Shown piece after piece: positions 1-64,000 of a stretch of 64,000 nt of DNA (positions are counted from its first letter, which is position 1; every line of letters begins with the position of its first letter). Made by a program: the position numbers and the translations under genes. The notes under the pieces are model-generated. The model ran no database searches and was not told the DNA's origin. It saw nothing but the letters and a program-made list of their open reading frames with translations. The DNA comes from Amoebophrya sp. A120 (Eukaryota > Protista > Dinoflagellata). Where the stretch lies: the NCBI GenBank assembly GCA_905178155.1, contig CAJINV010000001.1, positions 4,754,747-4,818,746 of the forward strand. Reading direction: 5' to 3'.

Positions 1-187
1 AGTTTGTGCTGCTGTTTGGGCAAAGAAGGCTGATTCTCTCATGCTGCTCTAGCAGCTCGAGATATGACCCCAGACAGGCTTACAATCGGCCTCACTTGCC
101 TGCTCTGCAACACACGTATTTCGCGTCATGCATTCGATGCATCACAAGTTTTTCGATTTTGTCAATTTCGATCCTGACACTCCCATA
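1..187. mobile_element. 3' part of an introner truncated by the window edge
   Basis: Contains TCATGC/GCATCACAAG motifs seen in the other introners and ends CCCATA; coding frame (GIPRYTFAPP) resumes right after. Confidence 0.6.
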
Positions 188-3100
188 TCGGGATCCCGCG
201 GTACACGTTCGCCCCGCCGACCTACTCCGCGGACGACATGGCCGCCGGACTGCAAAAATTCCACGAGTACCGGTTTCGCATCGTGTGCGTCGTGGTGCAG
301 TCCGCCACCGACGTCGTCGCCAACACGGAGACGCAGCAGGGCCAGAACTATCAAAAGGAAAAATCCCCCCTCCCCATATCGAAACGAAGTTTCTGATGCT
401 GGATTTCAATACACAAATCAGATTTGTCTTGCAGTAGAGGAATGCATGCATATGTCAAGCCTCAGTCGAGAGGTTTTGACGTAGGCGCCTCGCATGGCAA
501 ACGTGTATGCTCTAAGCCAAACAGCATCACAAACCGCCTGCAAAATGCGGAGCGCTTTCTGGACTTGCCTTCTTGCAAGACAGACAGGATTTGAGGTCGC
601 AAATGCGCATCGCAAATTTTGAGACGGATACGTTTTCGATATGGGGAAGGGGGATTTTTCCTTACGATAAGAACGCGGCCGAGGTGGTGGTGATCCGCGT
701 GGAGCGCGCGCCGCTGAAGGTGCTGCTGTTCCCCAGTGGCACGGAGTTCCCGCAGAAGGGGACCACGATGGCGCTGAACGCGCGGTTCACCATGGACCCG
801 GACTTGGAGGAGGTCTACCCGTGCCTGCTCGACCCCGGCAGTCTCGCCTGCAGCACGCTGCCCGACTTCGGGTACAGCGGTGACTTCACGTTTCGGTGCT
901 GGAAGGTGACCCCGGCGGTGCAGAACCAGGGGGCGGAGATCGAGGCGGGGGACACCGTGTGCCCGGGGAACAACTACGTGGTGAAGGATGTGAACACGGT
1001 TTGCGCCGAGGGCAGCGAGATTCTGGACGCGGTGATGTGCGAGACCGCGGCCAACGAGTGCGGCCCCTACACGTGGAACCCGGTGAATCCCGACAACCCG
1101 GGGGAGCTGGGCGGGTGCTTCTTCCGCACCAACGAGAACGACGTGCAGTACAACGGGTTCGCGGTCCGCACCATTGAGGACGGCATGGCGGACCGGCGCC
1201 CGATCTGCTGGCACCTGCCGACCGCCGAAGTGGTGACCACCACCCCCGCGGGCACGACGGAGGTGACGGCGAGCGGCACGACGATGAGCCCCTGCTTCAC
1301 GCTGAACCTGGGCCCCGGGGCGAGCCCGATATCAAATGCAAAAATGACTGGGTCTGGAAGGATGCGAATTTCTGCTGCGCATTTCACAACACACACAAAT
1401 CTCTCATGCATAGGCAGCAAAAGGTGCCCACTTCCTGTCGCCAAAAAGGAGGATTTGTCATGCGGATTGCGCATTGCGGAAGGTTCTCGAAATCTGTGCT
1501 GCTAGGGCAGCCACGACAGACCTTCTGTGTCATGCAAAAAGAGCATGACCTTCTTCCAGACCCAGACATATTTGCATTTGATACCCGAACGGGGTGTACC
1601 AAACGCTGACGAACGGGAACATCGACGACTTATGCAAAGAAAAAAGTGTTACAGTTACACATTGCGTTGCAAAACATGCAAGACAGGCGACCTCTGTCAT
1701 GCGCAAAAAGCTTGCGAGTCTCGTTTCGTGTGTGTTTTGCCTTATGATCTCTGCAACGCAAGTTTTCTCCGTCATGCGAGGCAAATTTGTGATGCTGAAT
1801 TCACTACAAATGTGTAACTGTGACACTTTTTTCCCGTGATACGACTGGAAGTTGCGCGACTACACGCAGAGCGACGTGTGCACCCAGAAAGGCGGGGAGA
1901 ACGTGCCTGGGCTGGAGATCGGGTACAGCGTGACGATCAACTATCCTATGTAAAAACGTCTCCACCCCAGAGTCGAGTCAAGATGGGGAATCGGCTAGAC
2001 AAATCCGCAAGTTTTGGCTGTTTTGCATGATAAGTTTGAATTCGTAGCCTAGTACTGTTTGAGGTAGTTCAGCAGTATCACAGATCTAGCCTATCTTGCT
2101 GATTGGAGCACAACAAATACCAAAACGCGACTAGATAATGCTTCTCATGGGGCTCCGCATCAGAAACATTTTCAGCATGCAGATTTGCATATACAAGTAT
2201 GGGGTGGGGACGTTTTTAAATACGATATCAACCAGGTCACGTTCAAGGGGGGCGACCCGGAGGCGATCCCGCCGGTCCTGCCGGAGTGCTTATCAAATGC
2301 AAATATGTCTGGGTCTGGAAGATTGGCAGGTTTGCCATGCTAGCTTGGCAGGACTCAACTCTGTTGTATTGCGTGGCCGCAATGAGGTTCTCTTGCCTGT
2401 CATGCAAAAACGCAGTGTCCCATGCGCAGCAGGCAACTCAGAACCATGGAAAAACTTGTCATGCTTGGCAGCGCATTGCAGTGCGCTCCCTATTCCCTTC
2501 CTTGCATCACAAGTTCCCAGACCCAGACATATTTGCAATGCATAGTGCTACTGCTACTACAACGAGGGGCTGCTGCTGGTGGAGACGAACAAGATGACCT
2601 TGTCCATGGGCGAGGAGTTCTACACCTTCCACGTCACCTATGCAAGTGCACAACTCCCCCTCTCCCTCATTTCTATGGCCTGAGCAGCAATACAAACAGA
2701 AACACATAGATTCGTGGAGCCTGAGCAACATGACAAGTTTATGCGCCGACTGTCGTACTGTTTGGACTTGTTCCAGAATTTGTCATGCAAAAAGTGCTAC
2801 AAGGCAGCAACTGGATTTGGGATTTCGCATTACAAATGAGGGAGAGGGGGACTTGTGCAATGTCATATCACCGCGGTCCACGAGGACGGGCGGCGCGGCA
2901 CGGACACGGTGGACGTGAACATCGTGGACCGGATCGTTTTGCAGGTGTTTTTGAAGGAAGTGAAGCTGGACCCGGATCTGGCTTTGCTACCGCTGACCTC
3001 CGTGTATCAGGATGTGGTGCTGGAGGGGTCCATATCAACTGTAAAAATGTCTGGGTCTGGAAGAATTCATGTTTGTCATGCTTGTCTGGCATGACTCTTA

Positions 3101-6100
3101 AGTCTGTCATGCACGTTACCCCAGAGCTCCGTTTTTTTGTGATGCAGAAGCGCAGTTTGTCATGCAGAATAGGCAACACCTAGGAACTCAGAATCTTGTC
3201 ATGCTGAGCCAGCATTTGTAGCCTCGTCATGAGACGCCACCCAGCATCACAAGTTTCCAGACCCAGACCACATTTTTACATTTGATAGTCCATCACCCGG
3301 GACCCGAATTTGGACGGCGCGATCTACGAGTACCGCTGGGAAATTTACAAGAAGCAGTCGGGGGGCAATGTGTACGTGACCGAGTGGAAAAACGAGACGG
3401 ACACCTTCACCTGGGACGACCAGTCGATTATTGAGTGGGACGCGAGCCGCACCAGCCGCATCACCTTCCATTTGGATCCCAACAGCAACGAGCGGCCGCT
3501 GTCGACGCAGCTGCAAAAATCCACCAGCTACAAGATGATTTTTCACGTCACCGCGAGAGTGCCAGGCGGGCAGTACCAGGGCACGTACTTCGGCAAGGCG
3601 CAGCGCGTCGTGCACACCGCGCCCGGGCCGCCGATTCGCGGCGGCTTCACCGTGAAACCGCAGGCCTACACGTTCCCCGACGACCTGCTGACGAACGCGG
3701 ACTTCGGCCGGATCCCGCACAGCAGCCCGATCACCTACGAGTTCGACGCGCCGCAGTGGCGCGCGGACAGCACGGGGAGCAACATGGACGCGGACCTGAG
3801 CTACAGTTTCGGGTTCACGCCGGTCCAAAAGGACGGGACCGCGGCGGCCACAATCTGGCAGGTGGAGGACCAGAGCAGCACGTACTTCGAGGTGAACGCG
3901 CACCAGGTGGCGTACGACGGGCAGGACACGCTGATCGCCAACCTGAAGGTGTGCACGGTGTACAAGGTGTGCGCCACGGGCGAGGTCACCATGGCCATGA
4001 ACTACAACGACCAGGCGACCTACGAGGAGATCAAGTTTGCGCTGCTCGGCGACGGCCTGTCCGCCGTGGACCCGCAGAAGGTCGTGGCCGCGCAAATCAC
4101 GGCGGACGGCATCCAGGGACGCCTGACCCCGGACCAGTACGATGAGTTGCAGGGCGACTTCCGCGACAGCGTGAAGAGGTTTGACTTTGGCGGGATGGAC
4201 ACGGCGGAACTCGGGTCGGCACTGCAAGCCACCAGCTCGGCGACGGGCAGCGTCGCCGGCATTGAGGACCAAAGCGAGAAAAACGCCCAGATCTCGGATT
4301 TGCTCGACACCACAGGGTCTGCGATGGTAAAGAGTGGTAGATGTGATCATATTTTTTGAATTTTTTTGGATTTCTTGCTAGGTAGGCATCAGCATCTCGA
4401 ACACGCATCCATGCGCTACAGTTCTTGGGGAATGTTTCTGATGTTCATTTACAGGATTCCTTCCTAGCGGGGCCGATCTCCGCGGACGGCGCTCGCGCGC
4501 TGATCGACGTGTTCTCCAACATTCTCTCGGCAACGGGCGGCCAAGGCGATGCGAGCGGCGTGAGCCCTAGGCGACAGCTTGGCGTTGTCAAGTTACTCAG
4601 TGAGTATGAAGATGAATTTGGCGATATCAACGTGAAAAGTGCTCCCCACCACCAAAGTTGCGAAACTTTGTGATGCGAAGTTTTCAAATGAAAACTTTTT
4701 GTCATGCATGAAAGGAGTATGAATCTTTCTGATGCAGATTCTAGTCGTGTTTCGCATCGCTTGCATGACAAGCACCGCTCTTGCTGGGATCTTTTGCAAT
4801 ACAAATTTTTGCTATTCACGATCGGAAATCTGTGATGCTGATACATGCAAGAGGGCGAATGTTTCATTTGGAAAGGTTTGCAATACAAATGCTTTCAAGT
4901 TCGGGGGTGGGGGCATTTTTCAATGTAATAGGCGAGGACTTGCTGGAAACTCTTGAAGATGCGGTGAGACGGGAGGAGGCAGACGCAAGGCGGCGCCTCG
5001 GCTTGCAGAAAGGAAGTTCGTCGTCCGACGAAGAGGACCACAACCTAGATGAAAAGGAAACGCGGGATGAAAAGCTGACCTACAGGACCAGCAAGGACTA
5101 CGACCTGTCGCAAGCCTCAGAGACGGAGATTCGCGAGCTGCACGCAGATGTCGCGAACGTGTTAACTCCCACGGAAATCGCCGATCTTTTCAGTGGGAGA
5201 CACCTAACTCCATCTTCCGGGGGACGACAGCAGCTGCAAGGGGCTCATACACCGGGAAGTACTATTCCTGCTGATCATGCTACTTCCACAGTCTCCTCGG
5301 GTACTAGCAGCAGAACAACTTCTGCGACGAACTGGTACCAGAGCGCCACCGTCGAGCGGGGGCCGAGCGTCGGGAACGCGGGCACCAAGGAGCAGGACTG
5401 GCGGATCGCCGAGAAGTACGGCCGGAGGTACTCGCGGAAAGAGTTCGAGAAGCGCCTGCGCATTCTGAAACGGCTCGACGAACTGCACTACTACATCCCG
5501 GCCTCGGTCGCCGACGGGGCGGTGTTCGGGCGGCAGGCGTGGGAGAAGTTCCGGCACGCGACGCCCCGGATCTTATCAACTGCAAAAATGTCTGGGTCTG
5601 GAACAAAGCAACTTGTGATGCGCATTTCACAACACGGAAAAATCTCTCATGCATATCAGGCAGCAAAAGCTCCCCGCTTTCTGTCACCAAAATGGGGCAT
5701 TTGTCATGCGGATTCGGCATTGCGGAAGCTTCTCGAAACCTGTGATGCTAGAGCTTGCATGCCAGACCTTCCCTGTCATGCAAAAGCAGCATGACTCTTC
5801 CAGACCCAGACATATTTGCAATCCATAGATCTCCCCGGGAAGCTACTTGATCTCCGACACGGCCATGCGTGCGTTGGAGCGGGCAGAGACCAAGTCGGGA
5901 GAATTTGGGTCCCCTCTGGTAACGCACCGACCGAGGAAACGAGCCGGGTTGAACCACGAGCACCCACCGCCCCGGCAGCTGTTCGTGCAGAAGGGTCTGT
6001 CAAGTAGCGGCTGCGACTTTTGCGGCGTGTACCACACCCCGTTTCCGCTGACGGATGCGGTTACCGGGAAGTACGAGCCGTACGCTGCGTACGGCGAGCG

Positions 6101-9100
6101 CGACATGAAATTTCTGATGGAAAAGCCGTTGGTGGTGGACGATTACACCGGGGAGGTTAGGGACTCCGCGTTCACGCTGACGTGGAACCGCACCCATTCG
6201 GTCTACCAGATCGTGGACGCGCGGCGCAGGAGGATTGTGGCGCAGACGACAAACACGCTGGCGACGCGGGACGGAAAGCGAGTTCGCCTTCTCAGTGCGG
6301 ACGATTTGATGAGTGCTAGAAGCAGTAGAAATAGCACGAGTAGATCTTCGACTTCTTCGCAAGAACAATCCTCTAGTACTTTTTGGTCCATCTTCGGCGC
6401 AACCAGTTCTACAGAAGACGTGGAAGACGATCCCACAGCAGTTGCTGCAAGCAGACGAGCGCTTGTCTCCTCCCCGGCGCGCGAAGCGGACAGCACGCTC
6501 GGTGGGCCCTTGCTTCTCCGGCACCCAGAGGCACTGGAGTGGGCTCCGGCATTCGTGAAACTGCGTGCTGTGCCGGCGGTAATCCACGAATGTCCGTCGA
6601 GTTTCTGCGACGATGTCGGCCTACTTTGCTTCACGGGATCCTTTCGTGCCCAGCGGGTCGGCGGCCCGGTCTGGGGAAAGGAGCACATGCGGTGGCAGTG
6701 CTGCGGCGAGAAAAACCCGGAGACGCTGTGCAATCAACCGCCTTGCTGGTTCGCTCAGAAGTGTCCCCGCCCGAAAGAAGAGGTAAAGAAGGAGTTCGAG
6801 AAAAAGCAGCGCACGCAGCTCCGCCAGCTGCGGGCCGAGGTTTTGCAACACCGCAGCCGAACGGCGAGCTCACGCGAGGGCTCGTTGACGGACCTATTGG
6901 CAGGAGCACCTACAAGTCGTAGAAACGCGGAAAACACCAGGGCGAATAAAGCTGCGTCTTCAGCATCTTCCACCTCCTCTAGTTCATCTCCGCTCGAGAA
7001 CACCAGTATGTCGCGAAAACTGCAGGCCCGGGACGAGCGGCGGCGTCGGTTGGAGGAAGCGATTTTCACGCAGGAGTACCAGGCGCAGGAGTACAGCCGC
7101 GGCGACCGCGAAACGTGGTTCGACCGGTGGATGTGCGACGAGGCCAGCAGGAACACGACGGTGGGGCGGATGTGGAAGAAGTTCAATTGGACCATCGACA
7201 ACGCGCCGATCTCCTTTGCCGACCGGGCTCGCGCCTACGAACTCTACCACAGCAGTCCGCAGAGGCAACTGCAGATGGCGGGCGCTTTGATGCTGGACCA
7301 AACGACGATTGACCAATACGGCCAGATCTCTTTCGTCGAAAAGTACGAACTCCCGCTCCTGCGGGACGCGAAGCGCATGAACCTGCAAGAGCAGATCGGG
7401 TTGCAGACGGCCACGCTGGTCGACGCGAAGAGCGAGATCGAGTACAATTCGCTGGACCCGGCTTCGGCCGCGGCCTTCCGAGCGGACGACGCGAGCAAAC
7501 TGCTCGCGGAGCGGCGGAACCAAATGGACACGCGGCGGAACATCTCGCAAGCGATGACGCGATTGAGTCTATCAAATGCAAAAATGTCTGGGTCTGGAAG
7601 GATCCAAACTTGTCATGCTATCTTTGGACTCTAAAAAAATCTGTATTGCATGACCAGGAAGAGGAGCGCAGATTGTGCTACGTGGAGAGGGCATTTGTCA
7701 TGCGGAATAGGCATCAGGAAAAGATCTGTGATGCTAGGCCGTGCATTACAGACATCCTGGGTCATGCAAAACATGCGTGACAAGTCTCAGAATCTTCCAG
7801 ACCCAGACATATTTGCATTTGATAGAGTCTGTACCGGGACAAGCTTGTCCGCGCCTTAATCCCCACGCTCGTCGTGAACGCGCGACAGCCGCTGAGTTTC
7901 GACACCACCTCGTTCACGATGGACGTCGGACGGCAGACCAACATGAGCGCGGTCAGTTCGGCTTTCGTCTTCCCTTCCGAGTTCATCGTGCCCAACGATT
8001 CCCCGCCCGAGAGGACGGCGACCAACAACGTGACCGCGCTGGCGTATCAGTTCATACGCTACAAAAACAACATTTACTACTGGAGCCCTTCGAACCCGAA
8101 GAGCCAGGAGTCGGCGGTGATCACGCTCCTGATGTTTTACGCGGACGCCCGGGAGTATCCGGTGTGCGTTGCCGGCAGTGGGTGCAACGAGGGCAACGAA
8201 TTCATCCGCGTTTTCGCGGACTACCAGGTCTACAGTTCCGGAGTGTGCTTGATTTGGGACCGATTCTTCCCCGACACGGCGGGCGGGGCGTGGAATGGCC
8301 GCGACATTATAAACGACGGGAACGGGTGCTTGACTCTCACGCTCGGCGACATCGGGTTCTTCGTGGACGGGCGCCCGTCGCACATCTACTCTTTAACCGA
8401 GGCCAGCATTTTCCCTTTAAGCCGGCTGGTGTCCCGGACAAAGCTGAGCACGTTCGCGACGCTGATCATCCTGCTTTTGTTGAATTGGATGCTGGTTTTT
8501 TTAGGGTACAAGCAGGACGAGAAGGTGCGCAGCGAGCAACGACAGGGGGTTCGGCCGTACGTCAGTTATCATCTCGACGGCGATGGCATCCACACGCCGC
8601 TCACGTGCGAGGACCCGATCGCCTACAAATTCGCGGAGGACAGAAATCAATTATTCGTCAAAACGTTCTGGAACGTGATGAAGCGCGAGCATTTGGCGAT
8701 TGGCCCGCTGTTTTACCACGAGACTTTCACGCGCCCGCAGCGGCTGCTCTGTACCATGACGCTGATCCAGGGGCTGTTGGCGTTGAACGCCGCGGTGTAC
8801 GGGAATCCCAACGCGCTGGCGAGTGCGGACCAGTACGTGATTAGCGGGATTCTGTCCGCACTGTTGATGTTCCCCGTCTACTGCGTCTTTTTACTCCTCT
8901 TCTCGCAAAGGCCCACCCCGGTGAAGCGACGGATGATCAAGCGGCGGGCCATGAACCGGGATTTGGACCTGATCAACGCCGAGAAGGAGAAGTTGATCGC
9001 CCAATCCAGTATGCTACCGGCGTCCGCTCTGACGCAGCTGTCCGGCGGTCGGGGCCAGGCGTTGCCGATCGGAAATCTCGCGGCGCACAACGAGAACATG

Positions 9101-12100
9101 TCACTTTTAGCGCTACCGCCCCCGATCGCGTCGCCCAGCGTGGTCGGGCGGTCGGGACAACTGGCGCTGCCCGGTCCGGGCCCCGGGGGAAACCCGCCGG
9201 CGCCCAAGTACCCGCCACCCCCGGGGTACGCAAAGGCGTTGCCGCCGCCCCAGGAGTTGCTGCCGCCCATCTACTTCAACAAGGCAGGCATGCCGCAACT
9301 CCCCGCGCTCCCCTCGTTTGAGCCGCAGGCGAAGGCCGCGACGCCCCCGGCACCGCCGGGCGTGGGAGGCGGAGGTGGCACACCGCTGGGCGGAATGCGG
9401 GCGATCTCGCCGCGGCAGGCCAAGCCGCCCCCGCCGGCGCTGTTGCCGCCCGGTGCCGGTAGTCCAGCGGTTCCCCCCGGGCCGCCGCCCGCGGCGGAAG
9501 GGGCGCACAACGCTCCAGAGGACTTCTCCGCAGACGAGTCTTCGTTCAGCAGCGACAGTGAAGAGAACGGCGAGAACTATCGCAATCCAGAGGGAGCGGT
9601 GCCTTATCTCTTCTCGGAGGACGAGATTTCGAATTTCTCCGGTAGTGAAGAGCGAGGGAATTCATTCTCCTCAACGACTGGGAGAATAAGGCGTGGTGAG
9701 TCCTCAGCGCACAGCGAAGCTGCGTCTGTGATCGATCGGGAAGATGCGGAGGAGAGAAGTTCCTCTTCATCCAGGAGCCGGCGTCGGCATTTTCAGGAAG
9801 GGCAACACGAAATGGCGCCGCCACCACCCCCGCCACCTGGTGGTACATTCATCTTTTGCGTTTGATTTATTTCCCTTTCGGAGATTTCTGAAATTCTGAT
9901 TACCGCCGAAAAGTGCACCAGTTTCCGCACGAAACTATGTTGAAACCCATTCGAAAATAACCTATCAGGTCCACCGGGTGCGCAGCGCCCGCCGCCACCT
10001 CCGCGCCCGCCAAATTTGAACCTGTCGGGTAATATGCCAGCGATGCCAACGTACGGATCCTCCTTCGAGCCCAAAACGCCGTCGATGCCCCCACCATCCG
10101 CCCGGGGATTCTTACCGGCAACTCCAAAAGGCCTGCCGCCCATTATCCCGTTCGGTACGATGCGGCCGGACACGCTGATTCAGCGCGGGCAGCCACCCGC
10201 CTTCCACCCCGCGCCCTTCAGAATGCCGCCGCCACCAGGCATGGGCGGCATGGGTCGACCGCCTCCGCCGGCCGGACCGGGGGCTTTGACCGGATATGAG
10301 TTGGCGCTTCCTGGTCCGCCTGGAGCGCCGCCGGGTTCAGGTAAGATAAAGATTTGTTGTTTCGATTTCGCATGCCTGAAAGTACGGTACAATGCCGAAA
10401 AAATGCTCGCGCAGCTGAAGATTATGTAGAAGATGATGAGATCAGCGAAAAGAAACGCGCCACACTACGTACAAAATGACTCTAGGATTTCCACCAGGAG
10501 CACCCCCACCTGGTGCTGGAGCTGCTCCAAGCGTGACCGGTGTGCCCCTTCCGCCGCCGCCACCCCGGGAGGACGATTCCGCGTTCGTCCGGAGGGTACG
10601 GCTGATCTACATGGACCGGGTCATGCGCGAGCACCAGAAGCAGGAGCTCCTGGAATTGGACGCGGTGGGCAGGCCCATACCAAATTGGGTGTTCCAGCTT
10701 TCCACCATAATGCCCTACATGACCTCCGCAGTCTTCGTCCTCGGCTGCATCTGCGTCATCATGATTTACGCCATCAAGTTCGATTCGTGGCAGGAGGAGC
10801 ACTGGTACTTACAGCTATTTTCAAAAAGATAAAGAACATACCGCGAGCGATTTTCGTTGTGTCATGCTCATGTGGATGTGCGCCAGACCATCGTTGATAG
10901 AAATCTACTTCACGACTACAATCTTGTGAAGTCCGTACCGGCCTTCTTTTCAGAGAATCTTTGATGAAACGACACGACTATCAAAAGGTATTACGCGTGC
11001 ATCATTGGGTTTTTCATGGTGGTGTTTCTCCTCGACGTGATTCGCGCGGCCGTAATTACTGTGGTGGAACTCCGCAAGTTCGAGATTCGTAAGCGGTCAA
11101 AAGCAGGGGAGTTTGTCGTGCGCAGGGTGCAGAAGCAGGACGACCACGACAGTTTACCCGGTATCTTGAAGCCGAAACCAAAGCACAAGGCATCCGCAAC
11201 GCCGGCGGCCCCGAAAGTGGCACCAAAATTCGCCAATATGGAACGACCACGATTTTTACCAGAGCCACCAGGAGGGGCGCCCATGATGGGAGGGACTTAT
11301 GGTAAAAGCGATGAATATGTACGGTCTCGTTCATCTGCTCGGGTTGCCTGTTGCTTCAAGTTGGATGCAGCTCTAGTCTACTTAAGTGAGGAACAATGAT
11401 CGTTGCGCTCGCATGCAATTGTAACTTGAAAAAATTAAGAAACCGTACCATTTTACAACAGATTCTTCTTTTCGCACGACCGGTGGTGGGTCCCCGCCTC
11501 CCCCTCCGATAATGCCGCCTCCTGGGATAAGCGAGTGTCAACATGTGGGAAAGCGTAAAACGTGAAGAGACTTGAATCTCAAAGAAGTTTTGTGTTCTTG
11601 CATGTGATCTGATCTGCAGACTAAGTAATACAAGCGTTGGCAGGTTTATTTGCACCAACCAGTTGCATTTTTTGTGAGGAAGAAACAGTGCGAGTAAGTA
11701 GAAATTTCACACTACTTAGCGATTTTCCAGTTCTTGGCGCTTCCATACGGGAACCGCACACCGCCGCCACCGGGTGCACGGACGCCGCCGCCCGGAACTC
11801 CCGGGCGCAGAACGCCACCGGGCGGCCGGGGGCCCAATGTGCCGTTCGGGCAAGCCTCTCCGATGACACGCAAGCAGGCCGGAGACGTCTCCCCCGCGGG
11901 CTCCAACTTCAGCCAGACGCTCCAGGAGCGAAGGGCCATGGGACACAGCACGACCAACGCATCGCAAACTGCTCCGGGGGGTGGATTCCCCAAGTAAAAG
12001 TCCTCAGATAGATTGAGATCGAGTTCTTAACTGTTCGTCATCTAGTCAGCTAGGTAAAGTTCATCGTGTTTTTCTTTCGTCTATTCGTATTCATGCATTC

Positions 12101-12276
12101 GCATTTTAAGTGCAACATCAACATCAACACATCTCAGACCGCCACCGGTTCCGTCTAGTTCGACGAGCCCGAGGTCGACAACCCCGCCCGCCTTCCCCCG
12201 TGGGTCTCCGGTTCCAGGCGGGTCCGCTGTCAACCGATCTGGCTCCAGAACGCCACCGCGAACACCACCTAAATAG
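188..12276 (+). CDS. Polycystin-1/REJ-like multi-pass membrane protein, 5' truncated, multi-exon
   Basis: Frame is continuous after removing 10 introners and GT-AG introns (4327-4454 or -4421, 9843-9968, 10341-10485, 10805-10987, 11302-~11461, 11994-12137; 11530-11730 unresolved). REJ-like segments (YTFHVTAVHEDGRRG; DPNLDGAIYEYRW), GPS-like CLIWDRF...W...GC, a TM helix, PKD1-type motif HLAIGPLFYHETFTRPQRLLCTMTLIQGLLALNAAVY, further TMs, Pro-rich regions; TAG at 12274-12276. Confidence 0.75.
349..669. mobile_element. Introner family B (321 bp), TSD AGAAC
   Basis: TATCAAAAGGAAAAATCCCCCCTCCCCATATCGAAA ... TTTCGATATGGGGAAGGGGGATTTTTCCTTACGATA; join reads QGQN|AAEV. Confidence 0.93.
1330..1583. 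mobile_element. Introner family A (254 bp), TSD CCCGA
   Basis: TATCAAATGCAAAAATGACTGGGTCTGGAAG ... CTTCCAGACCCAGACATATTTGCATTTGATA; join reads GASP|NGVY. Confidence 0.95.
1631..1841. mobile_element. Introner family C (211 bp), TSD CGACT
   Basis: TATG..AAAAAAGTGTTACAGTTACACATT / AATGTGTAACTGTGACACTTTTTT..GATA; join reads IDD|WKLR. Confidence 0.92.
1942..2227. mobile_element. Introner family D (286 bp), TSD TCAAC
   Basis: TATC..TAAAAACGTCTCCACCCCA / TGGGGTGGGGACGTTTTTA..GATA; join reads VTIN|QVTF. Confidence 0.92.
2291..2544. mobile_element. Introner family A (254 bp), TSD GTGCT
   Basis: GTCTGGGTCTGG TIR; join reads PEC|YCYY. Confidence 0.95.
2639..2867. mobile_element. Introner family E (229 bp), TSD TCACC
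   Basis: TATG..TGCACAACTCCCCCTCTCCCTCATT / AATGAGGGAGAGGGGGACTTGTGCA..CATA; join reads FHVT|AVHE. Confidence 0.92.
3033..3287. mobile_element. Introner family A (255 bp), TSD GTCCA
   Basis: GTCTGGGTCTGG TIR; join reads LEGS|ITRDPN. Confidence 0.95.
4625..4930. mobile_element. Introner, family B-related (306 bp), TSD GGCGA; can be read as a GC-AG intron (4621-4931)
   Basis: TATCAACGTGAAAAGTGCTCCCCACC / GGTGGGGGCATTTTTCAATGTAATA; right end nearly identical to that of 21904-22224; join reads EFG|EDLL. Confidence 0.92.
5574..5827. mobile_element. Introner family A (254 bp), TSD GATCT
   Basis: GTCTGGGTCTGG TIR; join reads TPRI|SPGSY and links ORFs 4781 and 5847. Confidence 0.95.
7570..7824. mobile_element. 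Introner family A (255 bp), TSD GAGTC
   Basis: GTCTGGGTCTGG TIR; join reads RLS|LYRDK and links ORFs 5847 and 7874. Confidence 0.95.
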
Positions 12277-13619
12277 GTTGTGGTAAATCTCAGATGAAGA
12301 AAAAAATGCAAAAAATGTTCAAGTGAAACTTCAGCGGAGTACCTTTCAACGTTTGAGTTTCAGGTTCAGCTTTTCAATCACTGTGCTTGTCAAAGGAATA
12401 CGGTCGTCGAGGCCCAGAGGCAAAAAAGCCACGACGAGATTCTGTCCCATCGAAAATAAATGGCTTCAGTTTTAATACAAAGTTTCACCGTGGTACAGTA
12501 TCTTCCAATCAATTTGCAAATCAATTTTAGAAACGTCTGCAAAAGATGGAGTTCTTATGATTCAGTTGACATTAGCGTGGTCTAAAGCGTAAAACAAGCT
12601 GTCTCACTTTTGGATTTTTCTTTGTCATATGCAATTCGACTTCTAGGAAATAGAAGAAGAAAGCCTGGTAGTCGTGGTGGCTGTAACTTTGCCACGAAGC
12701 AGAGCAGTCCATCCTCAACCTCAATTTATGATTGAACCAAAACTATTTCTCAGATGGAAGTCTTAATCTCATACACGAATAAGTTGACAAGTGGCGTAGA
12801 AGGTATTCATTGATTTAGTGTCTTTACTTTTTACCGCTATTAACTCCGCTAGAAAGAAACTGAAACTTCGTGGAGGCAAACTCTAGTTTCAGAAGAAGCA
12901 TTGCATGAATTTTACTCACAGCAGAAGCTCGATGATGCGCGAACATCCTCTGCAGCCTGCTAGAGCAACGATATCTACGTGATGTGCTATTATCCCGAAA
13001 AGAACGAAAAGCATCAAGCCTGCAAAACGAATAGAAACGTCGCTTTTAGATGTGTAGTAAGTAACTGAAGATGATGAAGAGAAAACTGCGGGAACAGACC
13101 GCGCCTGATTTTTTGTGTTAAGTCAGTGTGTGTCGTTGAAGCTTTCGTTAAATTTCCACAGAAGTTCTTGGAGTCTCTTTTGTCCGTATCTTTTGTACGT
13201 TCATCGTGGTGCGTTCTGCTTATAGTCGTGTGTCGTACTTTTTTGTGTCGCGTCTTTCGTCCAGAACCAGATGTCGTCCAGAATTCGTGCTCAAGAACTC
13301 AACATCGAACAACCGTCCATGTCCGTGTGTTTCTGCAAGAGCAACAACACAGCGCACCAGCCGTAGCGCCATCGTGTGTATGGCGAATTCTTTCGTGAAG
13401 ATTTACCTTGCAGTGAGCTTCACAACCTTCTCAGGTCTCAGCTCAGTCTGAACTAGTGGACTTTGATTGATCGTCACGTACCCCGTGCTACTTTCAATTC
13501 GCTAAATTTAAATTCTTTGCGATTTCGTGTTTGACGACACTTTATCCAGGATCTGTTTGTATCCATTTACATTTCCAACCACTTGCGCTTCACTTGTAGA
13601 AAACTAAGTCTTCTTCAAG

Positions 13620-16600
13620 ATGGCCGAAACAGAGGAAAATACTGCTGTCGTCGAAGAACAAGCCCCAGCGCCTGCTGCGGAAACCGTAGAGGAGGCTGCT
13701 GCAGCACCCGCGGTCGAAGCGGCTGAGCCCGCGGCGGAAGAAACCACAGCTGCGGACGCTGCACCGGCCGCGGAAGTGGGCGAGGCAGAAGCTGAGGCAG
13801 AGGTCGCCCCCGCACCTGCGGAGGAGGCCGAGGCCGTTCCAGAAGCAGAAGCAGCCGTAGAAGAGGCCCCAACAGCGCCTGAAGAGGCGGCTGCCGCGGC
13901 GGAGGAAGCGCCAGCAGCCGAGGCAGCAGCGGTCGCAGAGGAACTGCCTCCTGCTGCTGAAGAAGCCACTGCTGCAGCTCCCGAGACCAAGGAGGAAGTT
14001 TCCGCTTCTCCGGCAGCGGATGAAAACGTAGAAGTTGAAGCTGCACCTGTTGCAGAAGCAGACATAGTTGAACCAGCGACAGAGGAGGCGCCAGTCGTCG
14101 AAGCCGCGGTTGAGGAGTCTACTGCTCCCGCTGCGGAAACAGAGGCTGCAGAGACTGCAGCTCCCGTAGAAGAGGGCGCTGCTGCCGAAGAACCGCAAGC
14201 TGCGGACGAACCGCCAGTTGCGGAAGAACCTGCCGTGGCTGCAGAGGAGCCCGCTGCCGTCGAAGAAGCGCCGGCTGCTGAAGAGAGCAGTCCCGCTGCA
14301 GCGGAAGAGAGCAGTCCCGCTGCCGCGGAAGAGAGTGCCACTCCTGCGGCTGAATCACCAGTAACAGAGACGCCAGCGGTTGCCGCTCCTGAAGAAGAGG
14401 TAGTAGCTCCGGCCGCGGAGGAACCAGCTGCGGAAGGCGACGCCGCTCCCGCAGAACCAGAAGTCGAAGCCACTGCTGCACCAGATGCGGAGGAAGGAAC
14501 CACTGCAGTTGCTGCGGAGGAGTCTCCCGCAGTAGAGGAAACAGCACCGAGTGCTGCTGCTGCTGCTGCTGACGAGGAGCCCGCTGCAACCGAGGAGCCT
14601 GCTGCAACCGTTGAAGAAGCGGCTGGTGAAGTTGTAGAGCCGGCTGCTGAAGCTGAAGCACAGCCAGCTGCTGGTGATGCTGCGGTGCAGGAGGAACAAA
14701 CCCCCGCCGCCCCGGAACAAGAGACCACTCCGGAACAAACCACGGCTCCGGATGAAACAACGCCCGTCGCTGCCGAGGAAACTCCTGCGCCTGCCGCTGC
14801 CGAAGAAATTACACCTGCAGCGGAAGAGGAACAAAAGCCGGCGCCTGCAGCGGACGAGGACGAAGACGCTGCGGAGGACAGCGAAGAGATTCCGGTCGTT
14901 CCGATGAACGCGGCTCTCGCGGGCTTTGCGCGGCGCAAACAGGAGGAGGAACGGTTAGAGGAGGAGGAGATTCCACTGAACCCTGCGCTGGCCGCCTTCG
15001 CGCGCCGACAAGCCGAACCAGGGTCCGAACAGGAGGAAAAAAGTGAGAACCAAGAGCAACCCAGTGAACAAGAAGGCTCTGCTCACTCCTCGGAGATGAT
15101 GCTGCCGCCGCCGGGCCCGATCAATCCAGCTTTAGCTTCGTTCGCCCGACGGAAGCAGGAGGAGGAACGGTTAGAGGACGAGCCGGTGATGATCAACCCC
15201 GCGTTGGTGAGTTTTTCGCAGCGCAAAACCGCCGGGGAGGAGGAAAGAATGAAGAAAGCGGAGGAGGAGATCGACGAACTGATGAAAGACCACATCAAAC
15301 CCTCGAACGACGAAACGTTGCAGGAGTCCCGCGAGGAGGCGCAGCGAACCGAGGCGGAGCTGACGCCGCCGCAGAAGACCCCCCCGAAGACGCCGCAGAC
15401 GCCCTTCTCCGGGTCCGACCGCCCGAAGTTATGGATTGCAAAAATGTCTGGGTCTGGAAAGAACTTGTAATGCTGCGTTGGGAATAATGAATGCGCTGTA
15501 ATGCACAGCCAAGCATGAAAAATGTCTGCGCTTGTTTGTGTTGCGTTTTTCGCATGACAGCACGACAGGCAAAAGGGTCTCTTCTTGGACACGCATCACA
15601 AACTTTTTGGTCATGCCAGACAAGCATGACAAATCTCGCAATCGTCCAGACCCCGACATATTTGCAATGCATAGAAGTCGCAGAAGAGTAACGCGACCAG
15701 CATGGGCAGCAGCGAGCGGAGTTTCAAAGCGAAGGAAAAGCTCCGGCTGATGGGCGGCACCATTCTGTATTCCGACATCGCGTCTTTGGTCGACGAGCGC
15801 TACAAATTCGCCACGCCGCGCACCCCGATCGGCGGCCCGCCCAAGGACGAGAATTTGGATCCCGAGATCGCGGACCGCGAGCGGAGGCGCGTGGAGGCGC
15901 ACCGGTTACGGAACATGGCGAAGGCCGCGGGGAGCCGGTTCAAGGCGGTGTCGAAGCTGACCTCCATGGGCGCAGCGCAGAGGAAGCCGAACATTCTGAG
16001 CATGCAGAACCACGGGAAAATCCGGGAGGCGGCGCTGGAGACGCAGGCGCACCTCGGCGTGTTGAACTCCGCGTTGTCGAACGAGGGCGGGGGCGTGCAG
16101 ATGATTTCCCAGATGCTGGAGGAGGAGCGGAGGAAAAATCGCGAAGCCGAAGCGTTGAACGACCCGGTCGTGCTGGCGCGCGCGGACTTGAGCAAGAAGA
16201 TCGCCACTTTATTGGAGGACGTGCAGTCGGAACTGACCTGCCGGGCCATCCGGTCGTTGAATGAGGCTTTGATCAAGGATCCGAAGGACAAAAAATCACT
16301 CTTCCGGAAAATTTTGATCGCCAAGGTGGGCAGTATCGAGAACATCATCAAAGCCTACGACAGCAACGGAAACGGCGACGTTTCCTACACCGAGTTCGAG
16401 GCGGCCACGAAAAAAACTTTATCTCAGCAGGAGATGGACACGTTTCTGCTGCTCGCCGGTGTCCCGCAACTGTCCCTGAAGCGCATTTTCGCCCTCTTCG
16501 ACGAGTCCGGCGACGGCACGATCGACACGATGGAACTGGTGGCGTTCAAGTCCACGGACATTGTGCAGGCCGAGTGGGTATCAAATGCAAAAATGTCTGG

Positions 16601-19021
16601 GTCTGGAAACTTGTGATGCTGAAATGTGCATGATGAAAACACTTCCGAATTCAGTCCAGCATGACAATTTCCCAAAGCGCTTTCTCATAGGCAATCTGCG
16701 TGAGAAGCTGCGTTTTTGCATGACAAAAGAGGCTGCGACTTTTGTTGGTTATGCAATACAGATTTCCCAGGAATGTAGAGCTAGCATTACAAGTTCCAAC
16801 CCTCCAGACCCAGACATTTTTGCAGTGCATAGTGGGAGAGCTTGTCCGTGATGCAGAAGTGGAAGCTCTACTGCAGCAAGACCGCCGGCTATGGAGAGAA
16901 AAAAGTTTGTCACAGTCACTACCTTGCAGGTTTTGCATTACAAATTTTTTCAGCATCACAGCTTTTCTTTGTATTGCATAAGCACTAGGGAAATCCCTCA
17001 TGAAGTTTGGCTGTGATGCATGTTTACGCATGACAGAAAATTTTGTATTGTAAAAATGCGCATGAGTGATCGTGACGAACTTTTTTTGTTTGATACCGGC
17101 TGGGAGAACCAGGGCGGGTTCGGGGAGCGCGCGGCGAAAAAGCGCGCGGACGTGGTCGACCGGGTGATGGCGCGGAACGCGGCCGAGGACCGCCGCGACG
17201 TCTCCAAAAAACGCATCCGCGAGCTGTTCCGTTTGGGCGAACGCAACACGTTCAAACTCGCCTCCTTCTTCCGCAAGGGCCTCAAGGGCAAGGAAATCGC
17301 GGAAGTCAAGCTGCTCGGTATAATTTTTGCTATTCATCGATTGTTTTTCGGATGTGAAAAATAGATTTGCACCTGTGGAGGTTGTATTTGGTTCGTCGAT
17401 TTAAGTATTGTAGTACTGGCATCGTTCATGTTCATGATAAGTAACAATGTTCCCCCGGCGCCGTTCAATAGGTGCCCTCTGAACGACCACGACGTCAAGT
17501 TGTGCTTTTGGTCGGGGTGTATCTGTATGTGCATGCTAATTAGTTTATTTGCAGAAACCAAAAGATTGCTGAAACCTATTCCTCTACAGACGCTCCGGAG
17601 GAATTGGCGTACCACAAGTTGCGGCACAAGAAGGATGATATGAACCGGCTGAAGGAGAACCAGAGGAAGGTCGAGACCGCCCTGAAGCACATATGGATTG
17701 CAAAAGTGTCTGGGTCTGGAAGGTTGGAACTTGTGATGCCAACTTTGGACTCTAAAAAATTCGGTATTGCATGACCAGCAAAAGGAGTCCGGTTTGTGCT
17801 ACGCGTGTAGGGCATTTGTCATGCGGAATAGGTACCAGGAAGGCCTCGAAAGATCTGCGATGCTAGGGCTTCCATGACAGACATTCTGTGTCATGCAAAA
17901 ACAGCATAACAAGTTTCGGATTCTTCCAGACCCAGACATTTTTACATTTGATAGCACATGACGGCCAACGACCGCCAGCTGGGTATTAGTCGCGAGGCGC
18001 TGCTGAAGGTGGTGCACGAGGAAGAGGAAGAGGAGGAGCAAAAGGAGGACGGCAAACCAATCGAGCAAAAGAGGCGGCCGCGGAAGGAACAGAAAACCGT
18101 GTCGATCGACGTCAAAATCGAGGGACTCAAGCAACGGTATAAATGAAAATGTTGACAGAGACAGACTGTGAGTGTAGTTCTGTGTAATGACGCTTTATGG
18201 TTTTGATTCAGACTGTGCCTGTGCCAAAGATAGTAAACGGAAATCTGTTTTTTACATTTCATGAGGAGGGATAAAACAAAAATTTCACTTTCGCAAAACG
18301 ATTCACTCAGGTACGCCGTGGATAACACGACGATGCTGCGGCAGGGGCGGCCCGGGCCAGAGGAGCTGCCGCACTTTTTTGAGCGCGACCGTCTGGTTTC
18401 CGAGAAGGAGATCGAGATTCGAGAGCTGGCCGCGGAGCACATATGCATTGCAAAAATGTCTGGGTCTGGAATGATGCAACTTGTGATGCTGCATTTCAGA
18501 ACACACGAAAATCTCTGATGCATAGGCAGCAAAAGCTGCTCACTTTCTGTCACCAAAATGGCGGATTTGTCATGCGGATTCGGCATTGCGGAAGCTTCTC
18601 GAAACCTGTGATGGTAGAGCTTCCATGCCAGAGCTTCTGTGTCATGCAGAAACAGCATGACTCTTCCAGACCCAGACATTTTTACATTTGATAGCACAAC
18701 ATGGCGATCAACGACGTGGACAAAATCCAGGTGGTCTTTGACTTTTACGACGAGGACGGCTCCGGGGAGATGGAGGCGGAGGAGTTTTTTCAATTACTAC
18801 ATGTCCTCACTGCGGGCGCGGAGATGACGGACAAGAAAAGGCAAGAATATTGGATGCAACTGGACGAAGACCGATCGGGTAGCGTCAACTTCGGCGAGTT
18901 CCTGCTCTGGTACTGGCGATCCTTCGGCGCGCCCACGGCCTCCAGCCTGCAGCACTCGAAGCGCATGATGCAAGCGGAGCGCGATCGCGTGGAAGCGGAA
19001 GCGAAGGCCGGCGCGGCTTAA
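13620..19021 (+). CDS. EF-hand calcium-binding protein with long Ala/Glu/Pro-rich N-terminus
   Basis: ATG 13620; frame restored across 5 introners and GT-AG introns 17318-17589 and 18137-18310. Four EF-hand loops: DSNGNGDVSYTEF, DESGDGTIDTMEL, DEDGSGEMEAEEF, DEDRSGSVNFGEF; TAA at 19019-19021. Confidence 0.85.
15430..15673. mobile_element. Introner family A (244 bp), TSD GAAGT
   Basis: TIR present; join reads RPK|SQKS; interior is the reverse complement of the 22317-22572 type. Confidence 0.95.
16579..16831. mobile_element. Introner family A (253 bp), TSD GTGGG
   Basis: TIR present; join reads AEW|ESLS. Confidence 0.95.
16890..17095. mobile_element. Introner, family C-like (206 bp), TSD CCGGC
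   Basis: TATGG..AAAAAAGTTTGTCACAGTCACT / AGTGATCGTGACGAACTTTTTTT..GATA; join reads KTAG|WENQ. Confidence 0.9.
17692..17953. mobile_element. Introner family A (262 bp), TSD GCACA
   Basis: TIR present; join reads LKH|MTAN. Confidence 0.95.
18442..18693. mobile_element. Introner family A (252 bp), TSD GCACA
   Basis: TIR present; join reads AEH|NMAI; interior very similar to 5574-5827. Confidence 0.95.
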
Positions 19022-19986
19022 CGAGGCCTGCGTGTTGTATTCGGGAGGAATTTGGAATTTTACATTATTTTTTTTGTTCAGCAATTTACGTATACGGTTA
19101 GGGATTTGAATTTCTTTGATTATGATTTTGAAAATGACATACAAAATTTTTTTTCTCATTATCACAAAACACATTTACAATAACTTTACAAGCAGCCACT
19201 TCAGTTCCTGAGTGACAGGGTGGTGTACTATACTTACATTCATTTTTCGCATGGTTTTCTGCGTTATTGTATCCTCGTAAAGGACGTTTTCGAGTCATTC
19301 CGAGCATTGCATTGTTTGTACCCCAAAATTGCTACTGCTTGTTTCACATTCCCCAACAGTTGTTTGTGGTGCGTCCACAAAAGGCGCCCCCTTGAACTAC
19401 TCGCGCACTCACTTTGCTCCCCACAAGATTTAAATTTTCATTTTTCGCCCGCATTATCTTTGTAATGCGAGAGCAAACCCCCGTGACATTCCTCCTGTTC
19501 ATTGGAAGTGATCGCATCCCGACTGCGAATCTGAATAAATTCTTTCTACAAGAACCCCCGCTAGATCTGAACAACATCTTAGCTACTTTTGGTTCTCGCG
19601 CACATCCATGATGATAATGTATGAAGGTCGAGTAGTCCAGTGTGTTCCAGCATCCAAATGATGCCCGTGATCCTGATCTGCTAGCTCTTCGCTGTGAAGC
19701 ATTGGCATACGTGGATCTTTTCTTCTGCCGTGGCTTGTCTTTTTTTCTTTTGGATCATGCTTGCATAGATCGGGCGTTTGCACGGTGAAGGTTGTTCTTG
19801 ATTTCGTGCCCAAAATAAAAGTGAAGGAGACACCGATCCGAAAAGCAAACTTTTTTCTTGATATCGAGCTCGAGAGATGACAGTGGGGTAAGAAACAAAA
19901 AGCGGTATCCACAACTTTTTTGAGGATCAGGTGTTTGAGAGAGTTCTATCGGGGTTCTGGAGCTGGTGTTTCAACAACAGCGAACT

Positions 19987-22666
19987 ATGATTACTATTCG
20001 AGGTTCTCTGGCGGGGCGACCTGCCCCGCAGATGGTGACGACAACTGCGCTATGTCGTGGTCGATACGGTGCACCTCCAGTGGGCGACACGGTCGTGGTT
20101 CCTTGGTGTAGTGCTACACGAGAGGCAAGCGCGTGTGAAGGCCCATCACGCAGCCCCTCTCGCTCTTCAGCCTCCTCGTCCAGCAGCTCCCGTTGTTCTA
20201 GAAGTGCAGCGAACAAAGGCTTATATTCCAATGCCACCCCCACCCCCAGAACCGCGCTTGACGCCGACCGCAGCCTGCTGGCTGCACCTTCTGCGGCGGT
20301 ATCGAAGTTGTCGCGCCGCTACTACAAAAGTTTTTCGAAGCCCCCGCGCTCCACCACGCCACGATGGGTCAAGCGACTGCTCTTGCTCAGCGAGAAGCTA
20401 CGGCAGCCGAGCAGCACGAAGATTGACCACTTCTCGGACGATCCAGCGAAATCCGCCGGCGCGCAGAACCAAGAGAAGCACATCGACCGATTGAAGCAGG
20501 TGGATGTTTTCACGGAGGAGGAGTGCTACCCGTATTGAAGGGGAAAATGGGTTGGTGTCGACGTAGCGCAGCTGCAAAAACGATAGAGTTAGATATTATT
20601 CTTTTTACCATTTTGCAGTACGTACGTAGATCTCCTGGTGCTTCGGCGCTTCGAGGTTTAGGGTCGGAACGTTCTCAGCACTGCTGAAGCTTAAGAAGAA
20701 AGGGGCGTGCACGCCCTGGCCTTCAGTCTGCTCTGCCTTTTATCTTTTTGACGATCGCTTTACAAATCCTCCTTCTTTGCTCTGCCTCTTGTTCCCCGGG
20801 CCCAACTGGCACCAAGCAGTTTTTTTTCCCCTCGGTTTAGGCTTAGGTAGGCCGCCACCGCCGCCGGCACGGGATGGCTGTCGTCGCGACCGTCTCACGT
20901 TCGATCTTCGCCTTCTCCTGCTGCACAAGTTCGATCCGGAAAGGGTTTAGGTTAGGTTACAGGGTTTAGGATATCCACTTTTACCATTTTGCAGTACACT
21001 AATTACGAGACACAGGCTGCAGCGTAGACAACATCAACTCCAACTCATTTTTCTTCCTTGAACACCGACCCGATGACAGTAGCAAGCACGTCCGAACGAT
21101 ACATCCGTTGCTTCAGAGCCAGCGCACCGGGCTGCTGGCGTACAAAATGGGGATGATGAATCTGTACGATGAGTGGGGCCAGCGCCACGTGATTACCGTG
21201 GCGAAGTGCGACCGACTTCGGGTGGTACAGAGCAAGACCATCCAATCGCACGGGTATTCCGCGGTGCAAATTGGGCTGGGGTACAAACCGGTGGAAAGAC
21301 AACGCAAAACGGAGCTGGGGCAGTTCATGAAAGCGGGCGTGGGCCCAAAGGACGAGCTGCACGAGTTCCGCGTTTCGCCCGACTGCGTCCTCCCCGTGGG
21401 GCATGCACTTTCGGTGCGGCATTTCGTTCCCGGGCAGTGGTGTTTTTTGTCCGGCATAAGCCGCTCGCGTGGGTGGCAGGGCGTAATGCGGCGGTGGAAC
21501 TTTTCCGGGCAGATGCGCGCGAACCACGAGAAACAGCACCGTGCAGCGGGTTCGGTGGGGGCGCAGGGCGACGGAAAAATTTGGAAGGGAAAGAAAAAGG
21601 CAGGTCACATGGGACCGGACCCAAGGGTCATGAATGTCAAAATCTTCCGGATCGACGCAAGGTAAATTCTAAGATGAATACTTCTGCGGTTGAGTTTTTA
21701 CATATGAGTCTACAACTTTTCAAGACTAAGAGAACTACCAGTTATACTTTGCAAAACTCTACTTCGGTACCTGCACATCAGATCTTTAAGTAATCGCCGG
21801 CGTGATAAACGAATAAACAATGTCTTTAAACCACACAACATTCCCTTCAGGCGGAACTTATTGTTTCTGAAGGGCAACGCGCCTGGAAAGATTGGATCTG
21901 TGATATCAAAGTGAAAAAAGCCCCCACCCCATATCGGAAGTGGAAGACGCGCGAATTTGTGATGCTGTATTTGAGTACACAAATCGACTTGTATTGCTAG
22001 AAGGCCAACAGACGAAGCTGCGGCCTAAATTGCAGATAATCTGTCATGCTGTTTCCCGCTTCCAGCTGCCTCCTGTCATCCTGGAGCTGCAAGGCTTTCC
22101 CACGCTAGACAGCACTACAGTCCGCATCTTTTGCCTTCTAGCATCACAAAGCTGATTTGTAACCACAAATCTGCATCACAGATTTCCGTTTTGATATGGG
22201 GAGGGGGCATTTTTCATTGTAATATGTGATCAAGATTTCGGACGCGCGGGGAAAGACGAGATTCAAGAATGCGCACATCCGGTTGCCGTACCCGACTTTT
22301 GTGCCCCAGACCGGGATATGCATTGCAAATATGTCTGGGTCTGGAAGAATGCAAGATTTGTCATGCTTGTCTGGCATGCCTGAAGAGTTTGTGATGCGTG
22401 TCCAAGAAGAGACCCCGCTGCCTGTCATGCAAAACGCAGCTTGTCATGCGGAATGCGTAACACTAAGCAGCGCAAATATTTCTCATGCTTGGCTGTGCAT
22501 TACAGAGAATTTATTACTCACAACTCAGCAACATCACAAGTTTTCCAGAGCCAAACATTTTTGCATTTGATTCGGGATCGAATACCCTGTCGTGGTCGAC
22601 CAGCCAGTCAGGCAATACGATCCATTTCTCTTCCCGGATCGCCCGATCTACCAGCCTTGGGACTAG
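19987..22666 (+). CDS. MRPL3: Mitochondrial-type 50S ribosomal protein uL3
   Basis: uL3 motifs RTGLLAYKMGM, YSAVQIG, GISRSRGWQGVMRRWNF, HRAAGSVG, KGKKKAGHMG, RNLLFLKGNAPG; Ser/Arg-rich N-terminal extension. Introns 20532-~21079/21082 (acceptor uncertain), 21662-21850 and two introners; TAG at 22664-22666. Start codon uncertain. Confidence 0.88.
20533..21064. mobile_element. Degenerate TIR element filling uL3 intron 1
   Basis: Starts TATTGAAGGGGAAAATGGGTTGG with imperfect inverse CCAACTCATTTTTCTTCCTTGAA near 21040-21062; internal 19-bp direct repeat and TTTAGG units. Right end approximate. Confidence 0.45.
21904..22224. mobile_element. Introner family B (321 bp), TSD TGTGA
   Basis: TATCAAAGTGAAAAAAGCCCCCACCCCATATC / GATATGGGGAGGGGGCATTTTTCATTGTAATA; join reads IGSV|IKISD in conserved uL3 sequence. 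Confidence 0.95.
22317..22572. mobile_element. Introner family A (256 bp), TSD CGGGA; right TIR slightly decayed (ends GATT)
   Basis: Join reads PQTG|IEYP. Confidence 0.9.
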
Positions 22667-23005
22667 AAATGATGGAAGCGTGGTGCTGAGCCTTCATCAA
22701 GCACGACTTCCTTGTGCATCAAACTGGAAAGGAGTTTACTGATGTAGCGAGGTGATCATGCGGAACAGAGCACAAAAATGCGAACTCGAACGCCTACGCA
22801 GTTGCGGTTGTGCATCTGTCTTTCATTTTCGTCTGGTGGAGCAGTTGACGGTAAAGGCATCGAATCGCGGCACAGCAAGTGTCCTTGCGAGGTCCCAATA
22901 CTCACTGCCTAGTGCAAATCATCTGCAAAAAGTTCCTGTTCGATATCCTCGGCAGTAAGTAGCTGCCGCTTCTTGTGAGTGGTTCTGTTTTCATTTCCCT
23001 CTGGT

Positions 23006-23220
23006 TGCCAGCTCTTTCAGCTGGTCCGGTGAGAGAAGCTTTTACTGGGCGTCAGCTCTTTCAGCTGGTCCGGGCTCCTGGTGCTGCAATCACCGTTAGG
23101 AGCATAAGGACTAAGAGCATAAGTCTTCGCTGCACTGTGCAGCTTCACCAGACGCGCACCATCAGAAGTGCGGAACTGGCGGGAGTGCTCGTGCTGCACC
23201 ATCAGAAGTGCGGAACTTGC
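23006..23220. repeat. Cluster of short direct duplications
   Basis: CAGCTCTTT(T)CAGCTGGTCCGG twice, GAGCATAAG twice, GCACCATCAGAAGTGCGGAACT twice (23156 and 23196). Confidence 0.7.
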
Positions 23221-23424
23221 GCGCTCGGGCGTACCATCTTGAAATGAAATGCATGAGCCGAAATGGATATGTTTGAGTCGTGTGCATGAGTAGGAGGAGC
23301 AGGAGCTGCTACGGAATCGATTAATCATCTTTCCACAATGGCCCAGTTGTAAGTACTTGCTTCTATCCACATGTTCCGTTGACCACGTGGTCCTCGTTGC
23401 ACTCGTCTGCTCCTGCGGGTGGCG

Positions 23425-24643
23425 ATGACAGGAAGGGAGGCGAAGTACGTCGACAGGAGCCCGGAAGTCCTGGGCCGGCTGCTTCCGCGAAGCAAGGTTC
23501 TTTGTTTGACAAGAAACTTGGGTTATTTCCTCTTCGCTGCGACCTCTGTTTTCGCCGCCGCGGCTGCCGTGGAGGATGATGTTGATGCTAGTAGCGTCAC
23601 CACCGTTCCAAAGAGCACGAACATCGTCTACGATGCCAGCAGCGCGGTCACGCGGGAACACCGGTGGGGAGCACAAGGCCGCAGCGGGCTCACCGTCTGG
23701 ATGACGGGCCTTTCTGGGTCGGGAAAAAGCACCATTTCGCGAACGGTCGAGAAGATGCTCTTTGAGAAAGGTACGGCACAGCTATACCTTGCTTGGAAGG
23801 AGAACAGCTGTGCGTTAAATATCGTTTCTGGTTATAATCTGGATAGTTTTGCATTTGCAATTATAAAAGTCGGAAAACAAGTTGAACACAGGATGAACCT
23901 GATGCTGATAAAGTGAATAAAACATGTTGGGCAGATGTCCTTGCCTACCGACTGGACGGTGATAACCTGCGTTTCGGGCTGAATTCCGATTTGGGGTTTT
24001 CCGAAGCGGACCGGACGGAGAACGTCCGGCGGGTCTCTATCAAATGCAAATATGCCTTGGTCTGGAAAGGCTGAACCTGTATTGCGTGTCGCGTATTCGT
24101 AAAAAATCTGTATTGCATAAGCAGCAAAAGCAACACATTTTCGCCATGCAAGTTCGCAGTTTGTAGCGCATGCTGCGCATGAGAAAGGGTTTGAAAAATT
24201 TTTCATTTTTCACGGCATTTAAAGGCGTGAGCAATCATGACCATTCAGCATTAACTCAGACATATTTGCATTTGATAGTCTCCGAAGTTGCGCAAATTCT
24301 CGCGGACGCGGGCGCGGTCGTGTTGTGCGCGCTGATCGCGCCGAACAAGGAAGACCGTGCGAGAGTACGCAAGAGCCACGAGCGGACCGGCATTCCCTTT
24401 CTGGAGGTGTTCGTGAACGCCCCGCTGCAGGAAGCAGAGAGGCGGGATCCGAAGGGCTTGTACAAAAAGGCGCGCGCCGGCATTATCCCGGGGTTCACCG
24501 GCGTGTCCGCACCGTATGACGTACCCGAGGCTCCGGATACGGAATTGAGAACGGATCTGGAGACAGTCGAGGAGAGCGCGGCGAAGTTGCTTGACGCAAT
24601 TCTGGAGAAAGTGAAGCTAGAACCGAAAAAGGACGAGCTGTAG
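23425..24643 (+). CDS. cysC: Adenylyl-sulfate (APS) kinase with N-terminal hydrophobic segment and C-terminal KDEL
   Basis: [14 protein letters not shown]-loop, [38 protein letters not shown]; GT-AG intron 23771-23934 plus introner 24038-24277. Start codon uncertain. Confidence 0.93.
24038..24277. mobile_element. Introner family A, degenerate (240 bp), TSD GTCTC
   Basis: Outer TATCAAATGCAAATATG / CATATTTGCATTTGATA is perfect, inner TIR decayed; join reads NVRRVS|EVAQ (conserved APS kinase sequence). Confidence 0.92.
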
Positions 24644-26316
24644 TTGTAACAGGTTTTATTCCCCCTGCTGGTCTTTATTTTGTCTGGGTCTGCGCATTTA
24701 AATCAGTATCGCCTGCTGGTTGCTGGTGTTGTTGGAAAAGAGGATCTTCCAAAATGAAATCGAGTAGAATTTAGAATCATGCGCTGCTCATGAGATCACT
24801 TCACATCACATCACAACACGACAGATCTTTCAAAAAACGAGTGAGAGAACACTGATCGGATACAAGCGTAGGGTGAAAATTTCTTGACGCGCCGCGAAAT
24901 ACCTTTCCTCACTTGCTTCGTTCCTGAAACCGGCATCAAGATCAGAAAATCCCGCCACTGCCAGAAATTTTGAATGAATCAAATATGTTCTGACTTGCGG
25001 CCAAATGAAATGTAAAGGATCCCACGATGGAAAGAATTGGAACGCGAAAAGACCTGAGATTCATTGTGATTGTATCGTTTATCGAAAAATTCAAATTGAG
25101 GTCGGCGAAATCAGATCATGTTTGAAGGATTTGCCTATAGTTTCGAACTCCCATCCAACATCAACAGAGGCGTTAGATCTCGATCGCCAGCTCTCGCTGA
25201 CTTATTTTTTGAAGATGATATTCACGTTTTCTATAACGGCTCTAAGTTTTAACTTTAAGGTTATCTTATGTGGATAACTACAAAAAGAGAACGAAGTGGC
25301 TGCTCCACCCTTTTGGTCTCGTGTAATAAATTTGACCGATGTCTTTAGACACTCACTTCTCTCAACTCAAGTTGGTTGCTACAGATCTCAACTTTATTTT
25401 CGTCGAGTCAATAATAAAGCACGAGCCCCTCAACAAGACCGCGAATTGTAATTTGAAAGCGAACTACAAAACACCATATGCCTCTTAAAAGATTTGGTTG
25501 TAGCAACCCGTTTTATCAAAGAATCTCTTGTCTAGTACCCGTTTTCATTTCATCATCCAGAAGAGTGATCTTCTGAGTGATGATTCGAGAAAGTAATTCA
25601 AAACACTAGAATTCGCAGTTTTGACCCCAATCAAAGTAGAACCGAATTAAGGTTCGATCAAAAGAGCTACTTACAAAAACGATTTCTAGTGCTGGCGCCC
25701 GCGATTCCTTCTTGTGTAGATTTTCAAAAGTTCTAGGTGTTTTACTAGACGACAACGCGTGTGAAACAAGTACAAGCCAAGAACAACAGAGCTAGCCGTT
25801 TCTTTGGGCCGACCACTACATGCAGCAGATATAAAGCATATTGAAAACCTCGGCCTTTATTAGTGCTAGAATTTTTTTCTCTCACTCCGTCGCTCGCGTT
25901 CTTTCGAGCGCGAGTCGGGATAGAAAAATGTAGAACCAAGAAGAAATTGTGTAGTGTTATAGATACATGTAGGCTTAACGTGGAAAAAATTTTTCAAACT
26001 TCTTCGCTTACTTTGGTTGGCATTGAACGAATCGTTCACAGAACACACCAAAAGATAAATCGCTGGAGGAAGCTTGAATACCGGTTTGAAGATAATCAAA
26101 CCATCAGCTAGAGTAGAAGTGCACTTTTCAGAGTTGGTTCGTTCCTCCGGGATTTATTTGACAGGTAGAAGCATACTACACCCTTTGCGTTTATTTCGCC
26201 TGTTTCGCAGTTCCGGGATATTAAAAAGTTTTCTCGCTGCTCCTGCCTTCCTCGACCGCAACTTTTCGCGTCTGCTGTAAAGCTCCGTCGTGTCATCAGC
26301 GACAGTCGAAAGGAGC

Positions 26317-29300
26317 ATGGCGCGTCGTCCGAGTTCGAACTTGATTCAGCCGCAAGGGGCCAATGCGGCGATTAGGCAGCAGCCCCCCGCTTCCGGCGTG
26401 CACCTGCCGCCACCGTACCGGCCGCGCCGCAGCATGCGGGATCTCAGCCCCTCTATCATGCACCGGTATTTAATATTAGTAGATGTTGAGCGTGAGCCTG
26501 ATAGTAAGTGTTCAAGGGATCATACTAGTAGTAGTTGTCTTGCAGTACTATCGCAGAACAAGCTGCAGTGTAGTTGTTGATGTGAATGCATGGGAATAAT
26601 TTTTTCGCCCGGACGAAATAAACGAGTGAAGTTCTTCTAGCTGAATGAAACTACGACCACAGGTACATGTACTCTTTCCAGTGTTTCATGGCACACCTTC
26701 GGCGGGTGCGGGACAATTTCTGGAAGTCCTGCTACCAGAAAATCTGCGCCATCGTGTATTTCTTCTCTTTCGGCTGGTGCTACAGCACCGACACGAGCTT
26801 TTCTACGAAATCTGCCGATCAAGACCGGAACAAAAGCGAGGTCAACAACACTGCGTCCAACGTCGCACCTGCTTCTCCTCCCGCTCCAACCGGCAAGAAT
26901 GTTAAAGCCGCTCGCGATAATTCCTGCGGCGCGCCGGACCAGAAAGAAGCCGGGGAAGAAGGTGAAGATGACGAACAGAGTGGCTATGTTCAAGATATTA
27001 ATGGTGCACCAGCACCGAGGCCGCAGGATCACGCCGAGATGAAACAGGCTACTTCGAAGATGATTCCGGTCAATTTTGCGGAGGATGTACTACACCTGCG
27101 GTACTACAATGACGTCGTGCAAGATTCAATTACTGGAGGTGTGCAAGACGACGGCCTGGTCGTTCTTGAGGACGGTCAGACGGTTGTTGTCCGAGCGGAG
27201 CCGGAGGACCAACCAGTAGAAATGGATCAAGATGAAATACGCAGCGTGCAACCGCTCATTACTAGTATGATGTCTTCCGTGACCACATCGACCCTCGGGA
27301 GGAAGACAGAAGAGGTATTATACTTGACTTTTGCATGTGCTTTCTTGTTCTGTCGTGTTGTAAGTATCTGTATGAAATGGCCCCCACTGAAGACAGATGG
27401 GGGAAAGATTCGGCTGAGTTCTACAGTGGTCAACTTGTGTACGTACTTACTGCTCTCGGGAGGCTCAACGAAATCGAAATATTATGCGACTTCTTCAAAA
27501 TGGCAAAAATAACAGGAGGACGAAGAGAATGATCGCGAAAATAAAGCTCTGGAAGAGTTGCGGCTTATGCGCGAGGAAATGGAAAGAATTCGGCAGCAAA
27601 GGGACATGCTTCTGCAGGAGAAATTTGCGCAAGAAGCGAGGGCGGTTGAAGGAACTGTATTTGTTTTTAAACTGAAAGTAGGCTACTGCTCTTCAGTGCG
27701 AAGCCCTTGCATTATACACGACCTAATATGAATGTCCAGGAGTTTTGAATTTGTGAATGAAGTTTTGACACAACTTCCCCCTGTTATTTTGTACACAATA
27801 TTCACTTTCTCAGGTTGAGGTCCAACCTTCGGCGTCTGGTCGTTCAGCAGAACCCGGTAGCCGGAATAAAGCATCGGCAAAGGAGGTGAATGATGAATCT
27901 GCGAAAGAGGCGCAGTCCACCCTCGTGTCAGGCAATAGCACCAAGGCCGCGTCTCGGAACGTATGGATTGCAAAAATGTCCGGGTCTGGAAGAATGAAAC
28001 GTGTGATGCTATTTTTGGAATCTAAAAAAATCTGTATTGCATGAGGAGCAAGAGGCGTCCAGTTTTTGCTCCGCGGAGAAGGCATTTGTCATGCGGGATA
28101 GGCATCAAGATACCTGCAAAAAATTTGTGATGCTGGGGCATACATCGTAGACATCACGGGTCATGCAAAATGTGCATGACAAACCTTGCAATCTTCCAGA
28201 CCCAGACATTTTTGCATTTGATAGAACGGGTCGGAAGACAACTGGTGCCCCGTTTCGCACAAGAAAAATAAGAAGAAACGCTCCTCGACGACGCAGGCCA
28301 ACACGTCGGAAATAAAGGGAGTCAATAGTGGGGGCCCCACCAGTACCACGACAACCGCTATTCAACATCGACAGAAAGCTGATGTGAAAGAGCAGGCAGA
28401 ACCTCCACGCGTCGACGAACGAAAACAGTCCCGAGATAGGATCGCCACCGCTTCGACAGTCGACTTTGCGATGACGGGACTGTCTAGTCTCGTTTCGAAA
28501 ATGTCCGGGATCCAGGAGAATGAATTACACGATGAAGACGGCGTCGATCAGCTTGAGACTGCAGCACCTACCTTGACGTCCACTTCATTTCAGGAGAGAA
28601 GGAAGACGAGTAGTTTCTCGCAAGTAGATCACGGGGGAACAATAATCGAAACTAGAACTACTGCGCCGAAAAATCGCGCTGAGAACAAGACGAAGATTGT
28701 CGTCGACCAGGTTTCTGTAGAAGTTCAGGATCCGATCCTGACCCCGCTTCACGTCGTGCCTTTGCCGCCGTATCCCGCGCCCCCTGGCCCGTGGGACGCT
28801 GACGCCGACCAAGAGGTGTTGTGCGCTGGCGAGGAGCATCAACCAGCAGGGCCACCACCTATGCTTTTTCCGCCGCCCAAAGCCTCTTTCGACGAGAGCT
28901 ACGTGATCCCGCGCCTGGATTCCGACGCGGGTGTCGACGAGCACTGCTCTCATCTGCAGCTGCTTTCGCAGTCGACCACCGGAGGTGGGGACCTGCTCCA
29001 CGTGGAGCATCAGAGGAAGAAGAGTGCAACGGATGTTTTCTCGCCGACCAGCACCACGGACCGGGACGCAGACTGCTCGATCGATCGGCCCGCCGCAGCC
29101 AGCACCCCCTCCCCGGTCGCGTCCACGCAGCGGATGGATGCTACACCGTGCGTCTTGCCGCTCGACGGCGTCGAAGACGAGGGAAGTCAGTCGCTAGGTG
29201 TTGAACAATCCTCGGCAGTTGTGCGGAGCGCAGCCACCGCGAAACTTTCTCCTGCGCCGACTTGTTCCGTTGGTCAGCAGGTTAACAGCGCGCTTGCCCC

Positions 29301-31412
29301 AATTAAGCCCCCACCTGTGGCCCCGCCACCGCCACCGCCCGCTGTTTTGCCACCTGCTGCGCCTGTTTTGGGGGCGGACAGTACTCAAGGTTGTAGTAAG
29401 GGAGGACATCAGGCAGTTCCACCCGGAGATCATGCGGCCAAAAACGGTGATAGTGAAGATCTTTCGTTCACAGCAGCGTCGCAAGCTGCATGTAAACAGG
29501 GTCCTCGTTTGGTTCTGCCGCTTGGTTCGAAGAAAACGGAAGTGGACGTGACGCCCATCTGGGCGGACGATAGCACCCCACGAAACAGTACCCCCGGCGG
29601 GGTTGGAAACACTCCGAGGGAGGGGGCTTCAACATCTGCAGTGCCTCAGCACGACGGTGCTGTTGAGAACACGAATAAACAGAAGCATTTGAAGATGATG
29701 GTGGATGAGAACTACAATGCTCCGCAACAAAGTAAACAGCAACAATCGGATAATTGTTCCGTAGAACAGAGTAATAGCAGGCAACAAGCTGTGGAGCACC
29801 ACCACGCCGCATTCGATTTCCTGGACCACCAGGCCCCGGGGTCGGCCGTTGCCGACAAGCATATCGACGTCGCCCACGTCAAAGAGGTTCTGGTGGTAAA
29901 CAACGTCGGCCAGGAGCAGCAGAAGCAGGTCGTCGTGAGCGCCGAGGGTCGTGAGATGAACCAGCAACAGAATAGTAACATGTTGGAGCCGATGAAAGAC
30001 CGTTCGGTCTTGACACACACACCCAGCCGGGCAACGAGCACGGGAACCTCAATCTTGCATCTACTTCAGGCTTCGGAGGACGAAATTGAGGAGAATCTTC
30101 ACATTACAACCGGAGAAGTAGACCACATCAAAAGCTCTGCATCTTCCAGTAGCAGCTGTCGTTCCTCTGGTAAAAGAGGCCGAAATAAACGGAAGCCGAA
30201 CAGGAACAGTGACGCGAAGCAACGCACAACCTCCAGGGCTGATGGAAGAAAGGAAAGTGAGGCAAAGACCTTCACTTCAACGGACAAGCACGACAAAGAA
30301 GGATCCTCATTGAAAATAAGCCACGACCAAAAGACCACCTCCGCAAGAGAAGCTGGTGTCGCGACACCGGCGCGGTTTTCGGAAATGCCGGAATTCGTGC
30401 CGGGATTGGGCGTAGTCACGCCTGTCAGCTCGACCAAGCAGACAGCCACGCCGCAGTCGGGGTCTGGTGGTCAACAGTCCTCCTCGCAGCTGGGCAGTAC
30501 GATCATGCAGAAGACCTTGTCCTTGAGTAGCGCACTGGGTTCCTCTACTAATTCGTCAGGCCCCAGTACCCATGCCCATCAGCCGCACAGCGGACCGACG
30601 ATGATCAACAAGGCGAATAAAGCCAAGGGCGGCGCTGCTGGTACTACTTGTTCTGTAAACGAGCCTCGGAAGCTGAGTTTGGTGCAGAGTCTGGACATGT
30701 CGGGCTTGGATACAGGCGCGGACCGCAAGGCTTCGTTGTCCTTGCGAAAGCGAACAGCGGGACAGTTTTCCTCCACCTCCGGACCCTTATCCGGCCTCGC
30801 GGAAGAGCTACCCCTAGATTCGCAAACCTACCCGTCCGGCTTGGCGGCCCTACAGTCCTCCCTGTCTTCGAGTGGTCACCAGGGAATGGCTGCAGTTCAT
30901 CGCGGTGGAGGTTCAGGTTCTCGGGGGGGCAACCAGCGGTTGTTGTCTTTGGACAAAATGATTCAACTGCCACCAGGGTCGTCGTCTTCGTCGTTGCAGC
31001 AACCTTCTGGAGGTGCTGGTGCTACGCAAGGCCGCAAAACTGCTGTCGTGCCGCAGCAACAATATCAACCGGGTAGTAGTATTAAGGTGTCCACCACCCG
31101 CGGCGGCCAAGCCCAAGTGTCTTCAAAGGTGCAGGCATCAAGTGGCTCGAGAACGATTGCCAAGCCGGTTGTTGAGGTGGAGAAGAAATGCAACCAGGAG
31201 GAGTACAAGATGAGCGTGAGCGATTACCTGAACGGCGGCAGCGATGTCCTGCCCATCTTGCGCTCCGTGTCATCCAAAACTAATTACGGCGCTTTCGCCG
31301 AAAACGCGGGAGCCGCAGGAGCCCCTGGTCTGGCTTCGACGCAAGAAAATAAAGTTGCAACCAGCGCAGCTTCGGGGCAGAAACGTGAAATTCTAGAGCA
31401 GCCGACTACGGG

Positions 31413-31444
<32 letters not shown>

Positions 31445-34400
31445 CGAATATTAAGACCGCTGCGAGTTGTGCTGGCACTGCAGCCGGAAAGAAAAAAGCC
31501 ACGCGGAAACAGTCTCCGAAGGGTTCGCCGGCGCTGCGCCCCACAACCAAAGGGTCGAAAAGAAAGGGTCCAGCAGTCCAGGACGTTCTTCCACAACTGC
31601 AACAGCAAGATCATAGCACTTCTCGGGCCGCCATGAGCCGGGCGGAACAGGAGCACCAGTATTACTTGCGCCAGCTGATGCAGCACGAAGCGACGAAACA
31701 AGAGATTGCCCGGGCCGCTTCCGCCCATGGCGGCTCGGCGAGCAGCGTGCGTGGGATGAGCAACGCGGGCTCCTCCGGGAGGTCCGGGACCGGTTCGCAG
31801 CACACCCGAGGGTCTGGTGGTCACCTGGTGGCCTCGCCGCAGTCTCACGTGTTGCGCGAATACATGTCGCAAACGGGGAAGGGAGCCAGCAGCGCTTCGG
31901 CAAATACGAAGACCGCTAGTACAACTTCGAACAACCGGATGAACATCAAAGGGTCAGCTATTGAATTCGACGAGATAAAAATGGCCTACGAGCAGGAAAA
32001 TGGATCCTATGTGGGCGGGACGAGAAGTAGCAAAACGGGTCGTGGTAGCTCTACTGCGCTCGCTGGTCCTCCTGCTGCAGCTGCCAGTTTTCTGCACTAC
32101 AAGGATAGTTTCGAGTACCCGGAGGCTGCTATTTCTACCGGGGGTCGGAGAAAAGAAGGGTACAACTACAGCAGCGCCATCAATAACGGTAGTTCCGCGA
32201 CGAGCGATGTGTACCACGGCACTGCGACTGCAGCAGGCCCGAGTGCTTCTGCGGATGAACAGCTTCATCCTAGTCGCGGCAATGTCGCCCAGGCGGCCGC
32301 CAGGACCACTGCTCACAACGCACATAAAAGTCATCCGACGGAGGAATCAATAAGGGATGAGCTAACTCGGGCTCTGTATGGCGATCAGGGTGGTCGTTGC
32401 TTCGGTCGTCCGCTCAGTAGCACATCTGAAGAGCCACGCGGGTCGCACTGTTCGTCTGGGCTTAGCTCTTTGCACGAGCTGGCCGCTGCACGCGCCCCCA
32501 ACGGCTGGCACGATCTGGACGAGGAAGTCGCGGCAGACAGCAGCCTGATGCCTGCAGTTCCGCAGCAGCAGCAGCGGAAAACTGCGAAAGCTTCTGCCGT
32601 GAGCAGGACCAACATGCAGCATCCACCTCGCGCATCGCCACAAAGAAGGCCGGTAGGAGCAGTAGAGGGTGGTCAAGCTCAAGGGCAACAGCAGCTCCAG
32701 CAGCAACACAATTATCGCGGCAATCACCATACTGGGGCCGCTCCTGCTGGTGCGGGGACGAGGCAGCACGTGAGTATGCCGTACGACAAACGAATGGGCG
32801 GGGCCTCGTGGGGACACTACGTAGGGAACGAGCGGGGCGGGCACGAGTACGATCATGACGACGAAGATCGAGACTTCTACGACGAGAACTTCAGCAACAC
32901 GTCTATCACCGATCCGCGCGCCGACCACGGTCGTCAGACGTACCGACACAACTACCCCGACCATTTTATCAAAAGGAAAAATCCCCCCTCCCCATATCAA
33001 AACGAAATTTCTGATGCTGGATTTGAGTACACAAATCAGCTTTGTATTGCAGGAAAGCATTGCAGTCAGGTCCCCAGGCTAGGTAGGGGCGTATGCGTCT
33101 AGTTGTTCAGCTTGGCAAGCGGCTCCCCTTTAGGCCCAACAGCATGACAAATCGCCTCCATAATGGGGCGAAAGCTTCTGCCCTTGCCTTCTTGCAAAAC
33201 AAATGTGATTTGTGACCTCAAATCAGCAACGCAAATTTTCGGAAACATGCCTTTTCAATATGGGGAGGGGGGATTTTTCCTCTCAATACATTTACAATTT
33301 TACGGACAGCAGCGGACTGGACAGCAGTACAACGCGGGTCAGCAACATCAATACCAGGCGGTCGAGGCACAGCAGCGGGGGGCCGTTGGCAACCAGCACG
33401 GAAATAGAGCACCAGCTGTAGCCAGAGGCGCGGTCGGCGCGGTGGCGCAGCAGCGTGGAGCAGCGCTGCCCGGCGGCGCACGGAGCGGCCAGCAGCCGCG
33501 TGCCTCGTATAATTCATCAAAGGCTCCTGTCAATAATGCGAGCGTGACTTCTGCAGCAGCCGAGTCTGGTGCGGGTGGTTCCGGCGACGCACGCGGAGGA
33601 GCAAATGGCAGAGCGCCACCGCGGCCAAGCCCGACAAACATCTACCAGTGCTTTTCCCCGCGAGGCGAAGACAGTGCGGCGACGACTGGCTTTTTCACCC
33701 ACTACCGTCCCCCCGTTACGTCGACCCAGGCAAAAAGCAGTAGGGGAATGAATTATGTCGACCCGGCTCCGTCCAGGCAGGGGAATACTTCTAAACAGTT
33801 TCCAGTACCGTCACCCAATCAGAGACCGAAGGGGAGTCCTCCCACTGCTGCACACCAGGGCGGAAGGAACGGCTTGCACGGTATTTTTGAGTTTCATCAT
33901 GTCCTCCCGATGACGTTTGTTTCTATCTTCTGCAAGATGAATCAATCTTTGCTTGTATGGCGCGCGCAAAGTTGCTTTTTGAAAAGTACTAGAATTTTTT
34001 TTTTGCAAGCGCTTCAGTGCTCAAGCCTAGCTAATATCACTAGCTAATTCTAAATATGCATGAGAAGTTCAGCGCGAATAAGTGCAAAAGCACGTCGGCG
34101 CCGAGAGGTAAGTAGGCTGGTACTCTTCGAGGCTCTGGCCCACGGATCTGTCCAGGGCGGTCCCGTCGCCAAGCCTTGCTGAGGGTCTTCTACTCGGAGC
34201 TGTGGCTAGGTGTACGGTCCCAAAACGACGAAAACCGCGGGGAGCTTACCAACCTCCGATACCTGGTTCCGAACATCCAGCCAGATCTTGACTCTGGCGC
34301 ACGATGGCGCTACCTACACTGCGACGGCGCATTAGCTGTCGCACATGGGAAAAAAACCTCTGCGAATCTATTGTGAAACTTCGCCCGAGTTTGCACCCCT

Positions 34401-36594
34401 CCGCAGATGCCAACTGATCGGCCTCTTCGGGAGGGGTAGTTACATCGGGATTGGCGATTTTTTGGGGGGGTGTTTCGTAGGCCATTTTGCCGGCAACTTC
34501 GAAGCCCCTTTGGGGGGCCTCGTGTTGGGGAAGGCCTGCGTGCCGGTTGCTCTTTTCGCTGCGGTCCACAACAGGTGGTCTCCGCACTTGCGTATTGCGA
34601 AGTCATTCGCAAACTCGTACTAGACGCCGAACATCATGAGATGGCCGCTCTACTGTTTCAACCCGAGTAGATGACTTTGCGCGCAACCAGAAACATGTCC
34701 GCGCTCCCCACGACGTCCCGATAGCGTTCAGGACAGATCCGTGGACCAGCCCCCCTTCGTGGAAGACGACTTTACTACCTCTGAATTAGACACCTTGCTA
34801 TGCATGCAAAACTCCATCTAGTATAATTAGCTAACTCTATCTAGTCTAATATAGCTAGTTGCCGACGTACCATGCAAACATTAAAAAAGAAATTCTAGTA
34901 CTTTTAAAAACGCAACTTTGCGCGCGCCATAGCTTGCTGGTGTTTGACTTTTGAAAACTGGAATTGGAAAATTCAATCGCATTTCAGGTTCCGCAGCAGG
35001 AGGTGCTTTCGGAAAACAGATTCAATCCAAGCAGATGAGCTCGGTGGTATCTCGTCAGGAGCAGCACCAACCAGTAAAGCTTGCTCAGGGTGGTCCTGGT
35101 CGCGGTGTCAATGTGCCTGAACAATTTGCAACATCACAGCAACACCAACAGTATAATGATCTGGCATCATTGGGCCGCAAGCCCTACGAAGATCCGGAAA
35201 ATGTTTCCTACAGCCTCTCCCAACTGAGGCAACAAGTGGACGACTTACTGCAAGACTATTCGCAACTGGAGAATAAGAGCAGTGGGAAGAACAATCGCAG
35301 CACGACCGCCGCAATTTCGGTTGAACAACGCCCAATGCAACAACATCAACAGCAGGCTGTTCCGTCAGGGCGTTTATCGTCACAAGGAGCCGATAAAAAG
35401 GTAAATGTTCTACTGTCACCAGGTGAAGACCATTCTGCAACGAAAATAGAGGAAAACGAAAGCTGCCTGGCAACCCCGAGCGCAGCAGCCCTGCGGCAGT
35501 TGATGACCAAGCTAAATCTGGCACGTGGGGGATCCTCTCACGGGTCTCCGCCGCTACGTCCCGATGGATCGGGTTCTTGCGAAGAATTCGCGACGACAAA
35601 CAAAACTTTTTCCAAGAACACAGTGGAACAGCGTGGTCCCCCAACGACGTCTCAGCAAAAGTTTGAATCGCCTCCTCATCTCCCTGCTACCTCTGAACAG
35701 CTGGAGGCTTTCAAGATCATGTCGACTGGCGCTAGGTCTTCATCTCCAGTAGACCATGACACGGACACAAGGAACCGCGGGCACTCCTACAGCAGCACTG
35801 GCGTCGGTACGGGCGTGAGCGCGACGGACAGCACGACGGGGCGCACCCCCTCGACTGTGGCCGCGCACCAGCCGTCTTCTTCCTCGGGGGCTTTGATGTG
35901 TACTACCAACTCTTCCGTTACAAACTACCCGGCTGGTGTGGTCGGGCCCACGACTACACGGGAGCCAAGCAGTCTCCGCTCGTGGATCGACCGCGACTGG
36001 AGCCGAAAGAGCTTTGATAACAACACGAACTGGCGCGGAAGTGGCACTACTAGCCAGGCAGTTCCCCGGACCAGCAGCGGTAGCTCTTCGCATGGAGGTC
36101 CGCCGGGCGGCGCCGTCTCGTCTTCTCTTTCGGCCGGTGAGATAAAACCAGGGACGATGGCTGCTGGTTTTATGGCTGCTCTGCAAGAGCAGCAGCAGGC
36201 AAAGGCTTTAGTGGCGGAAAACAATGCGGCTTTGCACAAGAGCGCCGCTGCTGTTGTCCGTACGTCGCCCTCTGCGACAGTAGCAGAAAGTGTTGGTGTA
36301 CAACTTCCCGCTAGTGGTTCTTCTTCTTCGGGCGCAAAGTTTTGCAAGCTGCAGGCGCAGCAACCGGTGAGCAGCATCAAGCCACCGCCGACTGCTGAGG
36401 CATATGGAGCTGTGGTTGCTTCCGGGCTGCAGCTAGCCTTCACAAAAGCTGCACCGTTGTCGATCGGCGATGAGCTGCGTCAGAGCAGTGTTGATACGTC
36501 GCATGCTGGGTTGGCTCGCCAAAGCGACAGCACAGAAACTTCCGGCGGGTACTTCGATCAGCTGCAAAGCGAGCTGGACAGTGCAATGGCCTGA
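26317..36594 (+). CDS. Very large low-complexity (Ser/Gln/Ala/Gly-rich) hypothetical protein
   Basis: ATG 26317; GT-AG introns 26466-26662, 27315-27515, 27645-27813, 33881-34987 and introners 27962-28223 and 32967-33288 join ORFs 26290, 26667, 28384, 33163 and 34951 in frame; short coiled-coil-like exon at 27516-27644. Confidence 0.7.
27962..28223. mobile_element. Introner family A (262 bp), TSD GAACG
   Basis: TIR present; join reads ASRN|GSED in frame with ORF 28384. Confidence 0.95.
31414..31443 (+). repeat. (CAG)10 microsatellite encoding polyQ
   Basis: Pure CAG run inside ORF 28384. Confidence 0.9.
32967..33288. mobile_element. Introner family B (322 bp), TSD CATTT
   Basis: Left end matches that of 349-669 (TATCAAAAGGAAAAATCCCCCCTCCCCATATC); join reads YPDH|LQFY. 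Confidence 0.95.
33956..34931. mobile_element. 976-bp non-autonomous TIR element inside a canonical intron, TSD GCTTG
   Basis: TATGGCGCGCGCAAAGTTGC..AAAAGTACTAGAATTT / AAATTCTAGTACTTTT..GCAACTTTGCGCGCGCCATA; GCTTG at 33951-33955 and 34932-34936. Confidence 0.9.
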
Positions 36595-38165
36595 TAGGAT
36601 TTTGGAGCTTCTCTCGTTCAGATGGAAACGATGATGTCATGCTGCTTTGGATCACGCCAGAGTGAGATCTGAGGCCTGATTTGTGCTAGATTGAATGTTT
36701 TGTGGAGGTCCTACCGTGATGATGTTGCTGTGTCCCTAACTGAGTCTAGAAATAAGCTATCACCTCCGCAAGCACGATAGAAGTAGAAAGCCGGCGGTGC
36801 GTGCTGCTTCACCCAAGCGTGACAGCCACCCGCTCGTAGCTCTATTTCTTGAAAACTGTGCTGGCGTAATAGTGGCCACGACGCAGAATTTGCTGCTAAA
36901 CTATGTTTCTCGTCATCTTATATTCACATATTCCTGAATGATAAATTTGTTCTTGGAATTATGTCCTTGAGAAAGAGCAATATTTCTTCTGGGTCACTAC
37001 ATCTATAAGGAACACAGTACTCTAGATTAGAAAGCGGCGCTCAACATCAAACTGGGGACAATGGATAGTGGGTCCTTGCCTCCATGATATCATCGGCACG
37101 GCATCATGATCTCTCTACTTACGTACGGCTACGGCACCATGCGCTGTGCGATCTGAACCTGAAGCAGATCTTTACCCCATATCGAGCCGATGAAGTGGAT
37201 TCCAAGATACTAGATTCACCCCCAAGATTGGTCCTGCTTTACTTGGAAAGGTATTCATCTCGATTTGGAGAAGTAGCAAACGGAGACAACTTCGAACAAA
37301 TTTTGCATGGGGACCATCAGATGTTGAAAGAGCATCTGTTCAGGTTTCGAAGCATGAAACGCAACCATAGACAGCACATGAATAATATCAGCATGTGCTA
37401 GTAGTACTTGCAACTGCAGGTGCCTCTCTCCCCACAGGTGGACACCGGCAAATGCTTGGCAAATTTGAAGCCTACTGCGAATGTAAGATTGTTGAACTTA
37501 CACTCGACAGTCACCGACGTGCAAACGCTCTGGTAGGAATCTTGTAGTCGATGTGCAGCACGAGTTGCTACTTTCATTTTGGGATATGAAACAAACCGGG
37601 AAAATTCGCATGTTGCAACATTTTCATTGTAAAAAAAAACCTGTGCTCAGTTCTACTGTCAGTTTCTTCCCTAGAAACGGAGCACAAACTGTTTCCATGA
37701 TAGTTACACCCTGATTCTGTGATCTCCGACTTCCCCCGTTGTAAAAAAGAAATTTTATCTCGTACATTTAGTTACCTCCCCGGCAACATGGTTTGATGTA
37801 AACCGCCTTGTCATCAAGGCGCTCAGGCTTGCAATCCACGTTGGTTCCGGATGAAGTCCACGCGACGATCGTAGCTCTGATTCCTCGAGCAAAAAAATCC
37901 ACTCTGCCAACAAAACTGCAACTTAAACAAAGATAAATTCGTTTGCAACAAAAGTAAAAAATAATGACACCAGATTTCAATAGGCCTAAATAAACTAGAT
38001 ATGGAATCAGTATCGTCAATGCAAATTTGATGCAAAACCAAAAATGCTGACCATCACGCAAAAAACGCCGAAAAGAAATCGCAAACGCTTTTCTCTAAAA
38101 CGACGTGTGTCCTTGGGTGAACAAATCACCTGCTTATGCATGCTTTATTTTTCGTTGGCTCTTTA

Positions 38166-39737
38166 GAGGCCATACGATTAATGGGCCCCCTTTTCGATAC
38201 CGAAAAGGGGGGGGTAGGTGCGATCGGTCATCTGGCCGTGTCCAAACATGGCCGCTTCCCTCCGGACCCGACCAATTTTCGGACTTCAAAAGCCAAAATG
38301 TGGCTCCGTAGCTCCCCCACCCCGAAATAAATTTTTGTTTTATTTGCTGACTGCGGTTCTTTCTCAGCTTTCATCTCCTCTGTTGGTTGCGGTTTCTGCG
38401 GTGTGGTTAGAACAGGACCTAGTACACAACGCAATTTTTGTAGGGCGCGCGCTGCGCGCGCGCGGGTCGGCATATGCGTATGGCAGCAAAAAAAGCTTCG
38501 CGGGGCGCGCGATGCCCCAGCGCAAACTGAAGAAAAAAATCGCGGCGCGCGCTACGTGCCGCGCAGCGGAGCACATGCTGCTTATGTGGCTACATGCCGG
38601 CGCGTTGCAACAAAACATCTGCAAGCGAGCTGTAACGAATGAAGAAAGAAGAAGTCGCAGCAAAACATACAAAGTTTAGATCGTGAAACCGCAGTAGTGA
38701 AGGAGATAGTGACAAACTTTAGAAAATAGACGGCCCGCCCCCACACCCTTTTTTCCGAGGAGGGCAGGCCGCGTTTGAATTGATGGCGTCATCGACTCCG
38801 CGCCTGCGTTGTTTTTGTGCAGTAGAGCTACTTTGCAGCGAATGCACAACCAAGCGCCGCCCTGAAGTAGAAGAAAAGAAAGAACCAAGGGGAATCGCAA
38901 CAACAGTAAAAACTGCCCGCAGCGTTTCGGAAGCCGCCGCGGCACAAAAAGGGCGAAAGCAATTATAGCGAAAAAAACGCGCCTCCGCTTTTTCCGAGGA
39001 GGCCACACGGGCTGAGTTTGATTTTGAAAAGGCAGTCGCTTTGCCGCGTCAAGAAAGGAAAAGGATATCTGCCTCGCAGTAATTTGCCACGCTGAACTGG
39101 GCTCCGAGGACATATCGGCCTCAGTGGTTGCAGTGGCCATCTCAACTCCTCCACATTTAGGAAGTAGTGCGGTGGTGGCCGCTTCAACAGCCCGAGGGCT
39201 CGCGCAGTTCTGCGTCACATATTTCGCCCTGCTTCTGATCTACTGCGCAGCACCTACAACTGCGTTCTTCTGTGCAGTAGAGCTACGTCGCAGCTGTACT
39301 GTGCCCAAGCTACTGCGACATAGCTCTCTTTTTGGGCTTTACTTTGAGAAACGGCGGTGGGATTCTTTTCCGAAACATAGAGCGCATTTGTTGCACTTTC
39401 TTCCATTGTGGCGAGCGACACACTACCTGGAGCCGCTCTTGTTAAGAAAAAACGAAAGTCAAGTGAAGACTTACACCACAGCACTGGCGGTGTGTGCTTC
39501 GCCTGCTGCCGTGAGCCTTGTAAGTGTAAGAAAGCGCCGCCTGTGGCGGTGTTTTTCAGAAAAGCAGCGAAAGGCGTGAGACACGCCGTACCGCCGGGAT
39601 TCAGAGTCGCGATAGGCTTCGCGATAAACGGCCCCCGGATTTCGAAAAGGGGGGCGTAGGGGGGTAAGCTCGGTCAGATTCGCGCTTCTGCCCCCCTTTT
39701 CGGTATCGAAAAGGGGGTCGATTAATCGTACAGCCTC
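38166..39737. mobile_element. ~1.57-kb non-autonomous TIR transposon, possibly Kolobok-like
   Basis: GAGGCCATACGATTAATGGGCCCCCTTTTCGATACCGAAAAGGGGG with inverse CCCCCTTTTCGGTATCGAAAAGGGGGTCGATTAATCGTACAGCCTC; flanks TTTA / TTAA; no recognisable ORF. Confidence 0.75.
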
Positions 39738-42205
39738 TTAACTTTATCCATATCCCGCCTCCCGGACGGAGGAGTAGCAAGCAAAGCCAAAGCCACCTGC
39801 AGCCGCACTTCTACAGGTACTACAGTACCGGGTCACTTTTCTTTCATCCCCGCACAGTACCCCAGTAAGAGTAAAAATAGGAAAGCGCACAGAAGTATCA
39901 ATGGAATCTGTGCAAACTTTTTTAGGAAGTTGCCCCCCGCCAAGAAGAAGTTCCTCCCTTTATCTGTTCCCCCTCGTCCCTTTATCCCGATGAAGGGAAA
40001 GTTTCCTCTTCCTTTCGCTGTTGTACGTGGTACAGGCAAAAATATTTCTACAAAACCCGCTACAGCACTAAGGATTTTTCAGAGCAACGATCGACATGCC
40101 ATAACTGACACCTTTTGCGTGCGTGTGACTTCTACATTAATTATACACACTCCCCGAGGTGGCAGAGGAAATCTAAGGTATGCGTATGTCCATGTACTGC
40201 TTCCAATTTCAGTATTCCGAGGAAGAACAACGAAGTAGTTATGGTTTGCATTGGCTAGTAGTGGTGTTTGATGCTATGATTCTCGACAAGAGCTGCAGAG
40301 GAAGAGCCTTCAACGTCATGGATTGAAGATTACCCGCCGTATTAAACCAGAAGAATCAGCAACGTTCCTGTTTTCAGAATGAAAGTACCTGACTGTAGTA
40401 CTTCTGAGTGCCAGGTTTCGGACACGACGAAAAACAGAATGTGTTTTCGACTAGAAGTCTCCCGCGTGATGAACTTTTTGTTGTGTAAGTATGCTTTTTT
40501 CTTTATTTCGTTCCCGGTTGGAGCAGGCAACTTTGTTATCGTTTCCCTGTCAGCGGTTGATTCGTAGACAGGAAAATGCGATTGCGAGCAGCGTTTCTCC
40601 TGTCTCGTCCTGTTTTATTATTCGTTACGAAAGATTTTATGAAACAAGTTTTATCAGTTGTTTATCAAAATTTAACCCCATTGAACGCGGTTGTCTTGCG
40701 TTTGATAACGATTGGATTCGGTTCCGGACGCAAAACCGGTATGGAAGTGTTTATCAATTTCGTTTGTCAAAATTACAGTCATATTTATCCATCGTCCTGT
40801 ACTATGCGTCAGTTCCTAATGCTATTTCTAACCCTGCGCGCTCTGCTGTATCTGAGAGGAACGTGTTTCCTAGTTCCCTTTGTGAATCTCCACCTCAGCA
40901 GGAATGAAGGAAATGGAAAGGTAGAATGAGAATAAAGTATAGAAATGACTCATTGGACGGAGTATGTTGTTGATTTAGCATCACAGCTGGGCTGCACCTT
41001 GTGCCCGCATTACTATCGATTTGGCGTATGTATTTTTGCATTTCTTTGTTGACTTTTAGTATGTTTCGCATTATCATTTCTTGAGAACAAAGTAATGAAC
41101 TCCGGCTCCTGTAATTCTTGACCTTGGCAGCACTTTTTCTACTTCACCGATCTGCTAAATTTGACCCGCCACTTCTTATGATGAAGCATTCCCACGGGAC
41201 TGTTGTTTGGTGGCAACACGTCTAGGCATCGCATTCATCGACTCTATTATACTCCACATGTCTAAACGCAAACCGATTTACTGTATCTCTTGCTTACAGC
41301 TTTTTTTTTTTTGTCGAATCTGCGAGCGAAGTTGCCATTTTCAACAAATCAGTCCTAAACGAAGCTTGTGTAGTTTTTGCCTTTCATCACAAAATGAAAA
41401 TTTCAAATACCAGCCATAATGAATTGACACAATCGCCTACCAATTCTCAACCGCTTCTGCCGGCTCACTCGAACCCAAAAATATTTATCCACTAGAGGTA
41501 TCTGGATCGTATGGCACAAGATACTGGCGCGGGCGCCCTGGTTGTAGTGGTTTTTGTTTGTTCTTTTTGTCGTTGTCTTTTTCTCCGTTCGCAACCAAGT
41601 AGAGAGGTGTACATTCGTCCGTAGTCTGCAAGTGCACCTCTTATGCACCGAGTCGAGTTTGTTGATGATGTGGATTTCAGTTTGATTCCAGCAGTTCGTT
41701 TGTTTCTTCCGTCGTCATGGTTAATGACTCGAAACATCGTGATCTTCCAGATGAATTCGTAACTTCGTTCAGTTTCAGTTTCGTCCAGAACAGACTCAAA
41801 GCGTTCGCATTCAGTGAAGCTTTTGTGACCCAGAAATGTGGTTGGCTTCTTCGACGTCCATGATCTTGATCGTGCTCAAAGGGTATGAAATTGAAAAAAG
41901 GCGAAAGGCAGGCTGTTTTGCCAATCCAAGAAAGGTGAATTACTTTCTTTCACGCACTCCCGCACGAAGTAGATCTCCACTTCTGCCCCACGTCGCTCTA
42001 CTCTCCCGACATAATGGTTTATTCTCATTGCTCTTGTTGTGCATGCATATACGTACGGTAGAAGTTGTTATCGATCTCCCCTCTGGCTCTGGGATTTTAC
42101 AACTTTTCAATATATGTACCGTAGAAGTTGTTATCAAGAAGAAAACAGATGGCGTAAGAACAGGCTTTTCTGCGTGTGTTCCCCGTGCAGATTTGCACAG
42201 TAATT

Positions 42206-45055
42206 ATGGAACAGGGTGCGGCCCCGACCCCCGTTGCGGTCGTAGATGGTGAGTCGTCGAGCAGTGATGACAAAGATGCTCAGCCAACGACTCGCATGAA
42301 CGCGACGGAAGCACCTGGTCGTGCAGGAAATATGGCAGCTGCGAAAGGAAACAGTTCACAGGGACCTTCTGGCGCTGCCGCGGAGGCCGATGAAGAGGAC
42401 TCTAGCAGTGAGGATGACCTGGACATGACAGGTTATAAAAAAGAACCTCCGCAGGAGATGAAATCTAAAGCCGCAGCGGCGGCGAATAGTCTACCATCGG
42501 CTCCTACCCTACAACCTGCTGTTTCGACCGTACAGCAACAAGTAGTTGGTCCTGAGAACAGTGCCACCGCGGCGGCCTCGAAGCCCGGAAATAAAGAGCT
42601 CGCGCAGCCACCGAAAAATGCCGCCTCCTCGAAGCCAGTGGCTGTAGCTGCAAAGCAGGGACAACAAAAACCCTCGCCCCCGGTAGTACTACAAGTGTCG
42701 TCAAAGAAGGCGGCCGCCACGCCACCGGTGTCGAAGCAAGCGCAGCCGTCTGCTGCTTCGCCAAAGCAACCACCGGCGCCGTCCGGGGTAGCTGTAACTC
42801 AGGGGACGAAGCTTCGATCCTCATCGACAACTGGCGCAAAGGCGCCACCAGCTGGGAAAATGGCCGCGCCTGGGAAGCAAGCGCAACCTGCTGCGACAAA
42901 GCCGAAACAGCCGCAGCCCGGTGCTGCGAAACAGGCACAGCCAGTCGCTGCGAAGCAAACGCAAGCCTCGATCGTTTCTGCAAAACAGGCACAACGACCG
43001 GCGCAAACTGGCGTTGGTAAAACGGCAGGAACTAGTACAAGACCACCAGTACCGACAGGAGAACCGCAGCCGCCCCAAGCAAAACAGGCACAACAGCCGC
43101 TTCTTCCCGCAAAGCAGCAAGCGCAGCCGCGTGCTGTTGTGAGCAGTGAGGCCGCACAGGCATCGAGTGCGGCGCCTAGGCAGCTGGCGCAGGTTGTAGA
43201 AGGCGCACCCGCGGCCGTAGTTGTTCCCGAGAATTCACAATCACAACCAGTACAACAAGTTCCGCCAGAAGAACCATCACAGCAGCAACAAGGTGCGAGG
43301 CAGGGTCAACTGGTGCAACAATTGGACCACGACCAGGATAAAAAGGAACAACAGGCCGCGGTGGCTATCGCGTCACCCCCGGAAGATCCGTCTGTACCTG
43401 TAGTAAATGCGGTTATACGACAAGAGCCACAAACACAAACTGCGAAACTAGCGGCATTATCGGAATTGGAGCCAGGCGGAATTGCTGTCCCCGAGCAGAC
43501 GAGGATAAGTGAGAACAATGTTCAAGAAGAACAACAGGCTACAGCCTTGCCTGCTGGTGCGGGGCAACAAGAATTGGCACTGAGCGCATCACAGCTTCAA
43601 GCAGATCAAGACAGTTCTTCCCCTGCAAGAGCCCTCGATGAGGGTGCAGCAGGACCTAGCCCCGCTTCGGACCTGAAAAGTGAGGAACGAAAACGACAAG
43701 AAGCGAAAGGAGGTGTACTTCTCGTAGAGCCCACCTCGCAAACGAATAAACAAGTTGTGTCACTTTCACAGGCTGGCGGAATCGCTGTGAAGGTGGACGA
43801 AATAGAAGAAGTAGATGAGGACGACGCTGTGAGCAGTGACGATGTTGAAGCACCACCGCTAGTTGGTGGCGGCTCTACTCCGCCGCCCCCGCAGTGCCCG
43901 CCTGCTCCCTACTCCGCCCCCTCGTCCCCGGGAGAAGTCGCAGCGCAACGGGAGGAAGATTTAAGGCAAAAACAGTACGAGGCGTGTTCGGTACAGCCCC
44001 CAAAAGGCTTGCAAGACTGGAAACCAGAAAAGTTTTTCGTGGACGAAACGAGGTTTCTGGGTATCGCGGTCGTGGCGAAGCGGAAACGCGACCGCGAGGT
44101 GGAAGCAGCGCTGTCGAAACCGGCACCAGGAACACCAGGTTTGTTACAGGAGCGGCCACTGTTGACCAAAATGTTGGACCAGGCGGCGCAGCCGCTTCTG
44201 TCCGGGTTCCGCGAGCAGTGTTACGAGGCCCAGGGCAAGCAGGCGCACTTCCTTTCGGATGCAGTGGAGCAGGTGCAGAGGGAGGCAAACGAACAAGCAA
44301 AAGCGCTCTGCGAGCGTTTTCCCAAGCTTGGGAATTATAGTACAGGAGGAGCAAGTGGTGCAAGGGAAGACGCGAGAAGTACTTCCTTATTGACGAAGAA
44401 GAGGATGCAAGTTTGGGGCGAGGTGAAGACGGCGAAAATCATGCACGCGCTGCTATCCGGTCGAGATGATGTTGTAAACTCGCTGTTGAACAACAACGCG
44501 GGACCTACTACGCCAAAGGCTCGCAGTACTCCTGCTCGTCCACGCACTGATTTCATAAAGAACGCCGAAGACAGATCTAGAGCTAGAGGACCTGGAATTA
44601 GTACTACACCTTCCCCGCGACCTCCAGCCGCTGCTCGGAAAAGTTCGTCCACAACTACGGCCGCACGGGAGCGGTTTCAACCCCCAGCAGTTTACGACCC
44701 TCAGACTGTGCGTTGGCCTCAAGCGAGGAGCCGAAATTCCACGTCGCCAACACTATTTCCTCGCTCGCCAACAAGTCTTGGAAGGAGTGAAAGTCCTGTT
44801 TTGGACGCACCGACCGCGGGCTTCAGTTTTAGTAGGGGCGCGTCACCAGTACCAGCAGCTGCTTCTTCAAAATCTGCCGCGGCGAGTAGAAGAGCGTCAA
44901 AATCGTTTTCGCCAGCAGCGTCCGGTCGGCGAATGTCAAGAAGCTCACAAAGCCCCAAGTCCGTGAATTTTGTTGGTGTAGCCACGACCAAATCAACATC
45001 TGGTCTTACTTCCAGCGCCGTCAGGCAGTCGAGACGATCGAGAAAGTCGAGATAG
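42206..45055 (+). CDS. Ala/Pro/Gln/Lys-rich hypothetical protein (~950 aa)
   Basis: Long uninterrupted ORF from first ATG (MEQGAAP); repeated AKQAQP-like units; short possibly folded region near 43960-44480. No family recognised. Confidence 0.7.
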   Translation: MEQGAAPTPVAVVDGESSSSDDKDAQPTTRMNATEAPGRAGNMAAAKGNSSQGPSGAAAEADEEDSSSEDDLDMTGYKKEPPQEMKSKAAAAANSLPSAPTLQPAVSTVQQQVVGPENSATAAASKPGNKELAQPPKNAASSKPVAVAAKQGQQKPSPPVVLQVSSKKAAATPPVSKQAQPSAASPKQPPAPSGVAVTQGTKLRSSSTTGAKAPPAGKMAAPGKQAQPAATKPKQPQPGAAKQAQPVAAKQTQASIVSAKQAQRPAQTGVGKTAGTSTRPPVPTGEPQPPQAKQAQQPLLPAKQQAQPRAVVSSEAAQASSAAPRQLAQVVEGAPAAVVVPENSQSQPVQQVPPEEPSQQQQGARQGQLVQQLDHDQDKKEQQAAVAIASPPEDPSVPVVNAVIRQEPQTQTAKLAALSELEPGGIAVPEQTRISENNVQEEQQATALPAGAGQQELALSASQLQADQDSSSPARALDEGAAGPSPASDLKSEERKRQEAKGGVLLVEPTSQTNKQVVSLSQAGGIAVKVDEIEEVDEDDAVSSDDVEAPPLVGGGSTPPPPQCPPAPYSAPSSPGEVAAQREEDLRQKQYEACSVQPPKGLQDWKPEKFFVDETRFLGIAVVAKRKRDREVEAALSKPAPGTPGLLQERPLLTKMLDQAAQPLLSGFREQCYEAQGKQAHFLSDAVEQVQREANEQAKALCERFPKLGNYSTGGASGAREDARSTSLLTKKRMQVWGEVKTAKIMHALLSGRDDVVNSLLNNNAGPTTPKARSTPARPRTDFIKNAEDRSRARGPGISTTPSPRPPAAARKSSSTTTAARERFQPPAVYDPQTVRWPQARSRNSTSPTLFPRSPTSLGRSESPVLDAPTAGFSFSRGASPVPAAASSKSAAASRRASKSFSPAASGRRMSRSSQSPKSVNFVGVATTKSTSGLTSSAVRQSRRSRKSR

Positions 45056-46087
45056 CTTGATGATCTGTAAGCTTAGTCTTGTCGATGTCGTCCGATGTTG
45101 TAGACGGTGCAACAAAGTGTGTCTTTCAGAAGTACTTATAAACAAGAAGTTATGCTGATGCTGGATGCGTTTCTTTCGTATATGTCTCTCTAGTTAGAGT
45201 TCTGTTCTCTGTTGCTTTCCTCGCCGTCTTGTTGCGTTGCAGCAGTTAGCCGAGGATCTTTGCAACTTTGATTATCGGCGCGGACGATGGCTCGTTGAGT
45301 TTGGCGAATGCTTTAATCTCTTTTGCTATTCGTGCTCGTCTAGCTGTAGTCGTTCCTTTTGTCAATCTGACGATATGTTGTTTCGTGATCGTGCATCTTC
45401 AAGATAGTTCGTTCATCCTCCTTCTCGTGGTGAGGTGTTTCAATATGGTTTTTCGTGGTTTCTTCGTTCTCTGGTATCGTTTCATGTACAGGCTAATCGT
45501 ACGTGATCATAATTGAGTCAATGTATCAATCTTCTGCGTCTGCGTTTTGTTTCCCAGCTCCACAACCCTACCCCACCCGAAGACCCCAATAAATCTGTCG
45601 TCTCTTTTCGTATTTTTCCTGCTTTGAATAGTGTATGCGAAGATGTTTTCCTTTTGATTTGTTTATTCTGGGTGTGTGACTCCTCCTGTAGTTTACCCCC
45701 GTCAAGTAAGCCTAAGGACCTTTTTCTCTTTTTTGTTCTTTTTGTTTTAATAGCTGCCCTAAACGCTGCATCCAATCAATACCAACCCTAGGAAAGAAAC
45801 ACATTTTATTTCGACCACGATCCACCCTCACCCATTTTTTGAGCGCGACCTTTACAGCGACAACCCTGAGTCTTATCAGGTTCTTACAGCAGTAAAATTA
45901 ATCATCCTCGGACAACAATACCTGCCGAAGGTGGAACCGAGGCGCAAACTAACTAAAAATTAGATTTGTCACTGAGCACGGCCATCACAGGAGCCGCGCT
46001 GCAATAACTTCCTTCCCCTTCGCCCCTGCTTCAACATACTCTGCCCTGTCTGCTCCTTTCTCCCGGTTCTTGCACTTACACCACCCC

Positions 46088-49000
46088 ATGGATTCCTTTT
46101 TTCGCTCTGCGCAGGTCATGGAACAGGTAATCAACAGCGATAAGGCCGCTCTTCGGGACGACGGCCAAAGCGCCTCCAGAGCAAGGAAGGGTGCAGCTCT
46201 TGGGGAACAAGAGCGAGAACAAGTTCAAGCTACGTCGACCGCGACTTGTAGCTCCTCCGTCCTGTATCAAGTGGTGGCTGACGCTTGGGTTTCCAGCGCC
46301 GGTGAAACCCTGTCGACATCCATAGTCCTGCACATTGTACGCCACGGTGAGGAGCTTCTTCTCCTTGTCCCCTGTACCAACCTGCACAAATTGGAGGGCA
46401 TTGCAGTAGGAAAAGTGGAGTGGGCCGCGTACCCCGGGCTTGCGAGTAGAAGCAATGCGACGAACAATGGGAACGGCACGACTGGAGGCACAGCATCTTC
46501 TAAAGCGCCTGCGGTGTTGCCCTGGCTGCAGCCGCCATTCAGCAGCACTGGAAACAGTTCAACCAGTGGCACGGCGGAGAGCGGTGCGGCTGGCGGGGTC
46601 GTGCCGTTTATTTCCAGTAACATTTTCGGCGGAAATAAAAAGGCGCTGACGCCGACGAGTGCAATAGCAGGAACTTCTACGTTCATCTCAACTGGAGGTG
46701 CCAATAATGGCATCAACAGTCCGAGCGAGGAGCGACAGAATGTTCGTGAGGTAAAGGACGAAGAGACCACGCCTACTTTGAGCACAGCAACGGCAACGCC
46801 ATCCTCTGCCGCATCCACGGCTGCGTCGCTGGCCATAAACAGCATTGTCGAAGCTGCCACCGCAAATGCAGTGGCGGCTAAAGCTGGCAGTACCAGTAGC
46901 CCAGCTACAACTTCCACCAACTCGGTGTCGTTTTCGCCCAAAACGATCGCGGTTTCTTGTTCTTCACCATCCACTTCTGCCCTGAGCAGTTCTTGTTCTC
47001 CAGCCAGATTCTCCTTCACTGACAACTGGATTTTGATCGAAGAAGCCGAGGACATTTGCACCACGCCTGGCATGGAAGACAAGGAAGAAGCCAGCAGAAG
47101 TCCAACGACAACCCGGTCTTGGCGGTTTCTGGTTCGAAATCCGGAGGTTCGGCGCGAGTTTTTCCACGCTTTGCGCCGCATGTGCAGCCGGGTTCGCCTG
47201 CAGGTTGCTTTGCAACCGCCGCCCGCGATGCTGGATCGAGTAGCTACAACTGCAGCAGTTGTGTCTACTACTGTAGCGGTCATCGAAGGTGGGGAAACGG
47301 AAATGAGTCCACGCGGCCCGTGTGGTCTAGCAGACACAGTCGAGAAGGCAGACACAGTCGAGAAGGCAGACGCAGACACGCGCATTGAAGAGGAACCGGT
47401 AAAACCAAAAGGAAAGCATGATCAAAATGCAGAAAGCGCTGGACAAGTTGTAGACTGTTCAGGGTCAGCACTTCTAAATGAGCCTGTGAACAACAACGTG
47501 ATCACCAAGAAAGAAAACAAGCCGGCTGCAGGGCTGTCGGACGCGTCTGAAGAACTACAAAGAGCAACTGCGATTGCAACCACTTCTGCAGGGGCTACTA
47601 GTGGTGCAGAACATTCGTGCAGCAAGCGTTCATATTCACGAACCCCTTTCCTCAATCGGAGACCGATTAACCGCACGGTGTCTGCGGATCACGACAATGC
47701 TAGCAAAGAGAACTGCAAAATGAATAGTGCCATCTGTATTACAACAACCTCCGGCACCGCGACAGCAGCGTCCGTGTTTCAGAAAGAACGGAAAAACTTG
47801 CCCTTCTCCCCAGTGCTGCTCGCCCGGAGTTCTCGGGGCGAAGACATTTTCGGACTGCAGACGGTGTGCGAACAGTCGGTGGCTAGCACAGGTTGTACCA
47901 TGGCAGCGAACAAATCTTCTTGCGTGCCGCAGCGAGCAAGCAGCCTCAGCTGCAGCCCAGTGGCGAGGACGCGGGTGAGCCGAAACAAAATCGCGGGGGA
48001 TCGTCATCTCTCTCTATCGCCGCTGCTAGGAACAAAAAATGGTAACAAGCGCGTCGTGCAACTTCCGTCCACGACGGAAGCAACGCTGGAACAACTACAT
48101 CAAAAAGGTTTACCGGCATTCTCGCCTGCTGCGAGGGCCGCAAATAAAAGTCTTGCGGAACAAAACAAGAAAGAGTTTGTTCAGTCTGCTCATCTGAAGG
48201 AGGGTCCTCCGAAGGAAGCACCGTCGAGCGCTGCTGGATCGCCTTCCCCCGTTGGCCGCGGCTCGGTGTCGTTGAACCCGCCCGCAAACCGGCGGCGCCG
48301 GATCGTGATTGAACCCTTTGTACCAAAAATCTCCACCACGGGGCGGTACCCAGACCGGGTGAGGCGGTCACTGGTCGGCAATTTCCGGTCACTTTCCGAG
48401 CATCCGAGGAAAAGAGAAAGCAACAACCCCACGACGGCTCCGGCTTGTCCTACCACGACCGCGTTACTGCAAACTAAGACGACCATCTCGGAAATCACGA
48501 TGTCGCAACCGGGAACAAGCGGAATCGCAGGTGGTACTCAGAAAATGCAGAAGGAGGCCGAGGTATTGCAGGCACTGGTTCCACCGCCGTCGGCGCAATC
48601 GGCGGCAATGATGGAAGATGCGATCTTAGGCCCTACTACCAAGGACATTGGTTGTTCCGCAGGAACGTCGGGTACTAGGATAGAGCCAATAAATAACCTC
48701 AATGACGAGTCGGCCGTACTACAGCGGGAAGTCGGCACAGAGCCTCAAATCGACAACGTGATTGTGCCCCACCACCAGCAACATTTCAGTAAAGCCATTT
48801 CGCAGGTTGTGGAGCAGCTAGTAGCACAGCTACCCGAATCTGTGCTCAGACCATCTTTCGCGGCACACTTACCGATTTTGGATAGAAACGCGAATCCGAA
48901 GTTGGAACTACACCATAAACAAGTCACGACGCCCGATCATAAAACATCCGCGGCTAACGCTGACCTTTCCGCGAAGGAGGATTTGTCGCTGAGCGTGCTT

Positions 49001-52000
49001 TGTGCGGACTTCTTTTCGGATTTTTTGTCCTTACCCGACATTTTGCGTCTGGAGCAGGTGAGTCGCTGCTTGCTGAGGCACTTTCGCGGACGAGCCTTTG
49101 TGCAGTACCAGAAAGTGCACGTGAAAGAGTTCAGTCACGCACTGCTGTTCGGCCTTGGCCACGGCAGGTTTGTGAGAGAGGTGTCCGTCTACGCGGGACC
49201 GAAGGGAACTCTGGCCTACGACGATGGGCGGGGGAACCGGAAGAGCTCTAGCCGCATGAAATTTCGCACACCGCCGCCACTGCCACCGTTTGATGCGGCG
49301 AAATTTGCTGAGAGTAACGAAAGGGCAGTAGACTCCGTATTGTCGTATAACGGCACAACTAGTAGTACAACTGCCGCAGGGTCGTCGACGTCCAGTAGCA
49401 GTCGGGTGACATCAGTTCTTTCACCAGGAGGTTCTGCAAATAGCGCCGTCGCCGGCGGACCCCTGACAACTTCCCAGCAAATAAACCAGCCTGTGCTGTG
49501 GCCGACACCGACTTCCCCGCGCATCATCGCGTCCTCCTCGTCGTCCCAGCAGCTGTTCCCGCCCCAGAGCAACAACCTGTTTGCGAGTTCCGACGGTATC
49601 CGGAGCCCGCCCAGTTCTGCTTCCAACAGCTCTGCGTCGGACCGGCGGAACCAGGTGGGCCGCCTTCGCGGGGATTTGGACCTGTCCAGCTCCAACACCG
49701 CTCCGCTTTGGCTGAGCTCCTCCTCCAACGACGACTCCTCCGCGCAGTCCGAAATCGAGCGGTATCGCCTTCGCAACCGCCGGGAACCGGCAAGGAGTCC
49801 CGCGTCCTCGCGCTTTCCAAGAGCGCGGGAGGAGGAACCGGTCTCCAGCCCGAATTACACCTCACGGGATGTCGAGGTGGAGGACCAAAGTGTGATGACT
49901 CCGGGCCGAATCTGGAACTTCCAACAAGGATCCGGAGGTGCCGCTTTCGGAGGTGGAGCAGGAGGTCTCACGCAGCAGCAGCTTGTTCCGGCTGCGGGAG
50001 AACAGCAGCTGCAGCTTTCGCAAAGAAATAGTACCGTGCAGCCCGGGCAGAGTGGAGCGACTAGTACGTCGGGGGAGCATAATACAACGACTCCGGTTTA
50101 CAATTTCTCGGACCTGATTCCGCCCATGCCGTATGATGAATCTGAAGTGGACAGGACACGGAACTACAACCTCCCCTCAAGGGTCGTGGGAAATATTTTC
50201 AACACAAGTAGCTCCACGACCATTGAACAACAGTTGAGCAATGATATGTCGCGCACTCGCTCATTCGTACGCGCGTCGCTGACGTCGTCTGGCGACGAGG
50301 ACGAGAGCGCGCTGCTTCAGCTGCAGCCGACACCCCCGCCGACCACCGCGGCCAGCATCGAAGCGCCGACTGGAGGCGCGCGTTCACCACTGCTGAACCG
50401 ATTGGACGAAGATGATGGCACTTCTACCGGGCAAGGACAACAGCTTGCGACAAGTCCCGGCGAGCAGCAGGGGAGCACGATCTTCACTCCTCGACAGGAA
50501 GACGCGCTCTTGGCAACATCCACCCTGCCCGCGACGCACGCCAGTGCGGCGGCCACACTCGCGGCACGCGCGATTGTCGCGGAAGCTTTGTCCACGGCCT
50601 TGCAGCATTTGACCAATCGTACGCGCTTGCTGACGCAGCAGACGTCTATGCTTCTTTCCCGGTTCGGACAAGAGACCAGCCAGGAAATGCTTGCGCTCTT
50701 GCCGCCCGAGCAGCGGTCCTCTACTTCCGCAGATCTGCGTGCTCAACATAGTACTCGGACGTCGCGTGATCACAGCCGGAACAATTCGAACCCGAGCCGA
50801 CCGCCGCTGCCCCGTAGAGAGCGTGGTCCGGCGCAGCTTGTTTCGGATGATGCTTTCCTTCGCGGCTTTGCTGACGCAATTCCGCACTTGCCGGGTGAAG
50901 TTCCGATCGCTCCATTTGAACTGAATCCTGTAGCTCCTTCGGGAGCGCAAGTAGAACCCATTCAAAGTCGTGGGAACGACGATGCTGTACTGTCTCAAGG
51001 AATTATTTCATCCTCAACTACGACCGATGCTGCGGCGATCGACCTCGGGACAATCCGTTCCTCGGCCGCGCTAACGCGAGGAGAGCAGGAAGATCTATTG
51101 CCGACGCAGCAGGGCGTGGGAAGCGACGCTGTGCCCACGCTCCGATCTTCCGCTATCCAAATCGCCGATCACGCGGCAGCGATCGCGCGCATTCTGGGAC
51201 GCCGCAACCTCGTCGGCGCAGTAGACCGGAGTACTACAGGTACTATCACGACCAATAACCGAGGATCCAACACCTCCTCTGCCTACGAGGAAAATCGGCG
51301 GTCTCTGGCTGCGGAACTGGTGACGTCCGGAGCGCGCGACGGCGGCGCTTCAACACAGGACGAATCCGATGCGTATGACATCACGTATCCGGAGCAGATG
51401 CACGGCGGTAGTACTGGGCGGTTATTTTCCGCAGGGCAGGCAACTGTACCAGGACCAGCCCTGAACAATAGCTCGATGTTCCGGCAGCAGACCAGTAACT
51501 TTCGCCGGGATTTAGACCGAATCCTGAACCGCCGCGCGACTGACACGACGACGGACCTGGGCGAGTCACAAGGAAGCATCGGAACGACCACATCGCCGGC
51601 CGGCGGAAACACCAATCCGACCACTCCGCGCTTCGACAGCACGGCTGCTGACAGCACGACAGCCACGACAGAACAACAAACCTCGATTGGAGCATTCACA
51701 TCAAGGCCAGATAGCTTAGCCTCTGCTTGGAGAAATCTCGTCACTGCTAGTCAGCAGAACTTGCCCAGCGCGCAAAGAGGACTGACGACAGGAGGGACTA
51801 CAACCGGCACGAACACAACAACCAGATCTGCTGCGTTGCCCAATTTGGAGCGCAACCCGTTTTTGGCAAACAGTAGCAACTCCACCCGCGCCAGACGCAT
51901 TTCGCAGCGGGATTACCTGACCATGCGCAGCGTCGGGCGCATTCGCGAGCTGGCGACGTCGCTTGGGCACGAGATTGAGGACGGCGAAGCGAACCAGGAG

Positions 52001-55000
52001 CTCGAGCGCAGCAGCTTCCACTGTCGGCACTACCAAGCATCCGCGACGGCGTCCGGCAGTCGCTCGGCCCAGCACAGCAGCCGGAGTTTTCCCACCTACC
52101 ATACCGCCGCCGGGGAGTTGACGGAGTTGGACTTTTTGTTTCCAAATTTAGAAACGCTCCGGCTCTACGAGGTTCCGCGGTACGTTCTCGTCGACGTCAC
52201 GTTGCCGCTCTTCGCAAACTTGAAGGTGTTCTGTCTCCGGGGCGGGACCCTGGTCGCGCCCGTGGTTTTGGGGGACTTGAAATTAGGAAGTAGTAGTTGC
52301 AGTGGTAATTATCTTCCAAGCGCTGGTCCGACGACCGGCTCCTCATTGTCGCGGATGCAGATCAGCACGATCCGCGAGAATTCTCCCGGCCCGAATATGC
52401 AGGCGTCGACCTTCTCGCCGAGAACAGCCATTGCGGATCTCGACGTCGAAGCCAACTACAGTGTGATGGATGATGAGAACCAGCAGGCGGATGAAGAACG
52501 TCGCGATCGCGAACAACAGACGGCCAGTACGACAACAAGGACCACGACGAGCCCGCTCCTAGATTTGCGCGACGGAAGACTGCAGGGCGGCGCAGAGGGG
52601 ACAACTACTAGCACAACATCGGTGCAGCAGGACCACGTTCAGATCAAAACGGCACGGAGCGAACGCACGTTAAGAGGTTCTCGGATGAAAAGTTCTTCTG
52701 CGGTAGACAGTTTGTCCATCGCGACGCCAGGGCAAATGCTGCTGGAATTCGAGCTGAGCCCGAAGTCGAATAAAGGAAAGAAGAAGTCGTGCAAGATGAA
52801 CTTGGCTATTGCGGACGAAAATCCAAGATTTGATGCAACAAGTCCAACGCAAAGTCCGGTAGATGACGAGAAAGAGAAGTTGCAGGCGGTAAAAAACCAA
52901 GTGCAGCAGGCCATCCAGAAAAAGAAACCTGCCGGAGCAGGCTTGCAGGCGATCCTGGATGCGTTCGAAAAGGATTTCGTTAGCAAAGACCAGCAAGAGG
53001 TGGAAAACGACAATGGAACAGTCGCATCGCCTGTTGCAGCAGTGTCTCCCGCATCACTCACCGCGGAACTTCTACCGCAAGACCAGCTGGCAGCAGAAGT
53101 TGATGACCAGCTCTCGGTGGTAGAAAATAACGCTGCAACTGTCGCAGTTGCTGATCCGCGCTTCCGCAGATGGCGATTCCTGGCGGGCGCATCGCGCGCA
53201 AAATTCTTTTCCGCACAAAAGCTGGACTGCCTGGGACTCGAGTTCGGGCGAGTGATTGAAACGCTGAAGAACAGTCACCACAATTACAAGTTCACAAGGC
53301 TTTTGCTGACGGCAATCATCAACTGCGCCTCGGATCACGTCCGGAACTGTTTCCCTCCCTTGATTGAAAAGGATGGGGTTTTCGGATGGGCTGTTTCCTC
53401 TATGGGCTCGCGGCGCCGCCCGCCGCGGCCGGCCGAAGTGACCGCACTGATCGAGAATTTGTGCGACAGCTTGGAAGAACTCTGCCTGAAATTGAAAAAG
53501 TCGTCGTCACAGCTGGTCTCCTCCGCAACTTGCGCCGCTTGTGGCATTGCGACAGGAACTTCTGCGAATGGCAAAAATAAAAGTAAGTCGACTTCTGACG
53601 TCGCTAGTGGTGTTACAACCACATCTTCCTCTTCGCAGCAAGACGTCCACCTTCTCGGTGACAGTCCGTCAACGACCGTAGTTTCCGTCCGCGGTTTCCC
53701 TTCAGGAACCCCGCAAGCCCAACATCAAGCGGAAATAAATAAACCCACCACGACGCGCACCAACAAGCGACATCAAAACGGTCCTCAGGATCCGCACGAC
53801 GCGCTGCAAGCCGTCGCGGAGCGCGTTGCCCTGATCTCTTGGGCAATTGGTAGCGTCTTGTCCAGCCCGTACTGCTTTGATCCCCCGTCGACGCTGTTGG
53901 TGCATGCTTGCAAGGCGGTCTTGGTCGCACTGGAGGCGGTGAACCTGGCGGCGACACAGAATCTTCGGCTACTGGGGCAACTGAGTCAGCCCTCGGTGTT
54001 CGTCACGACGCTGATGCAGAGCAGCTTCTGTGCCAGTCTAAGCTCGGAACGACTGAAACAGGCGTTGCACGAGGTGCGCCGGTTCTGCTGCCACTCGATT
54101 CTCGTGATCCTGCGCCGGTCTTTATTGCAGCAAAGCAAGGCGGAGCGGGCCATGCGGCAGTTGGTCGCGGAGGTGCCGAACCTGATCCCCATTCTGCTAC
54201 CCCCGGACGACGAAACGTCGGACCAGGCTTTGTGCGTCGTGGATCTCGTGGCGTATTTGACCACCTGCACCAACTGGACGGAAACATCCAAGCGGGCGGC
54301 GTTCGACGCCGCGAAGCGCATCGTGCGTGTCTCGGCATCCTCTTCGTCGAGCAAGCGGGGGCGTGGTCCATCTACTGCTTCGGTTGTAGGAGTGAACAAC
54401 ATGATAAATCAACAGGAACATCATCAACCGGGCATTATTGGAGTGGACCAATCGACGTCCCGGTTTATGTCCAATTCCACAGTGGATTTACACGGAGCAG
54501 GCAACATCAGCGGGAGTGCGACCACGTTGCAGCTTCTGCCGTCCCCAAGGGCTTCCGCGGGACCACATAGTACAGCAGCCGCCGCATCTACTGCCGCTAT
54601 TATTCTTGACGCCACGGTTGAAATCGAGCCACTACGCGTGGCGAGGAATGGCGCGAGTGGTCTGATGGAAGTGGACGATAGAGGGAATAACAACAGCTCG
54701 TCTAGAACGGCGCACACCTCACTTTCTGGTAGAAACAATGGAACCACTACAGCCATCTCTCCACGCACGACAACGGCGTTGCGCAGTAGTACGGGAGCAG
54801 AAACCACGAACTCCGCCGTGACTGCGCTTGAGCTTCCCACAAGCGAGTCGGGCGGGGAAGAGTGGGATCCCTACCACTTGGACAGCCGGAAGTTGGCGCT
54901 GGCGGACCGCGGGACGTTCTCCATGTCCAACTGGATGAAATTGAAACGTGGCCTGTCGTCCCCGGGCTCGAAGAGCTCCTCGTGCGCGAGCTCCGGGGGG

Positions 55001-58000
55001 TCCTATTTCACGTGCGACCTGTCCAACAGCGAGAACGAAGAGGAGAAACAAAAAGCCGGGGCCAGTAGTACGAAAAAGGCCGCTTCCGCTACATCGCCGG
55101 CAGAAGGGGCCGTGGTCAAAAGTCCTGGGATTTTGAAAAAGACACCAGAAAGTAAGGCGGAAAAGGACTGCTCAAAAACATCAGACGAGAGTTCTTCTTC
55201 TGCGGAAGACGAGTCTGCACCATCCTCAGCGGCGAATGTTGACAAGTCCGCTTCTGCCACAGTCGAGATCGTAGTTCCGGAAGTAGAACCAATACAGCCA
55301 GCGACGACAACTGCACCAGCTCCGCAAGGAGCGATTTCCAGCGGAGCTACTACAACAGTGGCTGCTGCTCCACCAGTTGTTCTTGCGAATACCGCTCAGG
55401 AGCTCGAAAACGACCCCGCAACCGCCCCTCTGACGACATCCTCAGATGTGACCACGGTTGCGGGCGACGACCTGGCAATTACGCAAACCGTCGCTGCCAA
55501 CGACGGAGTTGTTGTACTTCCGACGACGTCTTCCACAGTAGTGCCGACGTCGACCACAACGACCACTACTATTCGCGTCCCGCAGTACCAACAGGCTGGA
55601 CCTACGAGGAACAATGCGTCCGAGGACAACGAATTCAACCAACTCTCTTCTTCTTCCGCCTCCCGGGACCTGCTGCGCGAAGAGAACGACATGGAGGAAA
55701 ACGACCTGCGCGCTGTGGATGAAGATCACGAGGATAATATCAACGAAGTACAGCCAGCCCATGTTGGTTCCCTTGGCATCATCAACACCTCCACGTCGAG
55801 TTTGTCTTTGTCGCACGCAACCAGTGCGAGCGGATCGAGCACCCCGACGATGTCTACTACAAATCACGGGGGAAGTAACCTGAACCATCTCACGATTCCT
55901 CTTCCCTCTCCACCGATGATGCCGCGGATTAATACGGGGGCGGAAGCGCCCACGGATGAGAACGAGGATGACATCAGCAGGGTCATGGACAGTCGAATTG
56001 TCGACCGGGGAGACCAACTCTCCTTCCATTTGACGACCTCCTCGCTTTCCGATTCCAGCAGTTCCAGCAGTGACAACGAGATTGAGGTGCTCACTAACAA
56101 CAGTCCCAGCCACCAGCGCCTCACCCTGAGGCGGAACGCGCTGCGGCCCAGCCACCCGGAGGCCGCAGACGACGTGGGGGGCGTGGTCGATTTGTCTATG
56201 GACCACACGTATCAACCGAATAGGAACAACAACAGTAACGCTGTTGCAAGAACAGCGGGACCTACTTCGTCCGGAACCATCACCCCAGCACCACCATCGC
56301 GAATCGTACAACCTTTTCGCTACGATCACATGCTGGAGTACCCGCCGTTCCGGTACAGCATTGGGATCGGGCGCAACATGGAACAACAGCAGCGGCAGCG
56401 AACGCCCAGTCCGCAAGAAGACGTCGACTCTGCAAACGAAACGCCACGCACGATTTACACACCCGCCAACGCAGGAGCTTCGGCGAGCCAGTTTATTCCT
56501 CCCATCCCGTCCGCCTGGAGCACTAGCGGGGGACAAAGTGTGCCCATGACGCCGACCAACACGCCTGCGGTTCTCAATTCGCCGCAGCAGCACATGCCAG
56601 GCGCGGCTCCGCCGACCGGGGAGTTGTTTGCCGTGGCCTCGCAGGCTGGCCCAGCGAGCGAGACTGCGATTTTGAATGCGGTGAGTAATCATGCAGCAGC
56701 TTCGTTTGCCGGTGGAGTGGCGGAAATGAACAATGCAGTACCTCCGCAGCAGCTGAACACCAATAATGTTGCGCCGGCACATCCGGACTACAGCAATTTT
56801 GACTTCGATACTGGTCACCGCGTTCGGCGCATGTACAGTACGGCGATGCAGGTGGGCTACCAGCACGAGAGAGCGCAGTCCCGCAGCGTCCCGCCGCCGG
56901 AGGTGCGGAATGTGGTGCAGAACACCTACAGTCTGTACGACGAGATTATCATGCAAGAAGAAGAGGACGTGGAATCTGAGGAGCAAGCGCTGCTGCACCG
57001 CGAGCGGCGGAGAATTCGCGGATCCAGTTCCTCGTCTGCGGCGAATCAACAGCAGAACAACAACAGTACTTCTGCAACTGCTGGAAGTGGTAATATCAAC
57101 ATCTCTGCTTCTCCGGTCACCTCGACTGCGGCGGCCGGCACGAACTGGTGGAGGGCCCGGGGCCAGGCGATTGGTAGTTCATCGTCCACTGGCAATAATA
57201 ATTCGCGGAACGACAATTCCAGTACAAACCACCACCGGCGGGCGCACGAACTCCAGGCCGGCGCGGTGGAGCACCAGCTCGGAGTAGGCCAAGATCATGT
57301 CTTCGACCTCTCGCAGCAAACCCTGTCCGCGTCGGGTGGTGGCTACGTGGCGGCGCCGGACACATCGGCGGTGGAGTCAGTACACTTGACTTCCAGCTCC
57401 AGCGACCAGGACAGCGATGCCGGCGGGTCGTCGCAGCAGCTGCGCCGCATCGAGGCCAGTAACAACGTCCACTTCGCGTCGGACGATACGAGTATTCCGC
57501 CCCAGGGAAACACACAGCTGCAGCAGTCGGGGAGCGATTCTGCTGGAGTTGTTGGGGGAAATCAAGAGGCTGACGATGCGCCAACAACCATAATTTCCTC
57601 TCCCGGCCAGCAAACTCGAGCAAGTGTTGCTGGTGGCGTGAACAGAAGCGTGAACACAATTCGTGCGGCCACGGACCAGGTCGCGTCGCGCCTTTTCCCG
57701 TCCTGGAACACAAACGTGACCAGTGCGACAAGCGGAGCGCGAACGTCCACCTCTGCGAGTACCAGTCTCGCGTTGGCCGCGGCCAGTCGCAGCTATGTCC
57801 TGGACACGCCGGAAGTGAACGTGAACAACGACGAGGCTCTGGGCCGGCCAACACCGTTTGGCTTGAATCCGTACACGAGACAGAACAACTACCCCACGAA
57901 TCGGGCGAGGCGAATTCTCGACTGGGATACCTTTTCGCAAACTGCCAGCAACGAAGCAAACGCGAATGGTGGAACTGCCGCGGCTGCGCGTGCGGCTTTT

Positions 58001-60048
58001 CAGCAAAGGAACGGAATAAATCCCTTCATGGGCGGCGGCGGGCTGGCACCTCCGAGAGGGGCAAATGCAAGCAATGGAACAACCGCATCTGGGCCACCCA
58101 CTGGGATGAATGCACCTCCCGGTGGAATAAATGCGAACAACATCACCGCTGGAAGAATCACACCCGCCTCGTTCGGTTTGTTCGGCTCGCACCGGCGTCA
58201 GCCGCGGCCGCCGGCGATTGATCACAGGTCTCACGCGGTCACGAGTCAGGAGTACGTGCGTCAAATGGAGTCGGGCGCGTTTGCGGACATCTTTCCGTTC
58301 TTAACCGACGGGTCGTACACAACATCAAGCAGCAGTTCCGGAGGAAACAATTCTGCGTATGGTAATTCTACGTCCTCTTCGAGCAACAGTTCTTCTTCGT
58401 CTTCCAGTAGTTCTTCTTCGTCGAGCAGTCACGACCAGGAGAGCAACGAAAATGAAGACAATTCCGCCGTGTTCAGTCTCCTCGACCAAGCTGCGCGGAC
58501 GGCGACCACACGAGCGGGTTCGTCTAGTTCCTGGTCGAATTCAGGGTCCTCTGACGTCGTCGCAATGGTCAATAAATCCACGGGCTTGGAGCAGGATCCA
58601 ACAACTAATACTAGTCGCAGGAGCAAGACAACCACTGCTCCTGCCCCACCAAAGCTGAATTCGGGGCAGCGCATCCGGCACTTTCACGCAAGCCAGATTT
58701 TGGACCGGCTGGCCTACAGCGGCTACCGACCCGCACTGCAAGACCGGGGACAGTTGAAGAAGCGGAAGGAGTGGCAGGCGGCGCTGCGGCCCGGCACGCA
58801 CGTGGACGCCATGGACACCGAGCAGGCCGCCTGGTACGAGTCCTACATCGTGAGTATCAACGAGGACGCGTGTCTGGTGCACTTTCTGGGGTGGAACACC
58901 ACGTGGCGGCGGCACGTGTTTTTGAAGTCCGCGGACGCGTTGAGGCTACAGCCGCGCAACTGGGTCGTCCCGGAGTGGCGGCGCAAGCTCAAGCGCTTAG
59001 ATAGCCTGGATGTCAAAATTCCGCTCGCACAGACCTTAGGAAGCAAACTGGAGATGCACGCATTTTTACCCATTTTGCAGCAGATGAGTTGTACTAGTAG
59101 TTCATCCGCGGGACAAGAAGGACCACACGGAGCTGTATCCTCGTCCTCTACGCAACCAGCAGAGCAGCAACAGACGACTTCGGAGGGGAACAACCTCCAG
59201 AGTAATATCGCCGCTACAGAACAGACCTTAGGATCCGCCCTGCCGACAGTGGCGGAAAATAGTACATCAGCCTCGACTGATGTAAATGGAGCCGCGGCAG
59301 GTTCTCTATTGTCCAGCAGTAGTCCCAGAGGACATCAACATCAGCAGTCCACCACAACAAATACAGCCAATCCGGTGGGACGCACCCCGACTGGCTTGCC
59401 ACAGGGAGCGGTGTTAGAAAAGGGGGATTGTATTCATCTGCAGGCCGGCATCGAGATTTGTAGCTTTGAGGAAGAAAATCTAGTGGAATTGCGGCCGCGA
59501 TGGAAGGTGGCGCAGATCATCCAGCTCCGCGACCGATATGCGCAGGTGCGGGTTCTCGGGAATCCGTTCCCGCGGGAAAGGACGGCAGACCTCGCCGCTG
59601 CAACCTTCGGGGCGATTTTGGATGGAGGGTATCTTATGTTGCTTCACTTGCTTCAACTATGCATTTTTTTATATTTGGGACGACTACGGGCAGCCCAGTA
59701 ACTCTTTTGTCTTACGGAGAAGCTGCAAGGATGGGTGCATCTTCCTTTTCGTTGATAGTACTAGGCTGTTCCCTCTGAAAATTCTCCTACGTAAGTTCAC
59801 GATTAAGTACTTCAGATGTTTTCTTTATCGCTCATCAAAAACCACGAAACAGGTACACGCTCGCCTTCTGGGTCGACCTCTACGGTAATTCCGTGCAGCC
59901 GTTCGGAACACACACCATAAAGCCGTCGACGCGTCGGCCGGTGTGGAGCTTTCTGGAGGCGCCGAATCCGCCGCACATAAGCGCCGACGACCGTTGGGAG
60001 GTCACGGAAGAGGAAACCCCGTTGCGCCCGCACATGTTTGCGGCCTAA
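46088..60048 (+). CDS. Giant (~4,600 aa) mostly disordered protein with F-box-like, LRR-like and C-terminal Tudor/Agenet-like segments
   Basis: 13.5-kb ORF; FFSDFLSLPDILRLEQVSRCL (F-box-like), FPNLETLRL / FANLKVFCL (LRR-like), WQAALRPGTHVDAMD...WYESYIV...LVHFLGW (Tudor-like). GT-AG intron 59629-59852 joins last exon YTLAFWVDLYGNSVQPFGTHT...TAA. Confidence 0.72.
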
Positions 60049-61215
60049 TAGAGACAGATACTTAGCTTTTATGGTGGCTTTCGATTTGATATTCATCAGG
60101 CTTCGCAGCGAAGCAAATTTTGAATTTTTGACTTTTATTTATCTTCGTCTTTACAGTTCGATTTCGATTCGTAAGAGCTTTGATTTCGTGGAGTGTAGAA
60201 GTAAAAGCTCTTTGGATCATCGTTTTTCCGCAGACTACAGAGGAGTATATTGTATGATTTTTCTTGACCGTCAGTTCGTTTTTTTTTTTCGGAAGGTAAA
60301 CAGAGTTGCATAATCAGACTATGAACGACTGATGAGATTCAATTTCAAATATATTTTCGTTCCCTGACGGAGCATCAATTCGAGGCCAATAACTACTACC
60401 CTTTTTTTTTCACCCCCTCGCCAAAAGCATTTCTTTCGAAATATCTTTATCTGCCCCCACAGCATATCGAATCCACCCGATGCGTTTGACAACCTAAAGT
60501 TTTATTTTTTGATCTCTCTCTAACTCTATCACCAGCCACTATCAGCTTCAGCACGAACAAGACGAACACGAAGACAAAGTTTGATGGAAGCTGGTTTCTG
60601 ATGTTCCTAAAACACCTCCTTCGTACCTCCACCACATCGCTCAACATCCGTCCTGGAAGATCTCACCTTAGTAACAGACCGCGACGGAAAAGTATGAAGA
60701 TCCGCTACTAGATCGTCACTGTCGTTTGTTGTGCTCGTACGCAGTCCCTGCGAAACGGTGTGGAACCAAGGGTCACGATGTTGTACGCAACGGTATTGCA
60801 TTACATAATCTCACAGTCCGCTTCACATGCACCAGGAATTTTGTTTGCATACTGCCATTTAATACAACTTGAAATTTGCTTCCGTGATTAGAAATCATCG
60901 AAAAAGTCGAACTGTTTCTCAAGAAAAGTAGATCGTGGAGATGAAGGTGACTACATCAAGTTTCTTAGTTCCCCGCCGAGTCCTACGATTCGATGAAAAG
61001 AGTTTTATATATATAATTTTATGCTTTTTCTTCGTCAAGTGTCGTTTGCTACCAGTTGAATATGAGAAGTTTCTCATTCTTTCTTGTGACTTTTAAGACA
61101 AAGGACTTGATGCTGTCACGAGCAGAATCGGGAATGAGAAAATGTGCCTGCCGCTGCTTCTTCGTCAAAGAAATTCGTTTCATTCACAAACAGCACCTAA
61201 ATTGTCATGCATAAG

Positions 61216-64000
61216 GTTGTATCAAATGCAAAAATGTCTGGGTCTGGAAGAATGCAGGGCTTGTCATGCACAGCTAGCATGGCTCCCAAGTCTGTCATGC
61301 GCGCCACACAAAAGCCACATTTCTCTGTCATGCAGAAACGCAGTTTCTCATGCAGATAGGCAACACTCTAGCAGCTCCAGAACTTGCCATGCTTGGCTGT
61401 CAATGAAGGCGTCCACATGATTCGCCGAACAGCATCACAAGTTTCCAGACCCAGACATATTTGCATTCCATACGTTGTCTCGATCGGCGTGGCCGATCTC
61501 AACGCGTTTGACACCTGGGCAGACGTTATCAACTGTAAAAATGTCTGGGTCTGCAAGATTCTGAAACTTGTCATGCACGTTTTGCATAAGCCATGACGTC
61601 TGTGATGCATACCCTAGCAATACAGATTTTTTGAGGGCTTCTTGATGCCTATTCCGCATGGCAAATGCCTTCTCAGCGTAGCAAAAATTGCGCTCCCTTT
61701 GGTACTCATGCAATGCAGATGTTTTTGGAATCCAAACGCAGCATCACAAGTTGCATTCTATCTTCCAGACCCAGACATTTTTACATTTGATAGACGTCGG
61801 GCTCTCTCCGGTCACGTATTTGAAGCATGTCAAATCCTACTGGCGAATGGTCGTGCGCGGCATGGGCCTGGTGTCCGTCATCGATCGCGTTTTGCAGCAG
61901 AAAGCGGAACAGGTGGACCACACAGGACTAGTATTAATCGCGCGAAAAATAGACCAGGAGCAGGAGCTGGGGAAAACTTCAGCCTTGTGTGCTGCTCAGT
62001 GCGAAGACGAAAAGGAAGATCCTGCTTCCACCACCGGCGGACAAAAAAAGCTGTCTTGTGCAACAAGTAGTAGCGAGGTGAACTACACTTGTAATAAACA
62101 CACGACTTCTGGTCCTGCTGAGGCAGAGAACTACTGCTCCAGGCTGCACTCGTCCCTTTGGCAGTCGGCGTCGGCACCGTTTTTGTCAGATTGGAAGCAG
62201 AAGTCTGCTGGAGTTCTTGTCTGCCCACAACGGGCTCGGTTGAAGTGTTGTAATCGTCGAGACGACACCAGGGTCGACGAACCGTCTACGAAGAGTAATG
62301 CACCCAGCATTTTTGCCAGTACTGCTCACGGAAGCGGCAGTAATCTAGCGGCTTGTCCAAAACACGAGGATGATGCGCCACCAACAACACGGGCGCAGCA
62401 CCAGGATCCTTTACTTCTCGGAGGAGGATTCTTGTCGGCTGCGACGAGCGATACTGGCGCGCCCTTCAACTCCGGCTCTAGTCTTCGCAAGAGGCACGGT
62501 AGTAGAGCTACTGCCTTAACAAGTACAGCAGCTTCTTCAAAAATAACCAAGCAAGCGAGATACAGTGAGGCCGTGAAGATGGTCGATCATAGTCCAAGTA
62601 CAACAATGCTGTCATCGTTGTCTCCGATGAACTATCCGATGAAGCGTGCGCAGAGCTGTCCCAGCAGCCTTCACGAGCTTCCCAGGCAGTTTCGCAGAAG
62701 CAAACGAGAGGAGCTTCCCGCCGGCCCCAAGCTGATCCACAAAGGGACGCCAGAGGCAAAAATCCCGTGGAATTTCCAGGAGTTTCGGCTCAACGACTGG
62801 ACCTTCCAGGAGCGGTACCAGGAGGTGTTGCAGCGCTATCAGAATCTCTGGACCCTGGCGACAAAGAACTTCGATTTATTTGCGATGTCGTTTCAGTCTG
62901 GGCTAGGTTTTTTCGGAGAAGAATCTTCCGCGAAGAATTTTTCAGAAGAAGAAGAAGAACCGGGTCAACGTCATCAAGGCCAAACCAGTAAACCTGTTGC
63001 CGCTGCTGGTTCCGAATCCGAACAGCGCTTTTTCGACGGGCTGATAAAGAGTGTCTACGATATCTCGATGAAACCCCACGGTCATGACTTTGTCCAGCAG
63101 TCGCAAAGGACCGTCGTAGATAAAATGAATCTTGTTCGGAACGAAAACGATTTTCCTGCCCGAGGCCGAGACGACACGACCCGGGTCGCGGGTTTTGTGA
63201 ATGAAATTGAGCTTCATTGGGGAAGCGTGCAGGCAGACTTTGCGTTCTTTGTGCAGGACGAGATGAGGTCACAGATGGAAAGTCTAGTCCCTGATTACAT
63301 CACGGACAACCCGGACGAGGACGAGATTGACGCTGTGGAAGACGAGACTGGGGGATTCGACAGTACGAGGACGTCATACGACAACTCTGACCACCTGCAT
63401 GCGAAGGATCTTCCGCGTCATGCTGAACCTACAGCTTCTGCGCAAGCGCATCTACGCACTGGTAGCCTGTATGATGACCTCGAGGAGGACGAGAAGGATT
63501 TCGGAAAGCTCTCACAGTCCCGCAAGGGAATTTTGCGATCCAAACTGAGCTTGATGGCCAAGAAGTTACCGTTCAAAAAAGGTGCTTCATCTTCTTCGGC
63601 GCAACTGGGAGCTACAGGTTACCAGCATGATGATCTCGTCGCACAAGCAACTACAGGCTCTGGTCCCGGGGGAAACAAGAAATCAACCACGAGCACTAGA
63701 AAAATTTCTTCTAGCGACACGACCATTTTTTCCGAAGATCATGCTACGGCCGCCCAGAATCAGGCACAGGCTCGAAATAAAGTACAGCACATCAATCTTC
63801 ATCCGCAAGAGCTGAAGCAGCTGCGGCAGCGGTTTGAAGAGAAAATCCTCGGTTTCTTGAATCCGCGGTTTCAAGCGGAATTGCAGCGGTGGAGCAGCTT
63901 GTTCAACTTGGAGCACACGCGGATCGTCGAGGAGGAATCCGCTGCTTACAAGCAAAACGGATGGACCTACTTCTTGATCGAATACGGCGACTATGAGTCC
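61216..64000 (+). CDS. Hypothetical protein, 3' truncated; start not identified
   Basis: Manual translation gives an open + frame from 61474 across introner 61527-61792 to the window end (VVSIGVAD...YLKHVKSYWRMVV...WTYFLIEYGDYES); missing from the ORF track because it has no stop. Confidence 0.7.
61220..61472. mobile_element. Introner family A (253 bp), imperfect TSD GGTTG/CGTTG
   Basis: Clear GTCTGGGTCTGG TIRs; downstream exon VVSIGVADLNAFDTW is open. Confidence 0.9.
61527..61792. mobile_element. Introner family A (266 bp), TSD GACGT, opposite orientation to the 17692/27962 copies
   Basis: TIR present; join reads TWAD|VGLSP. Confidence 0.95.

What the first reader, a model, noticed from the sequence alone, without database searches (positions are those of the whole stretch)
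349..61792. Multi-family introner system: TAT...ATA TIR elements with 5-bp TSDs acting as non-canonical introns
Seen: 22 complete elements from at least five TIR families in six genes share TAT/ATA termini and 5-bp direct repeats. Removing the element plus one repeat restores the frame in all 21 cases with both flanks readable, including inside conserved uL3 and APS kinase motifs. Several (TSDs CCCGA, TCAAC, TCACC, CATTT) cannot give GT-AG or GC-AG at any register. Known: inverted-repeat introner non-canonical introns have been described in Amoebophrya, so the class is not new, but to my knowledge the excision mechanism and mobilising enzyme are unresolved. Inference: ends are defined by TIR pairing rather than by splice dinucleotides.
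Basis: partly seen in the sequence, partly recalled or inferred. Interest (0 to 1): 0.9.

Follow-up and report, generated by a model that had tools for sequence, protein, structure and literature searches.

The report
Transposon introns that ignore splice signals
These are the already published transposon-derived introns of the plankton parasite Amoebophrya A120: they lack GT-AG ends, sit in either orientation and drop out of transcript contigs cleanly, so a still unidentified machine likely reads their folded-back ends instead of splice signals.

Summary
Observation confirmed. There are 23 TIR elements in six genes: 21 run TAT…ATA with an exact 5-bp repeat, one ends ATT and one has a mismatched repeat. 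None gives GT-AG at any register. Two window proteins match Amoebophrya sp. A120 at 100%. Farhat 2021 published this class with the same signature (TAT, 7 nt, AAA; 5-bp repeats), so it is already known. Transcript-like contigs lack 8 of the 15 elements in the stretch laid, each with exactly one repeat removed. Orthologs show no gap at 11 of 12 junctions.

A second assembly (308 elements) adds points not found in my literature searches. Each family sits in both orientations, repeat sequence matches exon background with no splice-dinucleotide bias, and the arms show no RNA-strand pairing signature. The inner stem is predicted to pair reliably, the termini are not. So 'not splice dinucleotides' holds, while 'TIR pairing sets the ends' holds only in part.

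Unexplained: differences between the two repeat copies are mostly synonymous (27 of 42; at most 41% expected). This suggests a sliding junction or allelic mixing. Elements with mismatched repeats are natural markers that could map the cut from existing RNA-seq. No mobilising enzyme was found.

The parts
178..11565 (+). Gene 1, 2656-aa open frame (5' end may lie further up, 3' end approximate); 10 introners and 5 GT-AG introns
   Evidence: homolog P0042 from Amoebophrya AT5.2
349..669 (.). Introner, poly-C TIR type, DR AGAAC
   Evidence: outside the ortholog alignment, no transcript piece listed
1330..1583 (.). Introner family A, DR CCCGA
   Evidence: no gap at junction against ortholog
1631..1841 (.). 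Introner, GTGTTAC TIR type, DR CGACT
1942..2227 (.). Introner, ACGTCCCC TIR type, DR TCAAC
2291..2544 (.). Introner family A, DR GTGCT
2639..2867 (.). Introner, poly-C TIR type, DR TCACC
3033..3287 (.). Introner family A, DR GTCCA
   Evidence: a transcript-like piece starts at 3288
4625..4930 (.). Introner, poly-C TIR type, DR GGCGA; the only GC..AG-compatible one
   Evidence: X3 record 8 leaves 166 letters, as the model does
5574..5827 (.). Introner family A, DR GATCT
   Evidence: X3 record 8 joins 5568 to 5828 with no letter between
7570..7824 (.). Introner family A, DR GAGTC
   Evidence: X3 record 8 joins 7564 to 7825; fold z -10.6
13620..19021 (+). Gene 2, 1237-aa EF-hand protein; 5 introners, 2 GT-AG introns
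15430..15673 (.). Introner family A, DR GAAGT; reverse orientation to 22317 (79% alike)
   Evidence: X3 record 10 joins 15424 to 15674
16579..16831 (.). Introner family A, DR GTGGG
   Evidence: record 10 length sum 681 equals model
16890..17095 (.). Introner, TTTGTCAC TIR type, DR CCGGC
   Evidence: same sum
17692..17953 (.). Introner family A, DR GCACA
   Evidence: same sum
18442..18693 (.). Introner family A, DR GCACA
   Evidence: same sum
19987..22666 (+). Ribosomal protein uL3 gene (PF00297); 2 introners in the 3' part
   Evidence: P0001 100% identical, Amoebophrya sp. A120
21904..22224 (.). Introner, poly-C TIR type, DR TGTGA
   Evidence: gap-free against 9 of 9 homologs aligned
22317..22572 (.). 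Introner family A ending ATT instead of ATA, DR CGGGA, weak stem
   Evidence: z -2.6
23425..24642 (+). APS kinase gene, 269 aa
   Evidence: model equals annotated P0044; PF01583 positions 33-62 and 63-151 flank the element
24038..24277 (.). Introner family A, DR GTCTC
   Evidence: gap-free against 9 of 9 homologs
26317..36594 (+). Gene 5, 2673-aa low-complexity protein
   Evidence: open frame only
27962..28223 (.). Introner family A, DR GAACG
   Evidence: frame only
32967..33288 (.). Introner, poly-C TIR type, DR CATTT (AT..AC-compatible)
   Evidence: frame only
33956..34931 (.). 976-bp TAT…ATA element, 49-bp TIR, DR GCTTG, inside GT-AG intron 33881-34987; no Pfam hit in 3 ORFs scanned
61207..64000 (+). 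Gene 6, open to the window end (755 aa)
   Evidence: frame only
61220..61472 (.). Introner family A with mismatched DR (GGTTG / CGTTG); residue 3 is K or N depending on the copy kept
61527..61792 (.). Introner family A, DR GACGT; reverse orientation to 7570 (76% alike)

Best explanation
The elements are short non-coding inverted-repeat transposons of Amoebophrya sp. A120 that sit in exons between 5-bp duplications and are missing, together with exactly one duplication copy, from transcript contigs; they are likely cut from the pre-mRNA by a dedicated protein-guided activity that would read the inner stem and the symmetric TAT-N7-AAA end motif rather than GT-AG. Shown: the anatomy, precise removal, both orientations and no dinucleotide bias. 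Inferred, step 1: an integrase-like DDE transposase acting in trans inserts the element with a 5-bp stagger and little target preference. Inferred, step 2: arm positions 11-30 pair and bring the two ends together whichever strand is transcribed. Inferred, step 3: a factor bound at the stem base counts out to both repeat copies and cuts and joins at the same register inside them, so the ancestral protein is restored. I put an endonuclease-plus-ligase route at about 0.4 and a U1-less spliceosome handed pre-positioned ends at about 0.3 (listed as a rival). The confidence given is for RNA-level, stem-and-end-motif-guided removal by either chemistry.
For: Identity: P0001 and P0044 are 100% A120 proteins; Farhat's A120 motif is TAT + 7 nt + ≥3 A. 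Removal: X3 contigs join 5568|5828, 7564|7825 and 15424|15674 with no extra letter; length sums fit for 4625 (166) and for 16579, 16890, 17692 and 18442 together (681). X1 and X3 contigs also skip GT-AG introns, so they derive from spliced RNA. Orthologs: 8 of 9 gene-1 junctions, 2 of 2 uL3 and 1 of 1 APS kinase junctions have no gap. Second assembly: exact 5-bp DR in 237 of 308 elements, 4-bp in 1, 6-bp in 0. DR bases match exon background at all five positions; a 3' AG at any register occurs in 69 of 140 vs 49.6% expected; orientations are 38/24, 21/13, 9/4, 5/5, 7/3, 5/4, none significantly skewed. No 5'/3' arm asymmetry at 40 positions. TAT deviates less than the TIR core: 6 of 882 vs 79 of 4116, p 0.009; p 0.02 without position 29. 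Inner stem predicted paired in 17 of 20.
Against: No RNA-strand signature of pairing: G·U 135 vs A·C 121 (p 0.42); sense vs antisense fold 81/77. In the window 13 of 22 DRs start with G, which makes ATA|G, a TAG acceptor (p 0.004 post hoc); the second assembly does not show this (39 of 140; difference p 0.006). TAT is not strictly needed: 22317 ends ATT, and 6 of 294 arms carry a change in TAT. The AAA excess is not significant (p 0.07-0.18). No transposase, nuclease or excised intron was seen. Short-read cDNA can skip hairpins between direct repeats as an artefact. A fixed register does not explain the synonymous skew between DR copies.
Confidence: 0.62

Rival explanations
1. A relaxed major spliceosome without U1 removes them. 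The symmetric 3' arm supplies a U-run 11-15 nt from the end and a TA(N) acceptor one base into the repeat, and the stem places the donor.
For: 83 of 89 spliceosomal proteins found and U1 not detected in A120 (PMC7789003 section 10). A relative with U1 has canonical introns (PMC12005148 passages). Fritillaria precedent (PMC11282704 section 6). G at DR base 1 in 13 of 22 window elements. A symmetric TIR gives the same signals in both orientations.
Against: No AG or GT enrichment in 140 sites, and no GG or CA pairing of first and last bases beyond background. Using NTA as donor and TAN as acceptor together would add 3 nt, which the three direct joins exclude.
Confidence: 0.3
2. The junction is made by repeat homology: RNA polymerase, or a recombination-like step on the RNA, jumps between the two repeat copies across the looped-out element, so both copies contribute to mRNA.
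For: Complete strand symmetry. Differences between DR copies are synonymous in 27 of 42 cases against at most 41% if one copy were free (p 0.002; 18 of 26 for single mismatches, 32 of 55 with relaxed calls).
Against: 59 of 296 elements carry 1-2 DR mismatches, so perfect homology is not needed. The skew reads as loss of nonsynonymous changes only if elements are old (age 0.05); at age 0.02 it is an excess of synonymous ones, which fits allelic conversion or assembly of mixed haplotypes. The window has fewer mismatches (1 of 115 sites vs 78 of 1480, p 0.04). RNA-like runs do hold element sequence.
Confidence: 0.15
3. The elements are excised from DNA during development, like ciliate internal eliminated sequences.
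For: TA-rich symmetric ends, one repeat kept and no strand signature. The ciliate comparison is recalled, not from a call.
Against: The 8 listed contigs of the DNA-like run X5 cross 15 exon-element boundaries unbroken at single-copy depth (41-46). That table was truncated, so rare empty sites are not excluded. I recall no germline-soma split in this parasite.
Confidence: 0.03
4. The removal is a reverse-transcriptase template-switch artefact and the genes are dead copies.
For: A hairpin between short direct repeats is the known substrate (PMC4176328 passages). All RNA evidence here is cDNA-derived.
Against: Retention closes every frame (23 of 23). Exons on both sides stay open and conserved. 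The only A120 hits for uL3 and APS kinase are these genes (1 of 41 and 1 of 10 hits).
Confidence: 0.02

Closest known systems
Amoebophrya A120 introner elements (Farhat et al. 2021, PMC7789003)
   Same: Same organism, TAT + 7 nt + AAA inverted repeats, 5-bp DR, about 240 nt, no dinucleotide signature, hairpin model.
   Different: Nothing in kind. Not found in the sections, passages and term searches I made of that paper: element orientation, DR neutrality, the G·U test and DR mismatches.
A120 introner families of Gozashti et al. 2025 (PMC12130899)
   Same: TIR DNA families of about 150-320 bp. Family 38 is noted as 'Ginger; 5-bp TSD, TA/TA termini' with Copia/Gypsy-like ORFs.
   Different: Their automated TSD lengths vary from 2 to 6; here 237 of 308 are exactly 5. 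I could not match my families to their numbers because no sequences were seen.
Euglenid nonconventional introns
   Same: TIR stem, DR at junctions, variable ends, likely MITE origin, unknown enzyme.
   Different: They need 5'-N3CDG…CH'GN5-6|R and are excised as circles. The signature here is TAT-N7-AAA and the product is untested.
Polarella glacialis and Aureococcus introners
   Same: TIR elements with a TSD; some classes work in both orientations (bioRxiv 2020.10.14.339549 passages).
   Different: They recruit GT/GC/GA and AG from the TSD or element, which fixes TSD sequence. Here the TSD looks like exon background.
Fritillaria borealis non-canonical introns
   Same: MITE-derived, TIR plus TSD, removed despite odd ends.
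   Different: They keep a dominant AG-A(C/T) pattern and are spliceosomal. No pattern was found here.
IS3EU/GingerRoot and Ginger2 DNA transposons
   Same: IS3EU/GingerRoot have TA..TA termini; Ginger2 makes 4-5 bp TSDs; both use integrase-related transposases (PMC10045372 passages).
   Different: IS3EU/GingerRoot TSDs are usually 6 bp (0 of 308 here). No transposase was found.

Membership tests
Amoebophrya A120 introner elements | Host is Amoebophrya A120 | tested here: met
   P0001 and P0044 100% identical
Amoebophrya A120 introner elements | IR starts TAT, 7 variable nt, then at least 3 A | tested here: met
   arms, a few with single changes; 293, 293, 290 and 291, 293, 289 of 294 arms
Amoebophrya A120 introner elements | 3-5 nt direct repeat at the boundaries | tested here: met
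   5 bp exact in 22 of 23
Amoebophrya A120 introner elements | Repeated in the genome | tested here: met
   window cores up to 89% alike; relatives up to 97% in a second assembly
Amoebophrya A120 introner elements | Removed from transcripts | tested here: met
   8 of 15 in the stretch laid; the other 7 are not among the listed pieces; the 8 beyond 19,400 have no RNA data here
U2 spliceosomal intron | GT/GC..AG ends | tested here: not met
   1 of 23 (GC..AG) in the window; GT/GC/GA..AG in 14 of 140 vs 10.4% by chance
U2 spliceosomal intron | Lariat and branch point, U2/U6 dependence | not testable with these tools
   needs lariat sequencing or inhibition
U12 intron | AT..AC ends | tested here: not met
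   3 of 23 and 6 of 140 vs 3.4% by chance; minor snRNAs reported absent
Euglenid nonconventional intron | N3CDG…CH'GN5-6|R signature | not tested
   no motif scan run; the arms show a different conserved motif
Euglenid nonconventional intron | Excised as full-length circle | not testable with these tools
   no circular RNA data
IS3EU/GingerRoot | TA..TA termini | tested here: met
IS3EU/GingerRoot | 6-bp TSD | tested here: not met
   0 of 308; 5 bp in 237
IS3EU/GingerRoot | Integrase-related DDE transposase | tested here: inconclusive
   6 long TAT…ATA pairs in 623 kb plus 60 kb of window, longest ORF 267 aa and host-like; no whole genome held

The most novel reading that the evidence does not exclude
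The elements are removed by a repeat-homology step with no fixed cut site: both copies of the 5-bp duplication end up in mRNA in different molecules, which is why both look constrained for coding. That would be a transposon-erasing reaction unlike spliceosomal, tRNA-type or self-splicing, and it would make any insertion harmless in any exon, frame or orientation.
Probability: 0.2. Interest if true: 0.9.

Novelty: already known. Interest (0 to 1): 0.5.

Why it matters
About two thirds of A120 introns lack GT-AG and nobody has shown how they are removed. The class is published, so this window is no discovery. The added value is a set of constraints and a cheap test. A mechanism must work in both orientations, at any 5-mer, with unpaired termini. 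About a fifth of elements in the second assembly have mismatched repeat copies (59 of 296), and 1 of 23 in the window does; each such site lets ordinary RNA-seq show which copy is kept. That would fix the cut register that Farhat's Fig. 3 marks as unknown, and it would separate a fixed acceptor (spliceosome-like) from a sliding join.

Tried and rejected
No whole genome is held for the window or the second assembly, so no genome-wide transposase search was possible. The family-A pattern had 0 matches in viral contigs. Rfam gave 0 hits in 1-60000. No listed holder is on record as RNA; raw-read run X8 laid only 14 reads and says nothing. A +3 nt model (NTA donor with TAN acceptor) was rejected by the three direct joins. 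My first gene-2 model with a 47-nt exon at 17472-17518 was dropped because the contig length fits one intron 17318-17589. One search used two out-of-frame training sequences and was replaced. Inferring the register from codon scores of mismatched DRs gave no signal (sums 26.1-28.3 apart from one stop). The single case behind that stop (L069 3532) was set aside as unreliable: its element holds an open frame and the search returned only the contig's own ORF call. A/T in the left copy (25 vs 10, p 0.017) weakens to p 0.10-0.19 in the other subsets. The phase bias (DR base 1 at codon position 3 in 72 of 140) is mostly reproduced by a symmetric sequence preference (0.425, partly circular). Long TAT…ATA pairs looked like chance pairings or nested copies. 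Pfam found nothing in 7 ORFs of the two larger window elements. The promoter scan is bacterial and was not used. Earlier findings: none.


Full report
OBSERVATION. The elements are there. Two scans give 21 elements that run TAT…ATA between exact 5-bp direct repeats (DR), one that ends ATT (22317) and one whose DR copies differ at base 1 (61220). Five shuffles gave no TAT…ATA pair. The 23 lie in six plus-strand genes. Removing an element with one DR opens a frame in 22 of 23; the 976-bp element at 33956 sits inside a GT-AG intron. Keeping the element closes all frames in 23 of 23. Gene 1 reads 2656 aa only when exactly one DR goes with each of its 10 elements. No register gives GT..AG; one gives GC..AG and three give AT..AC.

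WHAT IT IS. The uL3 exon and the APS kinase exon match proteins named Amoebophrya sp. A120 at 100%, and my spliced models equal those annotated proteins (C-terminal 255 aa of uL3; all 269 aa of APS kinase). Farhat et al. 2021 (PMC7789003; I read the abstract, sections 10, 11, 16 and 35, passages and supplement passages) describe A120 introner elements whose inverted repeat is TAT, seven variable bases and at least three A, with 3-5 nt DRs and 29,850 copies. Gozashti et al. 2025 (PMC12130899; passages and parts 1 and 15-17 of the family table) note 'Ginger, 5-bp TSD, TA/TA termini' for family 38. The class and its signature are therefore in print.

REMOVAL IS REAL AND EXACT. Four runs were laid on 1-19400. 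X1 and X3 are only guessed to be RNA, but their contigs skip GT-AG introns. X3 contigs join 5568|5828, 7564|7825 and 15424|15674 with no letter between. Unlisted pieces add up to the model for 4625 (166 letters) and for 16579, 16890, 17692 and 18442 together (681 letters). That is 8 of the 15 elements in the stretch; the table was truncated and the other 7 are not shown. A homolog from strain AT5.2, whose introns are reported as 99.98% canonical, aligns without a gap at 8 of 9 gene-1 junctions; 5574 has a one-residue gap beside it and 349 lies outside the alignment. uL3 and APS kinase junctions are gap-free against the 9 homologs aligned for each (9 of 40 and 9 of 9 hits). The DNA-like run X5 keeps the elements at 15 boundaries crossed by its 8 listed contigs.

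A LARGER SAMPLE. The family-A pattern hit 158 stretches in metagenome contigs, all with the prefix JACKZZ01 (153 loci, 623 kb). Their elements are up to 97% alike to window elements. A scan that required TAT, ATA and an AAA run on both arms found 308 unique elements: 237 with an exact 5-bp DR, 40 with one mismatch, 19 with two and 12 with more. A codon model called the coding strand for 140 of the 237; neighbouring calls agreed 40 of 40. DR bases match exon background at each position (p 0.10-0.71). GT..AG-compatible sites are 8 of 140 (3.6% expected, p 0.17). Every cluster of three or more holds both orientations, and pairs at least 85% alike are 95 same-way and 61 opposite. In the window, 15430 and 22317 are opposite (79% alike) and both are absent from the transcript or protein evidence.

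WHAT DEFINES THE ENDS. Splice dinucleotides do not. Terminal base-pairing does not look sufficient either. Among 160 elements, positions 4, 5 and 7 are Watson-Crick in only 84, 91 and 59; family-A arms are matched at 4-10 no better than shuffled partners; and G·U does not exceed A·C on the transcribed strand. Folding puts the inner stem at ≥0.75 in 17 of 20 elements but the terminal three pairs below 0.5 in 8 of 20, three of them among those the contigs lack. With elements defined only by inner core and DR (147), TAT deviates two to three times less than the core, which hints at selection after insertion, though changed ends exist. TAT and AAA lie ten bases apart, about one helical turn (inference), as a protein site on a duplex would. 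Against my reading: 13 of 22 window DRs start with G, giving ATA|G, but 39 of 140 do in the second assembly.

MECHANISM. Shown: anatomy, precise removal, symmetry. Inferred: trans-mobilisation by an integrase-like DDE enzyme. TA..TA ends fit IS3EU/GingerRoot, but their 6-bp TSD does not (PMC10045372 passages). Farhat found no transposase in A120, and I found none in 623 kb plus the window. Inferred: RNA-level removal guided by the inner stem and end motif (0.62 overall), by an endonuclease-ligase route (about 0.4) or a U1-less spliceosome (about 0.3). The symmetric 3' arm always supplies a U-run and TA(N), so orientation independence does not exclude the spliceosome.

UNEXPLAINED. In 34 coding-called elements with 1-2 DR mismatches, 27 of 42 differences are synonymous. 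If one copy were intronic and free, at most 41% should be (p 0.002). Read with an old age (0.05 per site) this means both copies are under coding constraint, that is a sliding join. Read with a young age (0.02, from TIR core decay) it means extra synonymous differences, as allelic conversion or a mixed-haplotype assembly would bring. The window's lower mismatch rate favours caution. The mutation model was context-free. I give the sliding join 0.2.

NOVELTY. Already known as a class. Searches on Amoebophrya with introner, splicing, hairpin, inverted repeat, both orientations and lariat (listings only unless named) and term searches in PMC7789003, PMC12130899 and PMC9860276 showed no report of orientation symmetry, DR neutrality or DR mismatches in this organism. 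The library lacks most subscription papers; Roy 2023 was seen only as its preprint's passages and Henriet 2019 only through a review. Both-orientation introners are known in Polarella, but there the TSD must supply splice sites. Euglena (PMC12501133 passages) is the nearest working analogue.

VERDICT. A real, published system with an open mechanism. The mismatched repeats offer a direct test with existing data. Interest 0.5.

Noticed in passing
window 38166-39737: 1572-bp intergenic element with about 60-bp inverted repeats (GAGGCC…GCCTC) flanked by TTA on both sides. It looks PIF/Harbinger-like (family label recalled). No Pfam hit in 4 ORFs scanned.
   Followed up: partly
window 20534-21064: The annotated uL3 protein skips this stretch. 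It begins TATTGAAGGGGAAAA, ends in a rough inverted copy without a clean DR, and holds two copies of TTTTACCATTTTGCAG (20603, 20979); a similar motif lies at 59064. Possibly a decayed introner with nested introns.
   Followed up: partly
window 34130-34754: Inner inverted repeat with its own 5-bp DR (CTTCG) inside the 976-bp element; possibly a nested insertion.
   Followed up: no
window 46088-59700: Open frame of 4566 codons with no TAT…ATA element, and a 965-codon frame at about 42200-45050 also without one, while gene 1 has ten.
   Followed up: no
loci L001-L153: The first DR base falls on codon position 3 in 72 of 140 elements, and in 6 of the 9 aligned gene-1 junctions.
   Followed up: partly
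window 24682-24692: Lone family-A TIR core motif just after the APS kinase stop codon, with no partner found.
   Followed up: no
L069 6001-7031, L025 632-1465, L051 3862-4492: Family-A ends with an exact 5-bp DR 630-1030 bp apart; possibly nested or composite elements.
   Followed up: no
window 18662-18693, run X8: The few raw RNA reads that map are family-A TIR ends with unrelated flanks, so that run holds the family at other sites.
   Followed up: no

Follow-up and report, generated by a model that had tools for sequence, protein, structure and literature searches.

The introners of Amoebophrya sp. A120 were described by Farhat et al. (2021, PMC7789003) as elements with a TAT + 7 nt + AAA inverted repeat, 3-5 nt direct repeats, a mean length of about 240 nt and noncanonical ends, for which a hairpin was proposed to join the exons; no cognate autonomous transposase with the same terminal inverted repeat (TIR) was found in A120 by these authors. 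Gozashti et al. (2025, PMC12130899), whose method required same-orientation matches, tabulated 58 A120 introner families, some of them TIR DNA elements 256-261 bp in length. Two-way insertion is on record elsewhere: the introner-like elements of Polarella glacialis are DNA-transposon introns with a TIR and a target duplication which occur in either orientation (classes 1, 2, 3, 6, 7, 8 and 10; Roy et al., bioRxiv 10.1101/2020.10.14.339549), and the introners of Aureococcus anophagefferens are cited there as two-way. No report on element orientation in Amoebophrya introners was found: the passages of Farhat et al. examined for "orientation" concern gene orientation (PMC7789003), and the word is absent from 12 of the 14 supplement files of Gozashti et al. 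(PMC12130899).

Family-A elements and their orientation

The window, i.e. the whole 64,000-nt stretch of A120 DNA analysed here, contains 14 copies of an element termed family A, 11 forward and three reversed (p = 0.057). All run TAT...ATA except the copy at 22317, which ends in ATT, and all carry TIRs of approximately 28-30 nt flanked by a 5-nt direct repeat, perfect in 13 of the 14 window copies and in 127 of 143 copies retained from another assembly. The earlier note had read the interior of 15430-15673 as the reverse complement of 22317-22572. The coordinates proved exact: the two elements are 81% identical as a whole and 78% in the interior, and the interiors, scored after trimming 35 nt from each element end, reach 216 when reverse-complemented vs 4 in the same orientation. 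The same holds for its second case, 61527-61792 as the reverse of the 7570, 17692 and 27962 type (76-79% identity whole and 72-77% interior; reversed scores of 203, 176 and 208, respectively, vs 19, 20 and 4). Since the scores lie far above those of shuffled interiors (mean -42, sd 11, maximum -7), the reverse-complement homology is real, and the refutation that the note had envisaged, namely alignments lacking such homology, did not occur. A third reversed copy, 16579-16831, was absent from the earlier list.

The class of the element is readily recognized. The published A120 motif (TAT, 7 looser bases, at least three A) is present at the ends of 157 family-A copies, and direct repeats within the published range of 3-5 nt lie at the exon/intron borders. 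Short length, TIR bounds, a fixed-length target duplication, many dispersed copies and insertion in either orientation are the features of a MITE. Judged from its sequence, family A is the published TAT-ended introner element of A120.

The orientation statistics were extended to another assembly, in which 13 of the 64 parts of a scan yielded at least 159 loci; of 156 unique candidates, 143 were retained and 13 dropped owing to poor ends or a length above 300. The 47 copies whose strand could be called (by a codon model, as for all strand calls outside the window, with a margin of 6) are split 26:21 (p = 0.56), so that the orientation check proposed in the earlier note finds both directions common, albeit in another assembly and not genome-wide for A120. 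Neighbouring copies less than 400 nt apart face the same way in nine cases and opposite ways in eight. Both orientations occur in six of nine subfamilies, where pairs 92-95% identical face opposite ways, and no target-site preference was detected in family-A insertions. This anatomy is consistent with a DNA-transposon-type insertion that would take place at a nearly random site, with a 5-nt duplication and without any preference for direction. Such near-identical, opposite-facing copies constitute ready-made pairs for branch-point mapping. Families of this kind will be divided in two by any introner catalogue that admits only matches in the same orientation.

Host genes and exact removal

All host genes were placed on the + strand by the earlier note, which agrees with Pfam domains, the A25 orthologue, the annotated protein P0011 and open frames. 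The most informative is an EF-hand protein gene (13608-19021, + strand by Pfam and the A25 orthologue), whose stop-to-stop frame comprises 1241 codons once spliced. It harbors two reversed and two forward family-A copies, one other TIR element and two GT-AG introns. The evidence for removal comes from X1-X4, assembled contigs of one study presumed to be RNA. In X2, X3 and X4, which represent one sample, a single spliced 4.4-kb contig lacks all five TIR elements and both GT-AG introns, and each of the four family-A copies is excised precisely, together with a single 5-nt target duplication; X1, a second sample of the same study, shows six of the seven joints. The reversed copy at 15430-15673 (- strand, duplication GAAGT) is spliced from the + transcript at joint 15424>15674 (skip 249) in X2-X4, this joint not being seen in X1. 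The remaining joints of TIR elements are present in 4/4 runs: 16572>16831 (skip 258) for the reversed copy at 16579-16831 (- strand, GTGGG), 17685>17953 (skip 267) and 18435>18693 (skip 257) for the forward copies at 17692-17953 and 18442-18693 (+ strand, both GCACA), and 16884>17096 (skip 211) for a TAT...ATA element with a different TIR at 16890-17095 (CCGGC; no strand assigned). Colinearity with the A25 orthologue extends across 16579, 17692 and 18442. For the two reversed and two forward copies, loss of the element and one duplication restores the mRNA as it was before insertion, and a GT/GC/GA..AG cut is not available. Family A is thus repeated and removed from RNA with noncanonical ends, as far as contigs of a single study presumed to be RNA can tell.

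In the 3' part of the mitochondrial ribosomal protein uL3 gene (21069-22667, end approximate; + strand by Pfam and homologues), removal of the forward copy at 22317-22572 (+, CGGGA) restores a C-terminus found in five of seven aligned homologues. The APS kinase gene, on + by Pfam, has its domain on both sides of the forward copy at 24038-24277 (+, GTCTC), and an X1 contig resumes at 24278. At 27962-28223 (forward, +, GAACG) an X1 contig, from its base 157, enters at 28224, with 1803 open codons downstream; removal of the forward copy at 7570-7824 (+, GAGTC) gives 847 + 678 open codons, and for both of these copies the + strand follows from long + frames once the elements are removed. The reversed copy at 61527-61792 (-, GACGT) lies in a gene (61473-64000, +) annotated as the partial A120 protein P0011, which reads exactly across it. 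For the four forward copies at 1330-1583, 2291-2544, 3033-3287 and 5574-5827, the + strand was taken only from open frames and the codon model, the margin at 5574 being just 1.2. The forward copy at 61220-61472 (+), with the imperfect duplication GGTTG/CGTTG, is at odds with a simple cut, as the annotated model implies a shifted one. As regards homology, 7 of the 12 exon pieces submitted to Pfam matched no family; for the gene at 61.8 kb, a word-based homologue search gave no match, and the HMMER hits were limited to the protein of the window itself and a single distant relative.

Since X1-X4 are not recorded as RNA, the joined forms might be DNA alleles devoid of the elements, either empty sites or products of DNA-level excision. 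The same contig, however, also lacks the two GT-AG introns, contigs of the DNA-like run X5 extend from exons into TIRs (among the matches listed), and such A120 introns are counted as spliced in a published RNA-seq study (PMC7789003), which makes this reading already unlikely, to the point of being scarcely credible. Among the read runs recorded as RNA, X8 gave 91 partly aligned reads at TIR ends only and X9 gave 0, the EF-hand gene being uncovered by both.

Splice signals, terminal pairing and the excision machinery

A canonical G(T/C/A)..AG cut is available in 0 of 21 window elements, a result for which the element at 16890 was inspected again by hand; in the other assembly it occurs in 7 of the 47 strand-called copies, where approximately 10% are expected by chance. 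An AG acceptor composed of the terminal ATA and a G-first duplication (11 of the 14 right-hand copies in the window) was considered and rejected, because G comes first in only 13 of the 47 strand-called copies elsewhere and the CCGGC-flanked element is spliced.

Branch point and T-run signals usually lie within the last 30 nt of an intron. In family A these 30 nt are the TIR, whose consensus is identical in both orientations and includes a T-run. A YTRAY match falls within 45 nt of the end in 114 of the 157 copies read forwards and in 93 read backwards, and CAGAC is present in 156 of 157 in either reading direction. On these sequence matches, branch point and T-run could lie inside the 30-nt TIR, which reads alike both ways. 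The earlier note had argued that excision needs no strand-specific interior signal, such as a branch point or polypyrimidine tract, the TIRs being sufficient. Exact excision of both orientations upholds the first part, as no signal unique to one interior strand can be required. It does not support dispensing with a branch point or polypyrimidine tract, given the T-run and YTRAY matches in the terminal TIR; nor does sufficiency of the TIRs follow, since orientation independence is compatible with a symmetric interior signal. Consequently, any required signal must itself be symmetric, residing either in the 30-nt TIR or in an interior motif present on both strands.

Such a motif exists. The interior 8-mer TGTNATGC (at most one mismatch) occurs on both strands in 157/157 copies, about 7 times per copy vs 0.8 in shuffles, and 4-7 times in six of seven other TAT elements, while being rare in five conventional introns and in exon sequence. 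It might recruit a factor or build a fold that marks the intron, in which case the TIRs alone would be insufficient. Subterminal repeats are, however, typical of transposase-binding sites, which would explain TGTNATGC without any role in splicing, and the 976-nt element at 33956, a candidate intron, carries just two. We regard an interior contribution of this kind as quite improbable.

The two ends may also act through pairing. Of the first 28 nt, approximately 24 are predicted to pair with the opposite end whichever way the element lies, and the two orientations have similar folding energies (-101.0 vs -100.1 kcal/mol; p = 0.53 for 54 copies). Together with the missing splice dinucleotide, the lack of target-site preference, the fact that unrelated TIR families have only TAT-N7-AAA in common and the precedent of Euglena (PMC12501133; PMC11282704), this pairing would suit removal that is independent of the spliceosome or relies on a separate machine, with cuts at the base of the hairpin formed by the ends, release of a circle or linear piece and no use of a branch point. 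Selection for RNA pairing is nevertheless not apparent on the gene strand (33 G.U wobbles vs 44 A.C mismatches, 64 copies, p = 0.25), and covariation between the ends is weak: agreement at TIR positions 4, 5, 7 and 15 is no greater than in shuffles, and that at positions 10 and 14, which does exceed them, could be explained by shared descent. Moreover, the A120 spliceosome is nearly complete, although U1 snRNA was undetected (PMC7789003), and the tunicate Fritillaria splices similar introns by its own spliceosome, according to a review (PMC11282704). Removal of this kind is unlikely.

The preferred reading is that these transposon-like A120 introns of about 250 bases, which sit in genes in either direction and are removed exactly, are probably recognized by a splicing machinery that reads their mirror-image 30-base ends rather than the normal splice letters. 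Whichever way the element is inserted, the transcript begins it with TAT-N7-AAA and ends it with TTT-N7-ATA. A modified U2-type spliceosome may then position the two cuts by measuring a fixed distance from the TIR; a branch point and T-run, if used, would come from within the TIR, and end-to-end pairing may help to bring the exons together. A fully direction-blind code is conceivable but doubtful: a dedicated machine without U1, branch point or splice dinucleotide would measure from the TAT-N7-AAA ends and remove any such TIR-bounded insert with one 5-nt duplication. Were it true, each insertion of such a transposon, whatever its site or direction, would be silenced in the RNA. The need for a symmetric signal narrows the question of how most introns of Amoebophrya are excised when GT-AG ends are missing and U1 has not been detected.

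Comparison with known introner systems

Several nonconventional systems share part of this anatomy. The nonconventional introns of Euglena have noncanonical borders, terminal pairing, target-duplication-like repeats and a proposed MITE origin in common with family A (PMC12501133; PMC11282704); they are excised as circles, according to a review (PMC11282704), and synthetic 50-bp introns reduced to terminal motifs, spacers and pairing still undergo splicing (PMC12501133). The Euglena code is, however, directional, with CAG/CTG motifs, 3-nt and 5-6-nt spacers and a purine at the acceptor exon (PMC12501133), and this terminal code is not found at the A120 ends, which read TAT(C/G).. and ..ATA. The MITE-derived introns of Fritillaria borealis likewise originate from a TIR and target duplication and lack GT-AG ends (review, PMC11282704), but differ from those of A120 in their preferred AG-AC and AG-AT ends and in a conserved U1 5' end (PMC11282704; PMC13326754).

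With Polarella and Aureococcus, family A shares the TIR, the target duplication and the formation of introns in either orientation. In the classes listed above, GT/GC/GA 5' sites as well as 3' sites are supplied by the TIR or the duplication, and every class favors one orientation. In contrast, A120 elements do not supply a GT/GC/GA donor and an AG acceptor from the TIR or target duplication, and in family A a canonical cut is missing, target sites are unconstrained and the orientation bias is not significant. The closest match is with the A120 introners of Farhat et al. (2021) and Gozashti et al. (2025), with which family A has organism, motif, direct repeats, length and noncanonical ends in common. 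Both the element class and two-way introners, those of Polarella and Aureococcus, are already in print; orientation is an added property of a known system and not a new one.

Copy orientation and host-gene strand

Repeat search and alignment place 14 family-A copies of 240-266 nt in the window, all starting with TAT and ending with ATA (13/14) or ATT (one). Their TIRs measure roughly 28-30 nt, and the 5-nt direct repeat flanking each copy is perfect in 13 of the 14. The reverse-complement homology claimed in the earlier note is borne out after trimming of the TIRs: the 15430 copy scores 216 against the reverse complement of 22317 versus 4 in the same orientation (78% interior identity), and 61527 scores 203, 176 and 208 against reverse-complemented 7570, 17692 and 27962 versus 19, 20 and 4, far above the top score of -7 for shuffled interiors. 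The copy at 16579 is a third reversed one, giving 11 forward and 3 reversed. The 17692 and 18442 copies, from different subfamilies within one gene, share the duplication GCACA.

The host genes, as that note had also proposed, lie on the + strand. Pfam searches of 12 exon pieces around family-A copies found EF-hand, ribosomal L3 and APS-kinase domains, each on +, and no family for 7 of the pieces. The exon between 15430 and 16579 has as its sole match a protein of Amoebophrya A25, at 58% identity. When the frame following 61527 was used as a HMMER query, it matched the window's own annotated protein, P0011, assigned by its source to Amoebophrya sp. A120; this model continues across 61527 once the element and one duplication are removed. 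For 1330, 2291, 3033, 5574, 7570 and 27962, the strand was assigned from open frames and a codon model. At the 61220 copy (61208-61472), whose duplication is imperfect (GGTTG/CGTTG), the P0011 model would place the cut at a CAT repeat that lies about 12 nt upstream of the TIR, rather than removing element plus 5 nt; this reflects a cut that has been re-set or else a quirk of the annotation. An uninterrupted + frame of 13.7 kb (45953-59701, 4582 codons) is free of family-A copies, although elements are dense in the rest of the window.

A TIR-pattern scan of 13/64 parts gave 159 loci, among the matches listed all from one other assembly; 143 of 156 unique candidates were kept, all clearly orientable. 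Gene strand was called with a codon model whose training set sometimes included the host genes, and which gave + for 19/21 window elements (13/13 at a margin of at least 6). Forward and reversed perfect-duplication copies split 37:28, 26:21 and 16:15 at margins of 4, 6 and 8. Furthermore, neighbours separated by less than 400 nt, for which no strand call is required, face the same way in 9 pairs and opposite ways in 8; both orientations occur in 6 of the 9 subfamilies with at least three members, with oppositely oriented pairs that are 92-95% identical. Family-A orientation looks random. The first base of the duplication falls on codon position 3 in 26/47 strand-called copies and in the majority of window copies; the target sites show no corresponding preference, and a frame-model artefact may explain part of this bias.

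Seven further TAT...ATA elements (349-669, 1942-2227, 2639-2867, 16890-17095, 21904-22224, 32967-33288 and 33956-34931) have TIRs unlike family A, 5-nt duplications and a roughly common TAT-N7-AAA. Other repeats include an inverted repeat at 38162-39741, whose 62-nt arms are separated by 1456 nt and which is a candidate for a larger TIR element of a different kind, and repeated sequence at 20654-21000 and 23030-23210, with raised depth and variant letters in the DNA-like run X5 and with telomere-like TTAGGG-type words near 20940-20970.

Excision of both orientations

One contig, about 4.4 kb long, is present in X2-X4 (three runs of one sample) and carries these joints of the EF-hand gene: reversed copies 15430 (15424 joined to 15674) and 16579 (16572 to 16831), forward copies 17692 (17685 to 17953) and 18442 (18435 to 18693), and the different TAT element at 16890-17095 (16884 to 17096). 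X1, which comes from a second sample in the same study, has every one of these joints except 15424 to 15674, and every TIR-element skip equals element length plus 5 nt. X1-X4 are RNA by guess, and X8 and X9, the read runs on record as RNA, have no coverage of this gene; the X2-X4 contig is argued to be mRNA because two GT-AG introns are likewise removed from it (as in X1). Since both orientations are joined in these contigs, the unspliced orientation that would have spoken against the earlier note is not seen.

The joined EF-hand frame is open over 1241 codons, and across 16579, 17692 and 18442 it aligns colinearly with the A25 protein; around 15430 divergence is too high for judging colinearity. 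Removal of 22317 restores a C-terminal PVVV..DPFL.P.RP motif matched in 5/7 aligned uL3 homologues (7 of 9 matches taken, two partial ones excluded); no joint was seen for this copy. X1 contigs restart exactly past 24038 and past 27962.

Cut sites and candidate signals

No G(T/C/A)..AG is available among the equivalent cut positions of any of the 21 window TIR elements. In the other assembly, a canonical cut is possible in 7/47 sense and 4/47 antisense readings (10% and 8% would be expected for random coding sites), and no clear sequence preference is evident at the target sites. The left-hand duplication begins with G in 12/14 window copies but in only 13/47 strand-called copies elsewhere, and on the latter figure the reading of ATA+G as an AG acceptor was rejected.

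Excision of both orientations shows that a strand-unique interior signal is not needed. This part of the earlier claim stands; a branch point and pyrimidine run could still be carried by the TIR, because both orientations give the transcript the same last 30 nt (T-run, YTRAY-like or CAGAC motifs). The motif TGTNATGC occurs on both strands in 157/157 family-A copies, is present in other TAT families and lies inside most of the seven further elements; by sequence, the family-A interior is partly symmetric. Predicted folding is equally good for either orientation, with paired ends. On the gene strand G.U does not outnumber A.C (33 vs 44 in 64 copies), and covariation between TIR ends is absent at 4/6 variable positions. 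The TIRs, whether as sequence or as hairpin, are a candidate for a sufficient signal.

Relation to known introners

The two-way family-A observation is real and well supported; the element class is already published, and either-orientation behaviour is known from other introners. Farhat et al. (PMC7789003) describe these A120 elements with the TAT-N7-AAA motif, propose a hairpin and report U1 as undetected; Gozashti 2022 (PMC9860276) used a method permitting opposite-orientation matches, and Gozashti 2025 (PMC12130899) tabulates 58 A120 families. The literature search found no statement on introner orientation in Amoebophrya. In Euglena, a different lineage, terminal motifs together with pairing can be sufficient (PMC12501133), and Fritillaria is treated in a review (PMC11282704) and in PMC13326754. 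Polarella introners work in either orientation according to Roy et al. (bioRxiv 10.1101/2020.10.14.339549), where the same is cited for Aureococcus. In contrast to those introners, which recruit near-canonical sites, A120 family A has no canonical cut; what is new is that excision is blind to orientation with no such cut available.
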